From sequence record OZ035805.1: a stretch of 44,101 nucleotides of DNA. One strand, written 5' to 3'. Position 1 is the first letter of the stretch, and every line of letters begins with the position of its first letter. The position numbers were made by a program, and so were the translations under genes. This document shows, one piece after another, positions 1 to 44,101 of the stretch. The notes beneath the pieces were generated by a model. That model was not told the DNA's origin. It did no database searches and saw only the letters and a program-made list of their open reading frames with translations. The stretch is from Kagunavirus BCH953P1.

Positions 1-29
1 GTTAAGGCTGTTAAACCGGGGGGCGAGTA

Positions 30-1265
30 ATGGATATCCCATTAACAGAACCCCAACAGGACTTTGTATTCAGTACAAAGACACACCCAGCTATTGTCGC
101 GGGACTGGGGGCGGGCAAGTCCCGCGCGGCAACGATTCGCCTTTTGTATCTTATGTTGCGCGAGCGCGGGATAAACACTCTATACACTATGCCTACGTAT
201 GACCTGTTGAAGCTGCGCGCCATCCCTGGTGTGGTTGATGACCTGAATATGATGGGGCTTAAGTACGACCTCAACAAATCGGAATACAGTATCCATGTTA
301 GGGGGTACGGTACTATGTTTTTCAGGTCATACGATAACCCGAACCGTCTAATCGCTTTTGAAGTAGCTCATTCTGTCGCGGATGAACTTGACGTTCTTAC
401 TAAAGAACAGGCGTCCCTGGTGTGGCGTAAAATTTCAGAGCGTACCCGGCAACCATGTAGGGGCGGGAACAGTATTGCCGCCGTGACTACACCTGACCAG
501 GGATTCTCTGGATTTGTGTATGACTATTGGGTTACTAACGCCGACAGTTCTACGGAACTGATTAAGGCGTCTACATTGTCGAACCCATATTTACCTGAAG
601 GCTATGTCGAACAGATACGCAGGAACTACGACGCGGCTTTGGCTGATATGTATATTAACGGTGAATTTGTCAGTTTGACGGCCAATAAGGTGTATCACTA
701 TTTCAAACGAAGCACACATGACTCCACTCGCACCTTGCAGAATGGAGACGCTCTGCATATAGGGCTGGACTTTAATATCGGCGGCTGTTGCGCCACCGTG
801 AGCGTTATCGAAGACGGCAACCCGACGGTTGTTGATGAGTTTGTCAGCCATAATACCGACGACTTCGTCAATAATGTCAGGATACGGTATTCGGGCCATA
901 CGGTTACGGTTTACCCCGACGCCTCTGGTCGCTCAGGCCACACTAACGCATCATTATCCGACATAGGTATCATCGAAAAGGCCGGCTTACGTGTTAACGC
1001 TCCAAGTAAGAACCCATTCGTTAAAGACAGAATAAACGCGGTTAACGCTCTTCTGTCGCATAGCCGTTTGAGGGTTAACACTTCAAAATGCCCTAAATTA
1101 ACGCAGTCACTGGAGACGCAGGGGTATAACGATAATGGCGAACCGGAGAAGTTTAAAACTCACCCAGCTATCGACGACTGGAACGACAGTTTAGGTTACT
1201 GTATGCATAGGTTGTTCCCTGTTGTCCGCCCTGTTATCAATACACCAGTTCGTTTCGCACTTTAA
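30..1265 (+). CDS. terminase large subunit
   Basis: 411 aa; P-loop-like AGLGAGKS near N-terminus; start ATG overlaps upstream stop (TAATG); followed directly by portal gene. Confidence 0.85.
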   Translation: MDIPLTEPQQDFVFSTKTHPAIVAGLGAGKSRAATIRLLYLMLRERGINTLYTMPTYDLLKLRAIPGVVDDLNMMGLKYDLNKSEYSIHVRGYGTMFFRSYDNPNRLIAFEVAHSVADELDVLTKEQASLVWRKISERTRQPCRGGNSIAAVTTPDQGFSGFVYDYWVTNADSSTELIKASTLSNPYLPEGYVEQIRRNYDAALADMYINGEFVSLTANKVYHYFKRSTHDSTRTLQNGDALHIGLDFNIGGCCATVSVIEDGNPTVVDEFVSHNTDDFVNNVRIRYSGHTVTVYPDASGRSGHTNASLSDIGIIEKAGLRVNAPSKNPFVKDRINAVNALLSHSRLRVNTSKCPKLTQSLETQGYNDNGEPEKFKTHPAIDDWNDSLGYCMHRLFPVVRPVINTPVRFAL

Positions 1266-1277
1266 GAGGATTATTCA

Positions 1278-2759
1278 ATGTTAACTATGAACGGTCAGAA
1301 TCAGGGTGTTAAGACAAAACACCGGGAATGGCTGCATCACTTCGATAAATGGCAGAAGGTACGCCATGCGCTGGAGGGTGACCTTATTCGCTATCTGCGC
1401 AACGTCGGGAAGAATGAGCCTGACCCGGCCTACGCAGCACAGCGCCAGGAAGAATACGAGAACGGCGCTATCTGTTACAACTTCACCAAGAGAACGCTGG
1501 CGGGGATGGTTGGTAGCGTCATGCGCAAGGACCCCGAGCAGATTATTCCGCCTGAGCTTGAGTACCTGTTACGTAATGCCGACGGTTCAGGCGTCGGGCT
1601 GTGGCAGCACGCGCAGGATACACTAATGGAGATTGACTCAGTAGGTCGTGGCGGGTTGCTGGTGGACGCCCCGGAGACAGCCGCGGCAACGGCGGCAGAG
1701 CAGAACGCTGGATTATTAAACCCGGTCATTGCATTCTATACCGCAGAGAACATCATCAACTGGCGACTGACCCGCATCGGTTCCGTTAACCGCGTGACGA
1801 TGGTTGTATTGCGCGAGGCATGGGAATACTCAGAACCGGGCGCAGAGTTCGAAACCAAGTTCGGTGAGCAATACCGCGTTCTTGATTTGATTGACGGGCG
1901 CTACCGCCAGCGCATTTACCGCTTCGACGCCGAAGGTGGTGCTCAGGGTGAAGTAATCGAAATATTCCCTGAACTTGGCGAACAGTTACGCGGCAAAATT
2001 CCGTTCACGTTCATTGGTGCAAGCAACAATGATGCAACCATCGACGACGCCCCTTTGCTGCCGTTGGCTGAGATTAATATCGGGCATTTCCGTAACAGCG
2101 CGGACAATGAGGAGTCCAGCTTCGTTGTAGGCCAGCCAACTCTGTTCATCGCCCCAGGCGAGAACATGAGCATGGAGCAGTGGAAAGAAGCCAACCCCCA
2201 CGGTGTGCGCATGGGGTCGCGTTCAGGCCATAACATTGGTTACGGCGGCAATGCGTTTCTGGTTCAGGCGGGAGAGAACAACCTGGCCAAGCAGAACATG
2301 CTGGATAAAGAGAATCAGGCCATCCAGATTGGGGCGCAGCTTATCACCCCGACGCAGCAAATCACCGCGGAATCGGCCCGCCTGCAACGTGGAGCGGATA
2401 CATCCGTTATGGCAACAATTGCACGTAACGTAAGCATGGCGTATACCGATGCGTTGCGCTGGGTAGCTGCGATGCTGGGGCTGCGTGAAGGGGTAGAGAT
2501 TGAGTTCAAGTTGAATATGGAGTTCTTCCTACAACCGATGACCGCTCAGGACCGTGCACAGTGGATGGCGGATATTAACGCTGGCCTGCTACCGGCTACC
2601 GCTTATTACGCAGCATTGCGTAAGGCGGGGGTAACTGACTGGACCGACGAGGATATTCAGAACGCTATTGAGGATGCGCCGCTGCCGTTAGGCGCGGTTA
2701 CTCAGGTAGAAGGAGATATTCCGCGGTCGGCGCAGCAACAGGACACCACTCAGCAGTAA
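1278..2759 (+). CDS. portal protein
   Basis: 493 aa ORF immediately after TerL; AGAGGA SD 7 nt upstream of ATG; size and position typical of portal. Confidence 0.75.
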   Translation: MLTMNGQNQGVKTKHREWLHHFDKWQKVRHALEGDLIRYLRNVGKNEPDPAYAAQRQEEYENGAICYNFTKRTLAGMVGSVMRKDPEQIIPPELEYLLRNADGSGVGLWQHAQDTLMEIDSVGRGGLLVDAPETAAATAAEQNAGLLNPVIAFYTAENIINWRLTRIGSVNRVTMVVLREAWEYSEPGAEFETKFGEQYRVLDLIDGRYRQRIYRFDAEGGAQGEVIEIFPELGEQLRGKIPFTFIGASNNDATIDDAPLLPLAEINIGHFRNSADNEESSFVVGQPTLFIAPGENMSMEQWKEANPHGVRMGSRSGHNIGYGGNAFLVQAGENNLAKQNMLDKENQAIQIGAQLITPTQQITAESARLQRGADTSVMATIARNVSMAYTDALRWVAAMLGLREGVEIEFKLNMEFFLQPMTAQDRAQWMADINAGLLPATAYYAALRKAGVTDWTDEDIQNAIEDAPLPLGAVTQVEGDIPRSAQQQDTTQQ

Positions 2760-2795
2760 GTTCACCTATAGCCCCGAAAGGGGCTTTCTTATAGT

Positions 2796-3872
2796 ATGCT
2801 ATTAACTTTAGCGCCACAGGGTTTATCTATGAGATTACTTACATCCCTAATCAGCCACCAGATTTGGCTGCAACGCACCGCATCGGGCGAAGTGAAAGAC
2901 CTTGCGCCTTTCATTAAGGAGATGCGGGACGAAATCAAACGGCAGGTGCTGCTGTTCGGTGACGATGGGCGTAGCACCGCGCGACTGAATAAACTGTTAC
3001 GCGACCTGGAAGAAGCACTGAGCGGACTTACGGGCGACTGGCAAACAAAGCTGACGGAAGACCTTAAGGAACTGGCGGAGTATGAAGCAGAGTGGAACGT
3101 AAAAACGCTGACGGCTAACGTTAACGCGGAATTTGTTACACCCGCCGCCGAGCAGGTGTGGTCCGCTGCCGAGTTTCAGCCTCTGTCGCTAAGCGACAAG
3201 CCTGTCGATTTCACCAAGCTGATGTCGGACTGGGGTGAAACGGAGGTTGCGCGCCTGGTAACTGGTGTTAAGATGGGTTTCGTACAAGGGCAAACCACAC
3301 GGCAGATTGTTAAGAATGTTGTAGGCGCTGGCGGACTGGCCGACATCTCAGAACGTAACGCAGCTACCGTAATCCGCACCGCGCTGTCGCACGTATCCAA
3401 CGAAGCCCGTAACGAGACGTACCGCCAGAACGACGACATCATCGAGAAATACGAATGGGTATCAACGCTGGACAGCCGTACCAGTACGATTTGCAGAGCC
3501 AGAGACGGAATGACGTGGGAAATCGGTAAAGGGCCGATGCCCCCCGCCCATCCGAACTGTCGATCGTGCACGGCACCGGTAATCAGTTCAGAGTTCGATT
3601 TCCTGGATAAAGGCGCGAAACGCGCAGCTAAGGGCGCAGAAGGTGGTACTCAGGTAAGCGCAGACACCACTTACTACGAGTTCCTGAAACAACAACCGGC
3701 ATGGTTTCAGGACCAGGCTCTCGGGCCAACCCGCGGTAAGATTTTCCGCAACAGCGGTATATCGCCGGAGGAGTTTCGCGTAATATCTGTAGATGGTTTC
3801 GGGAATCCGCTCACGCTTAAGCAGATGGCGGAACTCGATAAACGTGTTGCTGATTATCTGAAAGGGGAATAA
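2796..3872 (+). CDS. head morphogenesis protein (Mu F / SPP1 gp7-like)
   Basis: 358 aa; motif region WVSTLDSRTSTICRARDG...HPNCRC typical of F-like minor head proteins; start uncertain (hairpin 2770-2785 just upstream, alternative ATG 2829). Confidence 0.7.
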   Translation: MLLTLAPQGLSMRLLTSLISHQIWLQRTASGEVKDLAPFIKEMRDEIKRQVLLFGDDGRSTARLNKLLRDLEEALSGLTGDWQTKLTEDLKELAEYEAEWNVKTLTANVNAEFVTPAAEQVWSAAEFQPLSLSDKPVDFTKLMSDWGETEVARLVTGVKMGFVQGQTTRQIVKNVVGAGGLADISERNAATVIRTALSHVSNEARNETYRQNDDIIEKYEWVSTLDSRTSTICRARDGMTWEIGKGPMPPAHPNCRSCTAPVISSEFDFLDKGAKRAAKGAEGGTQVSADTTYYEFLKQQPAWFQDQALGPTRGKIFRNSGISPEEFRVISVDGFGNPLTLKQMAELDKRVADYLKGE

Positions 3873-3955
3873 TGATGGGCTTTTTCAAAGTAACTGATTC
3901 CTAAGGGTAGAGGCGGTAAGCAAGGCGGCGAAGGTTACTAAGCCAGAATGATATG

Positions 3956-3985
3956 AGGCCCCGTTAAGGGGCCTTAGTTTTATTT
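3956..3985 (+). terminator. rho-independent terminator
   Basis: stem AGGCCCC / GGGGCCT with 5-nt loop followed by TAGTTTTATTT. Confidence 0.6.
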
Positions 3986-4201
3986 AAAGAATATCGCGAA
4001 CTTCTTGTAACCCGCTGGCTCGTTGCGCTGACCATGTTCGATAGCAAAACGTTGAACGTTGTTAAAATCGTTCTCTTCCATACCGTCGGTGCAAAAGGTA
4101 AAAAAAAAGTTACGTTTGTTTCCGATAAGCACACGGCTCGCAACATCAATGCTGTAAAGTTCTTCGATAGCGCGTACCACGTTTGCAGTAGCTTTGTTCA
4201 T
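3980..4201 (-). CDS. hypothetical protein (antisense insertion in head module)
   Basis: 73 aa ORF opposite to flanking genes; AGGA SD 8 nt upstream; own upstream promoter repeat; contains T9 homopolymer encoding FFF. Confidence 0.5.
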   Translation of the reverse strand: MNKATANVVRAIEELYSIDVASRVLIGNKRNFFFTFCTDGMEENDFNNVQRFAIEHGQRNEPAGYKKFAIFFK

Positions 4202-4236
4202 TTCTAAATTCCTTATCTCTCGTTTCGATGTAATGA

Positions 4237-4265
4237 ATAGTACCCTATTATATTGGGGTGCGCAA
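4237..4265 (-). promoter_or_regulatory. promoter-like element TTGCGC-17-TACTAT with AATAG-N4-CTATT palindrome
   Basis: part of 32-bp exact repeat (4234-4265 = 13779-13810) placed about 35 bp upstream of minus-strand gene start at 4201. Confidence 0.45.
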
Positions 4266-4540
4266 ACTGTTTATTCACCTATTTCAGTTATTCCACTTGA
4301 TTGTAAATGTCGGAATAAACTATTCGAATAGTTGACTTTTCACTGAAAATATGATAAGCTCCACCTGAGCTTGTGAAGTATGAACAAGCGACCGCGGCGC
4401 GGGCAGGTAACGGAGCTGGACGTAAGTCCTGAGTGTAGTTACGCTGACGCGTTCGGAAGGGTCATACTATATTGCTTGTGTAAAAAGTAACTGGTTTACT
4501 GAGATTACGCCGTTTCTATGTTTAAATGATAAGGACTAGC

Positions 4541-4568
4541 GCCCCGCTTTACGGCGGGGCTTTACTTA
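4541..4568 (+). terminator. rho-independent terminator
   Basis: stem GCCCCGC / GCGGGGC, 6-nt loop, then TTTACTT; lies just upstream of the spanin RBS. Confidence 0.55.
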
Positions 4569-4584
4569 TCGAGAAAGGAGAAAC

Positions 4585-4971
4585 ATGAATCTTAAAGCAA
4601 CTGTCGTAGCAGGAGCATGTTTCATCGTCCTGGCTTACGCACACGGCATCTACCAGTATCGCAGCGGCTGGAACGAAGGCCGGGCGAATCTCGTTTCGCA
4701 GCAACAGCAGAAGGCGCAGGCTGAGTTAGCGAAGAAAACACAACGGCAGCAGCAGGACGAATCAAAGGCTGCCGCTGCTGACAACGAAGGCAAGACGAAA
4801 TCAGAGGTGATTACCCGTGAAGTCGTTAAGTACATTAAAACGCCTGGCCGCAGCGTGTGCACTTTTGACCCTGAGCGCGTGCAGCTCAAGTCCCGCGCCG
4901 TCGCAAACGCAAATTCCATCCCCGGATACGACGATGATGCAGCCACCGTGCAAACTGGCACCGCCAAGTAG
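4585..4971 (+). CDS. i-spanin (Rz-like)
   Basis: 128 aa; N-terminal TM segment (VVAGACFIVLAYAHGI) then Q/A/K-rich helical region; o-spanin gene begins inside its 3' end in another frame. Confidence 0.8.
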   Translation: MNLKATVVAGACFIVLAYAHGIYQYRSGWNEGRANLVSQQQQKAQAELAKKTQRQQQDESKAAAADNEGKTKSEVITREVVKYIKTPGRSVCTFDPERVQLKSRAVANANSIPGYDDDAATVQTGTAK

Positions 4972-5080
4972 CGACGCTGACGAGGATTTGGCTATCGACG
5001 TTCAGAATGCCGAATGTGTACGGCAATTGAGACTGAAAGTGTTCATGTTGCAGGATTACGTGAGGAATATTCTGGAATAG
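4817..5080 (+). CDS. o-spanin (Rz1-like outer membrane lipoprotein)
   Basis: 87 aa; lipoprotein signal with lipobox LSAC; proline-rich mature part; overlaps i-spanin out of frame. Confidence 0.8.
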   Translation: MKSLSTLKRLAAACALLTLSACSSSPAPSQTQIPSPDTTMMQPPCKLAPPSSDADEDLAIDVQNAECVRQLRLKVFMLQDYVRNILE

Positions 5081-5162
5081 TTGCCTTGCATGTTGGAATA
5101 ATTTATTCTTGACATGTAAATCCGGGTGGCCCGGATTCCAACGTCCAGGGGACATACTGACT

Positions 5163-5864
5163 ATGAATCGTTTTTTACGTTATCCGTTCCAGGAAGAAGC
5201 TGGAGCAGAAGATAAATCTGGCGGCGGTGACGCGCCGAAAATGTTCACCGCTGAAGAAGTTCAGGCGCTGATTGAGAAAGAAGTCGCCGGACTTAAGGCC
5301 AATCAGGAAGCGTTGCTGGCGGAGAAGAAAGAAGCCGCCCGTAAAGCAAAAGAGGCCGAAGAAGAACGGCAGCGCGCACACCAGGAGGCGTTAAAAGCCG
5401 CTGGTAAAATGGACGAGTTCGAAAAGACTATTCGTAGCCAGTATGACCCGGTGTTAGCTGAGAAAGATGGTCGCATCTCCAGAATGGCAGAGCGCATCCT
5501 CGGCAGCGAACGTAAAGCAGTGTTAGGCTCTTTCGCAGGTGACTTCATCACCCCGGAAGCAGTGGACATTCTTGCGCCGTTCGTTAAAACTGAGTTTGAA
5601 GGCGATGATGTGGTTACTAAGTTTGTTGGCGCAGACGGTAATGTAATCACGACTGACCCTGAACAGTTCCGCAAATACCTGCGCGAACATAAAGCGTTTT
5701 CGCATTTGATTAAAGCAAATGCAGCTTCCGGCGGCGGGGCTTCCGGTAGCAAAGGCGGCGGGGCCGCACCAGCGTTTAAAGACATGAGTGAAGCGGAGCG
5801 TTTAGCTCTGTATAAATCGAACCCTGCCGAATTTGAACGGCAACTTAAAGCCCTGAGGAAATAA
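5163..5864 (+). CDS. head scaffolding protein (putative)
   Basis: A/E/K-rich helical protein directly upstream of the major capsid gene; first ATG of the ORF (the longer ORF starts with TTG at 5109). Confidence 0.55.
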   Translation: MNRFLRYPFQEEAGAEDKSGGGDAPKMFTAEEVQALIEKEVAGLKANQEALLAEKKEAARKAKEAEEERQRAHQEALKAAGKMDEFEKTIRSQYDPVLAEKDGRISRMAERILGSERKAVLGSFAGDFITPEAVDILAPFVKTEFEGDDVVTKFVGADGNVITTDPEQFRKYLREHKAFSHLIKANAASGGGASGSKGGGAAPAFKDMSEAERLALYKSNPAEFERQLKALRK

Positions 5865-5866
5865 TA

Positions 5867-6916
5867 ATGGCAATTACCACTATCGGCGATATCGTAACTG
5901 GCAACATCCCGGTCCTGGCGTCTTATATGACCGAGGACCCGGTAGAAAAAACCGCGTTCTTCCAGTCCGGTATTCTGACCCCGACTCCGTACGCCGCTGA
6001 GATTGCCCGCGGCCCGTCAAACATCGCTAATATTCCTTTCTGGAAAGCGATTGATACGTCTATCGAACCTAACTACTCGAACGACGTATACCAGGACATC
6101 GCAACCCCTCGTAACGTGCAGACCGGTGAGATGATGGCGCGCGTAGCGTACCTGAACGAAGGTTTCGGCCAGGCGGACCTGACCGCTGAACTGACCAGTC
6201 AGAATCCGCTGCAATCTGTGGCTTCTCGCCTGGATAACTTCTGGCAGCGTCAGGCACAACGCCGTCTGATTGCCACCGCGCTCGGTCTGTACAACGACAA
6301 CGTAGCCGCTACCGATGAATACCATACGCGGAACGATATGGTTATCGACGTGTCTGATTCTCTGGGCTTCGACGCTGGCGCATTCATCGACGCTACCCAG
6401 ACTATGGGCGATGCGCTGATGGGCAACGGCGGTGAAGTGCTGGGCGCTATCGCGATGCACAGCTTCGTTTATGCGCAGGCGCGTAAGCAGCAACTTATCG
6501 ACTTCATCAAAGACGCCGACAACGACACCTTGTTCGCCACCTACCAGGGCTACCGTGTGATTGTTGATGACAGCATGACTGTGGTCGGAACTGACCTGAG
6601 CCGTAAGTTCATCTCCATCATCTTCGGCAACGGAGCTATCGGTTACGGTGAAGGCAATCCGTCTAACCCGCTGGAATACGAACGCGAAGCGTCTCGTGGT
6701 AACGGCGGCGGCGTCGAAACCCTGTGGACCCGTAAGACCTGGCTGCTGCATCCATTCGGCTACAGCTTCACCAGTGCAGTAATCACCGGCAACGGCACCG
6801 AGACGGTCGCACGCTCCGCTTCCTGGCAGGACCTGGCGAACGCCTCTAACTGGAACCGCGTTGTTGAGCGTAAGCACGTACCGATTGCCTTCCTGGTAAC
6901 TGGTGTAGGAGCTTAA
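5867..6916 (+). CDS. major capsid protein
   Basis: 349 aa; GAGGAA SD; follows scaffold-like gene; strong terminator immediately downstream. Confidence 0.8.
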   Translation: MAITTIGDIVTGNIPVLASYMTEDPVEKTAFFQSGILTPTPYAAEIARGPSNIANIPFWKAIDTSIEPNYSNDVYQDIATPRNVQTGEMMARVAYLNEGFGQADLTAELTSQNPLQSVASRLDNFWQRQAQRRLIATALGLYNDNVAATDEYHTRNDMVIDVSDSLGFDAGAFIDATQTMGDALMGNGGEVLGAIAMHSFVYAQARKQQLIDFIKDADNDTLFATYQGYRVIVDDSMTVVGTDLSRKFISIIFGNGAIGYGEGNPSNPLEYEREASRGNGGGVETLWTRKTWLLHPFGYSFTSAVITGNGTETVARSASWQDLANASNWNRVVERKHVPIAFLVTGVGA

Positions 6917-6931
6917 GGTTAAGATATAATC

Positions 6932-6960
6932 GAGAGGGACTTCGGTCCCTCTTTTCATTT
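6932..6960 (+). terminator. rho-independent terminator
   Basis: stem AGAGGGAC / GTCCCTCT with TTCG loop followed by TTTCATTT. Confidence 0.7.
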
Positions 6961-6975
6961 ACTAAGAGGTAAACT

Positions 6976-7275
6976 ATGGCTAAGACCGGAAAAGGCTTAC
7001 CGCGCAGCCTTCATAATACCGACTTCAGCGACCTGGATATCCCAGTCACGCCAGCTACTACCAGCGTAGTTGGAGGGGTTAAAAAGTCAGCTACTGTGGC
7101 TGCACCCGCGGCCATTACCGCCGCCGCCGGGGCGCAGTCCGCTGCGGATCCGACTAAAGCCGAGTTCGATGCGCTTGTAGCGGAGTACAACAAACTTCTA
7201 ACTGATGTTACCGCGCTGCGCACTACCGTAGCAAATCTGTTGACTGCGCTTAAAAACGCAGGAACTGTAAGCTAA
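6976..7275 (+). CDS. hypothetical structural protein (Ala-rich)
   Basis: 99 aa ORF in head gene block; good spacing to neighbours. Confidence 0.5.
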   Translation: MAKTGKGLPRSLHNTDFSDLDIPVTPATTSVVGGVKKSATVAAPAAITAAAGAQSAADPTKAEFDALVAEYNKLLTDVTALRTTVANLLTALKNAGTVS

Positions 7276-7287
7276 AGGAGCTTAAAA

Positions 7288-7641
7288 ATGGTTGATGTAA
7301 TCAAACGTCGCGTTACTGGCGTCTCTGACGACTCCCCGGCCGATGGTCAGGTAGAAATCGATATGGCAAATATCTCGCCAGCATCTTTTTCTACCCCACT
7401 CAATGCTACCACCACTGTTAGTGCACCCGCCGCATTGACGCTTACCGTTGAGGCAACTGGCGGGATGGCACCTTATTCCTACCAGTGGTTCAAGGATAAC
7501 AACGCCATTGCAGGCGCTACCTCAGCTACGTACACCAAAGCCACCACTGTCGCGTCTGTCGATTCAGGCACGTATAAAGTGGTTGTTCACGATGTGTATG
7601 GTAATATTATCTCCAGTAGCACTGTAGCAACTGTATCTTAA
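7288..7641 (+). CDS. Ig-like domain protein (possible head decoration)
   Basis: 117 aa; Ig-like signature YSYQWFKDN...DSGTYKVVVHDVYGN. Confidence 0.65.
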   Translation: MVDVIKRRVTGVSDDSPADGQVEIDMANISPASFSTPLNATTTVSAPAALTLTVEATGGMAPYSYQWFKDNNAIAGATSATYTKATTVASVDSGTYKVVVHDVYGNIISSSTVATVS

Positions 7642-7677
7642 TACAACGGCCCTTCGGGGCCGTAATAAGGAAAGGTC

Positions 7678-7857
7678 ATGGCAGATAATTATGTAATCCG
7701 CGAAAAGTACACCCACGTTGATATTGTTGACGGTCAGGTGATGCCTGTTCGCGGTGTGGTAGAGGCGGATGAACTGGTCGCTACTCAACCGGACAACGAA
7801 GAAGCGCACAACAACGGCGGTGGTACTAAGCGGCGCCGCCGTAAGTCAGAGGAATAA
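7678..7857 (+). CDS. hypothetical small protein
   Basis: 59 aa ORF (below the 60-aa track cutoff); AAGGAAAGG SD; fills the gap between flanking genes. Confidence 0.4.
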   Translation: MADNYVIREKYTHVDIVDGQVMPVRGVVEADELVATQPDNEEAHNNGGGTKRRRRKSEE

Positions 7858-7860
7858 TTT

Positions 7861-8373
7861 ATGCCGCTAATCGTGGAAGATGGGTCGATAGTACCTAACG
7901 CTGACAGTTACGTTAGTCTGGCTGACGCCCGCGCGTTAGCGGCTAAATACGGCCTTGAGCTGCCGGCGGATGATACCGCCGCCGAAGTTGCCTTACGTAA
8001 CGGTGCTACTTATGTCGGGCTTGCAGAACCGCAGATGTGCGGTCGTCGTGTATCCGCCGAACAGTCCCTTGCATACCCTCGCACTGGCGTAACGTTAAAC
8101 GGGTTCCCTGTAGCGAACAATGTCATTCCGAAACAGGTAATTCTTGCGCAGGTAATCGCTGCCGCTACATATGGTACGGGTGCAGAAGTGCGGGCCAACT
8201 CGGACGGTCGTTCCGTGCAGACTGAGCGTGTCGAGGGTGCAGTGACCGTTACGTACTTCAACAACGGCAACAGTGGCGCTACAACCGCGATTACCGCGGC
8301 GGACGACGCCCTACGCCCGTTACTGTGTGGTGGTCTTAACAATGGCTTCTCGTTTAACGTGTACCGGGGTTAA
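7861..8373 (+). CDS. head-tail connector / adaptor protein (putative)
   Basis: 170 aa; position after capsid genes; N-terminal ADSYVSLADARA pattern resembles gp6-like connector proteins. Confidence 0.5.
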   Translation: MPLIVEDGSIVPNADSYVSLADARALAAKYGLELPADDTAAEVALRNGATYVGLAEPQMCGRRVSAEQSLAYPRTGVTLNGFPVANNVIPKQVILAQVIAAATYGTGAEVRANSDGRSVQTERVEGAVTVTYFNNGNSGATTAITAADDALRPLLCGGLNNGFSFNVYRG

Positions 8374-8375
8374 AA

Positions 8376-8990
8376 ATGGCTAAGACTAAAACAGAGATGT
8401 TTACCCTTATCGGTGCGAATCTTCCGGATAACACCGCCGGAGCTATTACACCTGCGAAGCTACGCGAAGTAATGACCCAGATGGCGGATTCGCCTATTTA
8501 CGCCACTCCCGGTGTTAAAGAGGTTGAAGTTCTCCGCGCTGCGTCGACAGTAACACAAGCGCCTACCGCAGTAGATACAGCATTGCAGGTATCGTTCGGC
8601 TCTGCTCAGGGAAGCGCATCTGACCCGGTAATGATTAATGCTGCAGGGCTTGTTACGTTCAACACCGCAGGTAACTATGCTGTTCGCATCAAGTTACAGG
8701 CTGGGCGCACAGGGGCCAGCGGCACATCCATCCTTTTATCGCGCATTCTTCTGAACGGTTCTCAGTACGGGTCACCCGCAGCTACTAAACTGGTAAGCGC
8801 CGATATTACAATCCCGATTGAGTCTCGCGTAGTTATTAACCCGACCGCAGGCCAGACGTTTGCCGTTCAGATTATGCGGGATAGCGCCGGGAGTGACTTT
8901 GGCGGCGTATATCCGCAAGCGGCTACTGTAACTGCATGGGGTACAGCGCCTTCTGCGCTACTGGTTATCTCGAGACTGGAGGCCGCGTAA
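8376..8990 (+). CDS. hypothetical structural protein
   Basis: 204 aa ORF tightly packed in structural operon. Confidence 0.5.
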   Translation: MAKTKTEMFTLIGANLPDNTAGAITPAKLREVMTQMADSPIYATPGVKEVEVLRAASTVTQAPTAVDTALQVSFGSAQGSASDPVMINAAGLVTFNTAGNYAVRIKLQAGRTGASGTSILLSRILLNGSQYGSPAATKLVSADITIPIESRVVINPTAGQTFAVQIMRDSAGSDFGGVYPQAATVTAWGTAPSALLVISRLEAA

Positions 8991-9349
8991 TGGGTACAGC
9001 TTTCAGCAAACGTATGCAAGGCGTGGGCACGCGCCTGCTAACCAAATTTGGTAGCACGGTATCTCTGATTCGCGCCGGCTCGAAAGTATGGGATGAAGTT
9101 CTCGGCGAGTACGTCTGGTCCGCGGATGAAGTGTTGCCGTTGAAGGCCGTTCCGGTTCCGGTAAACGCGGGACTGGTAAACGGTACGACGATTCAGGCTG
9201 GTGACATGATTGTTAAAGCCAATCACAGCGTCGTTCCGAAGATGGAAGACAAGGTGCAATTCGGAGGCGAGCAATGGTCTGTCGTAGCCATCGAGAAGAA
9301 GATGGTTAACGATGATGTCGTGGCATACTTTATCCAGGTGAGAAAATGA
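8990..9349 (+). CDS. head-tail joining protein (putative)
   Basis: 119 aa; ATG overlaps upstream stop; GGAGG SD 8 nt upstream. Confidence 0.5.
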   Translation: MGTAFSKRMQGVGTRLLTKFGSTVSLIRAGSKVWDEVLGEYVWSADEVLPLKAVPVPVNAGLVNGTTIQAGDMIVKANHSVVPKMEDKVQFGGEQWSVVAIEKKMVNDDVVAYFIQVRK

Positions 9350-9741
9350 GTTTCGCGCTCGATGTCTCTAAGTTCGTGGAAAAGGCGAAGAAGAATCCCG
9401 AGAAGGTGATTCGTCAGGTGTCTATCAAGCTGTTTTCCGCTATTATAAATGCGAGTCCAGTAGATACGGGTCGCTTTCGTATGAACTGGATGGCATCTGG
9501 TGGCACTCCTGCTTTCGGAACTACAGACGCTACGGATAAATCAGGAAACACGGCAACAGGAAACGCTACAAGTTTCGTACTGAAAGCCACCGACTGGCGC
9601 GAGTTCACGCTGACTAATAACCTGCCGTATGCGCAACGGCTGGAGTACGGTTGGTCGCAACAGGCTCCACAAGGCATGGTCAGGACTAATGTGTCACGCT
9701 TCCAGCAACTAATTAACGAAGAAGCCAACAAGGTGAAATGA
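9346..9741 (+). CDS. tail component protein (putative)
   Basis: 131 aa; overlapping start/stop with neighbours. Confidence 0.5.
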   Translation: MSFALDVSKFVEKAKKNPEKVIRQVSIKLFSAIINASPVDTGRFRMNWMASGGTPAFGTTDATDKSGNTATGNATSFVLKATDWREFTLTNNLPYAQRLEYGWSQQAPQGMVRTNVSRFQQLINEEANKVK

Positions 9742-10154
9742 TGGGCTACTTTGAGGACTTAACAAAAGCGTTCGATGTGCCGCTGGTAGCCTTCGGAACC
9801 ACCAACGGCATCAGGGTAGCGCTTGAAAATATCGACGCGCCGACGTCAACCGATACGCCGTATCTGGCAAGTTACATGTTGCTGGCGGATACGGAACAGG
9901 CTGACCTATTCTTCACCGAGCAACGCGCCGGTGTTTATCAGGTCGACATTAACTACGCATCGGTGAAAGGTAGCGCGCCAATCAATAAAATGGCAGACTT
10001 ACTCAACACGGCGTTTAAAGCAGGTAAGTCATTTTCACGTAACGACATCTGCGCCGAGGTTCAATCGGTTAGCCTGGGGCCGCTGATTGTAGAAAACGGA
10101 TGGGCCAAACGACCATTGTCAATTAACTTTATTGCATTCACCAAGAGGCTGTGA
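9738..10154 (+). CDS. tail completion / terminator protein (putative)
   Basis: 138 aa directly upstream of major tail gene. Confidence 0.5.
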   Translation: MMGYFEDLTKAFDVPLVAFGTTNGIRVALENIDAPTSTDTPYLASYMLLADTEQADLFFTEQRAGVYQVDINYASVKGSAPINKMADLLNTAFKAGKSFSRNDICAEVQSVSLGPLIVENGWAKRPLSINFIAFTKRL

Positions 10155-11323
10155 ATATGGCTACAACTCCTTTTAAGGGCGCGAATACCGCGCAATTCTA
10201 TGTGGCGGAAACTACCCCGGGCGTAACACCGACTAACCCGGTCTGGTCGCCGTTGCGTAACACAGGCGGCGTCCCTGCTATTACCCGAGACACGCTGACA
10301 TCCAACGAACTGGACGGCAGCCGCGAAACTACATCCATCCGCACCGGTAACAAACAGGTTAGCGGAGAATACGCCATCGAGCTTAGTTCGAAAAGCCAGG
10401 ATGACTGGCTGGCAGGTGCCTTAGGCTCTGCGTGGCAATCAGGTGTATCCTTGACTGACCTGTCAATTACCGTCGCACCGGCGGGCAAGACGTTCACCCG
10501 TGCTGATGGCAGCTTTATTTCTGATGGCGTTGAAGTGGGCGACCTGGTCGCGTTCACCGACTTAACGGGCGACAACGCTAAACCGTTCATCGTAACCGAG
10601 GTAAGTGCGACTGTTGTCACCGGCGCTGGTATCCAACATACTCTGACCACTGAGACAGTAACTACCGCCGCTAAGACCGGAGACAAACTGGAAACCGGTA
10701 GCCAGTGTAAGACGTTCTCTATCCTCACCTGGTACAAAGGACAGTGCGGCGGCGCCAGCGCATACACGTTGACCAAAGGCGTAGAAGTTTCTGGGTTCAC
10801 AGTTGAACAGGCTGTTAATGCGATGGTAACAGGCAGCTTCCCGTTTATCGGGCGTACCCAGGAGATTCTTACCGAGCCACCGTCTGGCTCTGATTTCTCC
10901 TCTGTTATGTTCGAGGATGAGCCGTTCTCCTCTGTTGACGTTTCCGTGTTTGATGGCTCTACGCCGTTACGCTGTGATAGCCTGACCATCACCAACGATA
11001 ACAGCGCGTCCGCACAGTTCGAACTCGGCAACACTAACGTAGCGTTTGTGGAGCGTAGCCGCGCGGCTAATACCTTCTCCATCTCCGGTAAGCTGTACGA
11101 CATGGCGATGATTCAGAAGTTTATCAACGAACAGCAGGTAGAGATTAACTCTATTCTGGCGGGGGTAAATGGGGCTATGTCTTTTAGTTTGAAACGTGCA
11201 GAACTTACAGCAGTCACACCAGAGATTGGCGGGCCCGAGTCAATCACTCAGAGCATAGAAGGCCAGGCTACGGGAAACCAGTACCAGTCGTCTATTGTTA
11301 TCCAGCGTATCACTTACGCATAA
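10151..11323 (+). CDS. major tail protein
   Basis: 390 aa; precedes chaperone and tape measure genes; followed by strong terminator. Confidence 0.7.
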   Translation: MNMATTPFKGANTAQFYVAETTPGVTPTNPVWSPLRNTGGVPAITRDTLTSNELDGSRETTSIRTGNKQVSGEYAIELSSKSQDDWLAGALGSAWQSGVSLTDLSITVAPAGKTFTRADGSFISDGVEVGDLVAFTDLTGDNAKPFIVTEVSATVVTGAGIQHTLTTETVTTAAKTGDKLETGSQCKTFSILTWYKGQCGGASAYTLTKGVEVSGFTVEQAVNAMVTGSFPFIGRTQEILTEPPSGSDFSSVMFEDEPFSSVDVSVFDGSTPLRCDSLTITNDNSASAQFELGNTNVAFVERSRAANTFSISGKLYDMAMIQKFINEQQVEINSILAGVNGAMSFSLKRAELTAVTPEIGGPESITQSIEGQATGNQYQSSIVIQRITYA

Positions 11324-11327
11324 AACT

Positions 11328-11353
11328 AAGGCCCCTTTCGGGGCCTTTTTCTT
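11328..11353. terminator. terminator between convergent genes
   Basis: stem AAGGCCCC / GGGGCCTT with TTTC loop, T-run on plus side; separates plus major tail gene and minus kinase gene. Confidence 0.65.
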
Positions 11354-11906
11354 ACAAACCTAATTTTAAAGCAATGTCTATAACGTTGGATTTAACGTCA
11401 CCCGGTATGATGTAGGTGTCGTAATCTTCTACACCATCAACGCCGTACAGATAACCGCGGCTGTCCCCCTCAAACGTATAGCCTTCTCGGTGCAAGCGAA
11501 CGATTCTTACATCATGACCCGCGGTGACGATAGGGGTTACTTCGCTGGAGAACCCGCCATCAGACACCACAAAAACTTCGTCGCCGTCGGGCAAGTTTCC
11601 GGCAAGATACTTACCGAAATAATCATCACCGAATACCGGTTTAATGAATTGCTCCGAAATGGCAATCATGAACTGACGACGGGACAACCCATTAAGAAAA
11701 CCCTCTGGCTTTTCTTTCCGCGCCCGGTCGTCGTAGCCGTCGAGAAATTCGTGGTAAGCATCCGGGCCTAACGCTGCCAGAGCAATATTGAACATTGGAT
11801 TCTTGAAACTGGTAGTTCCTTTTGCAAAGCCCATTTCTACCAGCGCCATAGCAAGCGTGTCTTTCCCGCAACCCGCAGGGCCATTAAGAATAATTACCTT
11901 AGCCAT
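11352..11906 (-). CDS. dNMP kinase-like P-loop kinase
   Basis: 184 aa; P-loop GPAGCGKDT (GKDT variant as in T4 gp1-type dNMP kinases). Confidence 0.6.
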   Translation of the reverse strand: MAKVIILNGPAGCGKDTLAMALVEMGFAKGTTSFKNPMFNIALAALGPDAYHEFLDGYDDRARKEKPEGFLNGLSRRQFMIAISEQFIKPVFGDDYFGKYLAGNLPDGDEVFVVSDGGFSSEVTPIVTAGHDVRIVRLHREGYTFEGDSRGYLYGVDGVEDYDTYIIPGDVKSNVIDIALKLGL

Positions 11907-12394
11907 TATTTATCGCTCCCGTGTGATTTTAAGTATGTAGAGTTCCCGTTACAGTCATATTCAGTGACCGCGTGTGTCGTGATTCCTAAGCCGCGGAAAT
12001 GCTTTATTACCGCTGGAGAGTCGTCGAATGCGCACAAGATTCTCTCCAGCCCAATAGCACGCAACACCTCTTCTTTAATTACGATGTCTTTTCTGTTGTC
12101 GTGTTTGCTGCGCATTAACAGAACGTCGAACTTGACATTGTTTTTACGTAACCACTCGCGAGTTTCTTCCTCGGCGTCGTCGCTTCGCCCGGTAAGGATG
12201 ATTACGGTCATCCCGGTATGCCACAACGTGTTGCACAAGTGAATGTTGTCATATATCGGCGAATCATCTTTGCAGGCCATGTTAAAAGGCTTCCACGCCC
12301 AGGTTTCGCCGTAGTTATCTTTTGGCAGCAGGTGTAAGCGATGAGTTCCGTCGGCTAATGTTCCATCTAAATCGAAAATCACAATATCTTTCAT
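11906..12394 (-). CDS. HAD-family phosphatase (5'-deoxynucleotidase-like)
   Basis: 162 aa; N-terminal FDLDGTLAD motif (DxDGT nucleophile motif of the HAD superfamily). Confidence 0.65.
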   Translation of the reverse strand: MKDIVIFDLDGTLADGTHRLHLLPKDNYGETWAWKPFNMACKDDSPIYDNIHLCNTLWHTGMTVIILTGRSDDAEEETREWLRKNNVKFDVLLMRSKHDNRKDIVIKEEVLRAIGLERILCAFDDSPAVIKHFRGLGITTHAVTEYDCNGNSTYLKSHGSDK

Positions 12395-13521
12395 CCCAGC
12401 ATCTCCGGTGAAATAGTTAAACGTGCGACCTCGCCATATTCGGCGCTATAAGTAATTACATTTGCACTACGGCCTGACATCCATCCGCCGCGAGAGGCGT
12501 ATGCGTCTTTAGCCGCTAAGGTGCGGTGTTGCTCAACAATCATGTTACGGCTTTCTACAATCTTTTGATGGTGCAGGTGGCCTACGTGGGCGTAGCTGTA
12601 AACACTCTCGCCGAATGCTTTGCGGAACTTGGCAATCATAACCGGTTCGATAGCGTCGAAGCGTGCTTTATGTCCGTGATGGAAGAACAGCGTAGTTTTG
12701 CCGTGTTGTACCATCTTGTAAACATCCGGCGACGTATCGACAACCACTCGGCTGTCGTTCGAATATAAAACTGTGAACATTTCTGCCAGCCACACGGACC
12801 CTACAGGGTCGTGATTTCCTTGCACGATAAGCAAGCGAACGGTTTTATGTTTAACCAGCGCCATATCAACAACACGGCGCACCATACGAATCATGTAGCG
12901 GACAAGTTTCTGGTAGCGAGTGTCCGCGTCCAACACATGACGTGACTCAGGAGTAACGGCATCCAGACTATCGAAGTGCGCGAAGTCGCCTAGCAGGTTA
13001 ATAACTCCCGTTCCTGCATCCGGTGCTTTCTGAAACGCCGCATCGAACCAACGGGAGAACAGGTCTTCCGCAATTTTCATGTCCCAGTCGTCGCCACTCT
13101 CGTCGGCCCATGCCAGCATACCGAGATGGAAATCAGATACCGTGTAAAGATTGAGTAGCTTGTCGTCGCGTTTAGCGTGAACGGCTTTAACAGGTGCAAC
13201 GGGTGTAATCTCTGACTTCATGCCTTCAATTACGGCTTTCATCAACTCTATCTGACGTTCGGCGTCAGTATCGGTCTTAACCCATTGCAACTTAGTGTTG
13301 CCGAACTCGTCCACAAGTGACGACGTGCCTTTAATTTTGTAGCCGTCCGGGACAAGGTGGCTAACGTCGCGCCCGTGGCCTACGCCTTTCTTAGCCAGCT
13401 TCGCTTTACGGATGCGAATAACGCGGTCTGAGATGCCATATTTACGGGCTATATCGATAGTTTTAACTCCGGCGTTCAATTCTTCCTGTAACTGCTCGTC
13501 GGTTATTTTCTTCCGGGCCAT
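12391..13521 (-). CDS. metallophosphoesterase with N-terminal HTH domain
   Basis: 376 aa; calcineurin-like motifs DFH, GDFAH, GNHD, FHHGH, GHLHH; N-terminal HTH-like segment. Confidence 0.7.
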   Translation of the reverse strand: MARKKITDEQLQEELNAGVKTIDIARKYGISDRVIRIRKAKLAKKGVGHGRDVSHLVPDGYKIKGTSSLVDEFGNTKLQWVKTDTDAERQIELMKAVIEGMKSEITPVAPVKAVHAKRDDKLLNLYTVSDFHLGMLAWADESGDDWDMKIAEDLFSRWFDAAFQKAPDAGTGVINLLGDFAHFDSLDAVTPESRHVLDADTRYQKLVRYMIRMVRRVVDMALVKHKTVRLLIVQGNHDPVGSVWLAEMFTVLYSNDSRVVVDTSPDVYKMVQHGKTTLFFHHGHKARFDAIEPVMIAKFRKAFGESVYSYAHVGHLHHQKIVESRNMIVEQHRTLAAKDAYASRGGWMSGRSANVITYSAEYGEVARLTISPEMLG

Positions 13522-13559
13522 GCTTACTTCCTCGTGTTTAGGATTTGTCCTATGCTAGC

Positions 13560-13751
13560 TCACTTCTCGTTAACATTCGAGTTGCACGCCCAGATTAAAA
13601 TAAATACCCACGGCAGCAGAATCCAACCAAGAAACAGGTTGGCCATGAATATCGCTAACTTCGCTTTATGGTTACGGAAGTACGCAACCAGGAAAGGTGC
13701 GAAATAAGCGAGAAGTGCAAACAGAATTAAGGAAACCGGTAAACTTGACAT
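13560..13751 (-). CDS. small membrane protein
   Basis: 63 aa, two hydrophobic segments; ATG at 13751 preceded by AAGGGG SD (the track start at 13766 lacks an SD). Confidence 0.5.
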   Translation of the reverse strand: MSSLPVSLILFALLAYFAPFLVAYFRNHKAKLAIFMANLFLGWILLPWVFILIWACNSNVNEK

Positions 13752-13781
13752 TTTAAACCCCTTCATTGTTGGTGTAAGTGA

Positions 13782-13810
13782 ATAGTACCCTATTATATTG
13801 GGGTGCGCAA
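13782..13810 (-). promoter_or_regulatory. promoter-like element TTGCGC-17-TACTAT with AATAG-N4-CTATT palindrome
   Basis: second copy of the 32-bp exact repeat, upstream of the antisense four-gene operon. Confidence 0.45.
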
Positions 13811-13918
13811 GTAATGTGATAGAATAATTTTGCGCCTAGTGTCGCACACGAAAAGCGGGTGGTTCCCGTCTGGCGCATTTACCCTTAACCTGTAACCTCT
13901 TAACCAAAGGATTAAAGA

Positions 13919-14338
13919 ATGAAACTTTCTGATTTCTATTTCGAAGAGAAAGCACTGGTAGGCAAGAAGATGCCGATTCTGCTACCAAACGGCGAAGACT
14001 CCGGTGAGTGGCTTAATGTTGTAAGTCCGGATGCCGATGTCGCCGTTAAAGCGGGGCGTGCTTTCATTATCGCATACCGTCGCGGGCGGGCGCGTTTCGA
14101 AGAACTGGAAAAAGCTGCCAAAGAATCCGGCGACTATACTGAATATAACCTGGCGATTAATGAGCTAGCGGAAGACCTCAACCGGCAACTCGCGGCGGAA
14201 GTCGTAAACGGCTGGAGCTTCGACGACGAGCCTTTCTCTAAGGAAGCGTTTAACAAATTGCTCGACCAGTTTAAAGGGCTTGGAACCCAGGTAGCAGCGT
14301 TCCATAACGCTGAGCGCAAAGCATTACAGGAAAAGTAG
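13919..14338 (+). CDS. tail assembly chaperone (G-like)
   Basis: 139 aa directly upstream of tape measure gene; downstream ORF overlaps in -1 frame. Confidence 0.7.
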   Translation: MKLSDFYFEEKALVGKKMPILLPNGEDSGEWLNVVSPDADVAVKAGRAFIIAYRRGRARFEELEKAAKESGDYTEYNLAINELAEDLNRQLAAEVVNGWSFDDEPFSKEAFNKLLDQFKGLGTQVAAFHNAERKALQEK

Positions 14339-14703
14339 ACGCGCTGTACAGGTTCGCCACCTACGAGTTCGTTGATAAGCATAAAATCAGAGAGTTTGAT
14401 TCTATAGCTGACGGACACGAACAGGCGCTTATCGCGATGGGTGTAATCGATAAGAAAAAACGTGCAGCGCGACGGGGTGGGCCAGAATGCCCGCCCCTTT
14501 TTATATCCACCTTTGAGACGTACTGTGACATTAAGTTTACGCGACACGTGCGCGAGGACGCTGTAGTATTGTTTGCAAGAGAATCCGTTACGTGGCAAGA
14601 CCTGAAAGCCTATCTCGATGTTACGCAAAAACAGCTTAGCCTGTTCGAGATAGACATTATCATGGGCTTAGAAGCAATCTTTGAAGGTAGAAATCATGGC
14701 TGA
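13919..14703 (+). CDS. tail assembly chaperone frameshift fusion (GT-like) via putative -1 frameshift
   Basis: frame -1 is open from 14314 to 14703 and overlaps the last 25 nt of the upstream ORF; A-rich GGAAAAG at 14329-14335; conserved arrangement upstream of tape measure genes. Confidence 0.5.
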
Positions 14704-16969
14704 TACCGCTAGCTTGATAGTACGAGTATCTTCGACCGGCGTCGATAAAACCACATCACAACTGAACGGGCTTACCAAAGCCGCAGGTGCCGCCGCGGCT
14801 GCCGTTGTCAGTCTGGAAACCGCTAAGCAGGTGTTCAGCGCGCTGGTGGACTCTCAGCGCAACTTCGATAAGCTGAACTCCGGCCTCATCACAATGACCG
14901 GTAGCGCTGAGAACGCGGCTAAGGCTTTCAGCGTCCTGCAACAGTTCGCAAAAGAAACCCCGTATGGTCTCAATCAGGCGGTAGAAGGTTTCACTAAGCT
15001 GGTTGCCCTAGGCCTGAACCCCAGCAAAGAGGCGTTAATCTCCTACGGCAATACCGCTGCCGCGATGGGTAAAGACCTTAATCAGATGATTGAGGCCGTA
15101 GCGGACGCCAGTACATTTGAGTTTGAACGACTAAAAGAGTTTGGCATCAAGTCGTCACAGCAGGCGGATACCGTTTCTTTCACGTTCCGCGGCGTAACAA
15201 CTACTGTCAAAAAGAACTCCGAAGAGATTCAGAAATACCTGCTAAACATCGGTAACACTGATTTCGCCGGGGCGATGGAGACGCGTTCGAAGACCTTAGA
15301 TGGTCAGTTATCCAGCCTGGCGGACTCTTTCGATGGCCTTGTTCTTGCGGTAGCGCAATCCGGTTTTGGCGATGCCGTAGGTGAGCAGGCCGCGATGGCA
15401 GAAGACGCAGTAACGGCGCTTACCGACGCCATCGCGTCTAATGAGATAGCTGCCACACTCCAGGACTGGGCGACGCTGTTCAATGAGTCGTTCAAGTTTA
15501 TTTCTGACGCCTTGAATGACCTGGCATACGACACCGAGGACAAATCCGCAGACATGTCTGACTCGCTGGGGACTATACCGGATGCTATCCGTGAGTGGTT
15601 GCCTGAGATTCAAAGAATAGCGAAGGATATGTATGTAGAGTTCCAGGCTATTGACATGCAAGCGGCGCTTCTGGCGCAGTCTATTAAAGCCGCCTTCACC
15701 CCAGGTGAAACAGCGGCGGGTACATTTGCCGCGGGTCAGGCCGCCGTTCAGTTCTTCAAAGACACTGAAAAGGCGAAAAACAAGGCTGAGGCGGACGGGA
15801 TAACCCAACGCTCGAAGCAGCGTAAGAAAGAAATTGAGGAACAGCGCAAGCAGTACGACGAGCGCAAGAAGCAAGAAATTGACTTAGCCAGCCTTGTTAA
15901 TAAAAAAGGTGGAACTGGCGGCACCGGTAACGCCGACGATAAAGCGGCAAAAGCAGCCGCTAAGAAAGCTGAGCAATTGCGAAATCAGGCGCAGGATTAC
16001 CTCGACACTTTGGCCCGTCAGAACAACGACGAGTTAAAGGCTATTGACGCGCAGGAACAGCAGAAACTGGCTAAAGCAAAAGAGTTCTACAGCCAGGGTG
16101 CGTTGTCTCTGAAAGAATACGAACAAGCTAAAACAGCTATCGTCCTCGAAGCCGGACAAAAACGGCAAGATGAACTGGATAAACGCCAGAAAGAAGCCCT
16201 GGAAAAGCAGCAGAAAGGTGACGACTTCATGGCCCAGATTATGGGTCAGAACGCTACTGAGCTTGAGCTTCTCGACATCCAGGAACAGCAGAAACTGGCG
16301 GTAGCCGATAAGTACCGGGAGCAAGGGCTTATTAGCGAGAAGCAGTATCAGGCCGCGCTTAACGCCATCAACGAGCAATATGCCACCAAGCGCGCCGACG
16401 CAACGGCAACCGCCTTCGGTAACATGGCCTCAAACATCGGGTCTGCGTTGGGGGAGGCTTCCGGTGCGTATAAGGCATTCGCTATCGTACAGGCCACTAT
16501 CGCCACGTACACCGCAGCTATTGAGGCGTACAAGTCAACGGCTGCTATCCCTGTTGTTGGCCCGTTCCTTGCCCCTGTAGCCGCTGCCGCTGCCGTTGGG
16601 GCGGGTATGGCGCAGGTTTCCGCTATCAGGTCTGCGCGTGAGCAGGGGGGCCAGTTATCCGCGGGGCAGGCTTCCACCATCGCCGAACGCGGTAAACCCG
16701 AAGTTATCATGCCCGCTGGCGCATCGCGTGTGCGCACCGCGCAGCAGATGAAAGAAATTATGGGGCAAAACGGGTCTTCTTCCGGACCATCTAATGTTAC
16801 TATCGTAAACAACACGAGTTCTCAAATCGGCAATGTATCCACCGAACAGGATGATGAGGGCCGTCTGCGTATCATCATAGAAGAGCAAGTTGCTGCATCT
16901 TTGCAGAACAGCAACAGTAAGATTAGCAAGGCCCGCAAGGCCACAAGAAATGCGCCGGGGTTTAAATAA
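14696..16969 (+). CDS. tail tape measure protein
   Basis: about 757 aa, Ala/Gln/Lys/Glu-rich helical protein; longest gene of tail block (track ORF starts with TTG at 14681). Confidence 0.85.
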   Translation: MADTASLIVRVSSTGVDKTTSQLNGLTKAAGAAAAAVVSLETAKQVFSALVDSQRNFDKLNSGLITMTGSAENAAKAFSVLQQFAKETPYGLNQAVEGFTKLVALGLNPSKEALISYGNTAAAMGKDLNQMIEAVADASTFEFERLKEFGIKSSQQADTVSFTFRGVTTTVKKNSEEIQKYLLNIGNTDFAGAMETRSKTLDGQLSSLADSFDGLVLAVAQSGFGDAVGEQAAMAEDAVTALTDAIASNEIAATLQDWATLFNESFKFISDALNDLAYDTEDKSADMSDSLGTIPDAIREWLPEIQRIAKDMYVEFQAIDMQAALLAQSIKAAFTPGETAAGTFAAGQAAVQFFKDTEKAKNKAEADGITQRSKQRKKEIEEQRKQYDERKKQEIDLASLVNKKGGTGGTGNADDKAAKAAAKKAEQLRNQAQDYLDTLARQNNDELKAIDAQEQQKLAKAKEFYSQGALSLKEYEQAKTAIVLEAGQKRQDELDKRQKEALEKQQKGDDFMAQIMGQNATELELLDIQEQQKLAVADKYREQGLISEKQYQAALNAINEQYATKRADATATAFGNMASNIGSALGEASGAYKAFAIVQATIATYTAAIEAYKSTAAIPVVGPFLAPVAAAAAVGAGMAQVSAIRSAREQGGQLSAGQASTIAERGKPEVIMPAGASRVRTAQQMKEIMGQNGSSSGPSNVTIVNNTSSQIGNVSTEQDDEGRLRIIIEEQVAASLQNSNSKISKARKATRNAPGFK

Positions 16970-17469
16970 TGAGCGACTTATATTTCCCACGTAGCCTTAA
17001 GCCGGTGGTGTCGAAAGGCTACTCAATGACCAGACGCAACAACGTCTGGAGTGTCGATTTAGCGGGCGGCGGTGTACGTCAGGGGCGCGACACATATTAC
17101 GACGTGTTTCCGATAAGCGTAACCCTGATTACATCAGCGCTGGGGCGACAGGCGTTTCTGTCGTTCCTCGAAAAAGTAGACGGCGGCGCGTCAAGTTTCT
17201 GGATGGCGCACGACTTCGGCATGGGTATTGAGGACTATCAGGTAACCATTACGTCCACCATCGCCGAGTCCACCGAAGATGGTATTAACTGGACGATTAC
17301 TTTCACGGCAACCGCAGAGAAATCGCCGTTCCAGGATGAAGATAATAAGTGCCTTGTTAACAATCTGCCAGATTTGTATGGCTGTTATGGTGACGGGCTG
17401 GGATGTTTCCTTAAAGCCTACGGAACCGCACAATCAACGTTCCCACGAATTTGGGATCCGATGCAATGA
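16969..17469 (+). CDS. minor tail protein
   Basis: 166 aa; TAATG overlap with tape measure stop. Confidence 0.6.
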   Translation: MSDLYFPRSLKPVVSKGYSMTRRNNVWSVDLAGGGVRQGRDTYYDVFPISVTLITSALGRQAFLSFLEKVDGGASSFWMAHDFGMGIEDYQVTITSTIAESTEDGINWTITFTATAEKSPFQDEDNKCLVNNLPDLYGCYGDGLGCFLKAYGTAQSTFPRIWDPMQ

Positions 17470-17582
17470 CAGAACAAGAGATAAAAGACCTGAGAGAATA
17501 CCTGAAGGACTGGTATTTAGCCATTAAGAAGGGACGTGATATCGAGAACGCCTACTCTTGGTTACGAGGGTATGTGTCATGA
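17466..17582 (+). CDS. hypothetical small protein
   Basis: 38 aa ORF with ATGA overlaps at both ends. Confidence 0.3.
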   Translation: MTEQEIKDLREYLKDWYLAIKKGRDIENAYSWLRGYVS

Positions 17583-18094
17583 GTCTGGAATCAGTAGAAG
17601 CCGCCTATCGCCGTAAGCTGGCCTCAAATCCCGACGGCGAGATGGATTACATCACATTACAAATCAGTCACCCGTTGCTATCGAAGACGTACTATCTTGT
17701 GCGCGGGCTACAGGAACTCACAGCAACACTGGAGACAGGCGAAACAATCACGTTCGAACCCACCCCGATGGAGGCGTCGGGGGCTTCAAACAACAGCGAT
17801 ATGGACCAGACGACTACGTTTACTCTACCGGATATTCTCAATCAACTGGATGATGAGATGGATAAAATCCCGATGAGTAACACCGAGTTGCCGAAGTTCG
17901 TCTTCCGCCGTTACGTCAGCACCGACCTGTCTTATCCGGCTGACGGCCCGGTAGTGTACGAGTTGCAGGCCATCAACCAGGAGAAAGGCGAGTTCTCTGC
18001 GGATGTCGGTACACCTATGCTGAACCAACGAAGCACCGGTATACTTATGACACCTAAAGAGATACCGTTATTACGCGGCCTGTTGACCACATGA
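17579..18094 (+). CDS. minor tail protein (L-like, putative)
   Basis: 171 aa from first ATG; position between M-like and K-like genes. Confidence 0.55.
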   Translation: MSLESVEAAYRRKLASNPDGEMDYITLQISHPLLSKTYYLVRGLQELTATLETGETITFEPTPMEASGASNNSDMDQTTTFTLPDILNQLDDEMDKIPMSNTELPKFVFRRYVSTDLSYPADGPVVYELQAINQEKGEFSADVGTPMLNQRSTGILMTPKEIPLLRGLLTT

Positions 18095-18456
18095 ATATTA
18101 ACGACTACACGGGTATACCTTACGACTTTCGCAAGCGCAATTGCTGGCATCACGTGCGCATTGTACGGGCGGATGCCGGGTTAGAAACTCCGGCGTTCGA
18201 TGTTACAAGCCCAACGGCGATTAACGAAGCGTTTGACGAAGGCCACCGCGACACGAAGGGGCTTACGAAAATTGATAAGCCTGAAAACTTCTGTGCGGTG
18301 CTTATGGGGTATCGCCGTGGTGGTCGTATAGTGTGGCACGCAGGAGTTTACTTCGACGGGATGGTGAGTCATTGTGAGCTTGCTTCCCGCCAGGTACGGC
18401 TTGACAGGCTGGCGGACCTCAGAGACACGTACACGGAGATTGAATTTTGGCGATAA
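18091..18456 (+). CDS. tail assembly protein, NlpC/P60 family (gpK-like)
   Basis: 121 aa; catalytic-type Cys (RNCWHH) and His (VWHAGVYFDG) arrangement typical of NlpC/P60 tail proteins. Confidence 0.7.
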   Translation: MNINDYTGIPYDFRKRNCWHHVRIVRADAGLETPAFDVTSPTAINEAFDEGHRDTKGLTKIDKPENFCAVLMGYRRGGRIVWHAGVYFDGMVSHCELASRQVRLDRLADLRDTYTEIEFWR

Positions 18457-21002
18457 TCCTGCACTACACTCGAAATGCGGAAGGCGCTTTCGACCGTACA
18501 AAACACGTCGGGATGCCGATGGAGTTTGTCGTTAACCGTATTCCTGACGGCGTGCCGGTGCGCGTCTACCTCGGCGAGATTGGCGATGATACAGATGTAA
18601 CCGACGACTTCGAAGCGCTCAAAGACGAAGATGCCGTGTACCACATTATCGAAGGTGCGGGTAGCGGGGCGCTTGGTGCGGTTAGTAAGGTGTTCGGTTT
18701 TATCCTTAAGCCAATCGCTAAGTTGTTTGGGTTGAACATGTCCGCAAACGCCAACTACACGGCGACTAACAACCAGACAACGTCACCGAATAACAGCCTC
18801 ACAGACCGCTCCAACAAGCCGCGTCCTTACGAGCGTTCTTATGACATCTGCGGTACTGTGCAGACAATCCCTAATGACCTGATGCAGACGTACAAGGCGT
18901 TCAACTCAACGGGTGCTTTGCTGGAGTATTCGTACTATGACGCAGGGCGCGGGCATCTGCATATTGAGGCTGATGGCGTCACGGAAGGTGACACTCTGAT
19001 AAGCGACATCACAGGTTCCTCTGTTGCCGTGTATGCGCCGTATACTTCCCCGAACAACACCGCATCTCCGCAGCTACAAATCGGCGACGTCATTGACCAG
19101 AAACTCTATGTGACATATTCCAATGACGACGTTGACGGTATTGTACTGAAAGCGCCAAACGACATCGGAGCTAACCCAAGCGCTGACGGTACAGCAAAAC
19201 GTATATCAAACACCGGCTACATCTATGACCCGTCGGGCGACTCTGCTTTTTCTGAGTTTCTTAGCGTTGGTGATGTGGCGGTGCTTAGCAACTTTGACGT
19301 TGCTGACGTCACTAACCTGAACGGCTCGTTTGAGGTTTTATATGTCGACGACTTCGAGGTTCGGTTGTACGTCGGGAATATAGGTAATTGGGGAAACCTT
19401 AATAGCGGAGAGACTTACGCACTTACAGAGCGTTCAGATACGTTTATCGGCCCGAGCAACACCTATGACGTATCCCTGACCGACTGGTATTACATGGTGC
19501 GCGGAGAAGTTGACCGGGTGCTTGCTAACGTTGCCGGGCAGAACGGCCTCTACAAATACGACGGTGGGTATAACCGCACCAGCGTAACGGTGGAACTCCA
19601 GTACCAAATGATTGATTCTCAGCGTAACCCGTTGAGCGACATTTACACAGTACAGGCCACCATTACAGGCAACAATACGGATTACGTCGGTACGTCCATT
19701 TATGGGCAGTTACCGACGGCGTCCCGTTTCCGCGCCCGTATGCGCCGCATAACGAATTATGACAAGGACTACGACGGAACAGTAAGCGACGAGATAACGT
19801 TCATTAACCTGTATGGGCAGTCACTGGACACCACACCGCACTACGGCAACAGAACTACCGTACATTGCGCCCGTAAACAGACGCCGCGCGCCGCCAGCAT
19901 AGACAACCCGGAACTGCGCATGATTGCGACCGAGATGTGCTACAAATACTTAGGCAATGGAGTATTCGATACGGTAATGTCGCCAAATACTCAGGCTGTG
20001 CAGTCGCTAATCAGACTGGCACGTGACCCGGCGGTGGGTAATCTGCAACTGACAACGGCAAACATGGACAAGTTACTCGCCGTGCAGGAAGAGATTGAGT
20101 CCTATTTCGGAAGTGAATTAGCGGGGCAGTTCTGCTACACGTTCGACGACTACGACACCACGATGCAGGACATCGTTCAGACTATAGCGGAAGCCGTGTT
20201 CTGCACCGCGTACCGTAAAGGCGCGGATATTATGCTGCGATTCGACCGTCCGGTTGCTGGGCCTGAGATGGTGTTCACACACCGCAGCAAAACTACCGGT
20301 ACGGAGAAGTGGTCCCGCACGTTCAACGATTCGACGACCTACGATAGTCTGTCATTCTCGTACATCGACCCGGATACTAACGTACAGGAAACGATTTATA
20401 TCCCGGAAGAACTCGGAGCAAACACCGAGGAATACGAATCGAAGGGCGTGCGGAACTATCAGCAAGCGTACTGGCTGGCGTGGCGTCGCTACCAGCGCAA
20501 CATGTTAAGTAAAGTTGTCGTAGAGTTCGAAGCGACCGAAGAGGGGGCACTCGCTACACCGGGCGGCGTAATCAGTGTGGTTAAAGGATCTCGCATCGCT
20601 CCTCAGGACGGCTATGTTGTTGCCGTTAATGGGCTTACGCTTACGCTGTCTCAGCCTGTTACGTTTACCCCAGGGGATGGCCATTCCATCATACTCAAGA
20701 AGCGCGACGGCTCGGTGCAGAGTATCTCTGTTATCAAAGGAAGTCACGACCGTGAGGTGATTATGCTCTCCGCGCCGGAGGAGGCAATCTACACAGGGAA
20801 TAGTGCACTAAAAACTGAGTTTTCATTCGGCAACGAAGCAAGGCATAATGCTCAGAAGATAGTTGTTTCCTCAATCGACCCGGGCGACGACCGCACGGTC
20901 AGGATTACTGGTTACAACTATGACGACGGATTCTATAAATACGACGGCGTCGCGCCATACGGCAGCGGTTTCTCCGACGGATACAGCAACGGTTTTTATT
21001 AA
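18447..21002 (+). CDS. tail tip / host specificity protein (J-like)
   Basis: 851 aa following K-like gene; start codon uncertain (track ORF starts with TTG). Confidence 0.7.
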   Translation: MAIILHYTRNAEGAFDRTKHVGMPMEFVVNRIPDGVPVRVYLGEIGDDTDVTDDFEALKDEDAVYHIIEGAGSGALGAVSKVFGFILKPIAKLFGLNMSANANYTATNNQTTSPNNSLTDRSNKPRPYERSYDICGTVQTIPNDLMQTYKAFNSTGALLEYSYYDAGRGHLHIEADGVTEGDTLISDITGSSVAVYAPYTSPNNTASPQLQIGDVIDQKLYVTYSNDDVDGIVLKAPNDIGANPSADGTAKRISNTGYIYDPSGDSAFSEFLSVGDVAVLSNFDVADVTNLNGSFEVLYVDDFEVRLYVGNIGNWGNLNSGETYALTERSDTFIGPSNTYDVSLTDWYYMVRGEVDRVLANVAGQNGLYKYDGGYNRTSVTVELQYQMIDSQRNPLSDIYTVQATITGNNTDYVGTSIYGQLPTASRFRARMRRITNYDKDYDGTVSDEITFINLYGQSLDTTPHYGNRTTVHCARKQTPRAASIDNPELRMIATEMCYKYLGNGVFDTVMSPNTQAVQSLIRLARDPAVGNLQLTTANMDKLLAVQEEIESYFGSELAGQFCYTFDDYDTTMQDIVQTIAEAVFCTAYRKGADIMLRFDRPVAGPEMVFTHRSKTTGTEKWSRTFNDSTTYDSLSFSYIDPDTNVQETIYIPEELGANTEEYESKGVRNYQQAYWLAWRRYQRNMLSKVVVEFEATEEGALATPGGVISVVKGSRIAPQDGYVVAVNGLTLTLSQPVTFTPGDGHSIILKKRDGSVQSISVIKGSHDREVIMLSAPEEAIYTGNSALKTEFSFGNEARHNAQKIVVSSIDPGDDRTVRITGYNYDDGFYKYDGVAPYGSGFSDGYSNGFY

Positions 21003-21014
21003 AGAGGATTCTAT

Positions 21015-22961
21015 ATGTCAAGCGGATGCGGTGACGTTTTATCGCTGGAAGACCTGAAAACGGCCAAGAAGCACCAGACCTTTGAGGCCGAAGTCATTAC
21101 AGGGCGCGCAGGTGGTATATCATCCGGCGCGGAGATTGACTTTGCGACTAACCAGGTTACCGGACAAGTACAAAAAACTCTTCCGGCGGTCCTGCGTGAC
21201 ATGGGCTTTGACCCCGCGGCATTTGATTTCACCACCGGCGGCACTGTAACAGCACGTGACACCGTGGTTTACAATTCGGCGGATAATAACTGGTATTCGT
21301 GGGCGGGAGCGCTGCCGCATGTTGTTGTGCCGGGCACTGACCCGACGGCGGACAGTAACTGGAAACCGCGCACGGATCAGTTATTGCGGCAAAACCTGGC
21401 ATCATCCGTGATTCCGGGGACTTCGTTAGTGACCCACTCCGACGGTATTCCGCTTGATGATTATATAGAGATTTTTAACAGAAGAACTAAGTTTGTAATG
21501 CCCGAGGATTTTTCCGGCACTGACACCGAACAGTTACTGGCTGCAAACAGCTATGCGAAAGCAAATAGTGTTAACTTAGTTCTGCAACCAGGAAAGACAT
21601 ATATCCTTACTGGTTCTACTGGCCTGGACATTGATTTAGGGTATTTTTCTTTTGGGTGTCCTTTTGGGCGTGCGGGTATCGACGCAACCGGTTTTACAGG
21701 TGATGCCCCGATATGGGTGCATTCCTCGGCGCCGTACTCCGTAGGTTATCGGGTGCATTCTAATATCATGCGCGGTGTATCAGTCGTTGGTAGCCTGAAA
21801 GGAACAGGGCAAGCAGGGATAATCATTGGTAATAAAAATAATAACGCCAATGGGACATATAACGGCGATTGCAACATAATGCATTGCAGTTTCAAAAACT
21901 TTGACAAATTACTATTAGCCACTAACTCAACTTGGCGTTATAAATTCACCGATTGCGGTTTTACCACAGAACTGACGGGAACAACGCACGCTATGCACTT
22001 CCCTTCGGGGCTTTCCGATTCTGGGGAGAGTATCAGTTTTGACAACTGTAAGATCTACGATACTAAGGGCGCTAAAATTCTGCTGGAATGCGCCAACTTC
22101 TCAATAGGTATGTCCGGCACATCCATCCTCAACTGCCCGGTAGAAATAACGGGCGCCGGTGCTTTAATAAATCTCGATAAAACCAGCAATATAGAGAATC
22201 CTGTAGCATCTGCATGGTATCGTTATGTTAAAGTTACGGGCGTGGGTGCTCGATTTAATTTTAACGGATGTACTATTGTCTGTAACAACCTATCTGTACA
22301 AACACAGCCACTGTTTGAAGTTGGGCCAAATGCGTTTTTGGATTTCAGCCACGTTAAAATGCCGGGTAATAACTATCTTTTCCAGAACGGGACAGAAGGG
22401 CTAAGAACTTTTGTTGAGGGTGACGGATATGTTATCGCGACATCTGTCATCGCTGACATTGCTTCAGGAGCAGGAAATATTCCGCTACATAAATCATTAA
22501 ACCCTACCCGAAACTCAGGTTTTGAGACTGGTGATTTATCATCGTGGTCATTTAATAATCAGGGGTCTGCTAGTCAAACATGCGTAGTTGGTACAGCATA
22601 TAAGAAAACAGGTACCTATGGTGCGAGAATGACATCGTTCGGGTCATTAAGTTGTTTCTTAACTCAAAATGTAAAAGTAACACAGCATAATTATTACACG
22701 GTAACGTGCCAAATCAATACAATAACGGCAGGAGCAGGAACAACGGCAGGGGCGCTAACCGTTACATTTTACGATAGGGCTGGTAACGCCATCCAATCAG
22801 GTGCAAGTAGTTCTTTTACTAATACACCTAGTGGATGGCAATCTGTAGGACAGTTCATACAAGGCCGAGTGCCGCAGGCCGCGGAATACTGCGAAGTGTC
22901 GATACGCTGCCGTGAGGGTGCCGTTATTGACGTTGATAATTTTATTATTAATTTTACATAG
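21015..22961 (+). CDS. tailspike / tail fibre with beta-helix and C-terminal carbohydrate-binding-like domain
   Basis: 648 aa; central region has beta-helix-like repeats (NCKIYDTKGAKILLECANFSIG...); last gene of structural operon. Confidence 0.75.
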   Translation: MSSGCGDVLSLEDLKTAKKHQTFEAEVITGRAGGISSGAEIDFATNQVTGQVQKTLPAVLRDMGFDPAAFDFTTGGTVTARDTVVYNSADNNWYSWAGALPHVVVPGTDPTADSNWKPRTDQLLRQNLASSVIPGTSLVTHSDGIPLDDYIEIFNRRTKFVMPEDFSGTDTEQLLAANSYAKANSVNLVLQPGKTYILTGSTGLDIDLGYFSFGCPFGRAGIDATGFTGDAPIWVHSSAPYSVGYRVHSNIMRGVSVVGSLKGTGQAGIIIGNKNNNANGTYNGDCNIMHCSFKNFDKLLLATNSTWRYKFTDCGFTTELTGTTHAMHFPSGLSDSGESISFDNCKIYDTKGAKILLECANFSIGMSGTSILNCPVEITGAGALINLDKTSNIENPVASAWYRYVKVTGVGARFNFNGCTIVCNNLSVQTQPLFEVGPNAFLDFSHVKMPGNNYLFQNGTEGLRTFVEGDGYVIATSVIADIASGAGNIPLHKSLNPTRNSGFETGDLSSWSFNNQGSASQTCVVGTAYKKTGTYGARMTSFGSLSCFLTQNVKVTQHNYYTVTCQINTITAGAGTTAGALTVTFYDRAGNAIQSGASSSFTNTPSGWQSVGQFIQGRVPQAAEYCEVSIRCREGAVIDVDNFIINFT

Positions 22962-22970
22962 GGGCGTGAA

Positions 22971-23144
22971 ATGTTAAAAGTAAATGTGTGGTTTATGTCA
23001 ACTGGCAATCTTCCTGTCACGGTGGACATAGATGCTGGCGAATTATCATTTTCTGATGAAATTGAAAAACAAGATTATGTGTTGGATTACTTAATGAACA
23101 ATGGATTTTCCGACAAAGAAGGATTGACGTTTAAAATAGATTAA
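22971..23144 (+). CDS. hypothetical small protein downstream of tailspike
   Basis: 57 aa ORF ending just before terminator. Confidence 0.4.
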   Translation: MLKVNVWFMSTGNLPVTVDIDAGELSFSDEIEKQDYVLDYLMNNGFSDKEGLTFKID

Positions 23145-23175
23145 GGGGCGCAAGCCCCTTTCATTTTAAATTTTT
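23143..23175 (+). terminator. rho-independent terminator
   Basis: stem AAGGGGC / GCCCCTT with GCAA loop followed by TCATTTTAAATTTTT. Confidence 0.7.
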
Positions 23176-23215
23176 GCGTTATGATTTAGCGTGAAGTCTA
23201 AATCTCAGCCAAAAT

Positions 23216-23344
23216 CTAGCACCTTGCACATTTCCTGACCGGCTTCTGGCACATTTTAACCGGAGTGACCGCCGTGGCGAAACCGGCATACGAGCAGCCC
23301 AGAACGGCGGCCAGAGTAATCGCGACAGCGGTAATACGATTCAT
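23216..23344 (-). CDS. small putative lipoprotein
   Basis: 42 aa; MNRITAVAITLAAVLGC signal with lipobox VLGC; AGGAG SD 8 nt upstream; mature part has 4 Cys. Confidence 0.45.
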   Translation of the reverse strand: MNRITAVAITLAAVLGCSYAGFATAVTPVKMCQKPVRKCARC

Positions 23345-23363
23345 TGTGTTTGCTCCTGAAAGT

Positions 23364-23388
23364 AGGCCCCGAACGGGGCCTTTTCTCT
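23364..23388 (+). terminator. terminator-like hairpin
   Basis: stem AGGCCCC / GGGGCCT with GAAC loop followed by TTTTCTCT. Confidence 0.5.
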
Positions 23389-23524
23389 ACTCTTCTGATA
23401 ACTTCTCCAGTACAAACGCCAGTTGCGCGTTAGCGGCGTCTCTTTGCTGTCGTAGTCGTAGAACCTCCTCTTCGAGTTCCTTGATACGTTTTTGCAATGC
23501 CGGAATCGGGGCTATGATGTTCAT
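23387..23524 (-). CDS. small coiled-coil protein
   Basis: 45 aa; ATG overlaps upstream stop (ATGA); sequence KRIKELEEEVLRLRQQRDAANAQL is heptad-like. Confidence 0.4.
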   Translation of the reverse strand: MNIIAPIPALQKRIKELEEEVLRLRQQRDAANAQLAFVLEKLSEE

Positions 23525-23754
23525 TTAGAAATTCTCCATACAGTCGGTACTAGAGCCAAGAAACGTCCAAGTCGTGTTTTATTCTTACATTGTATTAAAT
23601 CCCAGTTAATAAACTTTATTTTTGCGGTATTTTCGGCTGTCGCGCCTGGGTCAGAAGACCATAATACCGCCGCTTTTTCTCTGTGATTCGCTATGTACAC
23701 ACCACCGCTGCCGTCTATTGATACTTCTTTGGCCAAATGTTGTTTAATCTTCAT
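23521..23754 (-). CDS. hypothetical protein
   Basis: 77 aa; start overlaps helicase stop. Confidence 0.5.
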   Translation of the reverse strand: MKIKQHLAKEVSIDGSGGVYIANHREKAAVLWSSDPGATAENTAKIKFINWDLIQCKNKTRLGRFLALVPTVWRISK

Positions 23755-25175
23755 TTCTTACCTCGTCTCTTCATGTAATTAAGCAATTCTTCCTGGACCG
23801 ATTTCTTCTCGTCCGTACGCGCGGCAACAACCTCATCCAGCGTGTCTTTAGCGACGATATGATAGAGGAACACCGGGCGCTCGTGGCCCGCCTGCTTCTG
23901 TCGTACTGGACCTATACGCTCGACAACCTGCAAATAGTGCTCAAGGTTCCAGCCTTGCGAAATAAACGCCAGATGATGGCCGCCGTCCTGTAAATTCAAA
24001 CCATGACCGGCTGACGCAGGGTGAACGCATAAGATTTCGATTTCCCCACGGTTCCACGCTTCCATCTGCTTATTACCCTTAGCACCTTTTGCGAACGCCT
24101 GCGCCTGCGGGAATCGCTTAAGGATGCGCTCAAGTTCGTGCTTGAACTGATAGGCGACCAGCAACGGCGCTCCCTGTAACTCCTCGACAATCGACTCCAG
24201 CGCATCAAGTTTCGTGTCGTGCACTTTCTCCCAGTCTTTGGTTGCTTCGCCATCCGGTCCTGATACATACACGGCACCGGATGCAATCTGCAGACACTTC
24301 GACGTCTTCGCTGCGGCGTTAGCCGCTTCAACTTCCCCGCTCTCCAGTTCTGCGAATAGCTTCTCCTCCATATCTATGTACGCCTGGCGCGCTTTCTTAG
24401 GCAGGTCTATTTCAACCGGTACAATAATTGGCGCTTCGCATCCAAACCACTCGGCAGCGTCAATCGTGAGACTAATGTCCTTCATCTTCTGGTGAATTTC
24501 ATTATCCGCACCCGGGCGGGCGTGGTACTCACGCGCCATCACCGACTTACCTTTCTGTACCGAGTTAAACCATCGGTCGGTGAACGCGGTGTATGAAGAA
24601 CCAAGTCGCTCGCCAGCGTCGATAAACCAGTTCTGCCCCCACAAGTCCTTGAGGCCGTTTGGCGACGGTGTACCGGTCAGGTTAATGAAGCGCTTAACCT
24701 TTCCAAATGCCACTTTGCTGAGCGCCTTAGCCCGCTTGCTCCCACCAGAACGGCTACGGAATGATTTCAGTTTCGTGCTTTCATCAGCAACGATAACCGT
24801 AAAAGGCCAGTCGTCTTTGCCGTAGTAGTCAATTAGCCACTCGATAACTTCGTAGTTAGTACACACCACGTTAGCGTCCGACTCCAGCGCCGCGATGCGG
24901 CGCTTCTCTGAACCGGTCGCATCGACGACACGTAGACAAGGGAAGTTCCATTTCTCTTGTTCTGCAGGCCATGTACCTGACGCAACACGTAAGGGGGCGA
25001 GGATTAACACACGGTCGTCGTCCGTAAGTTGCCCATTACGAAACAGGCGGTTTAGCACCCACATAGTAGAGGAGGTTTTACCCCCTCCCATGCCGCACCA
25101 GATATTACAGCGCGGATGTTGTAGCATGAACGAAGTCATGAGCTTCTGGTACTCTCGACGGATAAATTTAGACAT
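23751..25175 (-). CDS. SNF2/DEAD-like superfamily 2 helicase
   Basis: Walker A GMGGGKTS, DEST box (VIVADESTKLK), C-terminal helicase region; first ATG sits 2 nt after the methyltransferase stop (the longer ORF would overlap it). Confidence 0.8.
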   Translation of the reverse strand: MSKFIRREYQKLMTSFMLQHPRCNIWCGMGGGKTSSTMWVLNRLFRNGQLTDDDRVLILAPLRVASGTWPAEQEKWNFPCLRVVDATGSEKRRIAALESDANVVCTNYEVIEWLIDYYGKDDWPFTVIVADESTKLKSFRSRSGGSKRAKALSKVAFGKVKRFINLTGTPSPNGLKDLWGQNWFIDAGERLGSSYTAFTDRWFNSVQKGKSVMAREYHARPGADNEIHQKMKDISLTIDAAEWFGCEAPIIVPVEIDLPKKARQAYIDMEEKLFAELESGEVEAANAAAKTSKCLQIASGAVYVSGPDGEATKDWEKVHDTKLDALESIVEELQGAPLLVAYQFKHELERILKRFPQAQAFAKGAKGNKQMEAWNRGEIEILCVHPASAGHGLNLQDGGHHLAFISQGWNLEHYLQVVERIGPVRQKQAGHERPVFLYHIVAKDTLDEVVAARTDEKKSVQEELLNYMKRRGKK

Positions 25176-25851
25176 GATTAGCCCCGTAAACTGCTTTTGC
25201 GAAACCACGCGGAGTAAGGCTGCGGATTGTTTTTGTTCTGGCGCTCTTTCCGCCGAGTTTAGCCCAACCAGGGTTATCTCCACTACCCACGGCAACCTCG
25301 GCAACGTCGGGCATAACAAACCCATTTCCGGCCCACAGGCACGTCTTTTTAACATATGCATCTCGCGCCGGGATAACATCCGGGAACATTGGATGTGTGT
25401 CGTCTTCGGGTAAATAGCCGCCGTATTCGTACGGATTGAACGCGTAGTCAGGCTTACGCCATAAAGACGAAAGAACGCTAACCGGGTTCTCAATCATATA
25501 CGGTACGTTGTACTTTTTAGCCAGACGCGCAGCCACTTTGCATGTAATCACGGCCTCTACCTGAAACGTTGGGTTCCTTCTCCGCTTCGTTTCGAAATGG
25601 GCCGCGCCGCTAACGGCTAAATCTGTGCATGGGGGGAACGCGAAAATAATATCCGGCGCAACGTCGAAGTCGAATTTATTATCAATCCACGCGTTTATAT
25701 AGTGGATGTTCTCGTGTTCAACTTTTGCGCCCAATCGTGCATAGTCTCCGCGGTCGGCGCCATCGTAGTTGAAACAATAGCAAGTATGGCCTGCTTCCGC
25801 CCACGGCTGGGCCATAAGGCCCGAACCGTCAAACAATGACCAGACAATCAT
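25168..25851 (-). CDS. DNA methyltransferase-like (C5-cytosine type motifs), short
   Basis: 227 aa; LFDGSG (FxGxG), FPPCTD (PC motif) and IENP (ENV-like) in canonical order; unusually short. Confidence 0.5.
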   Translation of the reverse strand: MIVWSLFDGSGLMAQPWAEAGHTCYCFNYDGADRGDYARLGAKVEHENIHYINAWIDNKFDFDVAPDIIFAFPPCTDLAVSGAAHFETKRRRNPTFQVEAVITCKVAARLAKKYNVPYMIENPVSVLSSLWRKPDYAFNPYEYGGYLPEDDTHPMFPDVIPARDAYVKKTCLWAGNGFVMPDVAEVAVGSGDNPGWAKLGGKSARTKTIRSLTPRGFAKAVYGANHV

Positions 25852-26039
25852 TTCGCCACCAGAACTAGCTCTTTACGTCCGAACGCCGTAACGTTACCCG
25901 TTACATCTTCGATAACCAGTTTACCGTTCGACTCGACGAACACCGTATCAACGGCAACAGGACGACGTGTCTTAACGTTGAAAATCATGTCGCCTGGTAC
26001 GATGTCACGTGCTGGTTTGCGGTCATATTCGTGTTTCAT
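25848..26039 (-). CDS. small protein, paralog family A (SH3-like)
   Basis: 63 aa; DIVPGDMIF...VFV pattern shared with ORFs at 41269 and 41588. Confidence 0.5.
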   Translation of the reverse strand: MKHEYDRKPARDIVPGDMIFNVKTRRPVAVDTVFVESNGKLVIEDVTGNVTAFGRKELVLVAK

Positions 26040-26078
26040 TTCTCAATTCCTTATAGTTAAGGCCCAGAAGGGCCTGTA

Positions 26079-26333
26079 TTAGTTAGATAATTCGGCTTGA
26101 ACTTGCTTAATAAGTTCTCCAGCCGTTGTGAAGTCTACAGACAGCCCTTTAGCGACGTCTTCCGCAAGCACCTTGCGGCCAACTGACCCGAAACCCAGGG
26201 TACGGTTTACTTCCGAAACCTTCATAGACCATGAGTAATTAGCCGACGCCCCTGTGTATTTACAGATGCGAACAGATGAATCGATTGAACCGAGAATCAT
26301 GGTGTTTACTGACAGTTGAAGTTCGATAGCCAT
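26079..26333 (-). CDS. hypothetical protein
   Basis: 84 aa; AAGGA SD; consensus promoter upstream. Confidence 0.5.
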   Translation of the reverse strand: MAIELQLSVNTMILGSIDSSVRICKYTGASANYSWSMKVSEVNRTLGFGSVGRKVLAEDVAKGLSVDFTTAGELIKQVQAELSN

Positions 26334-26334
26334 T

Positions 26335-26649
26335 TTATAATTCCTTATATTGTTGGGGTATGTGCTTACTATAATAGTCTGCTATTAGGGTGTCAACCTG
26401 TTTTATAGAGCCAACCACAAAAACATTTGCGCCGCGTTTGCGCATCCGCTCATGTTCTCGTAGCTGGTGCGGGTCTGGCTTCGTGTTTTCGTCTTTCTTA
26501 ACCTCGACAAACCATATGATGCCGCCGGGGAGCATTACCAGCAAGTCGGGGGCGCCGGAGCGCCCCTCGTAGGAAAGTTTACGAACGAGGCCCCCCAGGG
26601 CCTCGAATCGGTCTTTCGCGTATTTCTGTACGCGGCCCTCTTTAGTCAT
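26335..26649 (-). CDS. VRR-NUC domain nuclease
   Basis: 104 aa; GAPDLLV...WFVEVKK motif typical of VRR-NUC. Confidence 0.7.
   Translation of the reverse strand: MTKEGRVQKYAKDRFEALGGLVRKLSYEGRSGAPDLLVMLPGGIIWFVEVKKDENTKPDPHQLREHERMRKRGANVFVVGSIKQVDTLIADYYSKHIPQQYKEL
26366..26394 (-). promoter_or_regulatory. sigma70-type promoter TTGACA-17-TATAGT with AATAG-N4-CTATT palindrome
   Basis: -35 at 26389-26394 and -10 at 26366-26371 on minus strand; palindrome 26371-26384. Confidence 0.6.
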
Positions 26650-26798
26650 GGCCGCAGAGCCCAGGTTATAAACGCCCCACCGAGAACGGCAACGCCAACA
26701 AACTTAAAGAACAGGCCATAACAGAACATCGCAGCTATTCCAGCGCCGAGTAATAGTGCGAGCAGGGCTACTATCGTCCAAAATACAAGCATTGTCAT
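26646..26798 (-). CDS. small membrane protein
   Basis: 50 aa, two hydrophobic helices; GGGAGGGG SD; stop overlaps VRR-NUC start. Confidence 0.4.
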   Translation of the reverse strand: MTMLVFWTIVALLALLLGAGIAAMFCYGLFFKFVGVAVLGGAFITWALRP

Positions 26799-26880
26799 AA
26801 TATGCACCCCTCCCGTTTCGTATGCTCAATCCCGCATCGCGGACAGATTCGACAGTCTTCTTCATAGACCCAGTAAATTT

Positions 26881-27012
26881 TCACTCCAGCACCCACAGAT
26901 AAATTGCGATAAACATACCTAATACGGCGACCATCATGCCGTATTGACCCTCGTGACAGTAGACACCGGCGGCGAATCCCGCCAGTACCGCGATAATCAG
27001 TTTACTTAGCAT
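26881..27012 (-). CDS. small membrane protein
   Basis: 43 aa, two hydrophobic segments; start overlaps 3' end of polymerase gene. Confidence 0.35.
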   Translation of the reverse strand: MLSKLIIAVLAGFAAGVYCHEGQYGMMVAVLGMFIAIYLWVLE

Positions 27013-29203
27013 AACGCTTCATCTCCGCACCTTCTGCCACAAGAGGGAACCCCTCGGCCCAATCAGGTAATTCGCACATTAATTTCTCCAGTTCGGCCAC
27101 CGTGTACTCGGGGGTGTCCGGAGTTTCGCACACCAGTTCATCGTGTACAGAAAGCACGATGGGATACCCGCCACCCTCAACATTAATCATTGCATATGCG
27201 AGTAAATCACGGCACAGCGCCTGAACAATGTTTTCGCAGGCTTTTCCGCCGTGGGTATACAGGGTAGTCCATTGTCGGGTTAACTGGTTTTCACCCTGAT
27301 ACTTGATTCGCACATTCGTGTTTACCCGTCCGTCTTCGTCTGTTTCCTTTGTCACGCTAACTCCGATTCCCGGATACGAGAGGATGCGACCTGACGGCAA
27401 CTCCATACATAACCACCAACCGGGAACCTTCCTACCGGATGAATCAAATTCTACTGTTCTCCAGATTCGGATAGCGCGCTCGCCATTCTTGCGCAGATGT
27501 GCCCCCGCCCAAAATTCACGACCCGGATTTCTTACAGCGGCTAAAATACCGTCTTTGAGGTCGCGCCAGAACGCTACTGTTTCCGGGTGTGACTCGCGCC
27601 ACATACGCTTGATTGCGTCGCAGGTGCGCCACACTTTCTTGTCCAGAATATACGATGGTCGGTCATCCTTCTCACCTGGATGCGGGGGGCGCTTGGCTTC
27701 CTGAATACGCGCCCACTCATACCCACGTGCGGTAGCAGCCCATATGTGGTCAGGGAATGTACCGTCCATTGTTTTAGTCATCTCAATAAGGTCGAGGCCT
27801 AAGTTTTTGGCGAACGTAACGAACGCTCCTACACCCCCCTCATAGCCGAGGCCAAGCTCGCAGGCCTTGCCTATCTGTCTGATTTCCTTGAAGTTTTTCT
27901 TAATATCATCTGGGTCCATGCCGAACATCTTACCCGCGGTTACGCAGTAAATATCAAGGCCGGCGCGGAACGTATCGAGCGCGGTTTCTTCACCGGCCAG
28001 CCACGCTAAACCGCGACCTTCGACGTTAGAATAATCGGCAACAACAAACTTATGTCCTGCTTCCGGTATGATGCAGCTACGCACCGTCGATGCCGTCAGC
28101 TTGGCCACGTCGAAACGGCGGTGCGCGCGGCCTTTAAGTAGCGCAGAAATGCCTTTATCCAGTTCATCATCGTGATAGTACCCGCGCGCCAGGTTCTGCG
28201 GCTGGAAGCCTTTACCTGCCCATCGCAGAGTACGTTTTGCCCCGCCGTACTGTAAACACCCCCGACGGCGGTCGTCCGAAGAGCGGCCTAACAACAGCGG
28301 GTTATATTTCGTTGATGCGGTGGACGCGGCCCCGAGGCGCATTTCGATAATCGTGCGAGCGTCATCCGGTAAATCATCGTCAGCCAGCAGGTCGTTAAGC
28401 GTCGACTTCTGTGCGTTATGGATGCGGTGGGCAGGGGCCAGTTCGCGCAGAATCGGCAGGAAGTCTTTACCGGTTAGCGAGCCGCCGTATTTGCGCTGGG
28501 CTTCCTCCTGCAACTGCGCCTTGTGCTTCTCTACGGCTTCAATCGCGGCTTCCGCCAGTGCCACGTCAACCTTAAACCCGCGGTCGTTGATTAACTGGTC
28601 CAGTTCCAGTACGCGGTCCTCGAACTCGGAGTTCCCCCAACGCGGCAGCTTATGGAACACTTCTCGCATCGCGGTGATGTCGCTGACGGCGTACTTGATG
28701 AACAGCGCCCACTCATCAGGGTGTGTTTCGGCGGTGTAGCGGCGGATTTTGTAGTTCTTCGGCGTAGGTTTTGAGAAACGCTGAATCAGCGCCTTGCCGC
28801 GTTTATCTTTCGCGTTGTCTGCAGATACGCCCAGCACTTCGCATAATGCGTCAAGTGAACCAGGCAGCGCGTGACGAAACGCCAAAATCATCGTATCAAT
28901 GGTGTTACTGACCGGGATATCGAAGCCCCAGCAGTGTTTCATGATAAGGCGATCGAAAAGTCCACCGTTGTGCCACACCATCTTGATGCGGCTGTTTGGC
29001 TTAACCAGACGGCGTAACGCGCGGTGCAAATCGCCCGGCATGTCGCTGCCGTCGGTGCAATCCCATACCTGCACCGGCTCGTCGTCAAAAGCATAGGTAC
29101 AGATAAGCACTTCGGTAGTTGGGTGTTCAGCGTAGGCGTAGGAACCGACTTTCTTTAAATTGGCTTCGGAGAATGTTTCAAAGTCTAAGAACAGGTAACT
29201 CAT
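27002..29203 (-). CDS. DNA polymerase, family A, with 3'-5' exonuclease domain
   Basis: 733 aa; exo motif LFLDFETFS; pol motifs KEIRQIGKACELGLGYEGG and SVHDELVCE. Confidence 0.9.
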   Translation of the reverse strand: MSYLFLDFETFSEANLKKVGSYAYAEHPTTEVLICTYAFDDEPVQVWDCTDGSDMPGDLHRALRRLVKPNSRIKMVWHNGGLFDRLIMKHCWGFDIPVSNTIDTMILAFRHALPGSLDALCEVLGVSADNAKDKRGKALIQRFSKPTPKNYKIRRYTAETHPDEWALFIKYAVSDITAMREVFHKLPRWGNSEFEDRVLELDQLINDRGFKVDVALAEAAIEAVEKHKAQLQEEAQRKYGGSLTGKDFLPILRELAPAHRIHNAQKSTLNDLLADDDLPDDARTIIEMRLGAASTASTKYNPLLLGRSSDDRRRGCLQYGGAKRTLRWAGKGFQPQNLARGYYHDDELDKGISALLKGRAHRRFDVAKLTASTVRSCIIPEAGHKFVVADYSNVEGRGLAWLAGEETALDTFRAGLDIYCVTAGKMFGMDPDDIKKNFKEIRQIGKACELGLGYEGGVGAFVTFAKNLGLDLIEMTKTMDGTFPDHIWAATARGYEWARIQEAKRPPHPGEKDDRPSYILDKKVWRTCDAIKRMWRESHPETVAFWRDLKDGILAAVRNPGREFWAGAHLRKNGERAIRIWRTVEFDSSGRKVPGWWLCMELPSGRILSYPGIGVSVTKETDEDGRVNTNVRIKYQGENQLTRQWTTLYTHGGKACENIVQALCRDLLAYAMINVEGGGYPIVLSVHDELVCETPDTPEYTVAELEKLMCELPDWAEGFPLVAEGAEMKRYAK

Positions 29204-29262
29204 TATTTTCGACCCTTAGTAAAAAGGCCCAATGAAGGGCCTTAGTTAAATTGATTCGGATA

Positions 29263-29886
29263 TTAGCGGCGACGACGTTCGCGGCGCGGTGCTTCATCTT
29301 CGTCGTCTTCGAGGTCATCGACACTTGCAGCAACTTTAGAGCCACCGAACGCTTTACCTTCGCCTACGTATTTAATCGCCAGCAGGTTAACACCGAGAAC
29401 TTTGTATTTCTGGCTGAACCAAATTTCAACGCTTACGTTAGCGACGCAGCCGCTGTAAACCTGTTCACCTTCAATCTGTTCGCCGTCTACATTGAAGTCC
29501 TGCTCTACCTGAGTCTCGCCTTTTTTAGAGGTTACAATCAGCGGTTGTTTCTGTGCCTTCGCTTTGAAGTAGAAGCCTTCCGGGAAGTCTTCAAACGGAT
29601 TGTCGCGTTCGGCAATGTCTTTAATCGCACATTTATCCATGTGCTTACCTTCGCCGTAGTTGGACTTCATCCACTTCTCAGCGGCCGCTGCGCCTAATGC
29701 TTCTTCAACTACAGCGTAAACAGTGTCGTAGAGCGCGTCGATTTGAGCATGGTCAGACGGCAGGATAATCGTCGCGCTGTACTGGCCTTTAGTGATTGAG
29801 CCATCATCGTTTTCACGGTCTTTTTCGCGTTCGAATACGTTAACCCAAGCAGTGTTTACTTTACGCAGATTCAGTTTAATACCCAT
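29263..29886 (-). CDS. DUF2815-like protein (putative ssDNA-binding)
   Basis: 207 aa; N-terminal LRKVNTAWVNVFE pattern; adjacent to DUF2800-like and polymerase genes. Confidence 0.6.
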   Translation of the reverse strand: MGIKLNLRKVNTAWVNVFEREKDRENDDGSITKGQYSATIILPSDHAQIDALYDTVYAVVEEALGAAAAEKWMKSNYGEGKHMDKCAIKDIAERDNPFEDFPEGFYFKAKAQKQPLIVTSKKGETQVEQDFNVDGEQIEGEQVYSGCVANVSVEIWFSQKYKVLGVNLLAIKYVGEGKAFGGSKVAASVDDLEDDEDEAPRRERRRR

Positions 29887-29953
29887 CTTGATTTCTCGCT
29901 TTTCAGTTTATATTTCAAAGTTTACTCCGGGAGCTGCCCGGCCAGTGATTAGA

Positions 29954-29982
29954 ACTATAATAGCTAACTATTCAGGTGTCAA
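29954..29982 (-). promoter_or_regulatory. sigma70-type promoter TTGACA-17-TATAGT with AATAG-N4-CTATT palindrome
   Basis: -35 at 29977-29982 and -10 at 29954-29959 on minus strand; palindrome 29959-29972. Confidence 0.6.
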
Positions 29983-29986
29983 CACT

Positions 29987-30160
29987 TTATTTAAGTTTCT
30001 TCGGAGCTACCTTATAAATATAAGGCTGCACCGCCTCATGCTTTGAGTTCTTCTCTTGCGCAATTTTGTCGGCGTCGGCGCGTTTAGCGTGAACAGAAAC
30101 AATGTCAAGTTCCTGAATAGAGTATCGGCGGTGATACCGCGTGAGAATATAAACCATCAT
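29987..30160 (-). CDS. hypothetical small protein
   Basis: 57 aa from ATG at 30160; GGAGGA SD 6 nt upstream lies in the 3' end of the upstream gene; ATGA overlap. Confidence 0.45.
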   Translation of the reverse strand: MMVYILTRYHRRYSIQELDIVSVHAKRADADKIAQEKNSKHEAVQPYIYKVAPKKLK

Positions 30161-31398
30161 TCTAAATCCTCCTCTGTTACCTGATTCCACTCAGGCCGTT
30201 TGTCGTCTGCCGCGGCGACGCATGGCGCTCCCGGCTTGCGGGTAATGAAGTCTTTCAGTTCTTCTTCTGGTATTACTTTAACCGCTTCGGTAGGCGTCAT
30301 GAGCACTTCTTTAGTCAGCTTGTCGCCGTAGAGTTCTGCAACTTTCTCGGCGTCTTTCCACGCACGATTACCCGGCCGACCTTCAACCAGTTTGTACCCC
30401 GGCACTTTCTTACCGGAATGCAACGCGGCAGCCATAGCTTTCTCAACCTTGTCGATGTGCTGGCGCAACAACGGCAGCTTCTCATACTCGGCGACGAGTT
30501 GCTCTGGCGTCAATTCCAGCGCAAAGTCGTCCTCAAGTTCTTCCGCCAGTACCGCGTTAACGGTTTTTGTACGCGCGGCGCACTGTTCGGAGAACCGACA
30601 CCACTGGCAACCATCTACTGACGGCTTGAAGTCCGACGCTTTCAGGTTCTTCTTGCCACGGAAATACGCATCAAGAGCTAACAGCGCACGTTTCTGTGCA
30701 AACTTAGCGAACAGTTCCAGACCTTCAACCGAGATGCCCCACTCTGACGCACCGCCAGCATACGGCTGGAAGATGACAAGACGAACAACTGTGATGTTAT
30801 ATCGTCTCTTGAGTCGACGATAAACACCGAGAGCGTAGAGCATAAGCTGCTTGTTTTCTTTCGCTTCGACACGATGTCGCCCTGTTTTCAGGTCGCCGAT
30901 AATTAGCATATGCTCGTCGGTGTTCGCCAGTTCCTGTACGGCAACAAGGTCGGCGGTTCCGAACGTCTCGACACCTTCATAACCCGGATGCAACACCTCA
31001 GTAAGATTGACACGCATTTCCAGCTTGGCGTAAGTAGCGACGTCAATAATCGCCTTACAGTAGTCGGTGTACTTTCGCACCTGCTCAATCATGTCAGCCG
31101 TAATCAGCACCGCGCCTTTCATCGGGCTGATTAGCGCCTTAATCTGGCCTTTACCCTCATCCAGCACGTAAGCACCGACTTCGCGCTCTAACGGCAGTGC
31201 AGTGCCTTTTATGTACTGGTTTAAATGTACCTCAGCTATGGTGTGGCACGCTGTCCCCGTAACGGCGGATTTACCCGACGTGTTAGGAATATCTTTTTCA
31301 CAGGCCAGTGATGCAGCGCATGACAGCCATTTTTTAGCACCTGACGGTGACAACAGCGCGTGCACATCGTTATTGCCCCTGCGTTCTTTTAATTTCAT
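30157..31398 (-). CDS. DUF2800-like PD-(D/E)XK-type nuclease
   Basis: 413 aa; N-terminal HALLSPSGAKKWLSC pattern; genomic association with DUF2815-like and polymerase genes. Confidence 0.65.
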   Translation of the reverse strand: MKLKERRGNNDVHALLSPSGAKKWLSCAASLACEKDIPNTSGKSAVTGTACHTIAEVHLNQYIKGTALPLEREVGAYVLDEGKGQIKALISPMKGAVLITADMIEQVRKYTDYCKAIIDVATYAKLEMRVNLTEVLHPGYEGVETFGTADLVAVQELANTDEHMLIIGDLKTGRHRVEAKENKQLMLYALGVYRRLKRRYNITVVRLVIFQPYAGGASEWGISVEGLELFAKFAQKRALLALDAYFRGKKNLKASDFKPSVDGCQWCRFSEQCAARTKTVNAVLAEELEDDFALELTPEQLVAEYEKLPLLRQHIDKVEKAMAAALHSGKKVPGYKLVEGRPGNRAWKDAEKVAELYGDKLTKEVLMTPTEAVKVIPEEELKDFITRKPGAPCVAAADDKRPEWNQVTEEDLE

Positions 31399-31889
31399 CT
31401 TTTAACCCCATGATTTTTGTGGAACCCGTAAATCTCTTCTGCTTTCTTTCTAACGTTTACCGCATCGTCGAAGCTGTCGAAGTATCCTAAATGCTTCAAT
31501 ACCTTGTTTATTTTTATACTTGCCCGCCATCTACCGCGCCTACGGCACCATGAAACTCCGGTCACACCTGACGTATTTAGCGACGACATTCCAGAATTAC
31601 GCCGGTTTCCTAGACTGTCAACTTTACGAAGATTAGATATGCGATTATTCCTTCTGTCATGGTCTATATGGTCAATCTGGTCGCCGCTACTTAAAACATC
31701 ATTAGGATTACAAAGTTCCCATATAACACGGTGCACTTTATAGACCTTACCTAACACTTGTACCTGTTTATAGCCGTGAACATCATTCGACCCCGCCTCT
31801 TGGCCTACCTTTACCTTATCCGAAGGGCTTATCTTCCAAAATAATTTACCGGTATCAGGGTCATAGTCAAAAACTTCATGCCAATTCAT
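31395..31889 (-). CDS. HNH endonuclease with AP2-like domain (homing endonuclease-like)
   Basis: HNH-like DHIDHDRRNNRISNLR and AP2-like GVTGVSW...RWRASI segments; first ATG with GGGAG SD (the longer ORF starts with TTG). Confidence 0.65.
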   Translation of the reverse strand: MNWHEVFDYDPDTGKLFWKISPSDKVKVGQEAGSNDVHGYKQVQVLGKVYKVHRVIWELCNPNDVLSSGDQIDHIDHDRRNNRISNLRKVDSLGNRRNSGMSSLNTSGVTGVSWCRRRGRWRASIKINKVLKHLGYFDSFDDAVNVRKKAEEIYGFHKNHGVKR

Positions 31890-32158
31890 ACTCTGTTCTC
31901 CCACTGGTCGATTAAATGTCTGGTCCGGTGATGACAATGCATAGCCCAGCCATACATCGACTCGAAGACATAAAAGTCAGGCTTGGCGAATGTCGTGCGC
32001 TTAATCTGCGACAAGTGACGGCCTATATCTTTAGGCCGTGGCACTTTGCCTAAGTACGCCATCTCTTCCATCTGGTGCGCACCGGATGGCGCACGCAATA
32101 GCCATAGCGCCTCTGTGCTATCCCGCCGGTCTACGGCTCGGTAGAGTTGGTAAATCAT
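31886..32158 (-). CDS. hypothetical protein
   Basis: 90 aa; stop overlaps HNH start. Confidence 0.45.
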   Translation of the reverse strand: MIYQLYRAVDRRDSTEALWLLRAPSGAHQMEEMAYLGKVPRPKDIGRHLSQIKRTTFAKPDFYVFESMYGWAMHCHHRTRHLIDQWENRV

Positions 32159-32201
32159 AATTATGACCCCTCAGTTAAAGCGGCCCTAAGGCCGCCGATA
32201 A

Positions 32202-32672
32202 TTATTCTTCTTCGAAATACTTGTTCTTGATTGCCGTCAGGCGTTCCAGGTACTCGGCCAGGTCTTCGTCTTTAATCGCGGCAATCTTCATCTTCTTACC
32301 GGTGAACTCTTCCAGCAGTTCATCGGAATCGTCGCACGCGGCATCGCTTGGACCTTCGTTAATCGCATCGTCGATAGCCTGAATCTGGTCGCGCAGAGAC
32401 TGGTAATCAACCTCTTCTTTCTCTTCTTCCGGCTCTGGCGTAGATTCTTCAACTTTAGCTTTACGCTGCTTGCGTTTCGGCTTCTCTTCTTCCGCCGGTT
32501 TAGTGTCGACGATGTCTTCACCTTCGACCGGGATTTCTTTTGTTGCTTCTTTTGCATCAGTAGGCTCGATTGTTGCAGTTTCGGCAACGACAACTTGTTT
32601 CGCGCTATTCGCCGCAATCAGTTCATGGGCAACTACGAAACGTTCCAGTAATTTTAAGAATTGTTCTAACAT
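32202..32672 (-). CDS. highly acidic early protein
   Basis: 156 aa, roughly 30 percent D+E; first gene after a consensus promoter; GAGGAG SD. Confidence 0.6.
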   Translation of the reverse strand: MLEQFLKLLERFVVAHELIAANSAKQVVVAETATIEPTDAKEATKEIPVEGEDIVDTKPAEEEKPKRKQRKAKVEESTPEPEEEKEEVDYQSLRDQIQAIDDAINEGPSDAACDDSDELLEEFTGKKMKIAAIKDEDLAEYLERLTAIKNKYFEEE

Positions 32673-32703
32673 TTGTTTCTCTCCTCTCGTTTGGTATGGG
32701 CTA

Positions 32704-32733
32704 ACTATAATAGCGAACTATTCATGTTGTCAA
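32704..32733 (-). promoter_or_regulatory. sigma70-type promoter TTGACA-18-TATAGT with AATAG-N4-CTATT palindrome
   Basis: -35 at 32728-32733 and -10 at 32704-32709 on minus strand; palindrome 32709-32722; divergent from HTH gene. Confidence 0.55.
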
Positions 32734-32797
32734 TGGGCTTTTCTAAAATAATTAATATGGTACTATTCACATATCAACTGACTAAGGAGTAATTGAC

Positions 32798-33013
32798 ATG
32801 CAACCATCTGAACTAGGCATCCGTGTAGAACAACGCCGTAAAGAACTCGGTATCTCCCAGCGCCGTCTGGCTGTTCTGGCTGGCGTTTCACAGGGCGCGA
32901 TTAACCAGCTGGCACTTGGGGTAACTCAGGACGTCCGCCCGGCGACGCTGTTTAAACTGGCGGAAGTGCTGGAAGTAGACGCCAAGTGGCTGGCGTTCGG
33001 TGAAGGGGCTTAA
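32798..33013 (+). CDS. XRE/Cro-type HTH transcriptional regulator
   Basis: 71 aa; HTH GISQRRLAVLAGVSQGAINQL; AAGGAG SD; divergent from early promoter. Confidence 0.75.
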   Translation: MQPSELGIRVEQRRKELGISQRRLAVLAGVSQGAINQLALGVTQDVRPATLFKLAEVLEVDAKWLAFGEGA

Positions 33014-33030
33014 CGCCCCTTTCTTTTTAT
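33003..33030 (+). terminator. rho-independent terminator
   Basis: stem GGGGC / GCCCC with TTAAC loop followed by TTTCTTTTTAT; overlaps stop of HTH gene. Confidence 0.6.
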
Positions 33031-33341
33031 ATCAACTCATCGAGTTCTTCCAAATTCTTAATCGTGTGTTGCACGTTCAGGTACTGAATCCACGCAAGAA
33101 GCCATACGCTTACAGGAAAACTTATTACAATAGCTATCGCGGTAATCAACTTGAAAAGGCACTTTATAATCTCCGCCAGTGTCATATCCAAAATGTCTTT
33201 AAACTCCGCAAAAATACCCGCTGTATACACACAAAAAGTCCACCAGTGGCCGCTTACCGCGGAAACACATGTCAGGTATGACGGGCGGTATCCTGCCCTC
33301 ACTGCTCTAAACGGATTATCTATAAAATCGTAAATATTCAT
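33027..33341 (-). CDS. hypothetical membrane protein
   Basis: 104 aa with hydrophobic segments; ATGA overlap with primase stop. Confidence 0.5.
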   Translation of the reverse strand: MNIYDFIDNPFRAVRAGYRPSYLTCVSAVSGHWWTFCVYTAGIFAEFKDILDMTLAEIIKCLFKLITAIAIVISFPVSVWLLAWIQYLNVQHTIKNLEELDELI

Positions 33342-35578
33342 TCCAAATCCTCTTCTGTCACTATCAGCATCTCATTCGGTTCGTATATTGTCTTTGGCCT
33401 TAATCTGTCGCCCATCTTTTCGGGTATCCGGTAGGTACCGGGGATAACTTCACCGTTAACATCACACCCTAACATCAACTCACCGTCTTTCAGCATCTTC
33501 TCGAGATGGTGGTTGGTGATGGCGTGGTCTCCCGAGTTCGCTACTATCTGCCGTTGGGTAAAACCTCGTCCGGTGTCGTCGGACTGTTGCAGGTCTTCCA
33601 GCGCGGCGAGTATTGATTCCTTACGCCCTTCATCCTTCCCGCGTTTTACAGCATTCTTTACGTTTTCTTTACCTTCTTTCGTCAGCCCTTCTTCCCGCTC
33701 TTTCTCCTCGTCAGTCTTGAACGGCTCGAAACCCCACGGCATCAGCACAAGCGCCTTATGTGGTTCCGGCAGGTCCAGGTTTACGATTGGGCCGTATTCC
33801 TCTGTGCTACCGACGAACTCAACCGCGCGGTATTCTTTCGGCGGCGGTGCTTCACGGAACTGTACCGACTCCAGCACCATGCCAACCGTCTTCTGTTGAG
33901 GCCCGTGCTTAAATTTAGAGTGGTATACGTTTATCTGACGGTCGGTCGCGCGTTCGATTGTCAGTTCCACGTCGACCCCAGCATACAGAGCGCCACTACC
34001 ACGGGCTTTTTTTCCGCCCTTCGGCGTATGGTGAACGACGCCCACCGCGGCTTTAGTCGCATCGCGTACTTTTTTAAGGATAGCGATGACTTTACCCATA
34101 CCGATTGCCGTTGATGAACTGTTCTCGTCGAACTTATCAATCGTCAGGGCCAGCGTCTGGTTGAGGGTGTCGAACGCGACCATGCCAATAGGTTCGTCGC
34201 CGGCAGTTTCGCGCATTAGCTTAATCAGGCTTTTCAGCTTTCCGACTTCGCCCATATCGATGACGTGTACATAATCTTTACCATCTGCGCCGTATTTAGC
34301 CGCGAGTGCATCAATACGTGTGCGTGTGGCCGCCCCGCCCTCGCCATCAATATAGAAATGGTGGCAACGCTGGGTATCTGCCCCTGCAAACCGGTATCCG
34401 GCGGCACTAAGGTACATCATCCCCAGCGTATAAAACGATTTGTACGTGCCAGATTCCCCGACAATATCCCATATACAATCCGACGGCATGTACCCTTCAA
34501 CGACGAAATCAGCCTTTACCGGTTCCGGTAGCTCGTCCTCCTCTGAGTCCTCGCCGTCTTCCAGGTCGTCGAGGCTACACGAAACAGATTCACGCGCGCC
34601 CCATCCGATTGCCTCAGCGACTTCACTGAACGGCAGACCGGTAGCATCGCACGCATACTTCCACACCTCCTTCGGTGACATGCCCTCGGTTGCCGTGATG
34701 TCGGTGTCGTGAATCATGGTTACGTTCGGCGCTTCGTATCCCTCGCGCGGGAAGCATAGCAGGAAGTCGTCCGGGCGCGGCGTCGGGTCGCTGTAGTTTT
34801 CTGCGTGTTCCGGTGTAGCTGGCATCTTCAGGCCGCGCGGCGTCATGATACCGCCGTACTCGAACGCCAGGGCTTCGAACGCATCGGTAAACGCTGTGCG
34901 CAGTTCTTCCGGTATCAGGTAATCTGATGCGCGGCTCACCTCGTAGTCCGGTACGCCTTCCAGTAACTCATCAGGGCCAATCAGGTCGTTGCGGCGCGAC
35001 CAGATAACGGTAGCGCCGACAGGGGGCAAGTACATCGGCTGCGAAAGAGTGAACCCGCTGCGGTCGGCACCCATGCCTTTGAAGAAGTGCTCCAGCAATC
35101 CATGACGAACACGGATGATGTCACCACCTTCTACCGGGCGGCCCAGTGGCATGACGACGCGAAAGCGCGGTGACTCATCGGTATGGGATGCCGTGGTATA
35201 GAGGCACATCGCCCGCCGGCTGCGCTTAACCAGGCGCACCGCTTCCTGGTACTCTTCCGGTGTTGCACTATCAAAGTCCAGGTACGCCAGCGACGATTTG
35301 CGTACAGACGCGTCACAGCGATAGAAAAATCCTTTACGCGCTTGCTTAAAGTCACCGGTTTCCGGGTCTTTTACGGTGCTGTGCGTAGAATCGCACGCGG
35401 CAGTAATATAGCCCGGCGCGGTCTTCGGATTAATCCCGTCACGAACGGCATCGAGCGGCTGGATTAACTCTTTCAGGTCGTCCAGTGTTGCCGTGTGAGT
35501 GGTTCTGACGTTTATATCCTTTTTCTCTGCCCGCGCGTTGCGACGAGACCACGAGTAGGATAAAATTACATCGGACAT
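33338..35578 (-). CDS. primase-polymerase / RecA-like helicase fusion protein
   Basis: 746 aa; N-terminal prim-pol-like region, C-terminal Walker A (GESGTYKS) and RecA-like ATPase core. Confidence 0.75.
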   Translation of the reverse strand: MSDVILSYSWSRRNARAEKKDINVRTTHTATLDDLKELIQPLDAVRDGINPKTAPGYITAACDSTHSTVKDPETGDFKQARKGFFYRCDASVRKSSLAYLDFDSATPEEYQEAVRLVKRSRRAMCLYTTASHTDESPRFRVVMPLGRPVEGGDIIRVRHGLLEHFFKGMGADRSGFTLSQPMYLPPVGATVIWSRRNDLIGPDELLEGVPDYEVSRASDYLIPEELRTAFTDAFEALAFEYGGIMTPRGLKMPATPEHAENYSDPTPRPDDFLLCFPREGYEAPNVTMIHDTDITATEGMSPKEVWKYACDATGLPFSEVAEAIGWGARESVSCSLDDLEDGEDSEEDELPEPVKADFVVEGYMPSDCIWDIVGESGTYKSFYTLGMMYLSAAGYRFAGADTQRCHHFYIDGEGGAATRTRIDALAAKYGADGKDYVHVIDMGEVGKLKSLIKLMRETAGDEPIGMVAFDTLNQTLALTIDKFDENSSSTAIGMGKVIAILKKVRDATKAAVGVVHHTPKGGKKARGSGALYAGVDVELTIERATDRQINVYHSKFKHGPQQKTVGMVLESVQFREAPPPKEYRAVEFVGSTEEYGPIVNLDLPEPHKALVLMPWGFEPFKTDEEKEREEGLTKEGKENVKNAVKRGKDEGRKESILAALEDLQQSDDTGRGFTQRQIVANSGDHAITNHHLEKMLKDGELMLGCDVNGEVIPGTYRIPEKMGDRLRPKTIYEPNEMLIVTEEDLE

Positions 35579-35636
35579 ATTGTATATTCCTTCAGCAAGT
35601 AATTTGGCCTCGGCGCTCTAACGTCGGGGCTTTCTT

Positions 35637-35870
35637 TTATTCCAGGTCTTCTAAAGTAGCGGCCATTCCGCGAACTTCAGCAACAGCACTATATTTCCCA
35701 CCAACATTTTTCACGACACCAGATTTAACCAGCACCTTCAACGACCCTTCAATAATGGCGGAACTATAGTACCTAAAATAACTACGGCGCAAGTCGATAA
35801 CGCTGCACGACCCTTTTTTACGTGTTAACGAAACGACTGCCGTGAATACGCGTGACTGGAACTCGGTCAT
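35637..35870 (-). CDS. hypothetical protein
   Basis: 77 aa; upstream of primase gene in same operon. Confidence 0.5.
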   Translation of the reverse strand: MTEFQSRVFTAVVSLTRKKGSCSVIDLRRSYFRYYSSAIIEGSLKVLVKSGVVKNVGGKYSAVAEVRGMAATLEDLE

Positions 35871-36037
35871 TTCACATTCTCCTTAATCCACGCTTCCACT
35901 TTCTCCGGGTCAAACGTACCCGGCTGACGGCGGCCCATAATGCGGATACAACAATCCGGGAACTTCCCGCTCTTTAGCCAGTTATTCAGTGTGCGACGAG
36001 TAACCCCGATACGCTCTGCAACCTCATTCTGTGTCAT
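35867..36037 (-). CDS. AlpA/excisionase-like HTH regulator
   Basis: 56 aa from first ATG; MTQNEVAERIGVTRRTLNNWLKSGKFP is an AlpA-type HTH; first gene of the leftward operon. Confidence 0.6.
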   Translation of the reverse strand: MTQNEVAERIGVTRRTLNNWLKSGKFPDCCIRIMGRRQPGTFDPEKVEAWIKENVK

Positions 36038-36069
36038 TCTCAAACCCTCAGTATCAGTTAACGAAACCA

Positions 36070-36098
36070 AGTATACATTGCGAATAATGGGAAATCAA
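36070..36098 (-). promoter_or_regulatory. putative promoter TTGATT-17-TATACT
   Basis: -35 at 36093-36098 and -10 at 36070-36075 on minus strand; about 30 nt upstream of the AlpA-like gene. Confidence 0.45.
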
Positions 36099-36375
36099 AC
36101 ATAATCGCACCTATTGACATTATGAAAATCTTCGTTTAAGGTGCTTCTATATCTTAGTTACTTTGATTCCTGTTCACCTTGTAAGAATGTTTAACCCGTG
36201 CGTCAAGCAAAGGGTTAAACACAGGCTTACTGAACACGAGAATTATCATAACTTTCCTTCCTTAGTATCTCCGGTTGCCCTGGGCAAGCTATATTCTCAT
36301 CAACGGCATATCTCTTAAGTATCTGATTTTCTTAATGTGCCGTAGATTCGCAACCGTAAAAATGTAACCCTTACC

Positions 36376-36403
36376 GGGCGGGCTTAAGGCCCGCCCTTTA
36401 GTT
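36376..36403 (+). terminator. terminator-like hairpin
   Basis: stem GGGCGGGC / GCCCGCCC with TTAAG loop followed by TTTAGTT, within a 450-bp intergenic region. Confidence 0.45.
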
Positions 36404-36468
36404 ACAAAGTAATAAGAATAAAGGCACGACCCTGCCTGAAGAATCACAACGGCAACGTAACTATTCTC

Positions 36469-36497
36469 TTGCACACCCCAACATAATAGGATACTAT
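36469..36497 (+). promoter_or_regulatory. promoter-like element TTGCAC-17-TACTAT with AATAG-N4-CTATT palindrome
   Basis: same architecture as repeats at 4237-4265 and 13782-13810; 35 nt upstream of gene start 36532. Confidence 0.5.
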
Positions 36498-36531
36498 TCA
36501 CTTATCGTAACGAGACAGAGGAGTGAGGGTT

Positions 36532-36717
36532 ATGTTTAAGAAGGGTCAGTTGGTGAAGATTTTGGAGACCGGAGAGTTAGCGGTTATCTCATTTATGCAC
36601 CACAGAGAATATGAGGTCTATTTTGCTAAATCTTTAACGGAGTCCTATCTCACCGTGCTATACGCGCAAGATATGAAACTCATCGGCAACAATTTTAAAT
36701 TCAAAGGGGCGAAGTGA
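36532..36717 (+). CDS. hypothetical small protein
   Basis: 61 aa from ATG with AGGAG SD 8 nt upstream (track ORF starts with GTG at 36523). Confidence 0.5.
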   Translation: MFKKGQLVKILETGELAVISFMHHREYEVYFAKSLTESYLTVLYAQDMKLIGNNFKFKGAK

Positions 36718-36917
36718 TGGAAGAATTATTTGAGGAACTGAAACATCATGAGTTCGAGGAGATATATTTTGTAGCTGGACGCTACGAGGCGCATTTAGTG
36801 GACGGGATTACACTTATTACGGTGGATAGCCTGCAAATGTTAAATAGCTTACGTGCGCTACGAACGGCATCGAATCATGATGCTCGTGCCGACGACTCTG
36901 AGGGAGGTTGCCGTTGA
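36717..36917 (+). CDS. hypothetical protein
   Basis: 66 aa; overlapping start and stop with neighbours. Confidence 0.45.
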   Translation: MEELFEELKHHEFEEIYFVAGRYEAHLVDGITLITVDSLQMLNSLRALRTASNHDARADDSEGGCR

Positions 36918-37174
36918 TGAATAATACTGAACTGAAAACAGTAGCGGAATATAACCGTAAAATACGGGTCATGCGTCGTGGTGCGGGGCTGGAGCAGTTC
37001 TATAACATGTGGCGCATTGCGACGCGCGACCCTGAGTTTCTTCAGACAGGTTATTATTCCATTAAAGGCATTATCCCGATTCGTGCACGTAAGGATTATG
37101 GTTGGGTTCGTGAGACCCCTAATCTTTTGTGGTGCTGGTATTGTGGTGAATTCTGGGTAAGGGTTAAGGACTGA
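36917..37174 (+). CDS. hypothetical protein
   Basis: 85 aa; GGGAGG SD; ATGA overlap with upstream gene. Confidence 0.5.
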   Translation: MNNTELKTVAEYNRKIRVMRRGAGLEQFYNMWRIATRDPEFLQTGYYSIKGIIPIRARKDYGWVRETPNLLWCWYCGEFWVRVKD

Positions 37175-37245
37175 GTTATGAATAATTACCCGTTTATTTT
37201 AATCGTCAGCGTCGTTTATGTGGCGCACGTGTTGTGGGGTTTGGT

Positions 37246-37446
37246 ATGAGCAAGTGGATTAAGTGTAGTGAGCGGATGCCGCGCTGCGAGCCGGGTAGGT
37301 GGTCAAAAGATGTTATTGCACTAAGTGATACTGGGGAGGTGTTTCGTCTGGCCTGTCAAGGTGAATACTGGCAAAGAACGTCAGCGTTCGTTGAATCAGG
37401 TTCAGAAAAAGTGGTTGCATGGATGCCGTTCCCTGATGAGGACTAA
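37246..37446 (+). CDS. DUF551-like protein
   Basis: 66 aa; WIKCSERMP...WMPFPD motif shared with ORF at 37597. Confidence 0.55.
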   Translation: MSKWIKCSERMPRCEPGRWSKDVIALSDTGEVFRLACQGEYWQRTSAFVESGSEKVVAWMPFPDED

Positions 37447-37449
37447 GTT

Positions 37450-37593
37450 ATGAGAGAAGCATTTGAACGGTGGGCCGTCATCGAGGGTCTGCCGGTCAAC
37501 AAGGGTTCAAAGAAAGAGTACCTGAACGTTAAGACCCGTCTCGCGTGGCGGGCGTGGAGAGCTGGTGTGCAAGCGGTTATGGACCGGGGGTGA
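37450..37593 (+). CDS. hypothetical small protein
   Basis: 47 aa ORF filling the gap between the two DUF551-like genes. Confidence 0.35.
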   Translation: MREAFERWAVIEGLPVNKGSKKEYLNVKTRLAWRAWRAGVQAVMDRG

Positions 37594-37596
37594 GAT

Positions 37597-37782
37597 ATGG
37601 GCGAGTGGATTAGGTGTAGTGAACGGATGCCGGAGCCTTATGAATACGTTCTTGTAACTGATTGTTTTGTTGGCTGTGAGGTTATGCGTGTTAATTCAGA
37701 TGGCTACTGGGGGCCCGCAAAGAGTTTATATCACGGTGATATCACCCACTGGATGCCATTACCGGAGCCGCCAGAAGCGTGA
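37597..37782 (+). CDS. DUF551-like protein (paralog)
   Basis: 61 aa; WIRCSERMP...WMPLPEPPE motif. Confidence 0.55.
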   Translation: MGEWIRCSERMPEPYEYVLVTDCFVGCEVMRVNSDGYWGPAKSLYHGDITHWMPLPEPPEA

Positions 37783-37949
37783 TGTTATATTGTAACAATA
37801 GCTTGGGATTTTACTGAGTGACTTACGCTGCTGTGCAGCAGCGTACAACTTTAACTTAGTGTCGTCAAAAGGTGACACTTTTCACCAAACGCAACAATCG
37901 AGGCGACTATTGCAGGAGATGCAACAATACAAACACCAATAAAATTTAC

Positions 37950-37978
37950 TTGCACACTGAGATAGAATAGGCTACTGT
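37950..37978 (+). promoter_or_regulatory. promoter-like element TTGCAC-17-TACTGT with AATAG-N4-CTGTT palindrome
   Basis: same architecture as 36469-36497 with one mismatch in the palindrome; upstream of ORF 38010. Confidence 0.45.
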
Positions 37979-38009
37979 TCATTTACACAAACGAGAGGAG
38001 AGATAGAAG

Positions 38010-38159
38010 ATGGTTACTTTGATGGTTATGGAGTTTGAAAACAGCGTAGCAACTTACCGTGAGATGACTATGGTGCAGGCGTATCACCTGGCATCAAACG
38101 GCAACTTCTACAAGGCTCAAATCATCAACGAGTTCGGGGTAATTGACTATGAATTTTAA
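38010..38159 (+). CDS. hypothetical small protein
   Basis: 49 aa; GAGAGGAGAG SD. Confidence 0.35.
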   Translation: MVTLMVMEFENSVATYREMTMVQAYHLASNGNFYKAQIINEFGVIDYEF

Positions 38160-38421
38160 CAGCTACACCGTTACCGTTGATTTTGAGGGGCTGGAGTTGC
38201 CCCTCCCCAACAACTACCGATATGTCACGCGCGACCGTAACGGGTTTATCCAGGGGTGGAGGAACAAACCGACAGATACTGAGTTCGGGATGTCGGGCGG
38301 CGAAGAGTTGCCGATTACTTTCGGGCATCAGAGTAGCAACGAAGAGCTTAAAACTGTGATTCGTAAGTATCGCCGCCGCGGTAACACTGGGCTTATAGCA
38401 ATAACAGGTGCTGTTGAATAG
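38149..38421 (+). CDS. hypothetical protein
   Basis: 90 aa from first ATG (track ORF starts with TTG at 38143). Confidence 0.5.
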   Translation: MNFNSYTVTVDFEGLELPLPNNYRYVTRDRNGFIQGWRNKPTDTEFGMSGGEELPITFGHQSSNEELKTVIRKYRRRGNTGLIAITGAVE

Positions 38422-38439
38422 ACGAGAGGAGAGACAGAG

Positions 38440-38658
38440 ATGTTCCTGGAATGTAAATCCTATGATGGATATTGGGCGCTGACTAAAAATGACTTATACC
38501 ACCTAAAAGAGGACGGCGACGAGAGCCGCTGCTACGTAATAGACGACAACGGCACTGAACTTGATGTCTATTACACCGGTTATGGCCGATGGGCGCTATC
38601 CGCTGACGATGACTTTGTGTTCGAAGAATATAACGGAGAGGAATCAGAAGATGAGTAA
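38440..38658 (+). CDS. hypothetical acidic protein
   Basis: 72 aa; strong SD GAGAGGAGAGA. Confidence 0.5.
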   Translation: MFLECKSYDGYWALTKNDLYHLKEDGDESRCYVIDDNGTELDVYYTGYGRWALSADDDFVFEEYNGEESEDE

Positions 38659-39160
38659 CAAAAACGAAGTATTCGAGTACCTGATTGACCAGTTACGACA
38701 GCAGGTAACTAACAACCCGCACAAGCAACAGTGCGAAGACCTGGCGCATGAGGTGCAGTCGCTTAAGAATCAGTTACGTGATGCGTCGGCGCTGGTGGCT
38801 GAGTTGCAGGAAACAATAAAACTAATGAATGAGGACTTCGACAGTGTAACCAACCGCGGCGGCCCACTGCCTAAAGGGAAGAGCTACGTAGTAGGCGAAC
38901 ACGGACCAGAGCAATCCGGTTGCCGTAAGGAAGATACTCAGGAATGCGAGCACTCTTGGATTATTATGCCTGGGTTGTTTCTCAGCGAAGGCAATACGAA
39001 CAACGTTCCTGGTAGTGAGCTTTGCTCTAAATGTGGTAAACGTGAGTGGGACGACAAGGAATATAAACCGAAAAACGATACACAGGAGTGCGAGCATGAA
39101 TGGGAATATTATTACCCCGACGGTAGGCGTTGTACCAAATGCGGGGTGATAAACTTATGA
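38651..39160 (+). CDS. coiled-coil protein with two zinc-ribbon-like repeats
   Basis: 169 aa; repeats DTQECEHSW-x17-CSKCG and DTQECEHEW-x11-CTKCG. Confidence 0.5.
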   Translation: MSNKNEVFEYLIDQLRQQVTNNPHKQQCEDLAHEVQSLKNQLRDASALVAELQETIKLMNEDFDSVTNRGGPLPKGKSYVVGEHGPEQSGCRKEDTQECEHSWIIMPGLFLSEGNTNNVPGSELCSKCGKREWDDKEYKPKNDTQECEHEWEYYYPDGRRCTKCGVINL

Positions 39161-39301
39161 CCAGCATCTTATTTATCTGGGTGAGTTCAAAACACAGGAA
39201 CGCGCAGCAATCGCTAATCGGTTATTTAATTACTGGAAATCGCTGGGGTACGATGATATTCCAACGAAACCGCAGAGACGACAATACATCTGGAGACATA
39301 A

Positions 39302-39742
39302 ATGACTACAATCGCGTTTGACGGAAAGACAATGGCCTGCGACACCCGTGTTGTGTGCGGAAGTAACTGCTACAACACTGACACAAAGATATACGAGAAT
39401 GATTTTGCTGTTATTGGGGTGGCTGGTGATGCTGGAGTAGGGGCTATGCTTATCGATTGCTCTGGTATTCTTCTGGCAAAGCACTATGACTTCGATTTCG
39501 AAGCTCTGGTGTTCGTGAAAGACACAGAAAAGGTGTACAAAGTTGCGTTTTATAAATCATGGGATTGCGCACTAAGTTCGGTTATCCCTGTTGCCGATGT
39601 GCGCGCTGCCGTAGGGTCCGGCGCCCCTTATGCACTGGCGGCTATGTATTTGGGTGAAACCGCAACACGTGCGATTACTGTAGCCGCGCAATTCGACACT
39701 AACACTGGGGGCAAGGTTATTACCAAACAACTATTAAGATAA
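39302..39742 (+). CDS. HslV/proteasome-beta-like Ntn-hydrolase family protein (putative)
   Basis: 146 aa; N-terminus MTTIAFDG (Thr directly after Met) and GSGAPYALAAM signature resembling HslV MTTIV... and GSGGPYAQAA; GGAG SD. Confidence 0.55.
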   Translation: MTTIAFDGKTMACDTRVVCGSNCYNTDTKIYENDFAVIGVAGDAGVGAMLIDCSGILLAKHYDFDFEALVFVKDTEKVYKVAFYKSWDCALSSVIPVADVRAAVGSGAPYALAAMYLGETATRAITVAAQFDTNTGGKVITKQLLR

Positions 39743-39801
39743 TTCCTACCCGTGCTATCCTCCAGTTACTGCATACTTAATACGCACCTGGAGGATTCAT
39801 C

Positions 39802-40110
39802 TTGGATAAATTTACTGAAACAGTGACAGGCTGGCTTCTCGCTGCCGCGCTAGCCGGAGGGGTAATCGGACTACGACAACATAAGTCCGTTATTTCTGGC
39901 CCTATCGACGGATTCTGCTTTATCGCAACGGGCTTCACTTGCGCCGTATTTGGAGCACCTCTCGCAGCTCAATGGTTCGGTATCACGGGCGACCGTGAAA
40001 TCGCGGGCCTGGGCTTCATTATCGCCGTTCTCTGGATGCCTATCTATTCCCGTCTCTCCGGTATCGTCGCCGGAGAATACATCGCACGTCGAGGAGGCCC
40101 AGATGAATGA
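39802..40110 (+). CDS. holin (putative)
   Basis: 102 aa with multiple hydrophobic TM segments and charged C-terminus; immediately upstream of lysozyme cassette. Confidence 0.65.
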   Translation: MDKFTETVTGWLLAAALAGGVIGLRQHKSVISGPIDGFCFIATGFTCAVFGAPLAAQWFGITGDREIAGLGFIIAVLWMPIYSRLSGIVAGEYIARRGGPDE

Positions 40111-40375
40111 GTTATTCTGGTTCGGTGGTATGCTGGCAATCGGAGGCACATCGCTGTTTAATGTGTACCATCCGAGTATTGACGACGGGCTATTTGGCCG
40201 GGTGCTCTATATCCTGACTGCTATCGTCTGCGCTGCCGGATGTATCCACCTGTTACAGGGCTGCATGTCGCCAACGCTGCCTGAGACATTAATCACATTA
40301 GTTGCGCTGCGCCAGATTCGCCAGGCGTGGCTGGCATACGGAGGACATAAGCGTGTCTCGAAACATTTCAGATAA
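40103..40375 (+). CDS. membrane protein (second holin/antiholin-like)
   Basis: 90 aa, two TM segments; ATGAATGA overlap with holin stop; ends at lysozyme start. Confidence 0.5.
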   Translation: MNELFWFGGMLAIGGTSLFNVYHPSIDDGLFGRVLYILTAIVCAAGCIHLLQGCMSPTLPETLITLVALRQIRQAWLAYGGHKRVSKHFR

Positions 40376-40841
40376 TGGATTGCATTTCACCGCCGCGTTT
40401 GAGGGGTTCCGCGGAACTGCGTACCGCGCTACGCCGAACGAGAAGTACCTGACCATAGGCTACGGTCACTACGGACCGGACGTAACACCTGGCAAGACCA
40501 TCACGCCAGGTCAGGGCCTCCTGTTACTGAATCGCGATATGGCTAAGGCCGTAGCTGCGGTTGATGCGGCGGCGCACCATTCACTGACGCAGGCGCAGTT
40601 TGATGCTGTGTGCGACCTGGTCTATAACGCGGGTGCTGGTGTGATTGCCGCTACTACCGGCACGGGCAAGGCGCTGCGTTCTGGAGATGTTACGACACTG
40701 CGGGCCAAGCTGGCGCTGTTCATCAACCAGAACGGCAAACCGTTACTCGGCCTGCGTCGCCGTACCGCCGGTCGTCTGGCTCTGTTCGACGGCAAACCAT
40801 GGCAAGAGGCAGAGGCTATCGGGCGCGCGGTGAAAGGTTGA
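40353..40841 (+). CDS. endolysin, phage lysozyme (GH24-like)
   Basis: GTG start with GGAGGA SD; motifs FEGFRGTAY, TIGYGH and DLVYNAG typical of T4/lambda-type lysozymes. Confidence 0.8.
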   Translation: MSRNISDNGLHFTAAFEGFRGTAYRATPNEKYLTIGYGHYGPDVTPGKTITPGQGLLLLNRDMAKAVAAVDAAAHHSLTQAQFDAVCDLVYNAGAGVIAATTGTGKALRSGDVTTLRAKLALFINQNGKPLLGLRRRTAGRLALFDGKPWQEAEAIGRAVKG

Positions 40842-40906
40842 CACCTGAGACTAATCCGACGATACTTAAATCACCTCCTGCTCCATCCCTCTACTCTCCA
40901 GTTTTA

Positions 40907-40940
40907 TCCCGGCCCTGACCCAGCCGGGATTTTTTTTTTA
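40907..40940 (+). terminator. rho-independent terminator
   Basis: stem TCCCGGC / GCCGGGA with 9-nt loop followed by T10. Confidence 0.8.
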
Positions 40941-40961
40941 TCTATTTTCTGCAATGACTAG

Positions 40962-40990
40962 TTGACTATTACTCTCACACCAATTATATT
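40962..40990 (+). promoter_or_regulatory. sigma70-type promoter TTGACT-17-TATATT
   Basis: hexamers at 40962-40967 and 40985-40990, 33 nt upstream of ORF 41024. Confidence 0.55.
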
Positions 40991-41023
40991 TACTCCATCG
41001 ACAACGAGAACGGAGTAGAGAAG

Positions 41024-41272
41024 ATGAGTAACGTATCGACGATAGAAATAACCGAGGAACTTGAAGCTAAATGCATCGCATGGACTATGGATAACGACCC
41101 GGTTGCTATGCGTAAATTTCCAATGAAAATCACGGATACCGAGGCATTCAAAGACGCACAACTGATGGCACGTATAGCCGTTAGTAACCTGAGCAACAGC
41201 ATTCCGGCAGATGCGTTCTGGTTCGCCGCGATGCAGACACTGAAAGCAGCTTATGCAGGAGAGAAGAAATGA
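41024..41272 (+). CDS. hypothetical protein
   Basis: 82 aa; GGAGTAGAGAAG SD. Confidence 0.5.
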   Translation: MSNVSTIEITEELEAKCIAWTMDNDPVAMRKFPMKITDTEAFKDAQLMARIAVSNLSNSIPADAFWFAAMQTLKAAYAGEKK

Positions 41273-41433
41273 TTAAGTTAGCTACTGATTTAGTCCCTGG
41301 CGATGTTCTATTCATAGATAACCGCGACGGCGGGTATTTTGTGGAGGTTAAACGCGTATTCGAGGACTCGGGTATTTTAGTTGTTAACGGTGACATTGTA
41401 TTCCTGACTACCGATTATGTTGAGGTTAAGTGA
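41269..41433 (+). CDS. small protein, paralog family A (SH3-like)
   Basis: 54 aa; ATGA overlap; paralogous to 41588 and 25848 ORFs. Confidence 0.45.
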   Translation: MIKLATDLVPGDVLFIDNRDGGYFVEVKRVFEDSGILVVNGDIVFLTTDYVEVK

Positions 41434-41591
41434 TGAGCGAACAAGGCCCGGCAAGCCGACCATTACGCGTAGGCCGTAAAGTTAGTCACACCCCGTTCCC
41501 GACACGCGAGGAACTGATGAAACGCAACAGTTTCCCGGGGCCGGACAAGAACAAGTATCTCAATCGCATGTGGGGAGAGCGTAAAGTATGA
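41433..41591 (+). CDS. hypothetical small protein
   Basis: 52 aa; TGATG overlap. Confidence 0.4.
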   Translation: MSEQGPASRPLRVGRKVSHTPFPTREELMKRNSFPGPDKNKYLNRMWGERKV

Positions 41592-41758
41592 AAAAGTTAA
41601 TTGCAGATGTTGAGCTGGGCGATGTTATCCGTATCGATGACGGCTACGGCGGCTACGATGTAGAGGTGAAGCGAATCGATTGGGATTCTATGCTGCCGTT
41701 TGTCACTATTAATCGTGAAATCATGTTCGCCAAAACTGATTTAGTAGAGGTTCGATAA
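41588..41758 (+). CDS. small protein, paralog family A (SH3-like)
   Basis: 56 aa; MKKLIADVELGDVIRIDDGYGGYDVEVKR resembles MIKLATDLVPGDVLFIDNRDGGYFVEVKR. Confidence 0.45.
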   Translation: MKKLIADVELGDVIRIDDGYGGYDVEVKRIDWDSMLPFVTINREIMFAKTDLVEVR

Positions 41759-41982
41759 TGACTAACAACGAATACGAGAAACTTAGCGTCGAATCCGCGA
41801 CTGGTGAATCTGAAATAGCGTGGATTGACGTCCACATCGAACACCACTTACGGCAGGTAGATAATCTTATGGAACGCCGCCGTGAACTGATTAACCGCTT
41901 CAACCTGAACAAGGGGTTCGCTATTTCTGATGATTTCGATGGAGATTACCGAAATGGCGATTTTTATGAGGGGGCTGAATAA
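41758..41982 (+). CDS. hypothetical protein
   Basis: 74 aa; TAATG overlap. Confidence 0.5.
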   Translation: MTNNEYEKLSVESATGESEIAWIDVHIEHHLRQVDNLMERRRELINRFNLNKGFAISDDFDGDYRNGDFYEGAE

Positions 41983-42221
41983 TGCCTAAAATCACAATCG
42001 CATCGCTCGAGCGCCGTGTTCTGGTGCTTGAGTCGGAGAAACAGACGTTAGGCGGGCAACTGTCAATCAACGGTGAGTTTCAACTGGAGGCGTTTAAGTT
42101 GTTGCTTGATAAGTTGAAAGAGGGTGAAAAGCCTTGCGAGCATGATTACTATCTACATGTGGTTGGTGGGTTACATCGCGCCACGTGCATTAAGTGCGGT
42201 GAAGCGTATGGAGTTGCCTAA
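41982..42221 (+). CDS. coiled-coil protein with zinc-ribbon-like motif
   Basis: 79 aa; CEHDYY-x12-CIKCG resembles the repeats in ORF 38651. Confidence 0.5.
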   Translation: MPKITIASLERRVLVLESEKQTLGGQLSINGEFQLEAFKLLLDKLKEGEKPCEHDYYLHVVGGLHRATCIKCGEAYGVA

Positions 42222-42390
42222 ACCAGTAGTTATCGATGGCGTACTGTGGAAACCCTACTCGGTTAACCACATCGACGCAGACGGGAAGAAGTTTAGCTTC
42301 TACATTTTTGCAATTAGCCGGGAGCACGCCGCCTGCGTGGTAGACGATATACGAGAAACGGCGTGGCTTGGTGATGAGATAGTGGGGTAA
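42208..42390 (+). CDS. hypothetical small protein
   Basis: 60 aa from first ATG (track ORF starts with GTG at 42124); start uncertain. Confidence 0.4.
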   Translation: MELPKPVVIDGVLWKPYSVNHIDADGKKFSFYIFAISREHAACVVDDIRETAWLGDEIVG

Positions 42391-42392
42391 TT

Positions 42393-42623
42393 ATGTTTCA
42401 CGAACTGAAGATATTACCTGAGCATTTTGAGCCTGTTATGGCAGGAATCAAGCTGGCGGAACTTCGATTAAACGACCGCGACTTCAAGGAAGATGACACT
42501 CTGTGTCTGCGAGAATACGAAAACGGTGAATACACAGGCCGTATCGTTTACCGCCGCATCATTCATGTTGCGGACGTAGGGGTTTACCTACCCGGGTACG
42601 TGCTATTAAGTATGGAGGATTGA
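42393..42623 (+). CDS. DUF3850-like small protein (putative)
   Basis: 76 aa; pattern LKILPEHFEPV...LRLNDRDF...TGR recalled as DUF3850-like. Confidence 0.45.
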   Translation: MFHELKILPEHFEPVMAGIKLAELRLNDRDFKEDDTLCLREYENGEYTGRIVYRRIIHVADVGVYLPGYVLLSMED

Positions 42624-42625
42624 TT

Positions 42626-42796
42626 ATGTTCAGCGACATCAACGCAGCAATCGAAGAGGCAATCTGGCGTCGTTACAACGGCGAGCAACAGCGGCACTTC
42701 TGCCTGGTGCAACGCGGTAACATGATTGCCGTAGTGCAGGACCGCGATAACAAATATCCGAATGCGATGTGGACAACGAGGAATTTCTTAGAATGA
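42626..42796 (+). CDS. hypothetical small protein
   Basis: 56 aa; GGAGGA SD 6 nt upstream. Confidence 0.4.
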   Translation: MFSDINAAIEEAIWRRYNGEQQRHFCLVQRGNMIAVVQDRDNKYPNAMWTTRNFLE

Positions 42797-43029
42797 TTAC
42801 CAGCATTCCGAACCTGATTAAAGAATTCGGCACGATGGCGGAGACATGCCGACAAACCGGCATCAACGAAATGACGATTGCGAAGTACAGCAAAGACGTG
42901 AACTGCGAGCGCCACGTAATTTATAACAACCGTCTGATGACGCACGTTAAAACAAGCCCGGTGTTATTCACGCGCCGGGGTATCACTAAAACTGAGCAAC
43001 GCATCGCTAAAGAGGAGAGCGGAGAATGA
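42793..43029 (+). CDS. hypothetical protein
   Basis: 78 aa from ATG in ATGA overlap (track ORF starts with GTG at 42769). Confidence 0.5.
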   Translation: MITSIPNLIKEFGTMAETCRQTGINEMTIAKYSKDVNCERHVIYNNRLMTHVKTSPVLFTRRGITKTEQRIAKEESGE

Positions 43030-43226
43030 GCGAAAAACTATTGTTACTTATGCTGCATACGCTTATTGATGACAACGGACAGGTGGTATTCCAGTTTACC
43101 GGGCGAGATGACCTCCTAATCGACGTCTACGGTGGGACATTTGCTATTGGCGACGAGTTTGTAGAAAGAGGGGCTGCATTCCAGTATCTAAGCGACAATT
43201 ACGACGTGCTGGAAGATATTTGCTGA
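43026..43226 (+). CDS. hypothetical protein
   Basis: 66 aa; ATGA overlap. Confidence 0.5.
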   Translation: MSEKLLLLMLHTLIDDNGQVVFQFTGRDDLLIDVYGGTFAIGDEFVERGAAFQYLSDNYDVLEDIC

Positions 43227-43341
43227 TGAGACTACTAATCATCCCGAACGCCTGGGCTATCGCCGTAGCTAATGACCATTACGGCGGCGACGGTAAAAGA
43301 GCACCGCGGCACCGCATATACAACTGATTGGAGAGTGAAAA

Positions 43342-43491
43342 ATGGTTGAATTCGATGATGTTTCATTTGAGGAGCGCATAGACCGGGTTGTTTTAATAGT
43401 GTATTGGGGTTTTTACTCAAAAGCATTCGAAGGCGACACGAAAGCAGATTGCATAAATCAATTACTGCAATGGGCCGCAAGCCGAAAGTAA
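43342..43491 (+). CDS. hypothetical small protein
   Basis: 49 aa; GGAGAG SD; terminator immediately downstream. Confidence 0.35.
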   Translation: MVEFDDVSFEERIDRVVLIVYWGFYSKAFEGDTKADCINQLLQWAASRK

Positions 43492-43499
43492 CAACACCA

Positions 43500-43527
43500 A
43501 AAGCCCTCCGTAGAGGGCTTTTCTGTA
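43500..43527 (+). terminator. rho-independent terminator
   Basis: stem AAAGCCCTC / GAGGGCTTT with CGTA loop followed by TTCTGT. Confidence 0.55.
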
Positions 43528-43618
43528 CATCACGCCTAATCCCCTTATATAATCCATTTAGACGCGTAGGGCGCGTCTTATGCGCTCTGATGGTCAGACG
43601 CATATGCAAGGGGATTCT

Positions 43619-44101
43619 ATGAAGCTGAAACTCAAGCAGCCATCGCCAGAGGTGGTGCAAGCTGCACATGAAGAAGCTGTTAGCGCGAACCGTCGCCGTA
43701 AACGACCGCGCGGTAAACAGAGCCTTTATCAATCGTCCCGTAATTCCGCCGCGTTGTGGGACCCGGATTATTGCGACGCGTTAATCGAGTTCTTCGACCG
43801 CACGTCATGGGAACTTGTGCCCACGTCTAAGGGTAACGAACGCCCGCTGATTCAGGATAAACCGCCGTCGCTAGCCCGCTTCGCCTTACATATTGGCGTC
43901 ACTATCCCGATTATTAAGCTGTGGCTGCGCGAGATTCCCGCATTTGCAGAAGCCTGGGAGACAGCACAGGCACTGGAAGAGGCATACTTCACTGAGACAG
44001 GGGCCGCTGGCATCTCTGCTACGTTTGCCGCTGCGAAGCTGGGCCTGAATAAGAAAGAAGAATCGACTGGCGAGGGTTCTGAACCTATCGAGATTCGTTT
44101 C
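43619..44101 (+). CDS. terminase small subunit (putative), truncated at window end
   Basis: ORF open from ATG 43619 to the last base (161 codons, no stop); AAGGGG SD; in frame with ORF remnant 1..30 that ends TAATG at the TerL start; position upstream of TerL. Confidence 0.6.
   Translation, partial: MKLKLKQPSPEVVQAAHEEAVSANRRRKRPRGKQSLYQSSRNSAALWDPDYCDALIEFFDRTSWELVPTSKGNERPLIQDKPPSLARFALHIGVTIPIIKLWLREIPAFAEAWETAQALEEAYFTETGAAGISATFAAAKLGLNKKEESTGEGSEPIEIRF

Follow-up and report, generated by a model that had tools for sequence, protein, structure and literature searches.

Phase variation through simple sequence repeats (SSRs) is characteristic of the contingency loci of Haemophilus, Neisseria, Campylobacter and Bordetella (reviewed in PMC11868660 and PMC2831843). 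More recently, contingency loci have been described within phages: an A9 run in the agt gene of phage T2 (bases 288-296) and an A6 run in the rIIA gene of phage T4 (Gomez, Barrick and Waters, bioRxiv 2025, PMC12633550). Reversion at the T2 agt run is about 1000 times as fast as that of a point mutant and, for the two runs taken together, is raised 1,000- to 10,000-fold, with single-base steps predominating; moreover, a survey that included the BASEL collection found runs of six or more nucleotides to be widespread in coliphages (PMC12633550). The underlying mechanism is well known and its phage version has recently been described. The question of interest is how a run of this type behaves among natural relatives. 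Slippage at such runs occurs mostly in single-base steps, and poly-G tracts are found in the receptor-binding genes of Campylobacter phages.

The run considered here lies within a Kagunavirus genome (Guernseyvirinae; K1G-like siphophages of E. coli), which was analysed as one stretch of 44,101 nucleotides (termed here the window). The nearest record, OZ035754.1 (Kagunavirus BCH953P1), is 99.9% identical to the window over positions 1-23526 and 39175-44101 and is a mosaic in between. An earlier note, made from the letters of the window, had placed an A9/T9 homopolymer at 4100-4108, within an antisense ORF at 3980-4201 and encoding three phenylalanines; it was exact as to coordinates, strand, frame and residues. 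These positions are exactly AAAAAAAAA--that is, nine A residues on the plus strand, flanked by GGT and GTT--and the minus strand reads AAC TTT TTT TTT ACC, corresponding to N31-F32-F33-F34-T35 of a 73-residue protein. The repeat thus occupies codons 32-34 of the ORF, where the gain or loss of a single base shifts the frame. It is the second longest homopolymer within the window, the sole longer run being a T10 (at 40930-40939) and all others being at most 7 nucleotides long. Statistical unusualness of the run was considered and rejected, inasmuch as a run of nine or more A, or of nine or more T, occurred in 133 of 300 simulated 44.1-kb sequences (44%; first-order Markov model). The interest of the A9 run therefore lies in its behaviour among relatives, rather than in its presence.

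Table 1. Coordinates of features at the locus (positions are those of the window; an empty cell indicates that no strand applies or was given).
Feature	Position	Strand	Remarks
Mu-F-like head-morphogenesis gene	2796-3872	+	Pfam PF04233
Variable cargo slot	3873-4584		Flanked by the Mu-F-like head-morphogenesis and Rz-like spanin genes; GC 43% versus ~53% in the flanks
GC-rich hairpin	3954-3976		Directly 3' of the stop codon of the 73-aa gene; scores as an intrinsic terminator
73-aa accessory gene	3980-4201	-	Homologue of phrog_7673 without a capsid-targeting peptide; allele of the window is in frame (ON)
T9 mononucleotide repeat (A9 on the plus strand)	4100-4108	-	In frame, Phe32-Phe33-Phe34; length-variable site
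Upstream part of mobile cassette	4202-4265	-	Conserved with copies of the gene at another locus in other Kagunaviruses
Rz-like spanin gene	4585-4971		Borders the slot

The ORF lies antisense within a slot of about 0.7 kb (Table 1). In most relatives this slot contains different cargo--for example, a sliding clamp, a Dam methylase, a RusA-like resolvase or hypothetical genes--and the region between the head-morphogenesis and spanin genes is thus a cargo hotspot. The gene is preceded by an AGGA ribosome-binding site 9-10 nucleotides ahead of the ATG and, further upstream, by a perfect TATAAT (4252-4247 on the minus strand) with a poor -35, which constitutes a candidate promoter read by eye and not called by a scan. 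The hairpin beyond its stop codon scores as an intrinsic terminator of the convergent plus-strand head-morphogenesis gene; transcription of the minus strand, in which direction it has no T-tail, probably stops there as well. Positions 3972-4265, which comprise the ORF plus 64 nucleotides upstream, share about 79% DNA identity with copies that, in M01, Bas70 and other Kagunaviruses, reside at a different, early-gene locus; this implies movement of a short cassette from one locus to another. Within the window the gene is present once, a search for a second copy having found none. A search of positions 3700-4800 against Rfam returned no family (best match, E 0.29).

Other elements of the slot and of its border may be noted separately. 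On the plus strand, a unit at 4327-4572 starts with a promoter-like element read by eye (TTGACT-N17-TAAGCT with an upstream TG, at about 4332-4360), continues as a stretch of about 200 nucleotides that folds moderately better than shuffled sequences (MFE -71.7 kcal/mol, z -2.2), and ends in a strong intrinsic terminator (4541-4560) located just before the ribosome-binding site and ATG (at 4585) of the spanin gene. Most Kagunavirus relatives retain this unit, for which Rfam has no matching family; it may be a small RNA or a leader that regulates the spanin genes. A lipoprotein ORF (4817-5080; LTLSAC lipobox) overlaps the Rz-like gene in the +1 frame, and the spanin genes sit in the structural module, about 35 kb from the endolysin gene (40302-40841).

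That the ORF is a real gene under purifying selection follows both from its pattern of substitution and from its predicted structure. Nei-Gojobori estimates over 21 pairs (the window gene plus six homologues) yield dN/dS values of 0.03-0.26, with dS reaching more than 1, and AlphaFold2 models the protein with confidence (mean pLDDT 87.8, pTM 0.74, from an alignment of 12 sequences). The modelled fold is alpha-beta-beta-alpha-beta-beta, with helices at residues 3-16 and 43-55 and strands at 24-26, 33-37, 59-62 and 67-71; Phe32-Phe34 are placed at the boundary between a loop and strand beta-2. Fold searches with this model recovered generic alpha/beta sandwiches only, and Foldseek found nothing below E 0.05 in the PDB. 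At the sequence level the protein has no match in Pfam, PADLOC or the PDB; its only family match is to PHROG 7673 (phrog_7673), annotated 'internal head protein' (E 6e-22).

The tract was compared among relatives found by protein search together with contig look-ups. (Exact-flank pattern scans with a variable gap gave no match in IMG/VR, JGI metagenomes or GTDB genomes, and a protein-seeded search for the locus in IMG/VR found nothing.) In all of the allele contigs the gene occupies the Mu-F/spanin slot, and the flanks around the run are identical among these slot alleles: ATCGGAAACAAACGTAAC-Tn-ACCTTTTGCAC. The run itself differs. A T6 allele (contigs L012-14, L017-19 and L020) is in frame and encodes 72 residues; a TTCTTT allele (L015-16) is likewise in frame; T7 (L007, GCA_905216595.1; L008, Logan ERR5261275) is out of frame and yields a truncated product of 45 residues; T8 (OZ035754.1; L009, ERZ27305730; L010, Logan ERR3451020) is out of frame and yields 78 residues with a frameshifted C-terminus; and T9 (the window; L011, the metagenome contig ERZ28622778) is in frame and encodes 73 residues. 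In terms of the proteins recovered, the 73-residue form (P0001) reads NFFFT and the 72-residue forms (P0002-P0005) read NFFT, while the T8 run gives a 78-residue form (P0017) reading NFFLPFAPTVWKR... and the T7 run a 45-residue form (P0016) that reads NFFYLLHRRYGRERF and then stops. Copies at the early-gene locus read AAC TTC TTT ACG, and phage SF has TTT TTC.

Tract length among relatives is therefore far from uniform--uniformity being what the earlier note had set against its own proposal--and takes the values T6, T7, T8 and T9 at a single site. Because the length varies in this way within near-identical cassettes, with truncation or a frameshift of the product wherever the run is out of frame, these comparative data support the prediction that the tract is prone to slippage. 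The accompanying suggestion of a phase-variable gene holds in part: the tract is length-polymorphic and toggles the reading frame in relatives, whereas phase variation in the strict sense, meaning frequent and reversible switching in which each state has its benefit, would be a further step. The caution that the frame might need confirming can be set aside, since the T9 protein is colinear with all of the 72-residue homologues on both sides of the run and since contig L011 carries the same T9 allele independently of the window; hence the frame of the window is correct.

Two further observations concern the same region in other contigs. In Mosigvirus FL31 (PP400782.1; L005 1944-2215), a T7 at the same Asn-Phe-Phe codons splits the homologue into two annotated ORFs; phage SF has T5-C at that codon pair and an intact gene, so that the FL31 frameshift is an independent event at the homologous site. 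And the contigs with T6 or TTCTTT alleles designated L012-L016 and L020, which belong to the sister clade, harbor an additional 153-residue gene between the 72-residue gene and the Mu-F gene.

Over positions 3700-4800 the window and OZ035754.1 differ only in the run itself (A9 versus A8), the A8 form breaking the frame. Over the approximately 28.5 kb for which the two are nearly identical there are 24 substitutions and only 2 indels, and both indels fall at the two longest homopolymers, the run considered here (A9/A8) and that at 40930 (T10/T9). Errors of long-read or flow-based sequencing classically leave just such a pattern, with indels restricted to the longest runs, and the OZ035754.1 record is unannotated, with no paper on BCH953 found in a literature search; one might thus suppose that a single true tract length occurs everywhere, the homopolymer having been miscalled in the T7 and T8 records or else in the T9 of the window. 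This is improbable given the diversity of sources: T7 comes from both NCBI and Logan, T8 from both MEGAHIT-style ENA assemblies and Logan, and T9 was recovered independently in L011. Contig names (k141_, NODE_..cov, Logan) point to short-read assemblers, and in short-read assemblies consensus errors at runs of 7-9 nucleotides are uncommon. Also at odds with miscalling are the facts that tract length follows the cassette haplotype, that T6 is stable over three haplotypes, and that five other homopolymers of 5-6 nucleotides within the shared 3.2 kb never vary in length. Moreover, measurements on a coliphage A9 run have shown slippage there to be real and frequent (PMC12633550). The second of the two variable runs, T10 at 40930-40939 (T9 in OZ035754.1), is the U-tail of an intrinsic terminator after the endolysin gene, so that its change in length is neutral; it thus serves as a neutral control, indicating that long runs do change length between these two genomes.

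How rapidly the run changes relative to its surroundings may be gauged from a 521-nucleotide alignment of the cassette. All alleles of T7 or longer belong to one clade (termed here clade A), the members of which differ pairwise by 0-4 substitutions; from this clade the T6 and TTCTTT alleles diverge by about 10%, and from one another by 7-12%. Clade A comprises four haplotypes: (i) that of the window (T9) and OZ035754.1 (T8), which have in common two private substitutions giving Q58 instead of L; (ii) that of L007 and L008 (T7), which has no private substitution within the cassette; (iii) that of L009 and L010 (T8), with two private substitutions; and (iv) that of L011 (T9), with one (N2K). Since its flanking genes are about 10% diverged, L007 represents a different phage background. 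Members of the L007/L008 and L009/L010 pairs are identical over their shared length and perhaps derive from the same samples, which leaves about five independent observations for clade A. Whatever the ancestor, at least three length changes are required: three if it was T8, four single steps if it was T9, and five if it was T7. Set against 5 substitutions over about 520 sites, this corresponds to an excess of about 300-fold per site and, thus, to a raised mutation rate of the kind seen at contingency loci, as gauged comparatively from natural alleles. The OFF alleles have no other lesion: once the run is set back to T6 or T9, each of them again encodes a full-length protein. It follows, from the occurrence of OFF alleles in otherwise intact, nearly identical cassettes, that tract length changes faster than point substitutions accumulate.

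Other single-base indels are seen within clade A. A C is missing at about 3908, an intergenic position, in both the window and OZ035754.1. Another C is missing from L009 at about 5151, within a C4 run located in the gap between the o-spanin stop codon at 5080 and a probable start codon near 5163; the mechanically generated ORF list, however, includes an ORF that begins at 5109.

Taken together, these patterns make it probable that the T9 tract is a true mononucleotide repeat, prone to slippage, and that the real but dispensable Kagunavirus accessory gene around it has natural ON and OFF alleles. The run would have expanded from a pair of phenylalanine codons ancestral to the family, as is suggested by the TTT TTT or TTC TTT of the sister clade, by the TTC TTT at the other locus, and by the TTT TTC of T4-like phages. 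After growing beyond six it would have become unstable, single T residues being gained or lost through slipped-strand mispairing during phage DNA replication. The window represents the ON state, with one extra phenylalanine at the start of strand beta-2; this residue, which distinguishes the protein from every 72-residue homologue, would be the footprint of a net +3 expansion. Because single-base steps dominate slippage and because T7 and T8 occur in the same clade as T9, the T9 allele was most likely reached through OFF states--presumably stepwise from T6 to T7 to T8 to T9--which would imply reversion from OFF to ON. From the alleles at hand, the gene appears to occur in natural populations as a mixture of ON and OFF forms, which is contingency-type behaviour. 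It also appears to be dispensable for growth on at least one host, inasmuch as OZ035754.1, which is presumably from a cultured isolate, carries an OFF allele.

A less probable account is one-way decay at a mutational hotspot: a dispensable cargo gene is being lost, T7 and T8 are young pseudogenes, and there is no reversible or selected switching. Dispensability is indeed indicated by the three of about five clade A lineages that are OFF, the presumably cultured OZ035754.1 among them, and the slot is highly plastic, holding mostly other cargo and, in only two phage records of the collection, this cassette. Against decay, however, stand the strong purifying selection across the family and the lack of any second lesion in the OFF alleles. 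The history of the tract bears on the question in two ways. If the ancestor was T9 and arose by a single +3 event, then losses alone fit the tree in 3-4 events. On the other hand, T9 is in frame on two different haplotypes; it is exactly +3 relative to the T6 of the sister clade, and the intermediates T7 and T8 exist in clade A, so that slippage by single bases implies passage to OFF and back to ON; and the T7 allele lies on the central haplotype, the one without private substitutions.

The run might instead matter for how the gene is read. A/T runs of about 8-9 nucleotides support transcriptional slippage, as at the A9 run of T. thermophilus dnaX, at the U run of Shigella mxiE and at an A8 run of apoB, the rescue there being about 10% (PMC1088944). 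It is conceivable, then, that the run makes RNA polymerase or the ribosome slip in a programmed manner, resulting in two isoforms or in expression of the nominally OFF alleles; this is very unlikely to be the reason for the run. Slippery sequences are certainly at hand: besides the T9 of the window, the zero frame of T8 reads AAC UUU UUU UUA and so contains the heptamer U_UUU_UUA, at which a -1 shift would restore the downstream frame exactly, giving the T9 product. Yet the run is missing from most of the family (which has T6, TTCTTT or T5) and thus does not qualify as a conserved expression signal; the sequence downstream shows no evident stimulatory structure; and the alternative frame is no more open than synonymous shuffles predict (P 0.5-1.0). 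A slippery site accompanied by a second-frame product conserved among homologues was thus not found, and dual coding in the frame read from T8 was rejected, its openness being that expected from synonymous shuffling. Because the run is unconserved, the alternative frame unexceptional and a stimulatory structure lacking, slippage during expression is at most a modifier that makes the OFF state leaky. Within the preferred reading of a slippage-prone repeat, both T8 and T9 may be partly leaky in this sense, through either RNA-polymerase slippage or a -1 ribosomal shift on U_UUU_UUA.

Whether ON/OFF heterogeneity would benefit the phage depends on what the protein does, and here the relationship to T4-like phages is informative. 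A homologue with 52% identity over the full length occurs in about 160 T4-like phages (Mosigvirus and others). In the Mosigvirus phage SF, this is gp050 (87 residues; L006 2456-2719), the gene for which directly follows that of an IPI-like protein, with genes 3, 1, 57A and 57B further upstream; this is the classical polymorphic internal-protein locus. The N-terminus of gp050 is MKTFNEFISE, followed by SSGVK, and the product of the adjoining IPI-like gene starts with MKTYQEFIAE, which is the T4 capsid-targeting sequence (PMC3012670). Such sequences comprise about 10 residues and end where the prohead protease cleaves. The window protein begins with MNKAT, which aligns to INKAV of gp050 just past the targeting peptide, and all of the Kagunavirus copies are without an N-terminal capsid-targeting peptide. 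The homology itself is clear, both from the phrog_7673 match and from the identity to proteins of the Mosigvirus ipI locus; the gene, however, resides in a Kagunavirus (within the Mu-F/spanin slot of the window, or at the early-gene locus of M01 and Bas70) rather than in the hypervariable ipI region of a T4-like genome. Judging from these alignments, the Kagunavirus protein appears to be a homologue of a T-even internal protein without the defining targeting signal; given the absence of that peptide, it would fall outside the packaged internal-protein class, and it may act within the cell after expression rather than as an injected component of the virion. Packaged T4 internal proteins are defined by this peptide, and its absence from the Kagunavirus copies makes it probable that their annotation as 'internal head protein' (e.g., Bas70_0057; L004 1501-1719) has been over-transferred.

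According to the literature, T-even internal proteins form a diverse group of anti-restriction factors (PMC3012670), and by analogy this role provides a lead--the sole functional one--for the 73-residue protein. One may speculate that, like other T-even internal proteins, it is a host-specific counter-defence factor, in which case heterogeneity between ON and OFF would be useful. The stronger proposal--that the T-run is a selected bet-hedging switch of wild Kagunaviruses, acting on a descendant of an injected anti-restriction-type protein that has lost its capsid-targeting sequence and that is of benefit on certain hosts but, on others, carries a cost or sets off defence--is regarded here as unlikely. 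If it is nevertheless true, then the T8 'OFF' state would be deliberately leaky, by way of the -1 shift on U_UUU_UUA or of RNA-polymerase stuttering, and the T6/T7/T8/T9 series would be among the first evidence of a phage contingency locus from natural populations (that is, from isolates and metagenome assemblies).

For annotation, the slippage-prone repeat inferred here has direct consequences: the 73-residue frame should be retained in the window, and the broken gene in OZ035754.1 and in the T7 and T8 contigs should be treated as tract-length variants rather than as separate short genes. More generally, earlier demonstrations of hypermutable phage runs came from laboratory populations of T2 and T4 (the 2025 preprint, PMC12633550), whereas here ON and OFF alleles segregate among near-identical phages sampled independently in nature, as the mechanism predicts. 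The locus also offers a simple, testable case, consisting of one small gene, four tract lengths and a presumably cultured OFF isolate.

How, then, does the locus compare with the systems described previously? In regard to its protein, the nearest parallel is with the T-even internal head proteins (IPI*, IPII, IPIII and the polymorphic ipI-locus genes; PMC3012670): like IPI*, the window protein is small and compact. The Mosigvirus 87-residue protein bears the targeting peptide, however, whereas the window protein and all Kagunavirus copies do not, and the T-even proteins belong to T4-like phages, whereas the window gene belongs to a siphovirus. In regard to expression, the window run resembles the dnaX A9 and mxiE U runs, being an A/T run of 9 in coding sequence and long enough for RNA-polymerase stuttering; unlike these, it is unconserved among homologues and has no conserved second frame. 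Bacterial SSR loci share with the proposal made here the toggling of a frame by slipped-strand mispairing at a coding homopolymer; in the bacterial cases, surface or restriction-modification genes are involved and reversible switching has been demonstrated, whereas the window run is a poly-T in an accessory gene of a lytic phage and is represented by natural alleles. The closest likeness is to T2 agt, which, like the window locus, has an A/T run of 9 within a non-essential coliphage gene, such that a change of one base in either direction toggles the frame. The T2 and T4 phages are T-even, whereas the window is a Kagunavirus siphovirus, and the study of those phages measured rates, reversibility and a defence trade-off (TgvAB versus McrA/BC), whereas the window locus is described from natural alleles in isolates and metagenomes. 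As with the T2 agt and T4 rIIA runs, nonetheless, the window run appears, on comparative evidence, to mutate far above ordinary sites, and it is thus a further natural example of the hypermutable type of contingency site already described.

Follow-up and report, generated by a model that had tools for sequence, protein, structure and literature searches.

Two predicted promoter classes sharing a candidate operator palindrome, and the association of one of them with exchangeable accessory genes, in a Kagunavirus genome

Results and discussion

Predicted palindrome-bearing promoters of the genome

The window analysed here, OZ035805.1 (44,101 nt), is the near-complete genome of a virulent E. coli phage of the genus Kagunavirus (Guernseyvirinae). 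Eight of its promoter regions carry the palindrome AATAG-N4-CTATT or a variant of it: three of a first family, four of a second family and one ahead of the gene for an XRE protein, which is the count reached in the first-pass annotation. Two further one-mismatch palindromes, at 4327 and 40957, overlap the -35 elements of conserved TTGACT promoters. The individual elements are:

4234-4265, minus strand: second-family promoter 1; -35 TTGCGC at 4265-4260, 17-nt spacer, -10 TACTAT at 4242-4237, palindrome 4236-4249
13779-13810, minus strand: second-family promoter 2; -35 TTGCGC at 13810-13805, -10 TACTAT at 13787-13782, palindrome 13781-13794
36469-36500, plus strand: second-family promoter 3; -35 TTGCAC at 36469-36474, -10 TACTAT at 36492-36497, palindrome 36485-36498
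37950-37981, plus strand: second-family promoter 4; -35 TTGCAC at 37950-37955, -10 TACTGT at 37973-37978, one-mismatch palindrome 37966-37979
26368-26396, minus strand: first-family promoter, TTGACA-17-TATAGT; palindrome 26373-26386
29954-29982, minus strand: first-family promoter, TTGACA-17-TATAGT; palindrome 29959-29972
32704-32733, minus strand: first-family promoter, TTGACA-18-TATAGT; its spacer contains the perfect palindrome 32709-32722; divergent with respect to the XRE promoter
32754-32767, plus strand: degenerate operator AATATGGTACTATT in the XRE promoter; -10 TACTAT at 32761-32766
4327-4360, plus strand: palindrome-like AATAGTTGACTTTT over the -35 of TTGACT-N14-TGaTAAGCT (extended -10), before the spanin, scaffold and capsid genes
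40957-40990, plus strand: palindrome-like ACTAGTTGACTATT over the -35 of TTGACT-17-TATATT, directly past the endolysin terminator

The 32-mer TGAATAGTACCCTATTATATTGGGGTGCGCAA occurs exactly on the plus strand at 4234-4265 and 13779-13810, upstream of both antisense insertions as had been reported, and a third copy lies on the opposite strand at 36469-36500 with 3 mismatches; no match to this repeat arose in 100 shuffles. The pattern TTGCRC-N17-TACTRT is found without mismatch exactly four times in the window against 0.03 expected, at 4265 to 4237 and 13810 to 13782 on the minus strand and at 36469-36497 and 37950-37978 on the plus strand, in agreement with the placements first proposed. The perfect palindrome is likewise over-represented (6 observed, 0.05 expected), as are its versions with at most one mismatch (11 sites, 1.28 expected). 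The degenerate copy said to precede the XRE gene was also recovered, 31 nt before its ATG. The -35 of that promoter is poor (CTTTTC); its Jerseyvirus orthologue reads TTGCGT-17-TACTAT, and the XRE promoter is best read as a fifth member of the second family with a decayed -35. The promoters at 4327-4360 and 40957-40990 are conserved in both genera.

The second family as predicted sigma-70 promoters

Each of the four second-family sites is followed, on the correct strand, by a ribosome-binding site and an ATG about 25-35 nt downstream. Promoter 3 leads into a gene at 36532-36717 and is alone among these sites in having a strong separate hairpin upstream (36376-36396), and the first gene after promoter 4 lies at 38010-38159 (DUF7170). 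The -10 follows the sigma-70 form TAnnnT throughout (TACTAT three times, TACTGT once), and a Hamming search in which only TTG was fixed gave TACTAT for all the orthologous sites that it located in eight relatives. The spacer measures exactly 17 nt and TTG is invariant; the -35 agrees with TTGACA at just 3 of 6 positions, which is why a simple consensus scan misses these sites. In the Jerseyvirus versions (TTGCGT, TTGACG) TTG(C/A) still stands 10-11 nt from the dyad. An extra -10-like hexamer (TATAAT, CATAAT or TAGAAT) lies 7 nt past TTGCRC, making the exact start point uncertain, and at site 2 the consensus scan favours ATCACA-17-TATAAT. The best reading of these elements is that they are host sigma-70 promoters of moderate predicted strength. 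A survey of the literature on Guernseyvirinae phages found no transcript mapping, 5'-end or binding data.

The first-pass annotation had recognized in these elements a second class of promoters that has its palindrome in common with the first, and this part of its interpretation is upheld by their geometry, their position before a ribosome-binding site and ATG, the conserved island described below and their recurrence in 209 records. Its suggestion of dependence on an activator or an alternative sigma factor found no support: the elements retain TTG, TAnnnT and a spacer of 17 nt, the palindrome lies at about -19 to -6, a position of repression and not of activation, and the annotations of the relatives contain neither a sigma nor an RNA polymerase gene. 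The label 'late' given to the small-gene block was similarly unsupported, as a block that starts at a divergent control region and contains small accessory genes fits early expression at least as well.

Distribution and cassette behaviour in relatives

The 32-mer element was detected in 209 phage records, all of them Guernseyvirinae, and an assembly artefact as the origin of the repeat was rejected. The promoter pattern was found in 103 IMG/VR stretches, of which, among the matches listed, all were Guernseyvirinae-type contigs or short fragments, and 5,426 E. coli genomes yielded no match. Comparison of sites 3 and 4 with relatives gives an identity of about 0.8-1.0 between -30 and about +50 and of 0.25-0.35 in the DNA on either side; at these two sites the element forms an island of about 90% identity amid DNA of random similarity, and identity falls away about 30-50 nt past the downstream end of the 32-nt element. 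The first gene after the promoter belongs to 35 unrelated families over 125 unique sites (the post-Hoc site alone has 12 families, the post-portal site 9), 5 families occur at two different sites, and unrelated ORFs use two common leader types that are alike up to the ATG. The content of the modules also differs among relatives. Judged by these comparisons, the promoter is a mark of the points at which accessory genes are swapped in this phage and its relatives.

The two insertions of the structural region illustrate this behaviour. Their features are:

3980-4201, minus strand: cargo gene of module 1, 73 aa, phrog_7673, behind second-family promoter 1
3954-3976: distal GC-rich hairpin of module 1, well suited to termination on the plus strand, with a poor T-run on the minus strand, which is that of the module
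11352-13751, minus strand: antisense module 2, four genes, behind second-family promoter 2
13560-13751, minus strand: superinfection immunity gene of module 2, PF14373, 63 aa
12391-13521, minus strand: metallophosphoesterase/exonuclease gene of module 2
11906-12394, minus strand: PNKP-type phosphatase gene of module 2
11352-11906, minus strand: dNMP-kinase-like gene of module 2
11328-11347: bidirectional terminator hairpin AAGGCCCCTTTCGGGGCCTT closing module 2, related to the hairpin at 3954-3976

The 73-aa protein of module 1 has no Pfam match. Its gene is preceded at 4202-4233 by the leader TTACATCGAAACGAGAGATAAGG with the ribosome-binding site AAGGAA, and the protein is 74% identical to Bas70_0057, which in Bas70 lies behind a second-family promoter at 36.6 kb. 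The whole cassette, 3977-4265, aligns with 36593-36877 of Bas70, at another site, with 78.6% identity, and the homology stops at the stop codon. K1G is devoid of module 1 at the corresponding position, and backbone homology to three relatives picks up again exactly at 4234. For the superinfection immunity gene of module 2, a start at 13766 was rejected in favour of the second ATG, 13751, which gives 63 aa as in K1G. The earlier proposal that the insertions represent promoter-gene cassettes is directly supported by the numbers of families and sites, the five families found at two sites and the Bas70 unit.

The palindrome as a candidate operator

The dyad covers about -19 to -6 in the second family, where its right arm forms part of the -10, and about -25 to -12 in the strong TTGACA class, where it lies in the spacer and its last base alone touches the -10. 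Across two genera its arms are invariant and its central 4 nt vary freely, with an extended half-site W-K-AATAG. Copies with one mismatch are uncompensated, the RNA hairpin of the dyad reaches just -2.3 kcal/mol, and folding of the 40-nt element gives z = -0.03 relative to shuffled sequences. Invariant arms, a free centre, lack of compensation and a weak hairpin together point to a protein site on DNA rather than an RNA structure. Operators are single, except for the divergent pair 45 bp apart at 32709 and 32754. The palindrome most likely represents a 14-bp operator for a dimeric phage repressor.

Two other explanations of the motif were weighed against this one. If the elements were promoters of a phage-specific transcription system, with the palindrome as the recognition sequence itself, its confinement to this phage group and its rank in PHIRE as the dominant repeated regulatory element of fBC-Eco01 and Golestan (7 sites each) would be readily accommodated. 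However, the distance of the motif from good -35/-10 hexamers takes three different values and its orientation is reversed between the two classes, which is the behaviour of an operator and not of a polymerase recognition site. Furthermore, the annotations of K1G, Bas70, fBC-Eco01, EM1 and fFiEco03 list no gene for an RNA polymerase or a sigma factor, and every ORF of at least about 350 aa in the window matches, by position, a function-annotated gene in K1G or Bas70, the functions including packaging, structural, tape-measure, tail and replication. We regard such a system as highly improbable.

Alternatively, the second-family promoters could be real and the dyad a by-product of A/T-rich, -10-like hexamers on both strands and of promoter copying around the genome, with no dedicated binder. 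The right arm does lie within the second-family -10 with TATAAT-like hexamers alongside, promoter copies have clearly spread by recombination, and the 5-mer half-site by itself is not enriched (82 observed, 83 expected). Yet the dyad is perfectly conserved in the first-family spacer even though the two families have nothing else in common by sequence, its arms are invariant around the free centre in both genera, and a copy sits in the promoter of the candidate regulator itself. A binder-free origin of this kind seems to us decidedly doubtful, and the palindrome is considered below as a candidate repressor operator.

Candidate binders

Two small DNA-binding proteins encoded in the window come into question:

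32798-33013, plus strand: 71-aa HTH_3/XRE protein (PF01381, E 2.3e-12), candidate operator binder
35867-36037, minus strand: HTH_17 (excisionase-like) small DNA-binding protein, coordinates from the MTQNE start, alternative candidate binder

The top solved relative of the XRE protein is the Cro protein of phage 434, also of 71 aa (E 5.4e-7, residues 6-68), followed by the 434 repressor and P22 C2. The operators of phage 434 are 14-bp dyads too. A survey of 45 XRE upstream regions showed a layout suggestive of autoregulation: each of the 35 distinct Kagunavirus-type regions has a first-family operator at -88/-89 and a degenerate one at -44, and in the 10 Jerseyvirus-type regions the distal dyad, with one mismatch, is the only one present. 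The recognition helix of the Jerseyvirus XRE protein differs (SQSLITHL as against SQGAINQL) with the core half-site unchanged.

The palindrome might instead be bound by the HTH_17 protein, an excisionase/AlpA-like form, acting either as a repressor or as an RNA polymerase modifier loaded at the promoter, for instance to promote read-through of the many intrinsic terminators of the long operons. Loading onto RNA polymerase at sites embedded in promoters is a property of some HTH_17 proteins, AlpA among them. This protein is found in all nine palindrome-bearing genomes examined and is better conserved between the genera than the XRE protein (82% against 52%); moreover, its gene is close to the divergent control region (36.1-36.5 kb), near the leftward edge, and is thus plausibly among the first leftward genes expressed. 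The palindrome is absent from two Cornellvirus-type outgroups, where the XRE protein is present in diverged form (41-43%) and an HTH_17 homologue was not found, but these loci are incomplete (28.6 and 35.4 kb). HTH_17 accounts for the outgroup pattern no less well than XRE does, and presence or absence does not separate the two; no alternative dyad emerged in these outgroups for a covariation test. Against HTH_17 stand the lack of a significant solved relative (best E 0.45), the lack of an operator copy at any recognizable promoter of its own, and the short monomer-like excisionase fold, which usually binds direct repeats and not 14-bp dyads. HTH_17 is an unlikely but serious contender for the palindrome, and the 71-aa 434-Cro-like XRE protein is the likeliest binder.

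A proposed mechanism

We favour, with moderate confidence, a combined reading in which sigma-70 promoters, an XRE-bound operator and a portable expression head that doubles as a recombination patch make up one system. In the conserved unit, of about 60 bases, some 20-30 nt upstream of the -35 are followed by the promoter, a short leader and, at the start codon, the ribosome-binding site. A dimeric repressor, for which the XRE protein is the best candidate, would bind the 14-bp dyad and block RNA polymerase at all dyad promoters, resulting in coordinated shut-down of replication and accessory genes, and the weakened operator in the XRE promoter would allow autoregulation. The second-family unit would in addition serve as a portable expression head for accessory genes that vary from one relative to another, with a common sequence of roughly 50-70 bp as a homology patch for the exchange of cargo or its relocation between sites, probably carried out by the phage's own exonuclease and annealing proteins. 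Because the unit would act as such a head and exchange patch, the two antisense blocks of the structural region are best interpreted as moron-like modules.

Comparison with known systems

The candidate regulator recalls phage 434 in being a 71-aa single-domain HTH_3 protein related to Cro (at the E-value given above), in its association with 14-bp dyads that have conserved outer bases and a free centre and overlap core promoters, and in the location of its gene within a divergent promoter pair bearing operators. In contrast to 434, there is no tripartite OR1-3 array; single operators are instead spread over at least 8-10 promoters of a virulent genome. The half-site is AATAG here and ACAA there, and the recognition helix SQGAINQL here and QQSIQLIE there. 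The annotations of the relatives include neither an integrase nor a repressor of CI length, and the locus does not qualify as a bistable switch.

Morons of lambdoid and other tailed phages, described by Hendrix and colleagues, consist of a promoter, a gene and a terminator between conserved genes. The present modules resemble them as autonomous units between structural genes, here antisense, each with a promoter and a distal hairpin, and in their polymorphism of presence and content among relatives. Unlike morons, all modules have in common one conserved promoter-operator-leader tied to the regulatory dyad of the phage, the distal hairpin of module 1 is without a good T-run on the strand of the module, and expression from a repressed prophage does not apply as the phage is virulent.

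A parallel in architecture is provided by the promoter-early stem-loop (PeSL) elements of T4-type phages, which are mobile regulatory cassettes (Arbiol et al. 2010, PMC2839356; Comeau et al. 2014, PMC4122927). Both comprise a repeated sigma-70-type promoter with A/T-rich upstream DNA, an inverted repeat between or over the -35 and -10, and a 3' end with ribosome-binding site and start codon ahead of variable ORFans, and in both the indel or replacement junctions between close relatives coincide with the cassette. The inverted repeat of the present elements differs: it is short and A/T-rich, its sequence is conserved, and it is too weak to act as a terminator; a stable terminating or attenuating stem-loop is missing from within the cassette. 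Their second-family -35 is weak, and they number about 4-5 per genome in a 44-kb siphovirus, as against about 50 copies.

The same motif has been listed among PHIRE 'phage promoters' of Kagunavirus fBC-Eco01 (PMC9825357) and vB_EcoS-Golestan (PMC7203180), with the consensus tgAATAGTa-ccTATTat-T at the same seven orthologous places; the former paper labels the sites 'phage RNAP promoters', a polymerase that the phage does not encode. These reports give 20-mers only, and the two promoter classes, the operator, the binder and the cassette behaviour have no counterpart in them. As two papers already list the motif, the novelty is modest, and the finding refines known biology rather than overturning any of it.

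Genome layout and distribution of the repeated elements

Gene order in the window is collinear with that of K1G-type phages of the subfamily Guernseyvirinae, and a further record of Kagunavirus BCH953P1, OZ035754.1, is 99.8–100% identical to it.

Features of the window
Up to ~23 kb, plus: terminase, portal, head and tail genes
~36 kb down to 23.5 kb, minus: replication genes
From 36.5 kb, plus: small genes, holins and endolysin, further small genes
3980–4201 and 11352–13751, minus: two antisense blocks inside the structural region, module 1 (73-aa gene, phrog_7673) and module 2 (four-gene immunity block)
4234–4265 and 13779–13810, minus: second-family promoter sites 1 and 2
36469–36500 and 37950–37981, plus: second-family promoter sites 3 and 4
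26373, 29959 and 32709, minus: palindromes of the first-family promoters
32798–33013, plus: XRE, a 71-aa HTH_3 protein
35867–36037, minus: HTH_17, an excisionase-like protein

The first-pass annotation had reported a 32-bp exact repeat bearing a TTGCRC-N17-TACTRT promoter (second family) and a palindrome, AATAG-N4-CTATT (the dyad), and all of its coordinates proved correct, including those of the degenerate dyad before the XRE gene and of three strong minus-strand promoters. The 32-mer occurs exactly at 4234–4265 and 13779–13810, with a three-mismatch copy on the opposite strand at 36469–36500. Against expectations derived from shuffles, the promoter pattern was observed 4 times (0.03 expected) and the perfect dyad 6 times (0.05 expected), or 11 times with up to one mismatch (1.28 expected). 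The three minus-strand promoters of the first family (TTGACA-17/18-TATAGT) match the consensus at 11 of 12 positions and head the scan list.

The 32-mer was recovered from 209 phage records (98 Salmonella, 97 Escherichia and 10 Kagunavirus, the rest being Raoultella, Klebsiella and Shigella phages), at one to three places in each. The degenerate pattern yielded 103 stretches in IMG/VR and, among the matches listed, all were on contigs of Guernseyvirinae size (~24–45 kb) or on short fragments. A host origin is rejected, as the element region has no match in 5,426 E. coli genomes. Conservation was profiled as mean pairwise identity over orthologous sites anchored on the element, with up to eight genomes per site. 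Between about −30 and about +50 identity is 0.8–1.0; on both flanks of sites 3 and 4 it drops to the random level (0.25–0.35), and at the immunity site and the site after the Hoc-like gene variability is confined to the downstream flank. Such a promoter-sized island within unrelated DNA is strong evidence that the element is under selection.

Several neighbouring features deserve separate mention. At 3873–3960 the window has lost nearly all of the Hoc-like gene for head decoration (K1G gp05, 153 aa). Nothing corresponds to K1G 3884–4253, a remnant of nine codons (ATGGGCTTTTTCAAAGTAACTGATTCCTAA) is left, and the flanks overlap by ~10 bp. Between promoter 2 and the tail-assembly-chaperone gene, the intergenic stretch 13811–13918 is 95–100% conserved over ~70 nt in seven Kagunavirus genomes. 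This stretch includes a possible stem, TGCGCC...GGCGCA (13830–13876), has no match in Rfam, and could serve the tail genes as a promoter or leader on the plus strand. Strong GC-rich hairpins at 36376–36396 (~70 nt upstream of promoter 3) and 33002–33022 (directly after the XRE gene) probably insulate their units from neighbouring transcription.

Anatomy of the promoter classes

In the second family the dyad begins 10 nt after the −35 and holds the −10 (TA-CTAT) inside its right arm, thus spanning about −19 to −6. In the first family it begins 4–5 nt past the −35 and takes in only the first base of the −10 (TATAGT), lying at about −25 to −12, and the Jerseyvirus immunity operon has a third offset, with the dyad at 7 nt. 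The extended half-site is W-K-AATAG, with the four central bases free. A ribosome-binding site and start codon follow 25–35 nt downstream at all four second-family sites. Two further one-mismatch dyads are centred on the −35 of conserved promoters:

4332, plus: TTGACT with an extended −10
40962, plus: TTGACT-17-TATATT

A simple consensus scan misses the second family, because TTGCRC agrees with the −35 consensus at just three of its six positions; at site 2 the scan calls instead an ATCACA-17-TATAAT that has no counterpart at the other three sites. A caveat is the alternative −10 (TATAAT, CATAAT or TAGAAT) lying 7 nt past TTGCRC, which has no conserved −35 at 16–18 nt except that ATCACA at site 2. 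The hexamers originally proposed are favoured by the fixed 17-nt distance from TTG to TACTAT in both genera. An antisense promoter that used the element's TATTAT/TATATT hexamers is unlikely, as its −35 would sit in the variable leader. Inspected by eye, a sigma-32 reading of CCCCAAYAT and a T4 MotA-box reading of TTGC both lack a consistent partner hexamer, and CCCC is missing at site 4.

The genome papers of phages fBC-Eco01 (PMC9825357) and vB_EcoS-Golestan (PMC7203180) already list the motif among PHIRE 'phage promoters', at seven sites each, the former with the consensus tgAATAGTa-ccTATTat-T and an ascription to a phage RNA polymerase; hence the repeated motif is not new. Promoters of a phage RNA polymerase are rejected, no alternative sigma or polymerase gene being annotated in the relatives. 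New here are the correction of that published claim, the separation of two predicted classes of sigma-70 promoter, the reading of the dyad as an operator for which a 434-Cro-like protein is the candidate binder, and evidence for the second-family unit as a putative mobile expression head.

Two other sites were also seen. A one-mismatch dyad, TATAGTATGCTATT (2790–2803), lies just past the portal terminator, where it overlaps the start codon (ATG) of the head-morphogenesis ORF. This dyad is kept in phages Bas70 and S100, appears as a PHIRE promoter in the Golestan listing, and has no convincing −35/−10. In relatives this portal/head-morphogenesis gap is home to another second-family cargo module. 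At 4309–4331, AACTATTCGAATAG has the dyad arms swapped (CTATT-CG-AATAG); it immediately precedes the promoter with TTGACT at 4332, and is kept in all relatives examined.

Candidate regulators of the dyad

Invariant arms, a free centre, uncompensated single mismatches and a negligible hairpin (−2.3 kcal/mol) point to the dyad as a putative sequence-specific protein site on DNA. The same low hairpin energy, with an element z of −0.03, rejects an RNA structure or terminator, and Rfam found nothing in the window.

The window encodes two small HTH proteins. XRE (71 aa, PF01381) has as its best solved relative the Cro protein of phage 434, also of 71 aa (E 5.4e-7), followed by 434 repressor and P22 C2; by NCBIfam it is nearest DicA. 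The operators of 434 are likewise 14-bp dyads. We compared 45 distinct XRE upstream regions. All 35 of Kagunavirus type have a perfect first-family operator at −88/−89 and a degenerate one at −44; all 10 of Jerseyvirus type show a single dyad, the distal one, with one mismatch, and there the gene's own promoter is TTGCGT-17-TACTAT. The predicted arrangement is a classic autoregulatory layout. HTH_17 occurs in all nine complete genomes and has no significant solved relative.

Two Cornellvirus-type genomes, VSiP and GRNsp27, served as outgroups. The dyad is altogether absent from them, their XRE orthologue (41–43% identity) has an altered recognition helix, no HTH_17 homologue was found in their sampled parts, and a search for a replacement dyad gave no recurrent one; this phyletic pattern therefore does not separate the two candidates. 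The VSiP immunity-operon promoter (394–413, TTGCAC-17-TATATT) carries a different dyad, ACTAAT-N10-ATTAGT, found in a single copy. For XRE-operator covariation, all XRE relatives in IMG/VR came from Guernseyvirinae. Coding repeats dominated the outcome of a k-mer enrichment scan. We favour XRE over HTH_17 as the candidate binder because of its family, the dimeric dyad binding expected of it and the operators at its own gene. HTH_17, if it binds the dyad, could be a promoter-loaded RNA polymerase modifier rather than a simple repressor.

Cassette behaviour and cargo

The gene after the element differs greatly among the nine complete genomes; together with IMG/VR loci these gave 125 unique sites with 35 unrelated first-gene families.

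First-gene families by site
After the Hoc-like gene: 12
After the portal gene (empty in the window): 9
Immunity site: 3
Site 3: 2
Site 4: at least 12

Five families (phrog_7673, a clamp-like 173-aa protein, a Dam methylase and two ORFans) each occur at two different sites. The promoter, leader and 73-aa gene of the window (3977–4265) are 78.6% identical to Bas70 36593–36877, where the homologue stands directly behind the site-3 promoter on the other strand. This homology ends at the stop codon, and in Bas70 the gene is inserted within the leader, directly behind an ACGAGA box. Homology to the backbone of three relatives is restored from 4234 onward, where the repeat begins, and K1G has no module at this position. 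Thus the suggestion that the insertions were promoter-gene cassettes is supported by direct comparison, in the variable first genes, the families at two sites and the Bas70 unit. Two leader types are common to unrelated ORFs up to the ATG, and both modules are closed by related GC-rich hairpins (3954–3976 and 11328–11347), with another copy at 23364.

The leader box AAACGAGAGGAG (ACGAGA plus Shine-Dalgarno) is conserved just before several start codons:

32681–32691, minus: leader box
37990–38000 and 38421–38431, plus: leader box
4208–4220, minus: weaker leader box
36510–36522, plus: weaker leader box

As an 11-mer with two mismatches it is not enriched (7 versus 10 expected). In Bas70 the cargo gene is inserted directly behind this box, which may therefore mark a site of crossover or act as a signal for translation. 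In Bas70 (13888–14271) and nine more IMG/VR sites, a 108-aa protein with a hydrophobic, signal-peptide-like N-terminus (MRKLVLALGFMSFATFGAP...) takes the place of the superinfection-immunity gene behind the same promoter, and may supply an alternative exclusion function.

Proposed mechanism and timing

In every class the dyad extends over spacer and −10 sequence, so that a dimer bound there would be expected to keep RNA polymerase out; the promoters would then be repressed together, and the regulator would control its own gene. The weak second-family hexamers had been taken to suggest dependence on an activator or alternative sigma factor, which we do not uphold: the dyad is unfitly placed for activation, and a 17-nt spacer needs no MerR-type remodelling. 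A/T-rich upstream DNA probably offsets the weak −35, and the family is more simply read as predicted moderate constitutive promoters. Transcript data for Guernseyvirinae phages were not found in the literature searched, including that on MB78. Early expression would fit the 36.5-kb block, previously called late, at least as well, because it adjoins the divergent control region and holds small accessory genes. The phage has genes for a Gp2.5-like annealing protein and a Cas4-like exonuclease, which makes recombination over 50–70 bp of homology plausible.

Implications and relationship to known systems

We regard the element as genuine, conserved and coherent in function, a regulatory element with predicted promoter activity and a predicted binder. 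The analysis provides: 1) a testable regulatory map of about ten predicted promoters in three geometries, with one shared 14-bp putative operator and two candidate regulators. 2) The entry and exit points of accessory genes (superinfection immunity, Dam methylase, clamp-like proteins and many ORFans), which help to predict variable cargo, possibly relevant to host range or anti-defence. 3) A conserved promoter-leader as a natural landing pad for payload engineering in Guernseyvirinae (Kagunavirus, Jerseyvirus), which find wide use in phage therapy and biocontrol.

A bolder reading, which we consider improbable, makes the second-family unit a gene-capture platform of a small virulent siphovirus, whose docking sites and all other promoters answer to one dyad-binding protein. 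The phage's own exonuclease and annealase would excise single ORFs and re-insert them through the 50–70 bp promoter-operator-leader, moving each precisely from leader to stop codon into any of 4–5 docking sites, in the manner of PeSL mini-circles or a recombinase-free integron.

On the main reading, the stable internal stem-loop of PeSL cassettes is missing from the second-family unit, which would therefore work like a PeSL without being a strict member; among known systems it is closest to these promoter/stem-loop cassettes of T4-type phages (PMC2839356, PMC4122927) and to morons.

Follow-up and report, generated by a model that had tools for sequence, protein, structure and literature searches.

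In T4 and T7, the nucleases acting on host DNA are coupled with the dNMP kinases gp1 and gp1.7, respectively. A gene block of related content was described in Drexlerviridae, in which a phosphoesterase persists in 508 of 522 phages and adjoins the lysis cassette, and in which PNK and dNMP kinase are the commonest genes directly after the one labelled 'DNA repair exonuclease' (PMC13164509). The 2026 paper that reported this survey proposed nucleotide supply as the role of the block (PMC13164509). Additionally, T5 A1, a protein with a metallophosphatase fold, was found to be required for the degradation of host DNA and to suffice for it (bioRxiv 10.64898/2026.04.02.716235), and a P. putida metallophosphoesterase is reported to cleave single-stranded DNA with some 3'-PO4 ends left (PMC7826289). 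The locus compared here with these systems, an antisense cassette of Kagunavirus BCH953P1, shares with the Drexlerviridae block three protein families and their gene order. However, whereas that block is located with replication genes, just ahead of the lysis cassette and co-directional with its neighbours, the Kagunavirus trio is found antisense in the tail module, behind a gene of the Imm family.

The window analysed is the whole 44,101-nt stretch of record OZ035805.1, which is 99.9% identical to the BCH953P1 record OZ035754. Four minus-strand genes occupy positions 11352-13766, exactly where an earlier note, made from the sequence alone, had placed them, between the tail-tube gene (10151-11323, phrog_290), which is convergent with the cassette, and the tail assembly chaperone genes (13919-14338 and 14437-14703, phrog_15027). 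The motifs quoted in that note (GCGKDT, FDLDGTLAD, GNHD and GHLHH) were all found in the cassette proteins. The genes are tightly coupled, since the phosphoesterase and phosphatase genes overlap by ATGA and the phosphatase and kinase genes by TAATG, and the GC skew turns negative across 11-14 kb. At the equivalent place, the 88-92% DNA-identical relative EM1 carries genes annotated as dNMP kinase, polynucleotide kinase, DNA repair exonuclease and superinfection immunity protein; the ORFs specific to the window are those for terminase, tailspike and SNF2 helicase.

Upstream of the cassette lies a promoter-like element of the form ATCACA-17-TATAAT (13779-13820, minus strand), which includes a 32-nt block (13779-13810) containing TATAAT and repeated exactly at 4234-4265, also on the minus strand, upstream of an antisense ORF (3980-4201) of the head module; these are the two copies in the genome. 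A promoter scan gave a 10/12 sigma-70-like match at 13820-13792 on the minus strand. Among 73 related IMG/VR loci, 34 retain the element upstream of the cassette with at most 4 mismatches, and EM1 has it with 1 mismatch. In EM1 the block has no second copy, and none was found in Jersey. The repeat proposed earlier as the cassette's own promoter is thus present, and it may drive cassette transcription. At the other end, the hairpin AAGGCCCCtttcGGGGCCTT (11328-11347) is located between the convergent stop codons of the tail-tube and kinase genes, and its two strands fold with energies of -15.4 and -19.9 kcal/mol (z = -3.9), which none of 200 shuffles equalled. Its 8-bp stem, with 6 GC pairs, is followed by TTTTTCTT on the plus strand, whereas the minus-strand tail, AGTTTTAT, is weaker. 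A GC-rich stem preceding a U-tract is the arrangement of an intrinsic terminator, and the hairpin can be described as terminator-like and putatively bidirectional. Allowing for up to 3 mismatches, it is kept in 47 of the 73 loci, in line with the shared terminator that had been postulated, and in some of these loci duplicated copies flank extra cargo.

The gene nearest to this hairpin (11352-11906, minus strand, 184 aa) encodes a P-loop nucleotide kinase with the GKDT motif, which is also present in T4 gp1. It matched phrog_139 at E 4e-43, and T4 gp1, with a query sequence 100% identical to X03016, matched the same region of that profile at E 1.8e-65. Since searches against the PDB with the single sequence and with a profile returned only P-loop matches, a fold search was needed, and the AF2 model (pLDDT 95) had the T4 dNMP kinase 1DEK as its best PDB match in Foldseek (E 4e-5, TMq 0.66), with T4 PNK (1LTQ) absent among the top 50 fold matches. 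In hhalign comparisons, the kinase reached 77% with gp1 and 96% with T5 Dnk, the alignments being confined to the N-terminal third (49-73 columns), and its alignment to the Pnkp kinase domain extended over just 25 columns around the P-loop; likewise, it did not match phrog_505 or phrog_2071, the families of T4 Pnkp. T5 Dnk also shares the GKDT motif, and a downstream motif reads SFKNP in the cassette kinase and SFAKP in Dnk. On the other hand, the cassette protein is shorter than gp1 and Dnk (184 aa versus 241 and 250), with an identity of about 18-26%. Judged by profile and model, this protein is a predicted dNMP kinase of the T4 gp1/T5 Dnk type, in agreement with the T4-type assignment that the earlier note had drawn from the GKDT variant, and not a polynucleotide kinase.

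The gene overlapping it (11906-12394, minus strand, 162 aa) encodes a stand-alone HAD phosphatase that matched PF25109 (HAD_PNKP) at 2.9e-20 and phrog_415 at 1e-66, with Pnkp1 (4xrp) and T4 Pnkp (1ltq/5uj0) as PDB matches. Residues D8, D10, R19, T68 and R70 align with T4 D165, D167, R176, S211 and R213, and D103, K107, D124 and D125 with T4 D254, K258, D277 and D278. Mutagenesis by the Shuman laboratory reportedly established the roles of R176, R213, D254 and D277 in T4 Pnkp. The roles of D165, D167, S211, K258 and D278 have been described (PMC3592404). The conservation of every catalytic residue identifies the protein as a homologue of the phosphatase domain of T4 Pnkp (PseT), with predicted 3'-phosphatase activity, which agrees with the HAD-type call made earlier. 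In contrast to T4 Pnkp, it is not fused to a Pnkp-type kinase domain, its neighbour belongs to the gp1 family, and no RNA ligase accompanies it.

The true homology of the HAD protein to the phosphatase domains of T4 Pnkp and of Pnkp1, together with the translational coupling of the kinase gene to its own, bears on a further explanation, that the cassette is a split end-healing system, in which the HAD enzyme would remove 3'- or 2',3'-cyclic phosphates, the kinase would phosphorylate 5'-OH ends and the phosphoesterase would be a cyclic phosphodiesterase, so that breaks made in tRNA or DNA by defence nucleases are repaired, with a host ligase doing the sealing. A precedent exists in the bacterial CthPnkp, whose metallophosphoesterase domain is described as carrying out 2',3'-phosphate removal (PMC2190708, PMC3675462). 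This explanation appears improbable, since the kinase groups with gp1 and Dnk rather than with the Pnkp kinase and since no RNA or DNA ligase was found in the window or in EM1, which weakens the RNA version in particular. E. coli RtcB joins 3'-P or 2',3'>P ends to 5'-OH ends, and healing would therefore remove the substrate of RtcB, which also argues against it. The repair of ends generated by anticodon nucleases, one of the two functions suggested in the earlier note, is consequently not supported, given the phrog_139 kinase and the missing ligase, and nucleotide-pool remodelling is the better supported of the two.

The phosphoesterase (12391-13521, minus strand, 376 aa) comprises an N-terminal three-helix HTH, a beta-hairpin domain and a binuclear metallophosphoesterase catalytic domain. 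A search of representative sequences was used to sample its diversity, because the direct listing of homologues contained none below 93% identity. Among 61 homologues, D130, H132, G178-D179, N236-H237, H282, G314 and H317 are invariant and G235, D238 and H315 are kept in at least 90%; the superfamily motifs DxH, GD, GNH(D/E), H and GHxH are all present, even though the single-sequence matches to Pfam Metallophos were below the cutoff. Fold and motif conservation thus bear out the HTH-metallophosphoesterase assignment made from the letters. In fold, the protein comes closest to the nucleases PolD-DP1, Mre11 and SbcD, and the binuclear core with all its motifs is common to these, to the P. putida enzyme and to T5 A1, whereas the N-terminal HTH and beta-hairpin domain set the cassette protein apart from the nuclease-type metallophosphoesterases. 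A specific relationship to T5 A1 was rejected (hhalign 17%), and no Rad50/SbcC partner is annotated adjoining the gene in EM1 or Jersey. The family is very large: grouped at 50% identity it forms 4554 clusters, and it extends over about 2000 phage genomes. T1 gene 2.5, implicated in host DNA degradation, might encode this phosphoesterase, and none of the explanations considered here depends on that.

These features also bear on a role in counter-defence, in which the phosphoesterase would degrade cyclic (oligo)nucleotide signals or the phosphatase-kinase pair would restore pools hit by dNTP-depleting defences. The cassette lies in an accessory island of variable content, together with a superinfection-exclusion gene, and this would fit such a role. 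However, nuclease-type folds rank first for the phosphoesterase, a DNA-binding-type HTH is conserved at its N-terminus, PADLOC gave no relation to a defence system, and the family is near-core in whole phage families (PMC13164509), as anti-defence genes seldom are. Taken together, this role seems very improbable.

The first gene of the cassette (13560-13766, minus strand) is a 68-aa ORF, whose translation likely begins at the ATG at 13751 and so yields 63 aa, the length annotated in EM1. It matched Pfam Imm_superinfect (PF14373) with E 1.6e-12 and 47.6 bits, above the gathering cutoff of 27.9, and phrog_1039 at 6e-23, and the protein contains two hydrophobic segments. The earlier description as a small membrane protein holds with respect to size and hydrophobic segments and can be refined, since by its profile matches the gene belongs to the T4 Imm family of superinfection-immunity proteins. 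It resembles T4 Imm in being small with two hydrophobic segments, and it is shorter than that protein.

The antisense slot between the tail-tube and chaperone genes is conserved across Kagunavirus and Jerseyvirus, and slot, orientation and genes are shared by GenBank records of Guernseyvirinae (OZ035754; EM1, PQ571293; K1G, NC_027993; Golestan, NC_042084; Jersey, NC_021777). The placement inside the tail module, considered atypical beforehand, is accordingly the rule in Guernseyvirinae when synteny is compared. The closest Kagunavirus relatives do not differ from the cassette, whereas Jerseyviruses retain the phosphoesterase and carry other cargo instead of the phosphatase-kinase pair. In 43 slot loci scored for cassette genes, the constant member is the phosphoesterase, which anchors the slot; the Imm gene is found in 28, and the pair in 16, always with both genes together (16/16). 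The pair is missing from the other 27 loci, which retain the phosphoesterase, indicating that the latter can do without it; the pair is optional cargo that travels as one unit, with translation probably coupled. Alternative cargo comprises a 76-aa phrog_2452 protein, an Ant-like anti-repressor, an HNH endonuclease and a 66-aa protein. The 76-aa protein was considered as a detached C-terminal domain of longer kinases, and this was rejected because the longer homologues carry N-terminal extensions. The cassette is real, variable and ordinary for this phage group, and its genes are already annotated in relatives. A single coherent four-gene operon of nucleotide metabolism, as first envisaged, is not what these loci contain, given that the first gene encodes a superinfection-immunity protein and that related phages swap the pair and keep the phosphoesterase.

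Such cargo differences among close relatives, together with the terminator copies around extra cargo in several loci, raise the possibility of a mosaic moron island whose genes share no pathway, the slot being a hot spot of recombination that gathers unrelated accessory genes. The phosphoesterase would then have its own role in recombination or replication, in DNA processing near lysis or packaging, or in regulation through an HTH resembling sigma region 4, while the pair would tune nucleotide pools and Imm would exclude phages, each independently. Dhillonvirus as well as Rhodobacter and Vibrio phages carry the phosphoesterase on its own, mostly beside lysis genes, and its presence next to the lysis cassette in most Drexlerviridae agrees with an independent role (PMC13164509). 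However, the trio of phosphoesterase, phosphatase and kinase is found in the same order in three unrelated lineages, namely Kagunavirus, Webervirus (Call gp37-39, where the phosphatase and kinase genes overlap) and a Yersinia phage (vB_YenM_22 gp51-53), with only 40-60% protein identity, which would scarcely be expected unless selection favoured linkage. The ATGA overlap of the phosphoesterase and phosphatase genes, which suggests co-translation, also argues against unrelated cargo. In the T1-like Shfl1, the phosphatase gene adjoins the kinase gene. We regard the moron island as possible but rather doubtful.

The reading preferred here, although tentatively and at somewhat less than an even chance, is that the cassette is a leftward accessory cassette of Guernseyvirinae for DNA breakdown and dNMP salvage, as suggested by the predicted enzymes and the comparison of loci. 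The cassette would be transcribed leftward from its own promoter-like element and end at the hairpin common with the tail-tube gene; the phosphoesterase would cut or degrade DNA, either that of the host or replication and recombination intermediates; the HAD enzyme would strip 3'-phosphates from DNA ends or 3'-nucleotides, and the kinase would turn the released dNMPs into dNDPs. Together, these steps may raise the dNTP supply of a phage that has a DNA polymerase and no nucleotide-synthesis genes of its own: EM1 encodes DNA polymerase, helicases and exonucleases, and RNR, thymidylate synthase and ligase are not annotated in it. In this scheme the pair would be helpful and dispensable, and Imm would act separately by blocking the DNA entry of superinfecting phages. 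Points against salvage are that the phosphoesterase has no specific relationship to T5 A1, that 27 of the 43 loci keep it without the pair, that the host already has its own dNMP kinases and that a 3'-phosphatase would have no obvious role if the nuclease yields 3'-OH ends and 5'-dNMPs. A literature search found no biochemical or transcriptomic study of the cassette genes in Guernseyvirinae.

A bolder version, which we consider unlikely, treats the trio as one dedicated machine across several siphophage families. It could serve demolition of the host chromosome with salvage, in which the nuclease leaves 3'-phosphate ends that the phosphatase must clear, or DNA end-healing, in which a gp1-like kinase is recruited to polynucleotide 5'-OH ends and host LigA reseals phage DNA nicked by defence nucleases. 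Either version, if true, would provide the first functional assignment for a gene that is near-core in Drexlerviridae and Guernseyvirinae and carries no label beyond 'DNA repair exonuclease'.

The cassette is already known and represents no new kind of system, and the practical value of these observations is modest. They support two annotation corrections, from 'polynucleotide kinase' to stand-alone 3'-phosphatase and from 'ATPase' or 'replication factor C' to gp1-type dNMP kinase. For Guernseyvirinae, the tail-module slot is best regarded as a cargo-swapping island anchored by the HTH-metallophosphoesterase, a family that is near-core in several therapeutic coliphage and Klebsiella phage families and whose biochemistry merits testing.

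The window represents a genome of the genus Kagunavirus (Guernseyvirinae), and its stretch 11000-14400 shares 99.9% identity with Kagunavirus BCH953P1 and 88-92% with annotated phages such as EM1, K1G, fTaEco01 and RP180. A four-gene antisense cluster within the tail genes, described in an earlier note, was borne out by ORF calling, which placed four minus-strand ORFs (11352-13766) between the tail-tube gene (10151-11323, plus strand, phrog_290) and the tail assembly chaperone ORFs (13919-14338 and 14437-14703, phrog_15027). In transcription order, they encode an Imm protein, an HTH-metallophosphoesterase, a HAD phosphatase and a kinase, and GC skew goes negative along this stretch. The packing is operon-like, with an ATGA overlap at the phosphoesterase/phosphatase junction, a TAATG overlap at the phosphatase/kinase junction and a GAGGA ribosome-binding site ahead of the phosphoesterase gene, 38 nt past the end of the first gene. 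The two chaperone ORFs, spaced by about 100 nt as listed (14338 to 14437), align to the N-terminal (1-138) and C-terminal (173-259) portions of a single PHROG, 15027, an arrangement consistent with a G/GT-type chaperone produced by programmed frameshift. Further along the tail module, the tape-measure gene carries a 55-nt direct repeat (16017-16071 and 16245-16299) whose units are 71% identical and separated by 228 nt; it probably reflects a repeat within the protein.

The promoter repeat and shared terminator proposed for the cluster are real sequence features. A terminator-like hairpin with a perfect GC-rich 8-bp stem (11328-11347) sits within the 28-nt space separating the convergent stop codons of the tail-tube and kinase genes; its folding energies on the two strands are -15.4 and -19.9 kcal/mol (z = -3.9 each), no shuffle gave an equally good fold, and its T-tract is good on the plus strand and weaker on the minus. 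Allowing up to 3 mismatches, it recurs in 47 of 73 related loci, Jerseyvirus-like ones with a tube protein of just 68% identity among them. Upstream of the first cassette gene, a sigma-70-like match (ATCACA-17-TATAAT, score 10/12) has its -10 half within a 32-nt block present in two exact copies (13779-13810 and 4234-4265), and this block is kept at the same position (at most 4 mismatches) in 34 of the 73 loci, irrespective of cargo. Judging from these features, the block and the hairpin may act as promoter and terminator, respectively. The second block copy precedes an antisense ORF (3980-4201; 73 aa, phrog_7673, labelled "internal head protein"), so that 3980-4265 forms a second minus-strand island, inside the head module; the equivalent EM1 slot holds a Dam methylase, and no block copy was found there at up to 3 mismatches. 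Candidate spanin genes (4585-4971), judged by collinear relatives, also lie within the head module, far from holin and endolysin, and in EM1 and Jersey Rz-like spanins are located between head morphogenesis and scaffold genes. A distinct repeated block (26357-26397, 29954-29983 and 32693-32722), read on the minus strand as GTTGACACC..-17-TATAGT, looks like a near-consensus sigma-70 promoter family of the leftward replication-gene region.

The placement had been considered atypical; on the contrary, Salmonella phage Jersey and Jerseyvirus SP8 carry the same phosphoesterase in the same antisense slot, and in 43 of 73 surveyed IMG/VR loci encoding a phosphoesterase relative, the gene lies antisense and is flanked by tube and chaperone homologues. 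Presence of the other genes is modular: Imm occurs in 28 of these 43 loci, and phosphatase and kinase in only 16, both present every time. Even where the phosphoesterase shares 92% identity or more, about half of the loci lack the pair. The phosphoesterase thus anchors the slot, and phosphatase and kinase are cargo that is optional, dispensable and inherited jointly, a pattern that does not sustain the view of a single functional operon. Other cargo, read downstream of the phosphoesterase in 26 loci, comprises a 76-aa phrog_2452 protein (24/26), an Ant-like anti-repressor, an HNH endonuclease or a 66-aa protein. In some loci, namely the IMG/VR relatives L012, L015, L020, L039, L040, L041 and L070, extra cargo downstream of the phosphoesterase is bracketed by two hairpin copies, which suggests that cargo is gained or lost through recombination at the hairpin. 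The main rival to a joint role holds that the slot is merely a moron island whose phosphoesterase acts independently of the pair, a reading that we consider rather unlikely.

The domain calls and all motifs quoted in the earlier note (GNHD, GHLHH, FDLDGTLAD, GKDT) were recovered, whereas the label "small membrane protein" was incomplete, since the 63-68-aa product matches Pfam Imm_superinfect (47.6 bits, cutoff 27.9) as well as phrog_1039 and is, by homology, a member of the T4 Imm family. The 162-aa phosphatase matched PF25109 (2.9e-20), phrog_415 (1e-66), Pnkp1 and T4 Pnkp in the PDB, and 2417 phage records; it is thus identified by homology as a stand-alone counterpart of the T4 Pnkp phosphatase domain. 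Its catalytic set is intact, as the nucleophile, acid-base aspartate, phosphate-binding Ser/Thr and Lys, Mg-binding aspartates and arginines all align with T4 Pnkp (residue roles from PMC3592404).

The 184-aa kinase, matched by 1534 phage records, shares phrog_139 (4e-43) with T4 gp1 (1.8e-65), whereas T4 Pnkp matches phrog_505, 415 and 2071 instead; the T4 comparator sequences were confirmed exact. Its AF2 model (pLDDT 95) has T4 dNMP kinase 1DEK as best PDB fold match; small-molecule kinases come next, and the top 50 do not include T4 PNK. With hhalign, alignment to the Pnkp kinase domain was confined to the surroundings of the P-loop, and alignment to gp1 and to T5 Dnk (hhalign 77% and 96%, respectively) ran on into the region just downstream of it. 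Profiles and predicted fold therefore indicate that the kinase belongs with T4 gp1. In phage T5 (locus L086, 11267-12746), dnk directly adjoins a pair of genes annotated as T4 PseT.2-like. PseT.2 is, by its name, presumably a neighbour of the Pnkp gene pseT, which gives another, loose link of dNMP kinase with pseT-region genes. End healing by phosphatase and kinase, once proposed as a counter to anticodon nucleases, is improbable: the kinase falls in the wrong family for it, a ligase gene is lacking (EM1 annotation; window-specific ORFs), and the host RNA ligase RtcB requires exactly those ends that healing would take away.

Of the two roles offered in the earlier note, the nucleotide-pool idea holds up better. 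A joint role in DNA breakdown and dNMP salvage is favoured tentatively, at somewhat under an even chance: the phosphoesterase would degrade or process DNA, the HAD enzyme would strip ends or 3'-nucleotides of their 3'-phosphates, and the kinase would convert dNMPs to dNDPs, which would increase precursor supply for a phage with its own polymerase and without RNR or thymidylate synthase (EM1 annotation). T4 and T7 combine a nuclease with a dNMP kinase, a logic that this proposal parallels. That the phosphoesterase is instead a cyclic-nucleotide counter-defence enzyme, as Rv0805-like folds among its fold matches might indicate, is very improbable considering its conserved HTH, its near-core distribution and the zero matches from PADLOC.

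The gene order phosphoesterase, phosphatase, kinase is found again in Webervirus Call (gp37-39, ahead of lysis genes) and Yersinia phage vB_YenM_22 (gp51-53, ahead of the portal gene), and phosphatase and kinase genes are adjacent in T1-like Shfl1. Outside Guernseyvirinae (Dhillonvirus, Yersinia, Rhodobacter, Vibrio and Webervirus loci), the very widespread HTH-metallophosphoesterase gene usually adjoins lysis genes, at the boundary with genes for the head or for packaging. The cassette is already contained, with annotation of all four genes, in GenBank relatives, and a likely role for it has been put forward in print for the sister family: in Drexlerviridae, a "DNA repair exonuclease" is persistent (508/522 genomes), and PNK and dNMP kinase, the commonest genes directly after it, are regarded as a probable replication-module extension enhancing nucleotide supply (PMC13164509, 2026).

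Follow-up and report, generated by a model that had tools for sequence, protein, structure and literature searches.

The gene found on the minus strand at positions 25168-25851 of the Kagunavirus BCH953P1 sequence (OZ035805.1), the full 44,101 nucleotides of which are referred to here as the window, is that of an unusually small phage DNA C5-methyltransferase from a widespread and already annotated family, and in this respect the gene is already known. Taken together, the sequence, a model of the fold and the behaviour of a homologue make it highly probable that the product is an active, stand-alone orphan enzyme of the compact phage family (about 225-260 amino acids) represented by PHROG 757, which would use AdoMet to methylate cytosine in DNA at C5.

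The open reading frame runs from an ATG at 25851-25849 to a TAA at 25170-25168 and specifies 227 amino acids. It had been put forward in an earlier note on this DNA, and its ends and its motifs were all recovered when the DNA was re-read. The window represents a Kagunavirus (Guernseyvirinae) with 99% identity to OZ035754.1, and the protein is the orthologue of gp40 of phage phiWAO78-1. As judged from its relatives this is not a chance frame: there are 7013 homologues at E<=1e-3, PHROG 757 is matched over the full length (E 4.7e-85, residues 1-226), and the family spans 1527 phage records, which fall into 1225 clusters at 50% identity. The earlier note was right to call the protein short, with M.HhaI and E. 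coli Dcm having 327 and 472 amino acids, respectively, and its length is typical of the family, in which nearly all members have between 210 and 260 amino acids. Orthologues in Kagunavirus and Jerseyvirus records carry the label 'DNA cytosine methyltransferase', and the literature on methyltransferases of Kagunavirus, Guernseyvirinae, Jerseyvirus and Drexlerviridae yielded nothing beyond routine genome annotation. When ten of the longer family members were scanned with Pfam for informative fusions, a single HNH_2 insertion was found and nothing else.

Residue conservation was counted over 47 diverse family members that share 32-63% identity with the window protein. The sequences LFDGSG, FPPCTD and IENP, which had been likened to motifs I, IV and VI of the C5-methyltransferases, all lie in the DNA at the positions where the earlier note had placed them, and they, like the other features described below, are on the minus strand. 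Motif I (L6-F-D-G-S-G11; 25819-25836) is the presumed AdoMet-binding loop after strand 1 and is brought by alignment into register with the FxGxG of HaeIII, DNMT3B, HhaI and Dcm. Within it F/Y7 is kept in 42 of the 47 members, D8 in 39 and G11 in 37, but the first glycine of FxGxG, G9, which is present in the window protein, is poorly kept across the family (7/47). The acidic position of motif II is Asn28 in the subfamily of the window protein and Asp in 37/47 members. Motif IV (F72-P-P-C75-T-D77; 25621-25638) contains the predicted catalytic cysteine, C75, which is found in all but one of the members (46/47); in alignments its PC falls on that of HaeIII, DNMT3B, HhaI and Dcm, and its first residue is F in 41/47, giving the form FPPC. 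Motif VI (I120-E121-N-P123; 25483-25494), the counterpart of ENV, is matched in alignments to the ENV of both HhaI and Dcm, and here E121 is present in 46/47 members, the asparagine in 42/47 and P123 in every one (47/47).

Beyond motif VI there is a conserved family-specific insert, P140...Y166, between strands 6 and 7, which is followed by K168-K169-T-C-L-W173 (25333-25350), a block that overlaps a strand predicted in the AF2 model at residues 170-175 and that is a candidate counterpart of motif VIII (QxRxR). K168 and W173 are each found in 46/47 members and T170 in 44/47; the basic pair of the window protein is Lys-Lys, and the canonical Arg-x-Arg is absent. A further conserved block, R210-S-L-T-P-R-G-F-A-K-A-V221 (25189-25224), starts the last helix, which occupies residues 215-225 in the model, with R210, P214, G216 and A220 each present in 45/47 members. 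In sequence this block resembles motif IX (R.LTPRE) and it may double as the helix of motif X (GNxV), although alignments to HhaI, whether as a single sequence or as a subfamily profile, give it no register against motifs IX and X. A target-recognition domain (TRD) between motifs VIII and IX is absent: the sole stretch in its place, between strand 170-175 and RSLTPRG, consists of about 35 variable residues (174-209; 25225-25332), for which the confidence of the model is lowest (mean pLDDT 54 over residues 191-200). The earlier statement that the protein is too short for a conventional TRD is correct. In comparison with M.HhaI and M.HaeIII (PF00145), the window protein lacks the small (TRD) domain, falls below the Pfam cut-off, has KK for RxR as well as the P140...Y166 insert, and is 100 amino acids shorter than HhaI.

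The AF2 model of the window protein (pLDDT 85, pTM 0.86) has the fold of a C5-methyltransferase catalytic domain, and its best Foldseek matches in the PDB are HaeIII (6.7e-5) and a chain of the DNMT3A2-DNMT3B3 complex. Among the sequence methods applied, none is significant against the canonical C5-methyltransferases. The sole Pfam match is to PF00145 (E 0.0052, residues 3-102), which at 16.7 bits is under the cut-off of 22, and this model is matched at E<=0.01 by only 3/47 of the diverse family members, while searches of the window protein against NCBIfam and, as a single sequence with phmmer, against the PDB gave no match. The family profiles A1 and A2, when run against PDB sequences, reached HaeIII at a marginal E of 0.47 and 0.02, respectively, and DNMT3B at about 0.6; a match of a family profile to KtrA (E 0.0019) was discarded as a spurious Rossmann match that covers the first strand-helix-strand only. 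With hhalign, the comparison with an HhaI-subfamily profile, a narrow one for which the 120 relatives listed are all >70% identical to HhaI, gave a non-significant E of 0.07, that with the single HhaI sequence was also non-significant, and that with the single E. coli Dcm sequence gave E 0.08. The profile check against the M.HhaI and Dcm types that the earlier note had proposed therefore fell short of significance, but it did bring motifs I, IV and VI into register, with motifs VIII-X left unplaced. The catalytic domains of DNMT3A and DNMT3B (PDB 6u8p, 4u7t) have 12-14% identity to the window protein. DNMT3 domains are about 285 amino acids in size, form oligomers with the assistance of DNMT3L and read CpG via a TRD loop.

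The evidence that carries most weight comes from published work on phage K42, which is 95.4% identical to Bas06. The window protein aligns end to end, at 60% identity (E 2e-103), with bas06_0055 of Bas06, a 'Dcm-like C5 cytosine methyltransferase' (711 bp); Bas06 itself was located by megablast using the phage aaroes gene. The 711-bp dcm of K42 is reported to have raised the level of 5mC in the msDNA of retron Ec86 in vivo, as measured by LC-MS, its toxicity required the retron, and phages that escaped the retron had lost it, with 34/35 of the Ec86-sensitive phages in the collection of that study encoding a Dcm (preprint, bioRxiv 10.1101/2023.08.16.553469). A C82A/E128A/K175A/K176A quadruple mutant of the K42 enzyme was inactive, with loss of 5mC formation, and K175/K176 were named as substrate-binding by the authors via superposition onto DNMT3A (bioRxiv 10.1101/2023.08.16.553469), which is also the basis for treating the K168/K169 block above as a possible motif VIII. 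In a pairwise alignment these four residues correspond to C75, E121, K168 and K169, such that 4/4 are present in the window protein, and we infer the activity of the window protein itself from that of this homologue. The experimental support is that of one preprint, in which a 60%-identical homologue and its quadruple mutant were followed in vivo by LC-MS only; an independent paper repeats the K42 Dcm/retron result. Of the options that the earlier note had offered, a minimal orphan C5-methyltransferase is therefore the one that gains support, given that Pro-Cys and Glu are kept in 46/47 members and that the K42/Bas06 Dcm makes 5mC. Two other proteins were considered in this connection and set aside: P0097, which shares the K42 residue numbering but is a Salmonella-phage variant, and the Dazbog methylase trigger, which concerns a canonical SPR enzyme outside the PHROG 757-type family.

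The K42/Bas06 Dcm and the window protein share the same family and the same architecture, and the gene for each is an orphan that lies close to a helicase gene within a replication module. They differ in their host phages, Bas06 (KarlJaspers, Hanrivervirus) being a member of the Drexlerviridae and the window phage of the Guernseyvirinae, in length, with the K42/Bas06 protein having 9 additional amino acids as an insertion after motif III, and in the spacing of the genes, with two small genes between methyltransferase and helicase in Bas06. In the Kagunavirus the gene for an SNF2-type helicase lies immediately downstream (23751-25175, minus strand; 474 amino acids, PF00176 at E 1e-12, 'DNA helicase' in relatives) and a direct reading of the DNA reveals an 8-nt overlap between the two genes, ATGTCTAA, at 25168-25175 on the minus strand. 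Here the helicase ATG (25175-25173; MSKFIRREYQ...) precedes the methyltransferase TAA in the arrangement ATG-TC-TAA, and a GGGG run is seen a few nucleotides upstream of this ATG. The earlier description of the stop as lying 2 nt from the helicase start holds for the two bases between ATG and TAA, but the genes are not separate, since they overlap. A 580-aa ORF from a TTG at 25493 was rejected as a mere mechanical extension of the helicase frame. Translation of the helicase gene is probably coupled to that of the methyltransferase gene. Upstream is a 63-aa ORF (25848-26039, minus strand) to which no function is assigned, with no match in Pfam and recorded as 'hypothetical protein' gp41 in phiWAO78-1, the TGA of which overlaps the methyltransferase ATG by 4 nt (ATGA).

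The methyltransferase gene sits within the replication module, where its neighbours are the SNF2-type helicase, three small ORFs without a Pfam match, one of them a VRR-NUC protein by the annotation of relatives, and a family A DNA polymerase (PolA). In the transcriptome of a related Kagunavirus the methyltransferase and the DNA polymerase are assigned to one expression class. The linkage to the helicase, which the earlier note had pointed out, takes the form of the overlap here but is not universal in the family, as RB49 lacks it and Dhillonvirus has it in reverse. A BFVD entry from an uncultured phage contains a similar domain within a 1397-aa 'Helicase/UvrB' protein. The description of the gene as an orphan with no cognate restriction gene nearby was borne out, a Pfam scan having found among the neighbours neither a restriction enzyme nor a nuclease domain of the vsr or any other type; the gene is an orphan in every phage context examined.

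It is against this background that other readings have to be weighed. That a methyltransferase-like protein has here lost its catalytic activity or been repurposed and is kept for a non-enzymatic role, for instance as a DNA-binding accessory of the SNF2 helicase or as a decoy, is improbable, even though the missing TRD, the lack of a significant match to curated models, the degeneracy of motif I across much of the family, the overlap with the helicase gene and the helicase-annotated BFVD protein would all suit such a role. Even divergent members hardly vary at the catalytic Cys, Glu and Lys, which points to selection on the chemistry, the K42 homologue is enzymatically active, and the variable helicase linkage speaks against a helicase accessory. 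There is a slightly smaller likelihood that a C5-methyltransferase fold is used here to transfer something other than a methyl group, either a carboxymethyl from carboxy-SAM (the product of E. coli CmoA), as by the phage enzyme CmoX, or the start of a hypermodification. The clear 5mC signal of the K42 homologue depends on the catalytic residues, and the replication-module ORFs scanned include neither cmoA nor a ligase gene nor any other gene for a DNA modification. CmoX (PDB 8yf3), a 333-aa protein that has SPPC together with R350, acts on GC with Cx-SAM as its donor, and its gene shows linkage to cmoA and to a ligase gene (PMC12783734). Candidates for this activity are defined by SPPC + R350, whereas the window protein has FPPC, and any special kinship with CmoX is countered by the scores of DNMT3B, HaeIII and HhaI, which are about as good as its own. 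A hypermodification pathway was rejected, given the 5mC made by the homologue and the lack of a partner enzyme among the ORFs scanned. The chance that the substrate is other than double-stranded phage DNA, such as RNA (as for DNMT2 on tRNA), free nucleotides or single-stranded or hairpin DNA, appears just as slim, and the earlier alternative of a Cys enzyme that acts on nucleotides or in some other way drew no support. Finally, C5-methyltransferases are often restriction-modification partners, but the idea that this one is the modification half of a phage-borne restriction-modification or other defence system can be dismissed, given neighbours (SNF2 helicase, small ORFs, VRR-NUC-type replication-module protein and PolA) that include no nuclease partner, the lack of any PADLOC match for the methyltransferase and its orphan status.

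Read as an active orphan C5-methyltransferase, the protein retains the large catalytic domain, in which FDGSG is the AdoMet loop, Cys75 of FPPC would act as the nucleophile and Glu121 of ENP would supply the proton, K168/K169 form a basic pair on the penultimate strand and a helix closes the C-terminus, but it has almost no TRD. It would be transcribed with the replication genes in the order 63-aa ORF, methyltransferase and SNF2 helicase, connected by the 4-nt and 8-nt overlaps, and newly replicated phage DNA would then be methylated at C5 of cytosine through attack of the Cys at C6 prior to methyl transfer. The most likely benefit would be that progeny DNA is shielded, once in the next host, against restriction that is sensitive to cytosine methylation, a self-protection for which no demonstrated case was found for any family member. 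The cost, as known from the K42 homologue, would be that retron Ec86/Eco1 senses the activity and fires once the hairpin of its msDNA has been methylated.

The question of what site such an enzyme might read is bound up with its name. E. coli Dcm and M.EcoRII (CCWGG) share the same chemistry, and the name has been borrowed by GenBank and by the K42 paper. However, E. coli Dcm has 472 amino acids, including a complete TRD, and its gene is linked to vsr, none of which applies to the window protein, and with a BLASTP E of 0.43 alongside the hhalign result there is no specific relationship between the two, which makes the name unsuitable. The CCWGG specificity of the K42 enzyme was assumed, not measured, and the experiments were done in dcm+ MG1655, in which control msDNA had little 5mC (bioRxiv 10.1101/2023.08.16.553469); since this was so despite the host Dcm, the claimed specificity is unproven. 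The window contains 89 CCWGG sites, which equals the mononucleotide expectation, while it strongly avoids GATC as well as many palindromes of 6 bp. A more speculative proposal, to which we give only a small chance, is that this family of about 230 amino acids comprises the smallest natural DNA C5-methyltransferases, with practically no TRD, and that its members are not readers of CCWGG but act on a very short or relaxed site, or on DNA delivered by the replication or helicase machinery at forks and hairpins. Such a mode of action would explain why the gene persistently adjoins or overlaps SNF2 helicase genes, why a similar domain occurs inside the helicase-annotated protein of an uncultured phage, and why the K42 enzyme methylates an msDNA hairpin that is largely spared by the host Dcm.

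The analysis confirms existing knowledge and is not a new discovery. The proper name for the product is orphan phage DNA cytosine-5 methyltransferase (PHROG 757, K42/Bas06 type), and not 'Dcm'. It raises the question of how a C5-methyltransferase without a recognisable TRD selects its target, and an enzyme this compact, if its specificity proved short or unusual, would be of use as an epigenetic tool. For the phage itself two predictions follow, namely 5mC in the virion DNA of Kagunavirus BCH953P1 and sensitivity to retron Ec86/Eco1, both of which bear on the choice of therapeutic phages or of production hosts.

What does the gene at 25168-25851 encode? The interpretation of its product as a minimal orphan C5-methyltransferase is supported by the annotation of relatives, by a characterised homologue with 60% identity and by conserved catalytic residues. 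The 227-aa open reading frame lies where the earlier note had placed it, on the minus strand from an ATG at 25851-25849 to a TAA at 25170-25168, and a check of the underlying DNA recovered the three motifs ascribed to it, namely LFDGSG (motif I, residues 6-11), FPPCTD (motif IV, residues 72-77, nucleotides 25621-25638, coding strand TTCCCCCCATGCACAGAT) and IENP (motif VI, residues 120-123, nucleotides 25483-25494, coding strand ATTGAGAACCCG). There is nothing novel in the gene as such, since related genomes already carry the same annotation and one homologue is characterised. The region shares 99% identity with OZ035754.1 (Kagunavirus BCH953P1, unannotated) and 87-90% with other Kagunavirus and Guernseyvirinae genomes, and the orthologue is labelled "DNA cytosine methyltransferase" in SZH-1, hz69, phiWAO78-1 (gp40), JSSK01 and RP180.

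Curated models give a weak sequence signal for this identity. The sole Pfam match is PF00145, at 16.7 bits against a cut-off of 22 and over residues 3-102 only; NCBIfam and PDB phmmer searches with the protein returned no match, and HaeIII and DNMT3B gave marginal E-values against family profiles. The proposed profile comparison with HhaI and Dcm, made with hhalign, did not reach significance (E 0.07 for the HhaI-subfamily profile, 0.08 for E. coli Dcm), but the register of motifs I, IV and VI held: in the HaeIII, DNMT3B, HhaI-profile, Dcm and Pfam alignments alike, motif I pairs with FxGxG and motif IV with the catalytic PC, and ENP is set on ENV in those of HhaI and Dcm.

The experimental anchor is phage K42, a 95.4%-identical relative of BASEL phage Bas06 (KarlJaspers), from which escapers of retron Ec86 were raised (bioRxiv 10.1101/2023.08.16.553469). 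A 711-bp "dcm" gene was lost or silenced in all four of the four escapers; its expression was toxic solely with the retron present and raised msDNA 5mC as measured by LC-MS, and a C82A/E128A/K175A/K176A mutant gave neither the toxicity nor the rise in 5mC (10.1101/2023.08.16.553469). A later paper treats the retron-trigger result as established. The Bas06 homologue, bas06_0055 (711 bp, "Dcm-like C5 cytosine methyltransferase"), shares 60% identity with the window protein over the full length (E 2e-103), and the mutated K42 residues pair with C75, E121, K168 and K169, so that the window protein falls in a family with a characterised member. Against this background action on RNA or nucleotides finds no positive support. 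A CmoX-like carboxymethyltransferase is unlikely because the motif is FPPC rather than the SPPC of CmoX, no cmoA or ligase was present among the ORFs scanned, and the product of the K42 homologue is 5mC. That the protein is dead or repurposed is likewise unlikely, given that its catalytic residues are conserved and the homologue is active.

The family amounts to 7013 matches at 90% clustering, 1225 clusters at 50% identity and 1527 phage records, spread over Guernseyvirinae, Drexlerviridae, Dhillonvirus, Vequintavirinae, Krischvirus (RB49) and others, with members almost always 210-260 aa long. Among 47 aligned members, 32-70% identical to the window protein, the near-invariant positions are, as judged from the alignment, the chemically meaningful ones: P73 (45/47), C75 (46/47) and G82 (47/47), E121 (46/47) and P123 (47/47), K168 (46/47), T170 (44/47) and W173 (46/47), and R210, P214 and G216 (45/47 each). 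Motif I varies more, with F/Y7, D8 and G11 common, the first glycine of FxGxG in only seven of the 47 and F-D-Y/F-T-G in most; the acidic residue of motif II is Asp in 37 of the 47 and is replaced by Asn28 in the protein's own Kagunavirus/T1-like subgroup. Loss of that first glycine and an Asn in motif II are unusual among C5-methyltransferases. Between the strand at 170-175 and the RSLTPRG block lie about 35 variable residues, modelled with the lowest confidence, and this stretch is the only stand-in for a target-recognition domain (TRD). The conserved insert P140...Y166, which lies between strands 6 and 7 and is specific to the family, may help to bind DNA. Some members are longer: P0239 (348 aa) has an HNH_2 endonuclease domain (residues 250-298, E 5.9e-8), and two of the ten longer members scanned with Pfam, P0234 (453 aa) and P0247 (414 aa), bear N-terminal extensions of about 175-200 aa without a Pfam match.

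The methyltransferase stop had been put 2 nt from the start of the helicase gene; the junction is close, but the genes in fact overlap by 8 nt (ATG-TC-TAA), as the SNF2-type helicase (MSKFIRREYQ..., minus strand) starts at the ATG at 25175-25173, upstream of that stop. A 580-aa ORF from TTG 25493 is only a mechanical extension of the helicase frame. At the other end of the gene the methyltransferase ATG shares ATGA with the TGA of a 63-aa ORF, and because of these overlaps at both ends the three genes make up a tightly packed unit that is probably translationally coupled. An antisense 172-aa ORF (24895-25413, plus strand) crossing the helicase/methyltransferase junction is most likely a spurious call; in phiWAO78-1, too, a comparable 'hypothetical protein' (gp39; L001 7154-7423) is annotated antisense within the helicase gene.

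The coupling to the helicase holds as a gene overlap in the window and other Guernseyvirinae, but not as a constant linkage across the family: Dhillonvirus has the reversed order, helicase then methyltransferase, Hanrivervirus has two small genes between them, in Vequintavirus the gene adjoins a hypothetical protein and an AAA ATPase, and in RB49 it sits among small early-type genes without a helicase nearby. We read the linkage as common membership of replication modules and not as an obligatory partnership, though the two may be functionally linked. A structurally similar domain (29% identity, TM 0.65) is modelled within a 1397-aa 'Helicase/UvrB, N-terminal' protein of an uncultured Caudovirales phage (BFVD A0A6J5SE15_1), a possible methyltransferase-helicase fusion that may echo the overlap. 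The neighbours comprise the helicase (PF00176, E 1e-12), small ORFs, a VRR-NUC-type protein (a label from relatives) and a family A DNA polymerase, with an Enc34-type SSB, a PD-(D/E)XK exonuclease, an HNH endonuclease and a primase-helicase-like AAA protein farther out. No restriction endonuclease or other base-modification enzyme was found among these neighbours and the farther replication-module ORFs scanned, which bears out the claim that a cognate restriction gene is absent nearby; a restriction-modification system is ruled out by the gene context. A probable homing endonuclease is encoded by an HNH_3 ORF (31395-31937, minus strand, 180 aa, E 1.2e-11) that separates the PD-(D/E)XK exonuclease gene from the replication-module genes that follow.

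Which cytosines are modified? The CCWGG specificity claimed for the K42 enzyme is unproven, being the authors' assumption by analogy with host Dcm; the sole result related to specificity is that defence is lost once the CC of a CCTGG in the msDNA stem is altered (10.1101/2023.08.16.553469). The work strain, MG1655, is dcm+, yet control msDNA with its CCTGG site was low in 5mC (10.1101/2023.08.16.553469, Results section 6), and the phage enzyme thus does something that host Dcm does not, the two behaving unlike each other. E. coli Dcm shows no specific similarity to the window protein (BLASTP E 0.43), and the name "Dcm-like" is therefore not evidence for CCWGG. In the window the 89 CCWGG sites equal the mononucleotide expectation, with no depletion. 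GATC occurs at seven sites against 172 (mononucleotide) or 159 (Markov) expected, CTAG at 17 against 70, and several 6-bp palindromes are strongly depleted (observed versus expected: AAGCTT 0 vs 9.4, CAGCTG 1 vs 10.9, GGTACC 2 vs 9.9, AGGCCT 3 vs 12.9, GGGCCC 2 vs 8.2). The scarcity of GATC suggests that escape from GATC-specific restriction, or from MutH/Dam-linked processes, has been under strong selection; the window ORFs scanned showed no Dam-type gene. The avoided GATC and C-containing palindromic sites are presumably left unprotected, and the composition hints weakly against a promiscuous enzyme. K-12 MG1655, the isolation host of many phages with the gene, is McrBC-positive, and McrBC would there penalise widespread purine-5mC methylation.

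In the account that we consider most likely, the methyltransferase would be made alongside the replication proteins, and in the transcriptome of a related Kagunavirus it shares an expression class with the polymerase. By analogy with the family, it would bind AdoMet in the pocket of motifs I-III and flip the target cytosine, with attack of Cys75 on C6, protonation of N3 by Glu121 and passage of the methyl group to C5. The probable benefit is that progeny DNA would resist C5-sensitive restriction enzymes, and the cost, documented for the K42 homologue and by extension expected here, would be activation of retron Ec86/Eco1. The interest that remains lies in the specificity of this TRD-less enzyme family and in its mode of DNA recognition.

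Follow-up and report, generated by a model that had tools for sequence, protein, structure and literature searches.

Which protein reads the palindrome that recurs at the promoters of BCH953P1, a lytic siphophage of E. coli belonging to Kagunavirus (Guernseyvirinae), and what does its binding do? In the 44,101-nt window (the whole stretch of DNA analysed here), TTGACA-N17/18-TATAGT together with AATAG-N4-CTATT is found at 26368-26396, 29954-29982 and 32704-32733, all on the minus strand. These three class A promoters (P1, P2 and P3) are the best sigma-70 matches, and the sole 11/12 matches, within the window, and judged from their sequence they are real promoters. In P1, the -35 TTGACA (26396-26391) and -10 TATAGT (26373-26368) are separated by 17 nt, and the minus strand from 26396 to 26368 reads TTGACA-cccT-AATAGCAGACTATT-ATAGT, where the operator AATAGCAGACTATT occupies 26373-26386; P1 is contained in the 3' end of a VRR-NUC open reading frame (26335-26649) and serves an 84-aa gene, whose leftward ATG at 26333 is 35 nt past the -10. 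P2 also has a 17-nt spacer between its -35 (TTGACA, 29982-29977) and -10 (TATAGT, 29959-29954), and reads TTGACA-cctg-AATAGTTAGCTATT-ATAGT from 29982 to 29954, with the operator AATAGTTAGCTATT at 29959-29972. Its targets are the gene for an Enc34-type ssDNA-binding protein (29263-29886; ATG at 29886, 68 nt past the -10) and then that for DNA polymerase. P3, with a spacer of 18 nt between TTGACA (32733-32728) and TATAGT (32709-32704), reads TTGACA-acatg-AATAGTTCGCTATT-ATAGT from 32733 to 32704; its operator O1, AATAGTTCGCTATT, lies at 32709-32722, and its target is a 156-aa gene (32202-32672; ATG at 32672, 32 nt past the -10), divergent from the gene for an XRE-family protein.

The initial annotation had placed P2 and P3 exactly and P1 2 nt away, at 26366-26394; the consensus hexamers that it described upstream of leftward genes are present, and the palindrome centres that it quoted (TCTG, CTAA and CGAA) are correct as a plus-strand reading. 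Its palindrome is indeed at the -10, but "abutting" was inexact, since the final T of the palindrome is shared as the first T of TATAGT. Its count of three promoters was also too low, as about ten phage promoters, P1-P3 among them, share this one 14-bp palindrome. AATAG-N4-CTATT is present in six perfect copies in the window, where 0.039 would be expected from base composition, and five of the six are intergenic; no other 5-N-5 palindrome is as frequent in the window, and the same holds for nearly every locus of Kagunavirus and Jerseyvirus. A search for AATAGNNNNCTATTATAGT with at most two mismatches returned seven matches against 0.04 expected, and none of 100 shuffles gave as many. Beyond P1-P3, perfect copies start at 4236, 13781 and 36485, and four to five copies with one mismatch are found at 32754, 37966, 40957, 4327 and 2790. 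Each of the ten main sites overlaps a -35/-10 pair directed at a start codon close by. The dyad takes four registers, lying 1, 4 or 7 nt into the -10 or covering the -35, and this variability fits an independent binding protein rather than a fixed polymerase contact.

Four of these promoters form class B, in which the -10 lies within the operator. On the minus strand, the promoter at 4236-4265 (-35 TTGCGC, 4265-4260; 17-nt spacer; -10 TACTAT, 4242-4237; operator AATAGGGTACTATT, 4236-4249) serves a 73-aa gene (3980-4201; PHROG "internal head protein"), and that at 13781-13810 (-35 TTGCGC, 13810-13805; -10 TACTAT, 13787-13782; operator 13781-13794), which has an ortholog in Ent1, serves a superinfection-immunity (Imm) gene (13560-13766). 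On the plus strand, the promoter at 36469-36498 (-35 TTGCAC, 36469-36474; -10 TACTAT, 36492-36497; operator AATAGGATACTATT, 36485-36498) drives small genes that form a rightward operon from 36532 and has orthologs in Ent1 and Tsm2, and that at 37950-37979 (-35 TTGCAC, -10 TACTGT; operator-like AATAGGCTACTGTT at 37966-37979, with one mismatch) faces genes from 38010.

In the two class D promoters, both on the plus strand, it is the -35 that lies inside the dyad. The first, at 40957-40990 (-35 TTGACT, 40962-40967; -10 TATATT, 40985-40990), carries the operator-like ACTAGTTGACTATT (40957-40970, one mismatch) and faces genes from 41024. Nearly every Kagunavirus locus has this site with one mismatch, and two loci have it with two; in Jerseyvirus it also has one mismatch, but in the opposite half (AATAGTTGACTAGT). 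The second, at 4327-4360 (-35 TTGACT; -10 TAAGCT, 4355-4360), carries AATAGTTGACTTTT (4327-4340, one mismatch) and points toward spanin and structural genes; its equivalent in fBC-Eco01 has been listed as host promoter HP1 (PMC9825357). An everted CTATTcgAATAG is found beside it, at 4320-4331.

Kagunavirus, Jerseyvirus and Serratia phage Tsm2 have the sites at the same positions. In 134 distinct class A sequences from orthologous promoters, and in the 52 distinct sequences behind the class B consensus, each half-site position holds about 2 bits and the three central positions about 0 bits, and the promoter-distal half-site is conserved as well as the proximal one. Among P1 orthologs (30 Kagunavirus and 12 Jerseyvirus instances, with a further ortholog in Tsm2), the half-sites are near-invariant, a one-base change being seen in 3 of the 30 Kagunavirus instances, and the centres are variable; P3 orthologs number 36 instances in Kagunavirus. 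The class A pattern with a 17-nt spacer has just 46 matching stretches among the 2.9 million contigs of IMG/VR. Most of the contigs concerned were also retrieved via the XRE protein, and the few others are 41-45 kb or fragments; the pattern appears specific to the Kagunavirus-related phage group.

In more distant clades, other dyads take the same place. At orthologous promoters, locus L048 has AATAC-N4-GTATT in place of AATAG-N4-CTATT, and L056 and L060 each have three perfect copies of TTAGC-N2-GCTAA. In the SE1 group, whose XRE helix is similar (TQSAISH), the sites are degenerate only, which counts against XRE as the binder; at the promoter of the ssDNA-binding gene the promoter-proximal half CTATT alone is kept there. 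The near-invariant half-sites around a free centre, the overlap with core promoter elements in four registers and the replacement of one dyad by another all bear out the initial view that the palindrome is an operator rather than a product of chance.

Of the two candidate binders named at the outset, the XRE protein is favoured. This 71-aa protein (32798-33013, plus strand) matches Pfam HTH_3 at 47.2 bits (cut-off 23), and by sequence its closest match in the PDB is 434 Cro (E 5.4e-7, with 63 of 71 residues aligned). An AF2 model, a single-sequence prediction of the monomer only, has five helices and a pLDDT of 84, and its top Foldseek match is 2cro (TM 0.73/0.79); its homology to phage 434 Cro spans the full length of the protein. 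Its Q32, the first residue of helix 3, is aligned with Q28 of 434 Cro and is invariant in four aligned clade representatives and in the further sequences compared. XRE is the sole recognisable regulator common to all clades, and Pfam scans of about 40 small open reading frames found no regulator domain besides XRE and an AlpA-like protein. The XRE gene is a single-gene unit on the strand opposite to P3, ending in a two-way terminator (33002-33022), and two sites flank its promoter. Over this promoter, which has an extended -10 (TGg-TACTAT, 32758-32766), lies operator O2, AATATGGTACTATT (32754-32767, plus strand), with 9 of 10 specified bases; every Kagunavirus locus examined has this one-mismatch site, and it appears in Table S4 for Golestan (PMC7203180). 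O1 and O2, 45 bp apart from centre to centre, thus lie between XRE and the divergent gene 32202-32672 in a self-regulating layout, and the XRE region of L048 has a two-site layout too, with L048's own dyad.

The operators of phage 434 are 14-bp dyads, ACAA-N6-TTGT, with conserved ends. The resemblance to the present system extends from the protein (the same length, a near-full alignment, the best PDB match by both sequence and fold) to the sites, which as 14-bp dyads have their outer 4-5 bp conserved and the centre free, overlap promoters, and occur as a pair between divergent promoters, one being that of the regulator gene itself. The differences are that the half-site here is AATA(G) and not ACAA, that helix 3 departs beyond the first Gln (Q-G-A-I-N-Q in XRE, Q-Q-S-I-Q-L in 434 Cro), and that about ten promoters around the genome carry the operators, which are not clustered in one immunity region. 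The phage is moreover virulent; no CI partner, integrase or lysogeny module was found in it.

It is therefore probable that AATAG-N4-CTATT is the operator of the phage's own XRE protein, a Cro-type self-regulating repressor of most phage promoters. From the computed sites, their statistics, conservation and promoter overlap, the 434 Cro homology and the clade distribution of XRE, we infer the binder, repression upon binding and the timing. In this circuit, an XRE dimer would bind the 14-bp operator at each of about ten sigma-70 promoters, covering the -35 in class D and parts of both spacer and -10 in classes A and B, and because core promoter elements are overlapped it would block host RNA polymerase. 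XRE, whose own extended -10 promoter is weak and carries the one-mismatch O2, would accumulate after infection, then turn down the strong replication-gene promoters P1-P3, as well as imm, the gene for the internal head protein and the rightward operons of small genes, and lastly limit its own synthesis. It would thus do the job of Cro in lambdoid lytic growth, here for a phage in which neither a CI repressor nor an integrase is recognisable. Repression of almost every promoter, including one toward structural genes, would require graded affinities. No binding, footprint, transcription-start or mutant results for these sites were found in the literature searched; the circuit would be of an ordinary kind.

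As a small dimeric early repressor throttling early promoters and its own synthesis, the proposed XRE would also be like lambda and P22 Cro, but these act at just two operator clusters, the operators of lambda (whose Cro differs in fold) being 17 bp and those of P22 18 bp. The C proteins of restriction-modification systems (C.AhdI, C.BclI), SinR and HipB, which were among the fold matches, are likewise XRE-fold dimers at short dyads over their own promoters. Their sequence similarity to XRE is weaker than that of 434 Cro, and C-boxes are paired dyads that switch a single promoter from activation to repression, whereas there is no hint of activation here.

The other candidate first proposed, the AlpA-like HTH_17 protein (35867-36037), might instead bind the operator, as might an unrecognised small early protein, with XRE binding elsewhere; we consider this rather unlikely. 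XRE is only about 51% identical between Kagunavirus and Jerseyvirus, with recognition helices SQGAINQ and SQSLITH, and the operator is identical, whereas for the AlpA-like protein identity is 71-100% between loci and about 87% between the two genera, which makes the link between XRE and the site suggestive rather than clean. The AlpA-like protein is also missing from the SE1 group, which is without good palindromes, and its gene is the first in an operon with an operator-free promoter, as would suit a first-expressed regulator; in an RNA-seq paper on a related phage, an HTH gene, which may or may not correspond to the AlpA-like one, is among four early genes. However, Tsm2 has no AlpA-like protein and yet carries AATAG-N4-CTATT at orthologous promoters, Kagunavirus locus L024 has 149-aa and 47-aa open reading frames in its place and keeps the operators, and L048 and L056/L060 lack it and have analogous dyads. 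As small monomers, HTH_17/Xis-type proteins usually recognise direct repeats and not 14-bp dyads, which argues further against it, and the absence of any other regulator domain from the Pfam scans of about 40 small open reading frames speaks against a different small protein.

The motif has already been published twice, in PHIRE analyses that give it as conserved or phage-RNA-polymerase promoters at the same genome positions, with seven sites in fBC-Eco01 (consensus tgAATAGTa-ccTATTat-T; PMC9825357 Table S2) and seven in VB_EcoS-Golestan (PMC7203180 Table S4). Both treat it as a directional promoter, one attributing it to a phage RNA polymerase; dyad symmetry, overlap with sigma-70 hexamers and a link to a Cro-like gene are unmentioned, and two of the three class A sites are omitted from their lists. 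These annotations imply an intrinsic promoter element, read by phage or phage-modified host RNA polymerase, and no repressor site. The right half-site does overlap -10-like hexamers (TACTAT, TATTAT, T-ATAGT), so that promoter function could account for some of its conservation, and it is the proximal half that the SE1 group keeps at its ssDNA-binding-gene promoter. Such an element is nevertheless unlikely: no RNA polymerase gene was found among the window's scanned open reading frames or in annotated relatives, polymerase contact should be fixed and the dyad occurs in no fewer than four registers with respect to the -10 and -35, the distal half-site is as conserved as the proximal, and class A promoters already possess consensus sigma-70 hexamers.

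It is very unlikely that an enterobacterial host protein recognises the palindrome and lets the phage sense host state. The identity of the palindrome in Escherichia, Salmonella and Serratia phages, despite XRE divergence to 42-51% identity, would fit such a sensor, but SE1-group Salmonella phages share the host genus of Jerseyvirus and either do without the palindrome or show different sequences at the same promoters, and among IMG/VR viral contigs the class A pattern turned up solely in this phage group; none of the enterobacterial regulators known to us has this consensus. That the palindromes fold into a hairpin, as DNA or RNA, or arose by chance from the AT-richness of promoters is effectively refuted, for although the sites are AT-rich and overlap -10-like hexamers, predicted hairpin energies are just -0.3 to -1.8 kcal/mol, transcription is expected to start downstream of the sites, no shuffle matched the observed counts and the dyads are kept across genera.

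A possible weak site, TATAGTATGCTATT (2790-2803, plus strand, one mismatch), lies directly past a terminator (2770-2785); a convincing -35 was not found for it, and its equivalent is included in the Golestan PHIRE table (PMC7203180 Table S4).

Three near-identical promoters on the minus strand, each carrying a perfect 14-bp palindrome AATAG-N4-CTATT (the dyad, or operator), are present as the initial annotation had claimed and were rechecked on the sequence, where its second and third intervals proved exact and its first was off by 2 nt (correctly 26368-26396). These are P1 (26396-26368, TTGACA-cccT-AATAGCAGACTATT-ATAGT) and P2 (29982-29954, TTGACA-cctg-AATAGTTAGCTATT-ATAGT), both with a spacer of 17 nt, and P3 (32733-32704, TTGACA-acatg-AATAGTTCGCTATT-ATAGT), with a spacer of 18 nt; in each, the palindrome ends in a T that also opens the -10 hexamer TATAGT. 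All three have a sigma-70 score of 11/12, which no other match in the 44-kb window reaches, and a leftward ATG follows 32-68 nt downstream (26333 for P1, 29886 for P2 and 32672 for P3). P1 with its operator falls inside a VRR-NUC nuclease ORF (26335-26649), within its last ~21 codons, and P2 and P3 are intergenic. With near-consensus -35 and -10 hexamers 17 +/- 1 bp apart, a correctly oriented gene at a suitable distance, and orthologs retained in Kagunavirus, Jerseyvirus, the Serratia phage Tsm2 and more distant clades, P1-P3 are predicted to be sigma-70 promoters. No 5'-end or transcription-start mapping for this phage subfamily was found in the literature searched.

The three copies first noticed are part of a larger set of about ten sites. 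Perfect AATAG-N4-CTATT occurs six times (at 4236, 13781, 26373, 29959, 32709 and 36485) against 0.039 expected from base composition, and is the commonest 5-N-5 palindrome in the window; when one mismatch is allowed there are 11 matches against 1.3 expected, a number reached in none of the shuffles. When each dyad is read on the strand of its adjacent gene, distinct classes can be defined by their register relative to the sigma-70 hexamers. In class A, which comprises P1-P3 on the minus strand, the dyad takes up the spacer and reaches the -10. Class B sites (4236 and 13781 on the minus strand; 36485, 37966 and 32754 on the plus strand) follow the pattern TTGCRC-N10-AATAGrrTACTATT, where the -10 TACTAT lies within the dyad and the central 'TA' is conserved because it is part of that -10. 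Class D sites (4327 and 40957, plus strand) are one-mismatch dyads that contain the -35 TTGACT, and in a fourth register, found in relatives (the imm promoter of phage Ent1, phage SE1, and loci L048 and L050), a -10 of TATTAT or TATTGT shares 4 nt with the dyad. At all ten main sites the dyad overlaps a -10, a spacer or a -35.

The genes served by these promoters are spread over the whole genome. P1-P3 drive the replication block, including the genes for ssDNA-binding protein, DNA polymerase and a nuclease; on the basis of Pfam and PHROG scans, site 4236 drives a small 'internal head protein' gene and site 13781 the superinfection-immunity gene imm. Rightward small-gene operons are driven from 36485, 37966 and 40957, the spanin and structural genes from 4327, and from 32754 the gene for XRE itself, a small HTH_3 protein (32798-33013, plus strand). 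Two promoters carry no dyad, namely that of the operon for primase and the AlpA-like HTH_17 protein (35867-36037), TTGATT-N17-TATACT at 36098-36070, and the opposing TTGACA-N17-TAAGGT at 36114-36142 on the plus strand. Some further half-sites lie close to operators, with everted CTATT-cg-AATAG half-sites (4320-4331) abutting the 4327 site and a lone ACTATTC (36460-36466) preceding the matching half-site of the 36485 operator by 33 nt; these may be auxiliary contacts. A heptamer, AACGAGA, is also seen at five operator-bearing promoters (4218, 32685, 36509, 37990 and 41003), where its position is striking, ~6-13 nt downstream of the -10 and directly 5' of the Shine-Dalgarno, and it is present in leaders of SE1 and Tsm2 as well; genome-wide it is not enriched (10 against 5.9 expected).

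The window is essentially an entire Kagunavirus genome (Guernseyvirinae); over most of the 7.2 kb queried it shares 96% identity with Kagunavirus BCH953P1, and many E. coli siphophages are 85-91% identical to it. Conservation was assessed in three whole genomes (Ent1, SE1 and Tsm2) and 64 IMG/VR loci encoding XRE relatives. Almost all Kagunavirus and Jerseyvirus loci have AATAG-N4-CTATT as their top palindrome, with 2-6 perfect copies in each stretch of 20 kb or less. Orthologs of P1-P3 were found in all Kagunavirus and Jerseyvirus loci examined, and Tsm2 has those of P1 and P2. In a set of 134 distinct class A sequences, each of the ten positions in the half-sites carries ~2 bits and the three central positions ~0, and the dyad is more conserved than the -35; the 52 distinct class B sequences likewise have ~2 bits per half-site position and ~0 at the centre. 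At P1, where the site is coding, the half-sites are almost fixed among relatives despite a four-base centre that takes eleven variants, including CGAA, CAGA, CGAG, CGGA, CTAG, CGGG, CACA and CAAA. In nearly all Kagunavirus loci the class D site at 40957 departs from the dyad at exactly one base, and its Jerseyvirus equivalent also has one mismatch, in the opposite half. A scan across IMG/VR for the class A pattern with a 17-nt spacer matched only 46 stretches, and most of the contigs concerned were also retrieved via the XRE protein, the few others being 41-45 kb long or fragments.

Conservation, promoter overlap and the replacement of the dyad between clades all mark it as a candidate operator and support the original suggestion of a dimeric DNA-binding protein. 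Among ~50 ORFs scanned with Pfam and PHROG, and in annotated relatives, XRE and the AlpA-like protein are the only recognisable regulators, and both had been put forward as binders; the evidence now favours XRE. XRE scores 47.2 bits against Pfam HTH_3 (cut-off 23), the Cro/C1-type family, and its best PDB sequence match is the 71-aa Cro of phage 434 (E 5.4e-7, 63/71 residues aligned). An AF2 model has the five helices of the 434 Cro/repressor fold with a pLDDT of 84, to be read with moderate confidence because it was built from a single sequence; its top Foldseek match is 2cro (TM 0.73/0.79, 40% identity), behind which come 434 repressor, HipB, SinR and C-proteins; 3cro and 1pra also rank high. 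The operators of 434 Cro and repressor are 14 bp long, ACAA-N6-TTGT, with contacts to the outer 4-5 bp, and the dyad in the window is alike in length and layout, being short with conserved outer bases and a variable centre. The first Gln of helix 3 (XRE Q32, corresponding to 434 Cro Q28) is invariant in four aligned clade representatives and further sequences, and the residues after it are unlike those of 434 Cro, which a different half-site would lead one to expect. XRE homologs are present in every clade that bears such dyads. In Kagunavirus, XRE forms a single-gene unit flanked by O1 (32709-32722, perfect) and O2 (32754-32767, 9/10), whose centres are 45 bp apart; the -10 of the XRE promoter lies under O2, and the unit closes in a two-way terminator at 33002-33022.

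The strongest competitor is the AlpA-like protein, which is ~87% identical between Kagunavirus and Jerseyvirus, whereas XRE is only 51% identical between them and differs in helix-3 residues despite a shared operator. The dyads nevertheless do not co-occur with the AlpA-like (AlpA/Xis, HTH_17) gene, since they persist without it in Tsm2, in the L048-L056 clades and in the Kagunavirus locus L024, with AATAG-N4-CTATT itself kept in Tsm2 and L024. In L024, whose XRE is 97% identical, two ORFs without a Pfam match, one of 149 aa and a Cys-rich one of 47 aa, replace the AlpA-like and 77-aa genes (3624-4209) and the perfect operators remain. Covariation of helix 3 with the half-site is only partly informative, as the site is shared by Kagunavirus, Jerseyvirus and Tsm2 despite their different helix 3 sequences. 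XRE is therefore the probable, though not proven, binder of the dyad. The surroundings of the two genes also vary: in Kagunavirus and Jerseyvirus the AlpA-like gene heads the primase/helicase operon and XRE is a separate unit on the opposite strand, and in SE1 (L003), Tsm2 (L004) and L048-L056 the XRE homolog lies directly upstream of the primase/helicase gene on the same strand.

In more distant relatives the promoter scaffolds are kept and the 14-mers at the same positions differ. L048 (XRE 44% identical, helix 3 TQGGIGH) has AATAC-N4-GTATT, with two of the copies lying directly upstream of its own XRE gene, and in L056 and L060 (48%, SQGYISH) TTAGC-N2-GCTAA is the top palindrome with three perfect copies each, one promoter of this kind, that of the ssDNA-binding gene, reading TTGACT-ctac-TTTAGCGAGCTAAT-ATAGT, with a near-copy in the XRE promoter region. 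L050-52 (~38%) carry mixed AATA[CGT]...[CG]TATT sites, and the SE1 group (~41%, TQSAISH) has the degenerate ATTAGTTTAGTATT. Constant position combined with changing sequence is what would be predicted of a phage-encoded specificity determinant. These clade-specific dyads speak against a host factor as binder, because Salmonella phages of two clades differ in theirs. The -35 region AAAGTGCTTGCA at the promoter divergent from XRE is almost identical in all non-Kagunavirus clades (L002, L003, L048, L050 and L056), and the operator adjoining it varies between them; class B promoters as a rule have a TTGCA-type -35.

A MerR-type activator acting on the spacer is rejected: the spacers are 17-18 bp, as opposed to the over-long 19-20 bp required, and the HTH_17 protein, just 56 residues long, lacks the coiled coil that MerR needs for its dimer domain. 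Attribution to a phage RNA polymerase has been published for fBC-Eco01, where the motif was reported as seven 'phage RNAP promoters' with the consensus tgAATAGTa-ccTATTat-T (PMC9825357, Table S2); for VB_EcoS-Golestan it was reported as seven 'conserved promoter sequences' (PMC7203180, Table S4). Both are PHIRE output, the only form in which the motif was previously reported, and neither paper notes the dyad symmetry, the overlap with sigma-70 hexamers or the link to a Cro-like gene. The polymerase attribution is unsupported because no RNA polymerase gene or domain turned up among the scanned ORFs or in the annotations of relatives; the motif, itself symmetric, also takes four registers relative to the sigma-70 hexamers instead of a fixed register and orientation, and the present analysis corrects that attribution. 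A hairpin or cruciform is set aside, the 14-mers reaching only -0.3 to -1.8 kcal/mol (ViennaRNA).

With XRE as the probable binder, the observed sites, homology and conservation lead us to infer the following binding, sign of regulation, graded affinities and timing. An XRE dimer sitting over the spacer and -10, or over the -35, would exclude RNA polymerase, and XRE is therefore proposed to be a repressor. Its own promoter is weak, combining a poor -35 with an extended -10 (TGgTACTAT), and since this promoter also has the presumably lower-affinity operator, XRE should build up from it, shut off or dampen the strong promoters that bear operators, and finally limit its own synthesis. The outcome would be a Cro-like turn-down of early transcription in a phage without CI, in which the operator-free promoters upstream of the AlpA-like/primase operon would be unregulated, first-expressed units. 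In the lambdoid CI-Cro switch, a CI with a cleavable C-terminal domain lies divergent from cro together with lysogeny functions; here no CI, integrase or excision module was found in the ORFs scanned or in annotated relatives, and relatives are described as strictly lytic and without integrase, so XRE would be Cro-like in its working and outside the CI-Cro switch class. The proposed circuit is of the well-known Cro-type repressor-operator kind, here spread over the genome of a virulent phage.

Although the mechanism will not surprise specialists, the wiring diagram is new, cheaply testable and useful for a phage group employed in therapy and engineering: one Cro-like protein, ~10 operators, three strong consensus promoters and one operator-free promoter pair. 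Although Kagunavirus and Jerseyvirus phages are commonly isolated with therapy and biocontrol in view, their transcription program is essentially unstudied. No functional study of a repressor in this subfamily was found in the literature searched, and searches with raw sequence strings returned unrelated papers only. Temporal RNA-seq of the related phage K1B4 is of coarse resolution, has no start-site data and lists an 'early HTH gene' (PMC12645636). The proposed circuit would explain the recurrent 'repressor' annotation in 'lytic' phages of this group, which is relevant to safety screening, and its operators and promoters would be useful parts for engineering phages already used as synthetic-biology chassis (PMC11990801). 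The replacement of operators from clade to clade is, in evolutionary terms, a minor curiosity. A broader reading, which we consider doubtful, is that a 'Cro-only' remnant of an immunity module survives in the strictly lytic Guernseyvirinae and governs the whole genome, through one small repressor that reads operators in nearly every promoter, with specificity diversified by clade (AATAG, AATAC, TTAGC) on constant scaffolds. If true, either these phages descend from temperate ancestors, or co-infection among virulent phages has selected for regulatory specificities that are mutually incompatible, the latter being a lytic-phage analogue of heteroimmunity.

Several other features of the window were observed. 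Between the divergent early operons, ~340 nt (36143-36480) have no convincing ORF, are entered from the strong operator-free plus-strand promoter TTGACA-N17-TAAGGT and contain a strong hairpin terminator (36376-36396); an Rfam E-value scan of this region gave no meaningful match to a known RNA family, and relatives have an unannotated gap at the equivalent place (L001 15543-16022; Ent1 37359-38359). The stretch may encode a small RNA or serve as an origin of replication. Elsewhere, a promoter TTGACT-N17-TAAGCT (4332-4360) is followed by a ~180-nt leader and an intrinsic terminator (4541-4560), with the spanin and structural genes directly following at 4585. The arrangement (4332-4584) recalls lambda PR'-tR' and hints that the late genes may be under antitermination control; no Q-like protein was identified. 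The replication block is interrupted by ORFs for an HNH_3 endonuclease with a weak AP2-like stretch (31395-31937) and for a protein with a weak C-5 cytosine methylase match (25168-25851), typical mobile or accessory inserts that vary between relatives. Shortly after P2, the gene for the Enc34-type ssDNA-binding protein has in its 5' leader a hairpin, CCGGG-cagct-CCCGG (29927-29941, minus strand), which may be a translational self-regulation site or an RNA stability element; it is found in every clade examined, and L056/L060 keep two of its base pairs via two-sided changes.

Follow-up and report, generated by a model that had tools for sequence, protein, structure and literature searches.

We consider it likely that the 146-amino-acid product of the gene at positions 39302..39742 of Kagunavirus BCH953P1 (OZ035805.1; the whole stretch of 44,101 nucleotides is referred to here as the window) is a PPH-type proteasome-like Thr hydrolase, probably active and not canonically docked to HslU, and this is the best explanation overall. 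This label fits the evidence, whereas “ATP-dependent protease” and “HslV” do not. The PPH family was described in 2021 (Fuchs et al. 2021, PMC8665760), and the gene is neither new nor rare, since its product matches phrog_1040 (“peptidase HslV family”; E 3e-35), about 305 phage records carry the family, and it comprises 3677 clusters at 50 % identity. Many of the phage records are already labelled “peptidase HslV family” or “ATP-dependent protease,” and the family, with 406 confirmed IMG/VR matches, is spread over sipho-, myo-, and jumbo phages. The first-pass annotation had regarded a protease homologue of this kind as not a standard phage module, a view that these numbers and the published description of PPH do not support. 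For the BCH953P1 window, the corrected annotation is the main value of the analysis.

According to the open reading frame list and translation, the coding sequence lies on the plus strand, with an ATG start and with the stop codon included in its coordinates. A Shine-Dalgarno sequence of its own, GGAG, was read from the DNA at 39292..39295 (plus strand), 6 nt 5' of the ATG, as previously annotated. The predicted protein begins with MTTIAFDG and contains AVIGVAGDAG (residues 36 to 45) and GSGAPYALAAM (residues 105 to 115). These segments had been compared with HslV, and the HslV strings given there proved accurate, as E. coli K-12 HslV has MTTIV(SV), KVIAGFAGG, and AIGSGGPYAQAA.

Single-sequence searches (Pfam, NCBIfam, and PDB by phmmer) returned sub-threshold matches only. 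The protein alone scored 11.9 bits against Pfam PF00227 (E 0.17; gathering cutoff, 22.4) and 12.3 bits against the HslV equivalog TIGR03692 (cutoff, 157.75), and a shallow profile made from relatives of at least 79 % identity gave no gain over these searches. Significant profile matches required diverse representatives in the alignment. The family profile aligned with E. coli HslV in hhalign over residues 1 to 138 versus 1 to 166 (97.5 %, E 6.4e-12) and, when searched against PDB sequences, matched 208 proteasome, HslV, and BPH chains at E<=0.01, with HslV at 8e-13, beta5 at 8e-11, and BPH at 5e-10. Pfam Proteasome was matched individually by 66/116 diverse relatives (E<=0.01; best, 3e-11). 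A chance motif match was rejected because the profile comparisons are highly significant; they indicate that the likeness to HslV and the proteasome exceeds chance and is visible only by profile methods.

The AF2 monomer model (pLDDT 90.3, pTM 0.86) has the element order six strands, H1, four strands, H3, H4, and a strand. In a Foldseek search of the PDB, ranks 1 to 48 comprised only HslV, connectase, and subunits of the 20S proteasome, most of them beta, with 3h6f_E as the best match (E 1.7e-6) and TMq values of up to 0.71. Together with the hhalign result, these data predict an Ntn-hydrolase/proteasome-beta fold, in which helix pairs flank a conserved beta-sheet core, with the catalytic residues in register, in agreement with the fold first proposed. 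The model has one helix (46 to 52) before a low-confidence loop (residues 53 to 65; 39458..39496, plus strand; mean pLDDT of the 51 to 60 block, 62) that replaces the end of HslV H1 and the entire apical helix H2, and hhalign places a gap of ~14 residues in PPH relative to HslV 60 to 80, in this same H1/H2 region. The insertion AFYKSWDCA (residues 83 to 91; 39548..39574, plus strand) extends a beta-hairpin whose strands are at 77 to 85 and 90 to 96. Except for columns 85 and 86, these positions are gaps in 128 to 136 of 137 distant relatives.

Conservation was assessed among 137 relatives, each with <50 % identity. The alignment begins at residue 1, and 133 of these proteins have the Met-Thr start; position 2 is Thr in 133 and Ser in 2. 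The Thr2 codon (39305..39307; this and the following features are on the plus strand) aligns with HslV Thr1 and would supply the N-terminal nucleophile (proteasome Thr1) after loss of Met1. Asp14 (39341..39343), which aligns with Asp17 of HslV and corresponds to proteasome Asp17, is kept in 135/137 and Lys29 (39386..39388), which aligns with HslV Lys33 and corresponds to proteasome Lys33, in 137/137. The segment Gly39-Val-Ala-Gly42 (39416..39427) corresponds in hhalign to the oxyanion-hole segment G45-F-A-G48 of HslV (proteasome Gly47), with position 39 being Gly in 115 and Ala in 19 relatives and position 42 being Gly in 136. Gly105-Ser106-Gly107 (39614..39622) is in register with the GSG of HslV; both glycines are invariant (137/137), and position 106 is Ser in 125 and Thr in 9. 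We take Ser106 to be the equivalent of proteasome Ser129 and HslV Ser124. Conservation also marks Asp132-x-x-Thr135 (39695..39706), followed by Gly-Gly, where position 132 is Asp in 133/137, position 135 is Thr, Ser, or Cys in 94, 26, and 17, and Gly136 is kept in 124/137. This motif presumably resembles the 20S-beta Asp166-x-x-Ser169-Gly, a stabiliser of Thr1. Across these relatives, T2, D14, K29, G42, G105-S106-G107, and D132 are 90 to 100 % conserved, and the tested catalytic positions including Gly39 are 84 to 100 % conserved. The Thr-Asp-Lys triad is complete in 80/80 viral copies, whatever their genomic context. Thus, the Thr, Lys, Ser, and Gly positions singled out in the first-pass annotation are in register with HslV (T2/D14/K29/G39-G42/GSG with T1/D17/K33/G45-G48/GSG in hhalign) and conserved family-wide.

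The conserved residues and the established mechanism of the proteasome and HslV suggest how the enzyme may work. PPH would be made without a propeptide, and host methionine aminopeptidase would take off Met1, so that Thr2, with its alpha-amine freed and its hydroxyl, would constitute the N-terminal nucleophile. Lys29 and Asp14 would fill out the catalytic triad, the Gly39/Gly42 segment would provide the oxyanion hole, and Ser106, Asp132, and Thr135 would hold the nucleophile. By analogy with other family members, activity probably needs self-assembly into rings via the strongly conserved H3 and H4 helices.

It is very improbable that the protein is instead catalytically dead and structural or is a connectase-like ligase or transpeptidase. 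Connectase 8wkd_A is among the fold matches as a weak one (E 2.8e-3), and non-proteolytic chemistry in the superfamily has been stressed (PMC8665760). However, the full Thr/Asp/Lys/Gly/Ser set is strongly conserved, which argues against a pseudo-enzyme. Furthermore, connectase has lost H1/H2 and covers its active site with two helices inserted between S3 and S4 (PMC8665760), whereas in the AF2 model H1 is retained and the N-terminal strands, among which the S3-S4 insertion would be, are free of helices. A connectase-type enzyme was rejected on these grounds.

Published PPH proteins have ~140 residues, no propeptide, and no C-terminal S12/H5 or extra domain, and the absence of H2 is unique to PPH/RPC among proteasome-like homologues (PMC8665760). 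They occur in Caudovirales and in prophages of Proteobacteria, with the bacterial copies mostly flanked by phage genes, although exceptions have been reported, and they radiate from the BPH cluster (PMC8665760). The PPH reference sequence in the published CLANS map is WP_042125023.1 (KEGG OC.1434257). The BCH953P1 protein, at 146 residues, has neither a propeptide nor H2 and ends after the strand at 139 to 143. The literature was searched for experiments on HslV-like or proteasome-like proteins of phages and for Jerseyvirus virion proteomics, and nothing usable came up. The PPH gene goes unmentioned in the transcriptome paper on Kagunavirus K1B4, and what is known of the family comes from bioinformatics alone. 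E. coli and Salmonella phages that are easy to handle, Bas73 of the BASEL collection among them, carry close relatives of this PPH, which makes the BCH953P1 clade a practical start for first experiments on a viral proteasome-like enzyme.

A partnership with host HslU- or ClpX-type unfoldases had also been suggested. A functional HslV analogue of this kind, with rings docking a host unfoldase to give a phage-directed ATP-dependent protease that acts on host or phage proteins, now appears improbable. HslV is the best-scoring characterised family, albeit marginally, with 20S beta5 and BPH scoring almost as well; the MTTI- N terminus without a propeptide is as in E. coli HslV, and the hosts E. coli and Salmonella encode HslU beside hslV. 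However, the protein falls far short of the TIGR03692 cutoff, and Actinobacteria have PPH but not HslV (Table 1 of PMC8665760). The HslV pocket for the HslU tail is formed by apical helices H1 and H2 and involves Phe54, Phe57, Ala79/Lys80, and Gln114 (PMC6429459). In PPH, Phe54 is replaced by Ala48 and Phe57 by Ile51, and H2, which carries Ala79/Lys80 and makes up half of the pocket, is missing. The loss of H2 and of the C-terminal elements thus suggests that host HslU would not dock canonically, which weakens the proposed partnership, and an HslV orthologue was rejected on the missing H2 and the TIGR03692 score given above. Since H1 is kept and the Phe57 position is still hydrophobic, PPH may nevertheless bind HslU, or a different host unfoldase, in a noncanonical way. 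The annotated genes of the related phage Bas73 include no Clp/HslU-type AAA+ ATPase, and no Clp/HslU-type ATPase is found among the 12 recurrent neighbour clusters annotated at 80 viral loci. Without HslU docking, PPH would be an ATPase-independent peptidase or a narrow-specificity protein-processing enzyme. Overall, the first-pass interpretation is partly supported.

The PPH gene is the last gene of a rightward operon of small genes that starts at the divergent region beside the helicase-primase gene. It had been placed between a zinc-ribbon paralog gene and the holin gene. The downstream neighbour is indeed a holin (phrog_2359; 39802-40110, with a TTG start), followed by a second holin (phrog_2508; 40103-40375) and an endolysin that ends at 40841. 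On the 5' side, however, the Cys-rich ORF (phrog_6094; 38654-39160) is not directly adjacent, as the apparent 141-nt gap is not empty and is occupied by the 3' remnant of a phrog_9632 gene (39153..39305, plus strand; E 5e-25) with 50 codons and no in-frame start. Bas73 has an intact 97-aa phrog_9632 homologue with the same ending, IPTKPQRRQYIWRHK and stop. The stop codon of the remnant (TGA, 39303-39305) overlaps the ATG of the PPH gene (ATGA), and the PPH Shine-Dalgarno sequence therefore lies inside the remnant.

Between the PPH stop codon and the holin TTG is a 9-bp inverted repeat, ATCCTCCAG/CTGGAGGAT (39757..39796, plus strand), whose hairpin has a dG of -18.4 kcal/mol (z -3.9) and a 3' arm that includes the holin Shine-Dalgarno sequence GGAGGA. 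In Jerseyvirus, a canonical intrinsic terminator occupies the matching position before the holin. The BCH953P1 hairpin forms the border that separates the PPH unit from the lysis cassette. Kagunavirus copies are invariant in this sequence and show no covariation, which therefore cannot lend the hairpin support, and scanning the window for consensus promoters and terminators revealed nothing convincing around the PPH gene. The association with the lysis cassette, which had been implied, was given up: a lysis-cassette component was rejected on the basis of the hairpin before the holin, the Jerseyvirus terminator there, and placement in morphogenesis operons elsewhere, and the link of PPH to lysis is weak. 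The source window belongs to Kagunavirus, a siphophage of the Guernseyvirinae, in which the PPH gene is found among small genes of unknown function and distant from the structural genes.

In distant phages, the PPH gene is found within head-neck operons or shortly upstream of the terminase. In ~11/47 locus groups, its start is no more than 4 nt from the stop codon of the gene before it, either phrog_14539 or the Ad1 adaptor, and Neck1 and the tail terminator come next; in ~10/47, it lies 0.1 to 1.7 kb upstream of the TerL-portal-head morphogenesis genes; and ~20/47 are without any of the 12 annotated neighbour clusters. The overlap or abutment with the upstream stop codon, seen in many distant phages, suggests translational coupling. 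Because many of these phages place PPH at the adaptor-neck junction or before the large terminase, our preferred guess, a tentative one, is that PPH processes or turns over a phage or host protein tied to virion assembly.

A morphogenesis-linked protease that trims or clears the scaffold, a MuF/gp7-like head protein, or the adaptor, in an SPP1-like head module without a canonical prohead protease, is a narrower proposal that we consider rather unlikely. Both recurrent placements are consistent with it; the window has the same head-module PHROG families (TerL, 2/38319; portal, 145; head morphogenesis, 241; scaffold, 206; Ad1, 477; Neck1, 169; terminator, 179), and the annotation of the relative Bas73 lists no prohead protease. 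However, this co-occurrence may reflect base rate or vertical descent, as the low PHROG numbers are taken to denote large common families. Morons classically insert at head-tail junctions and upstream of the terminase, and the placement may thus reflect such insertion sites or the shared ancestry of a very common type of head module. The locus groups without annotated neighbour clusters and the distance of the Guernseyvirinae gene from structural genes also count against this proposal, as does the fact that phages assembling on a scaffold, such as P22 and SPP1, are not known to require a protease. The more explicit version, in which PPH is an unfoldase-independent peptidase coupled to the SPP1-type head-neck module that clears the scaffold or trims a portal-, adaptor-, or MuF-associated protein, is improbable in our estimation. 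If it were true, PPH would represent a class of morphogenetic protease not recognised in phages before, and the slots after Ad1, before the terminase, and before the lysis cassette would be alternative sites of one late function.

The variety of placements is also relevant to a possible role in host takeover or counter-defence, in which PPH would be an accessory protease that degrades a specific host factor, e.g., a defence or stress protein. We entertain this reading only tentatively. It would account for the mobile, variable position of the gene, which differs among phages and tracks the PPH phylogeny only partly, and it is in keeping with the location of the BCH953P1 gene in a cluster of small genes of unknown function and with the spread of the family over sipho-, myo-, and jumbo phages. 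However, chromosomal copies in Acetobacteraceae, which parallel the published exceptions to phage-gene flanking, lack all 12 of the annotated phage neighbour clusters, suggesting that the function is not confined to infection. Gammaproteobacterial genome copies, which lie among genes for TerL, the portal, MCP, and the neck, have the neck and pre-terminase placements as prophages. This bacterial survey was partial, covering the pattern MTTIA[FWY]DG only, and did not reach Pseudoalteromonas or Mesorhizobium. The Acetobacteraceae neighbours are poorly conserved and by eye look like pyrB, dihydroorotase, and Bug-type binding-protein genes; no functional clue was obtained from them.

Among known systems, HslV (ClpQ; TIGR03692; PDB 1m4y, 1e94, and 1g3i), a dodecamer built from two hexameric rings, has the same fold and the same N-terminal Thr mechanism as that predicted for PPH. 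The MTTI start of E. coli HslV is identical to that of PPH, and Asp17, Lys33, and GSG are in register. As first noted, PPH is shorter (146 versus 176 aa in E. coli K-12), with the last ~10 HslV residues unmatched in the alignment. Cys-x-x-Thr-Asn of E. coli HslV corresponds to Asp-x-x-Thr-Gly-Gly in PPH, and hslU is adjacent in E. coli, whereas PPH has no neighbouring hslU. The 20S beta subunits (PF00227; beta5 and the Mycobacterium and Rhodococcus beta subunits) share the fold, the triad, and the Asp166-x-x-Ser169-Gly-type motif with PPH, which lacks their typical propeptide, H2, and C-terminal H5 and is ~60 residues shorter than the matched chains. The annotation of the related phage Bas73 includes no proteasome alpha subunit that could be a partner. 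BPH (PDB 5ovs/5ovt/5ovu), a tetradecamer, is a group I proteasome-like protein without a known unfoldase partner and has a GSGxPYAL motif similar to that of PPH. It forms a double-ring barrel (PMC8665760). At ~200 aa, BPH differs from PPH in having H1 together with H2 and in its long acidic pore loop, and, unlike PPH, it is absent from phages in Table 1 of PMC8665760.

The closest counterpart is PPH itself (Fuchs et al. 2021), from which the BCH953P1 protein has no substantive difference, with membership judged on the published description. The two share their size, the Met-Thr start, the equivalents of Thr1/Asp17/Lys33/Gly47, and one helix instead of H1 and H2. They also share the absence of S12/H5 or an extra domain and the same distribution in tailed phages and prophages of Proteobacteria. 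Relative to distant PPH representatives, nearly all of which lack it, the 9-residue hairpin insertion at 83 to 91 is peculiar to the BCH953P1 clade.

The ORF at 39302 to 39742 (+) begins with ATG, has GGAG 6 nt 5′ of the start codon, and encodes a 146-aa protein with the N terminus MTTIAFDG and the motifs AVIGVAGDAG (residues 36 to 45) and GSGAPYALAAM (residues 105 to 115). The N terminus, both motifs, and the GGAG are as noted in the first-pass annotation. The HslV strings quoted there are also correct, since E. coli K-12 HslV (NC_000913; 176 aa) contains MTTIVSV..., KVIAGFAGG, and AIGSGGPYAQAA. The protein belongs to PPH, a phage family of putative proteasome-like N-terminal-threonine hydrolases, an assignment set by the published description (Fuchs et al. 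2021, PMC8665760), every feature of which is found here. PPH proteins have about 140 residues, lack a propeptide and the C-terminal S12/H5, fall in group I together with HslV and the beta-proteobacterial proteasome homologue (BPH), form with RPC the sole clades without H2, and occur in Caudovirales and in bacteria, where phage genes flank them (PMC8665760).

Taken as a single sequence, the protein scores below threshold against curated models: Pfam Proteasome (E of 0.17; 11.9 bits, with a gathering score of 22.4), NCBIfam 20S_bact_beta (E of 0.007), NCBIfam HslV (12.3 bits; cutoff, 157.75), and PDB HslV (E of 0.16). It matches phrog_1040, “peptidase HslV family,” at 3e-35, and an exhaustive small-profile search yielded 3,677 representatives of 50% identity clusters at an E of ≤1e-3, mostly of 135 to 155 aa and aligned from residue 1. 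Among 116 diverse relatives that were aligned, mostly 30 to 41% identical to the query, 66 individually match Pfam Proteasome (best, 3e-11). With hhalign, the profile of this alignment matches the lone E. coli HslV sequence with 97.5% probability (E of 6.4e-12; residues 1 to 138 versus 1 to 166). Against PDB sequences it has 208 matches at an E of ≤0.01, the best being Thermotoga maritima HslV (8e-13), CodW (5e-12), human beta5 (8e-11), and BPH (5e-10).

An AlphaFold2 model built on the same alignment has a pLDDT of 90.3 and a pTM of 0.86. The first 48 Foldseek PDB matches are without exception 20S proteasome subunits (mainly beta), HslV, or connectase; 3h6f_E (1.7e-6) and Staphylococcus aureus HslV 6kui_A (1.9e-6; TMq, 0.71) score best. 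The model and these matches establish the predicted Ntn/proteasome fold. A nine-residue insertion, AFYKSWDCA (residues 83 to 91; 39548 to 39574), lengthens a beta-hairpin in the model and is missing from nearly all distant representatives.

Neither outcome that would have refuted the first-pass proposal, absence of this fold or misaligned residues, is seen. The catalytic residues are in register in hhalign: T2, D14, and K29 align with HslV Thr1, Asp17, and Lys33, G39...G42 with Gly45...Gly48, and G105-S106-G107 with the HslV Gly-Ser-Gly. Among 137 sequences, mostly of <50% mutual identity, K29, G105, and G107 are invariant, and conservation is nearly complete for T2 (T in 133, S in 2), D14 (135), G42 (136), and D132 (133); G39 is G in 115 and A in 19, S106 is S in 125 and T in 9, and T135 is T in 94, S in 26, and C in 17. 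The Thr-Asp-Lys set is kept in all 80 viral IMG/VR copies, whatever their genomic context. Such a pattern favors a functional enzyme over a degenerate homologue; a ligase or pseudo-enzyme seems very improbable.

The earlier proposal of an HslV/proteasome-like Ntn-hydrolase thus stands for the fold and the catalytic residues. The protein is not an HslV orthologue. The NCBIfam HslV equivalog is not matched, and H2 is missing: where HslV has H1 and H2, the model has one helix (46 to 52) followed by a low-confidence loop (53 to 65), a region matching a deletion of ~14 residues in hhalign. The model also ends directly after the last core strand. The HslV pocket for the HslU C-tail includes Ala79/Lys80 on H2 and Phe54 (PMC6429459), and Phe54 is aligned here to Ala48. 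No Clp/HslU-type ATPase is found in the annotation of Bas73, a related phage of the BASEL collection, and Table 1 of PMC8665760 lists PPH for Actinobacteria and does not list HslV there. The GenBank labels “ATP-dependent protease” and “HslV family” are therefore over-specific, and a canonical partnership with HslU is improbable.

The gene had been thought unusual for a phage, which is not the case. By tblastn it occurs in 305 phage records, mostly of Salmonella Jerseyvirus (~63% identity) plus Kagunavirus; a search with the distant member P0140 adds copies from phages of Klebsiella, Erwinia, Rhizobium, and Erythrobacter, some of them jumbo phages, and BFVD holds 40 viral structures with the fold at an E of ≤1e-3. 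The best of these (A0A1W6DWU9, A0A5B9NBU4, A0A6G5YGZ5, and A0A2I7R6C7) have 263 to 279 aa, about twice the PPH length, and the phrog_1040 profile has 277 positions; some phage relatives thus carry a C-terminal extension and are possibly of the RPC type (PMC8665760). Chromosomal copies in gammaproteobacteria (Yersinia, Pantoea, Morganella, and Rhodanobacter) lie in prophages, in neck or pre-terminase arrangement (prophage loci L111, L113, L116, and L117 of our retrieved set). About 20 Acetobacteraceae genomes have a copy with 0 of 12 annotated phage neighbor clusters and may represent a further “domesticated” lineage beside those of Pseudoalteromonas and Mesorhizobium (PMC8665760). These copies (~133 to 158 aa; L088 to L109, L114, and L122, from Roseomonas, Falsiroseomonas, Muricoccus, and other chromosomes) in several cases adjoin genes that by eye resemble pyrB and dihydroorotase. 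Three further loci, from assemblies of unrelated bacteria and with PPH 63 to 88% identical to the enterobacterial phage gene, look like mis-binned or contaminating Guernseyvirinae contigs, not genuine prophages: L085 (Bacillota MAG contig), L086 (Taishania pollutisoli scaffold22, which additionally has endolysin, TerL, and portal genes of clusters seen in viral loci), and L087 (Novosphingobium silvae contig).

We grouped the 80 IMG/VR loci at 70% PPH identity into 47 groups, clustered the neighboring ORFs, and annotated cluster representatives with PHROGs. In about 11 groups (neck context; loci L017, L036, L037, L040, L041, L048, L050, L055, L056, L063 to L065, L067, L069, and L080), the order is portal, scaffold, major head protein, Ad1 adaptor (phrog_477) or phrog_14539, PPH, Neck1 (phrog_169) or phrog_14605, and tail terminator, with PPH starting ≤4 nt from the upstream stop. 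In about 10 groups (pre-terminase context; loci L019 to L025, L033, L058, L059, L062, and L066 to L078), PPH precedes the TerL, portal (phrog_145), and head morphogenesis (phrog_241) genes by 0.1 to 1.7 kb, and in 6, including Guernseyvirinae, it lies next to an endolysin. Context follows PPH phylogeny only partly. The head-neck module of the window has the same PHROGs (TerL 2/38319, portal 145, morphogenesis 241, scaffold 206, Ad1 477, Neck1 169, and terminator 179), a match that hints at a connection with virion assembly but would be explained just as well by common ancestry, by the wide occurrence of this module type, or by insertion at the usual moron sites. PPH may act in assembly or late infection, though this is doubtful, and host takeover or counter-defence ranks about equally. 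Directly after Ad1, the window has a 204-aa phrog_3614 protein (8376 to 8990, +), in a slot that other phages with this module fill with PPH or phrog_14605.

The phage is a Kagunavirus (a Guernseyvirinae siphophage), and its 2.6-kb stretch from 38400 to 41000 shares 99.8% identity with Kagunavirus BCH953P1. The 141 nt upstream of PPH are not intergenic and hold the 3′-terminal 50 codons of a phrog_9632 gene (39153 to 39305, +), with no in-frame start after a stop at 39150 and with its TGA overlapping the PPH ATG (ATGA). The gene is intact in Bas73 (97 aa). A Cys-rich phrog_6094 ORF (38654 to 39160) abuts the start-less remnant, which suggests that a local indel truncated the gene. On its downstream side, PPH is followed by two holin genes that overlap (phrog_2359 and phrog_2508) and by an endolysin gene. 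A 9-bp inverted repeat (39757 to 39796; ΔG, −18.4 kcal/mol; z, −3.9), invariant across Kagunavirus, separates the PPH stop from the holin TTG and sequesters the holin SD in its 3′ arm. A different hairpin occupies this position in Jerseyvirus, a textbook intrinsic terminator (AATCTCCGAAG-loop-CTTTCGGAGATT, then a TTTTTTATT T-run; 5474 to 5510 of locus L011) immediately 5′ of the holin GTG. The hairpin may control holin expression, transcriptionally or translationally. PPH is therefore the closing gene of the upstream small-gene operon, outside the lysis cassette next to which it had been noted.

The finding is correct but already known: a description of the family dates from 2021, a PHROG covers it, and near-identical GenBank genes already carry its label. 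Literature searches found no experimental work on PPH; this clade is present in tractable coliphages. Homology, fold, the catalytic residues, the lack of H2 and propeptide, and operon position come from direct analysis. By analogy with the proteasome and HslV, host methionine aminopeptidase would remove Met1 and expose Thr2 as the nucleophile, with Lys29 and Asp14 completing the triad. As proteasome subunits are inactive in isolation (PMC8665760), activity would probably need self-assembly, via the strongly conserved helices H3 and H4. The missing H2 suggests that the enzyme would be HslU independent. In the alignments, D132-x-x-T135-G-G appears closer to the 20S beta motif Asp166-x-x-Ser169-Gly than to E. 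coli HslV, whose residue opposite Asp132 in hhalign is Cys.
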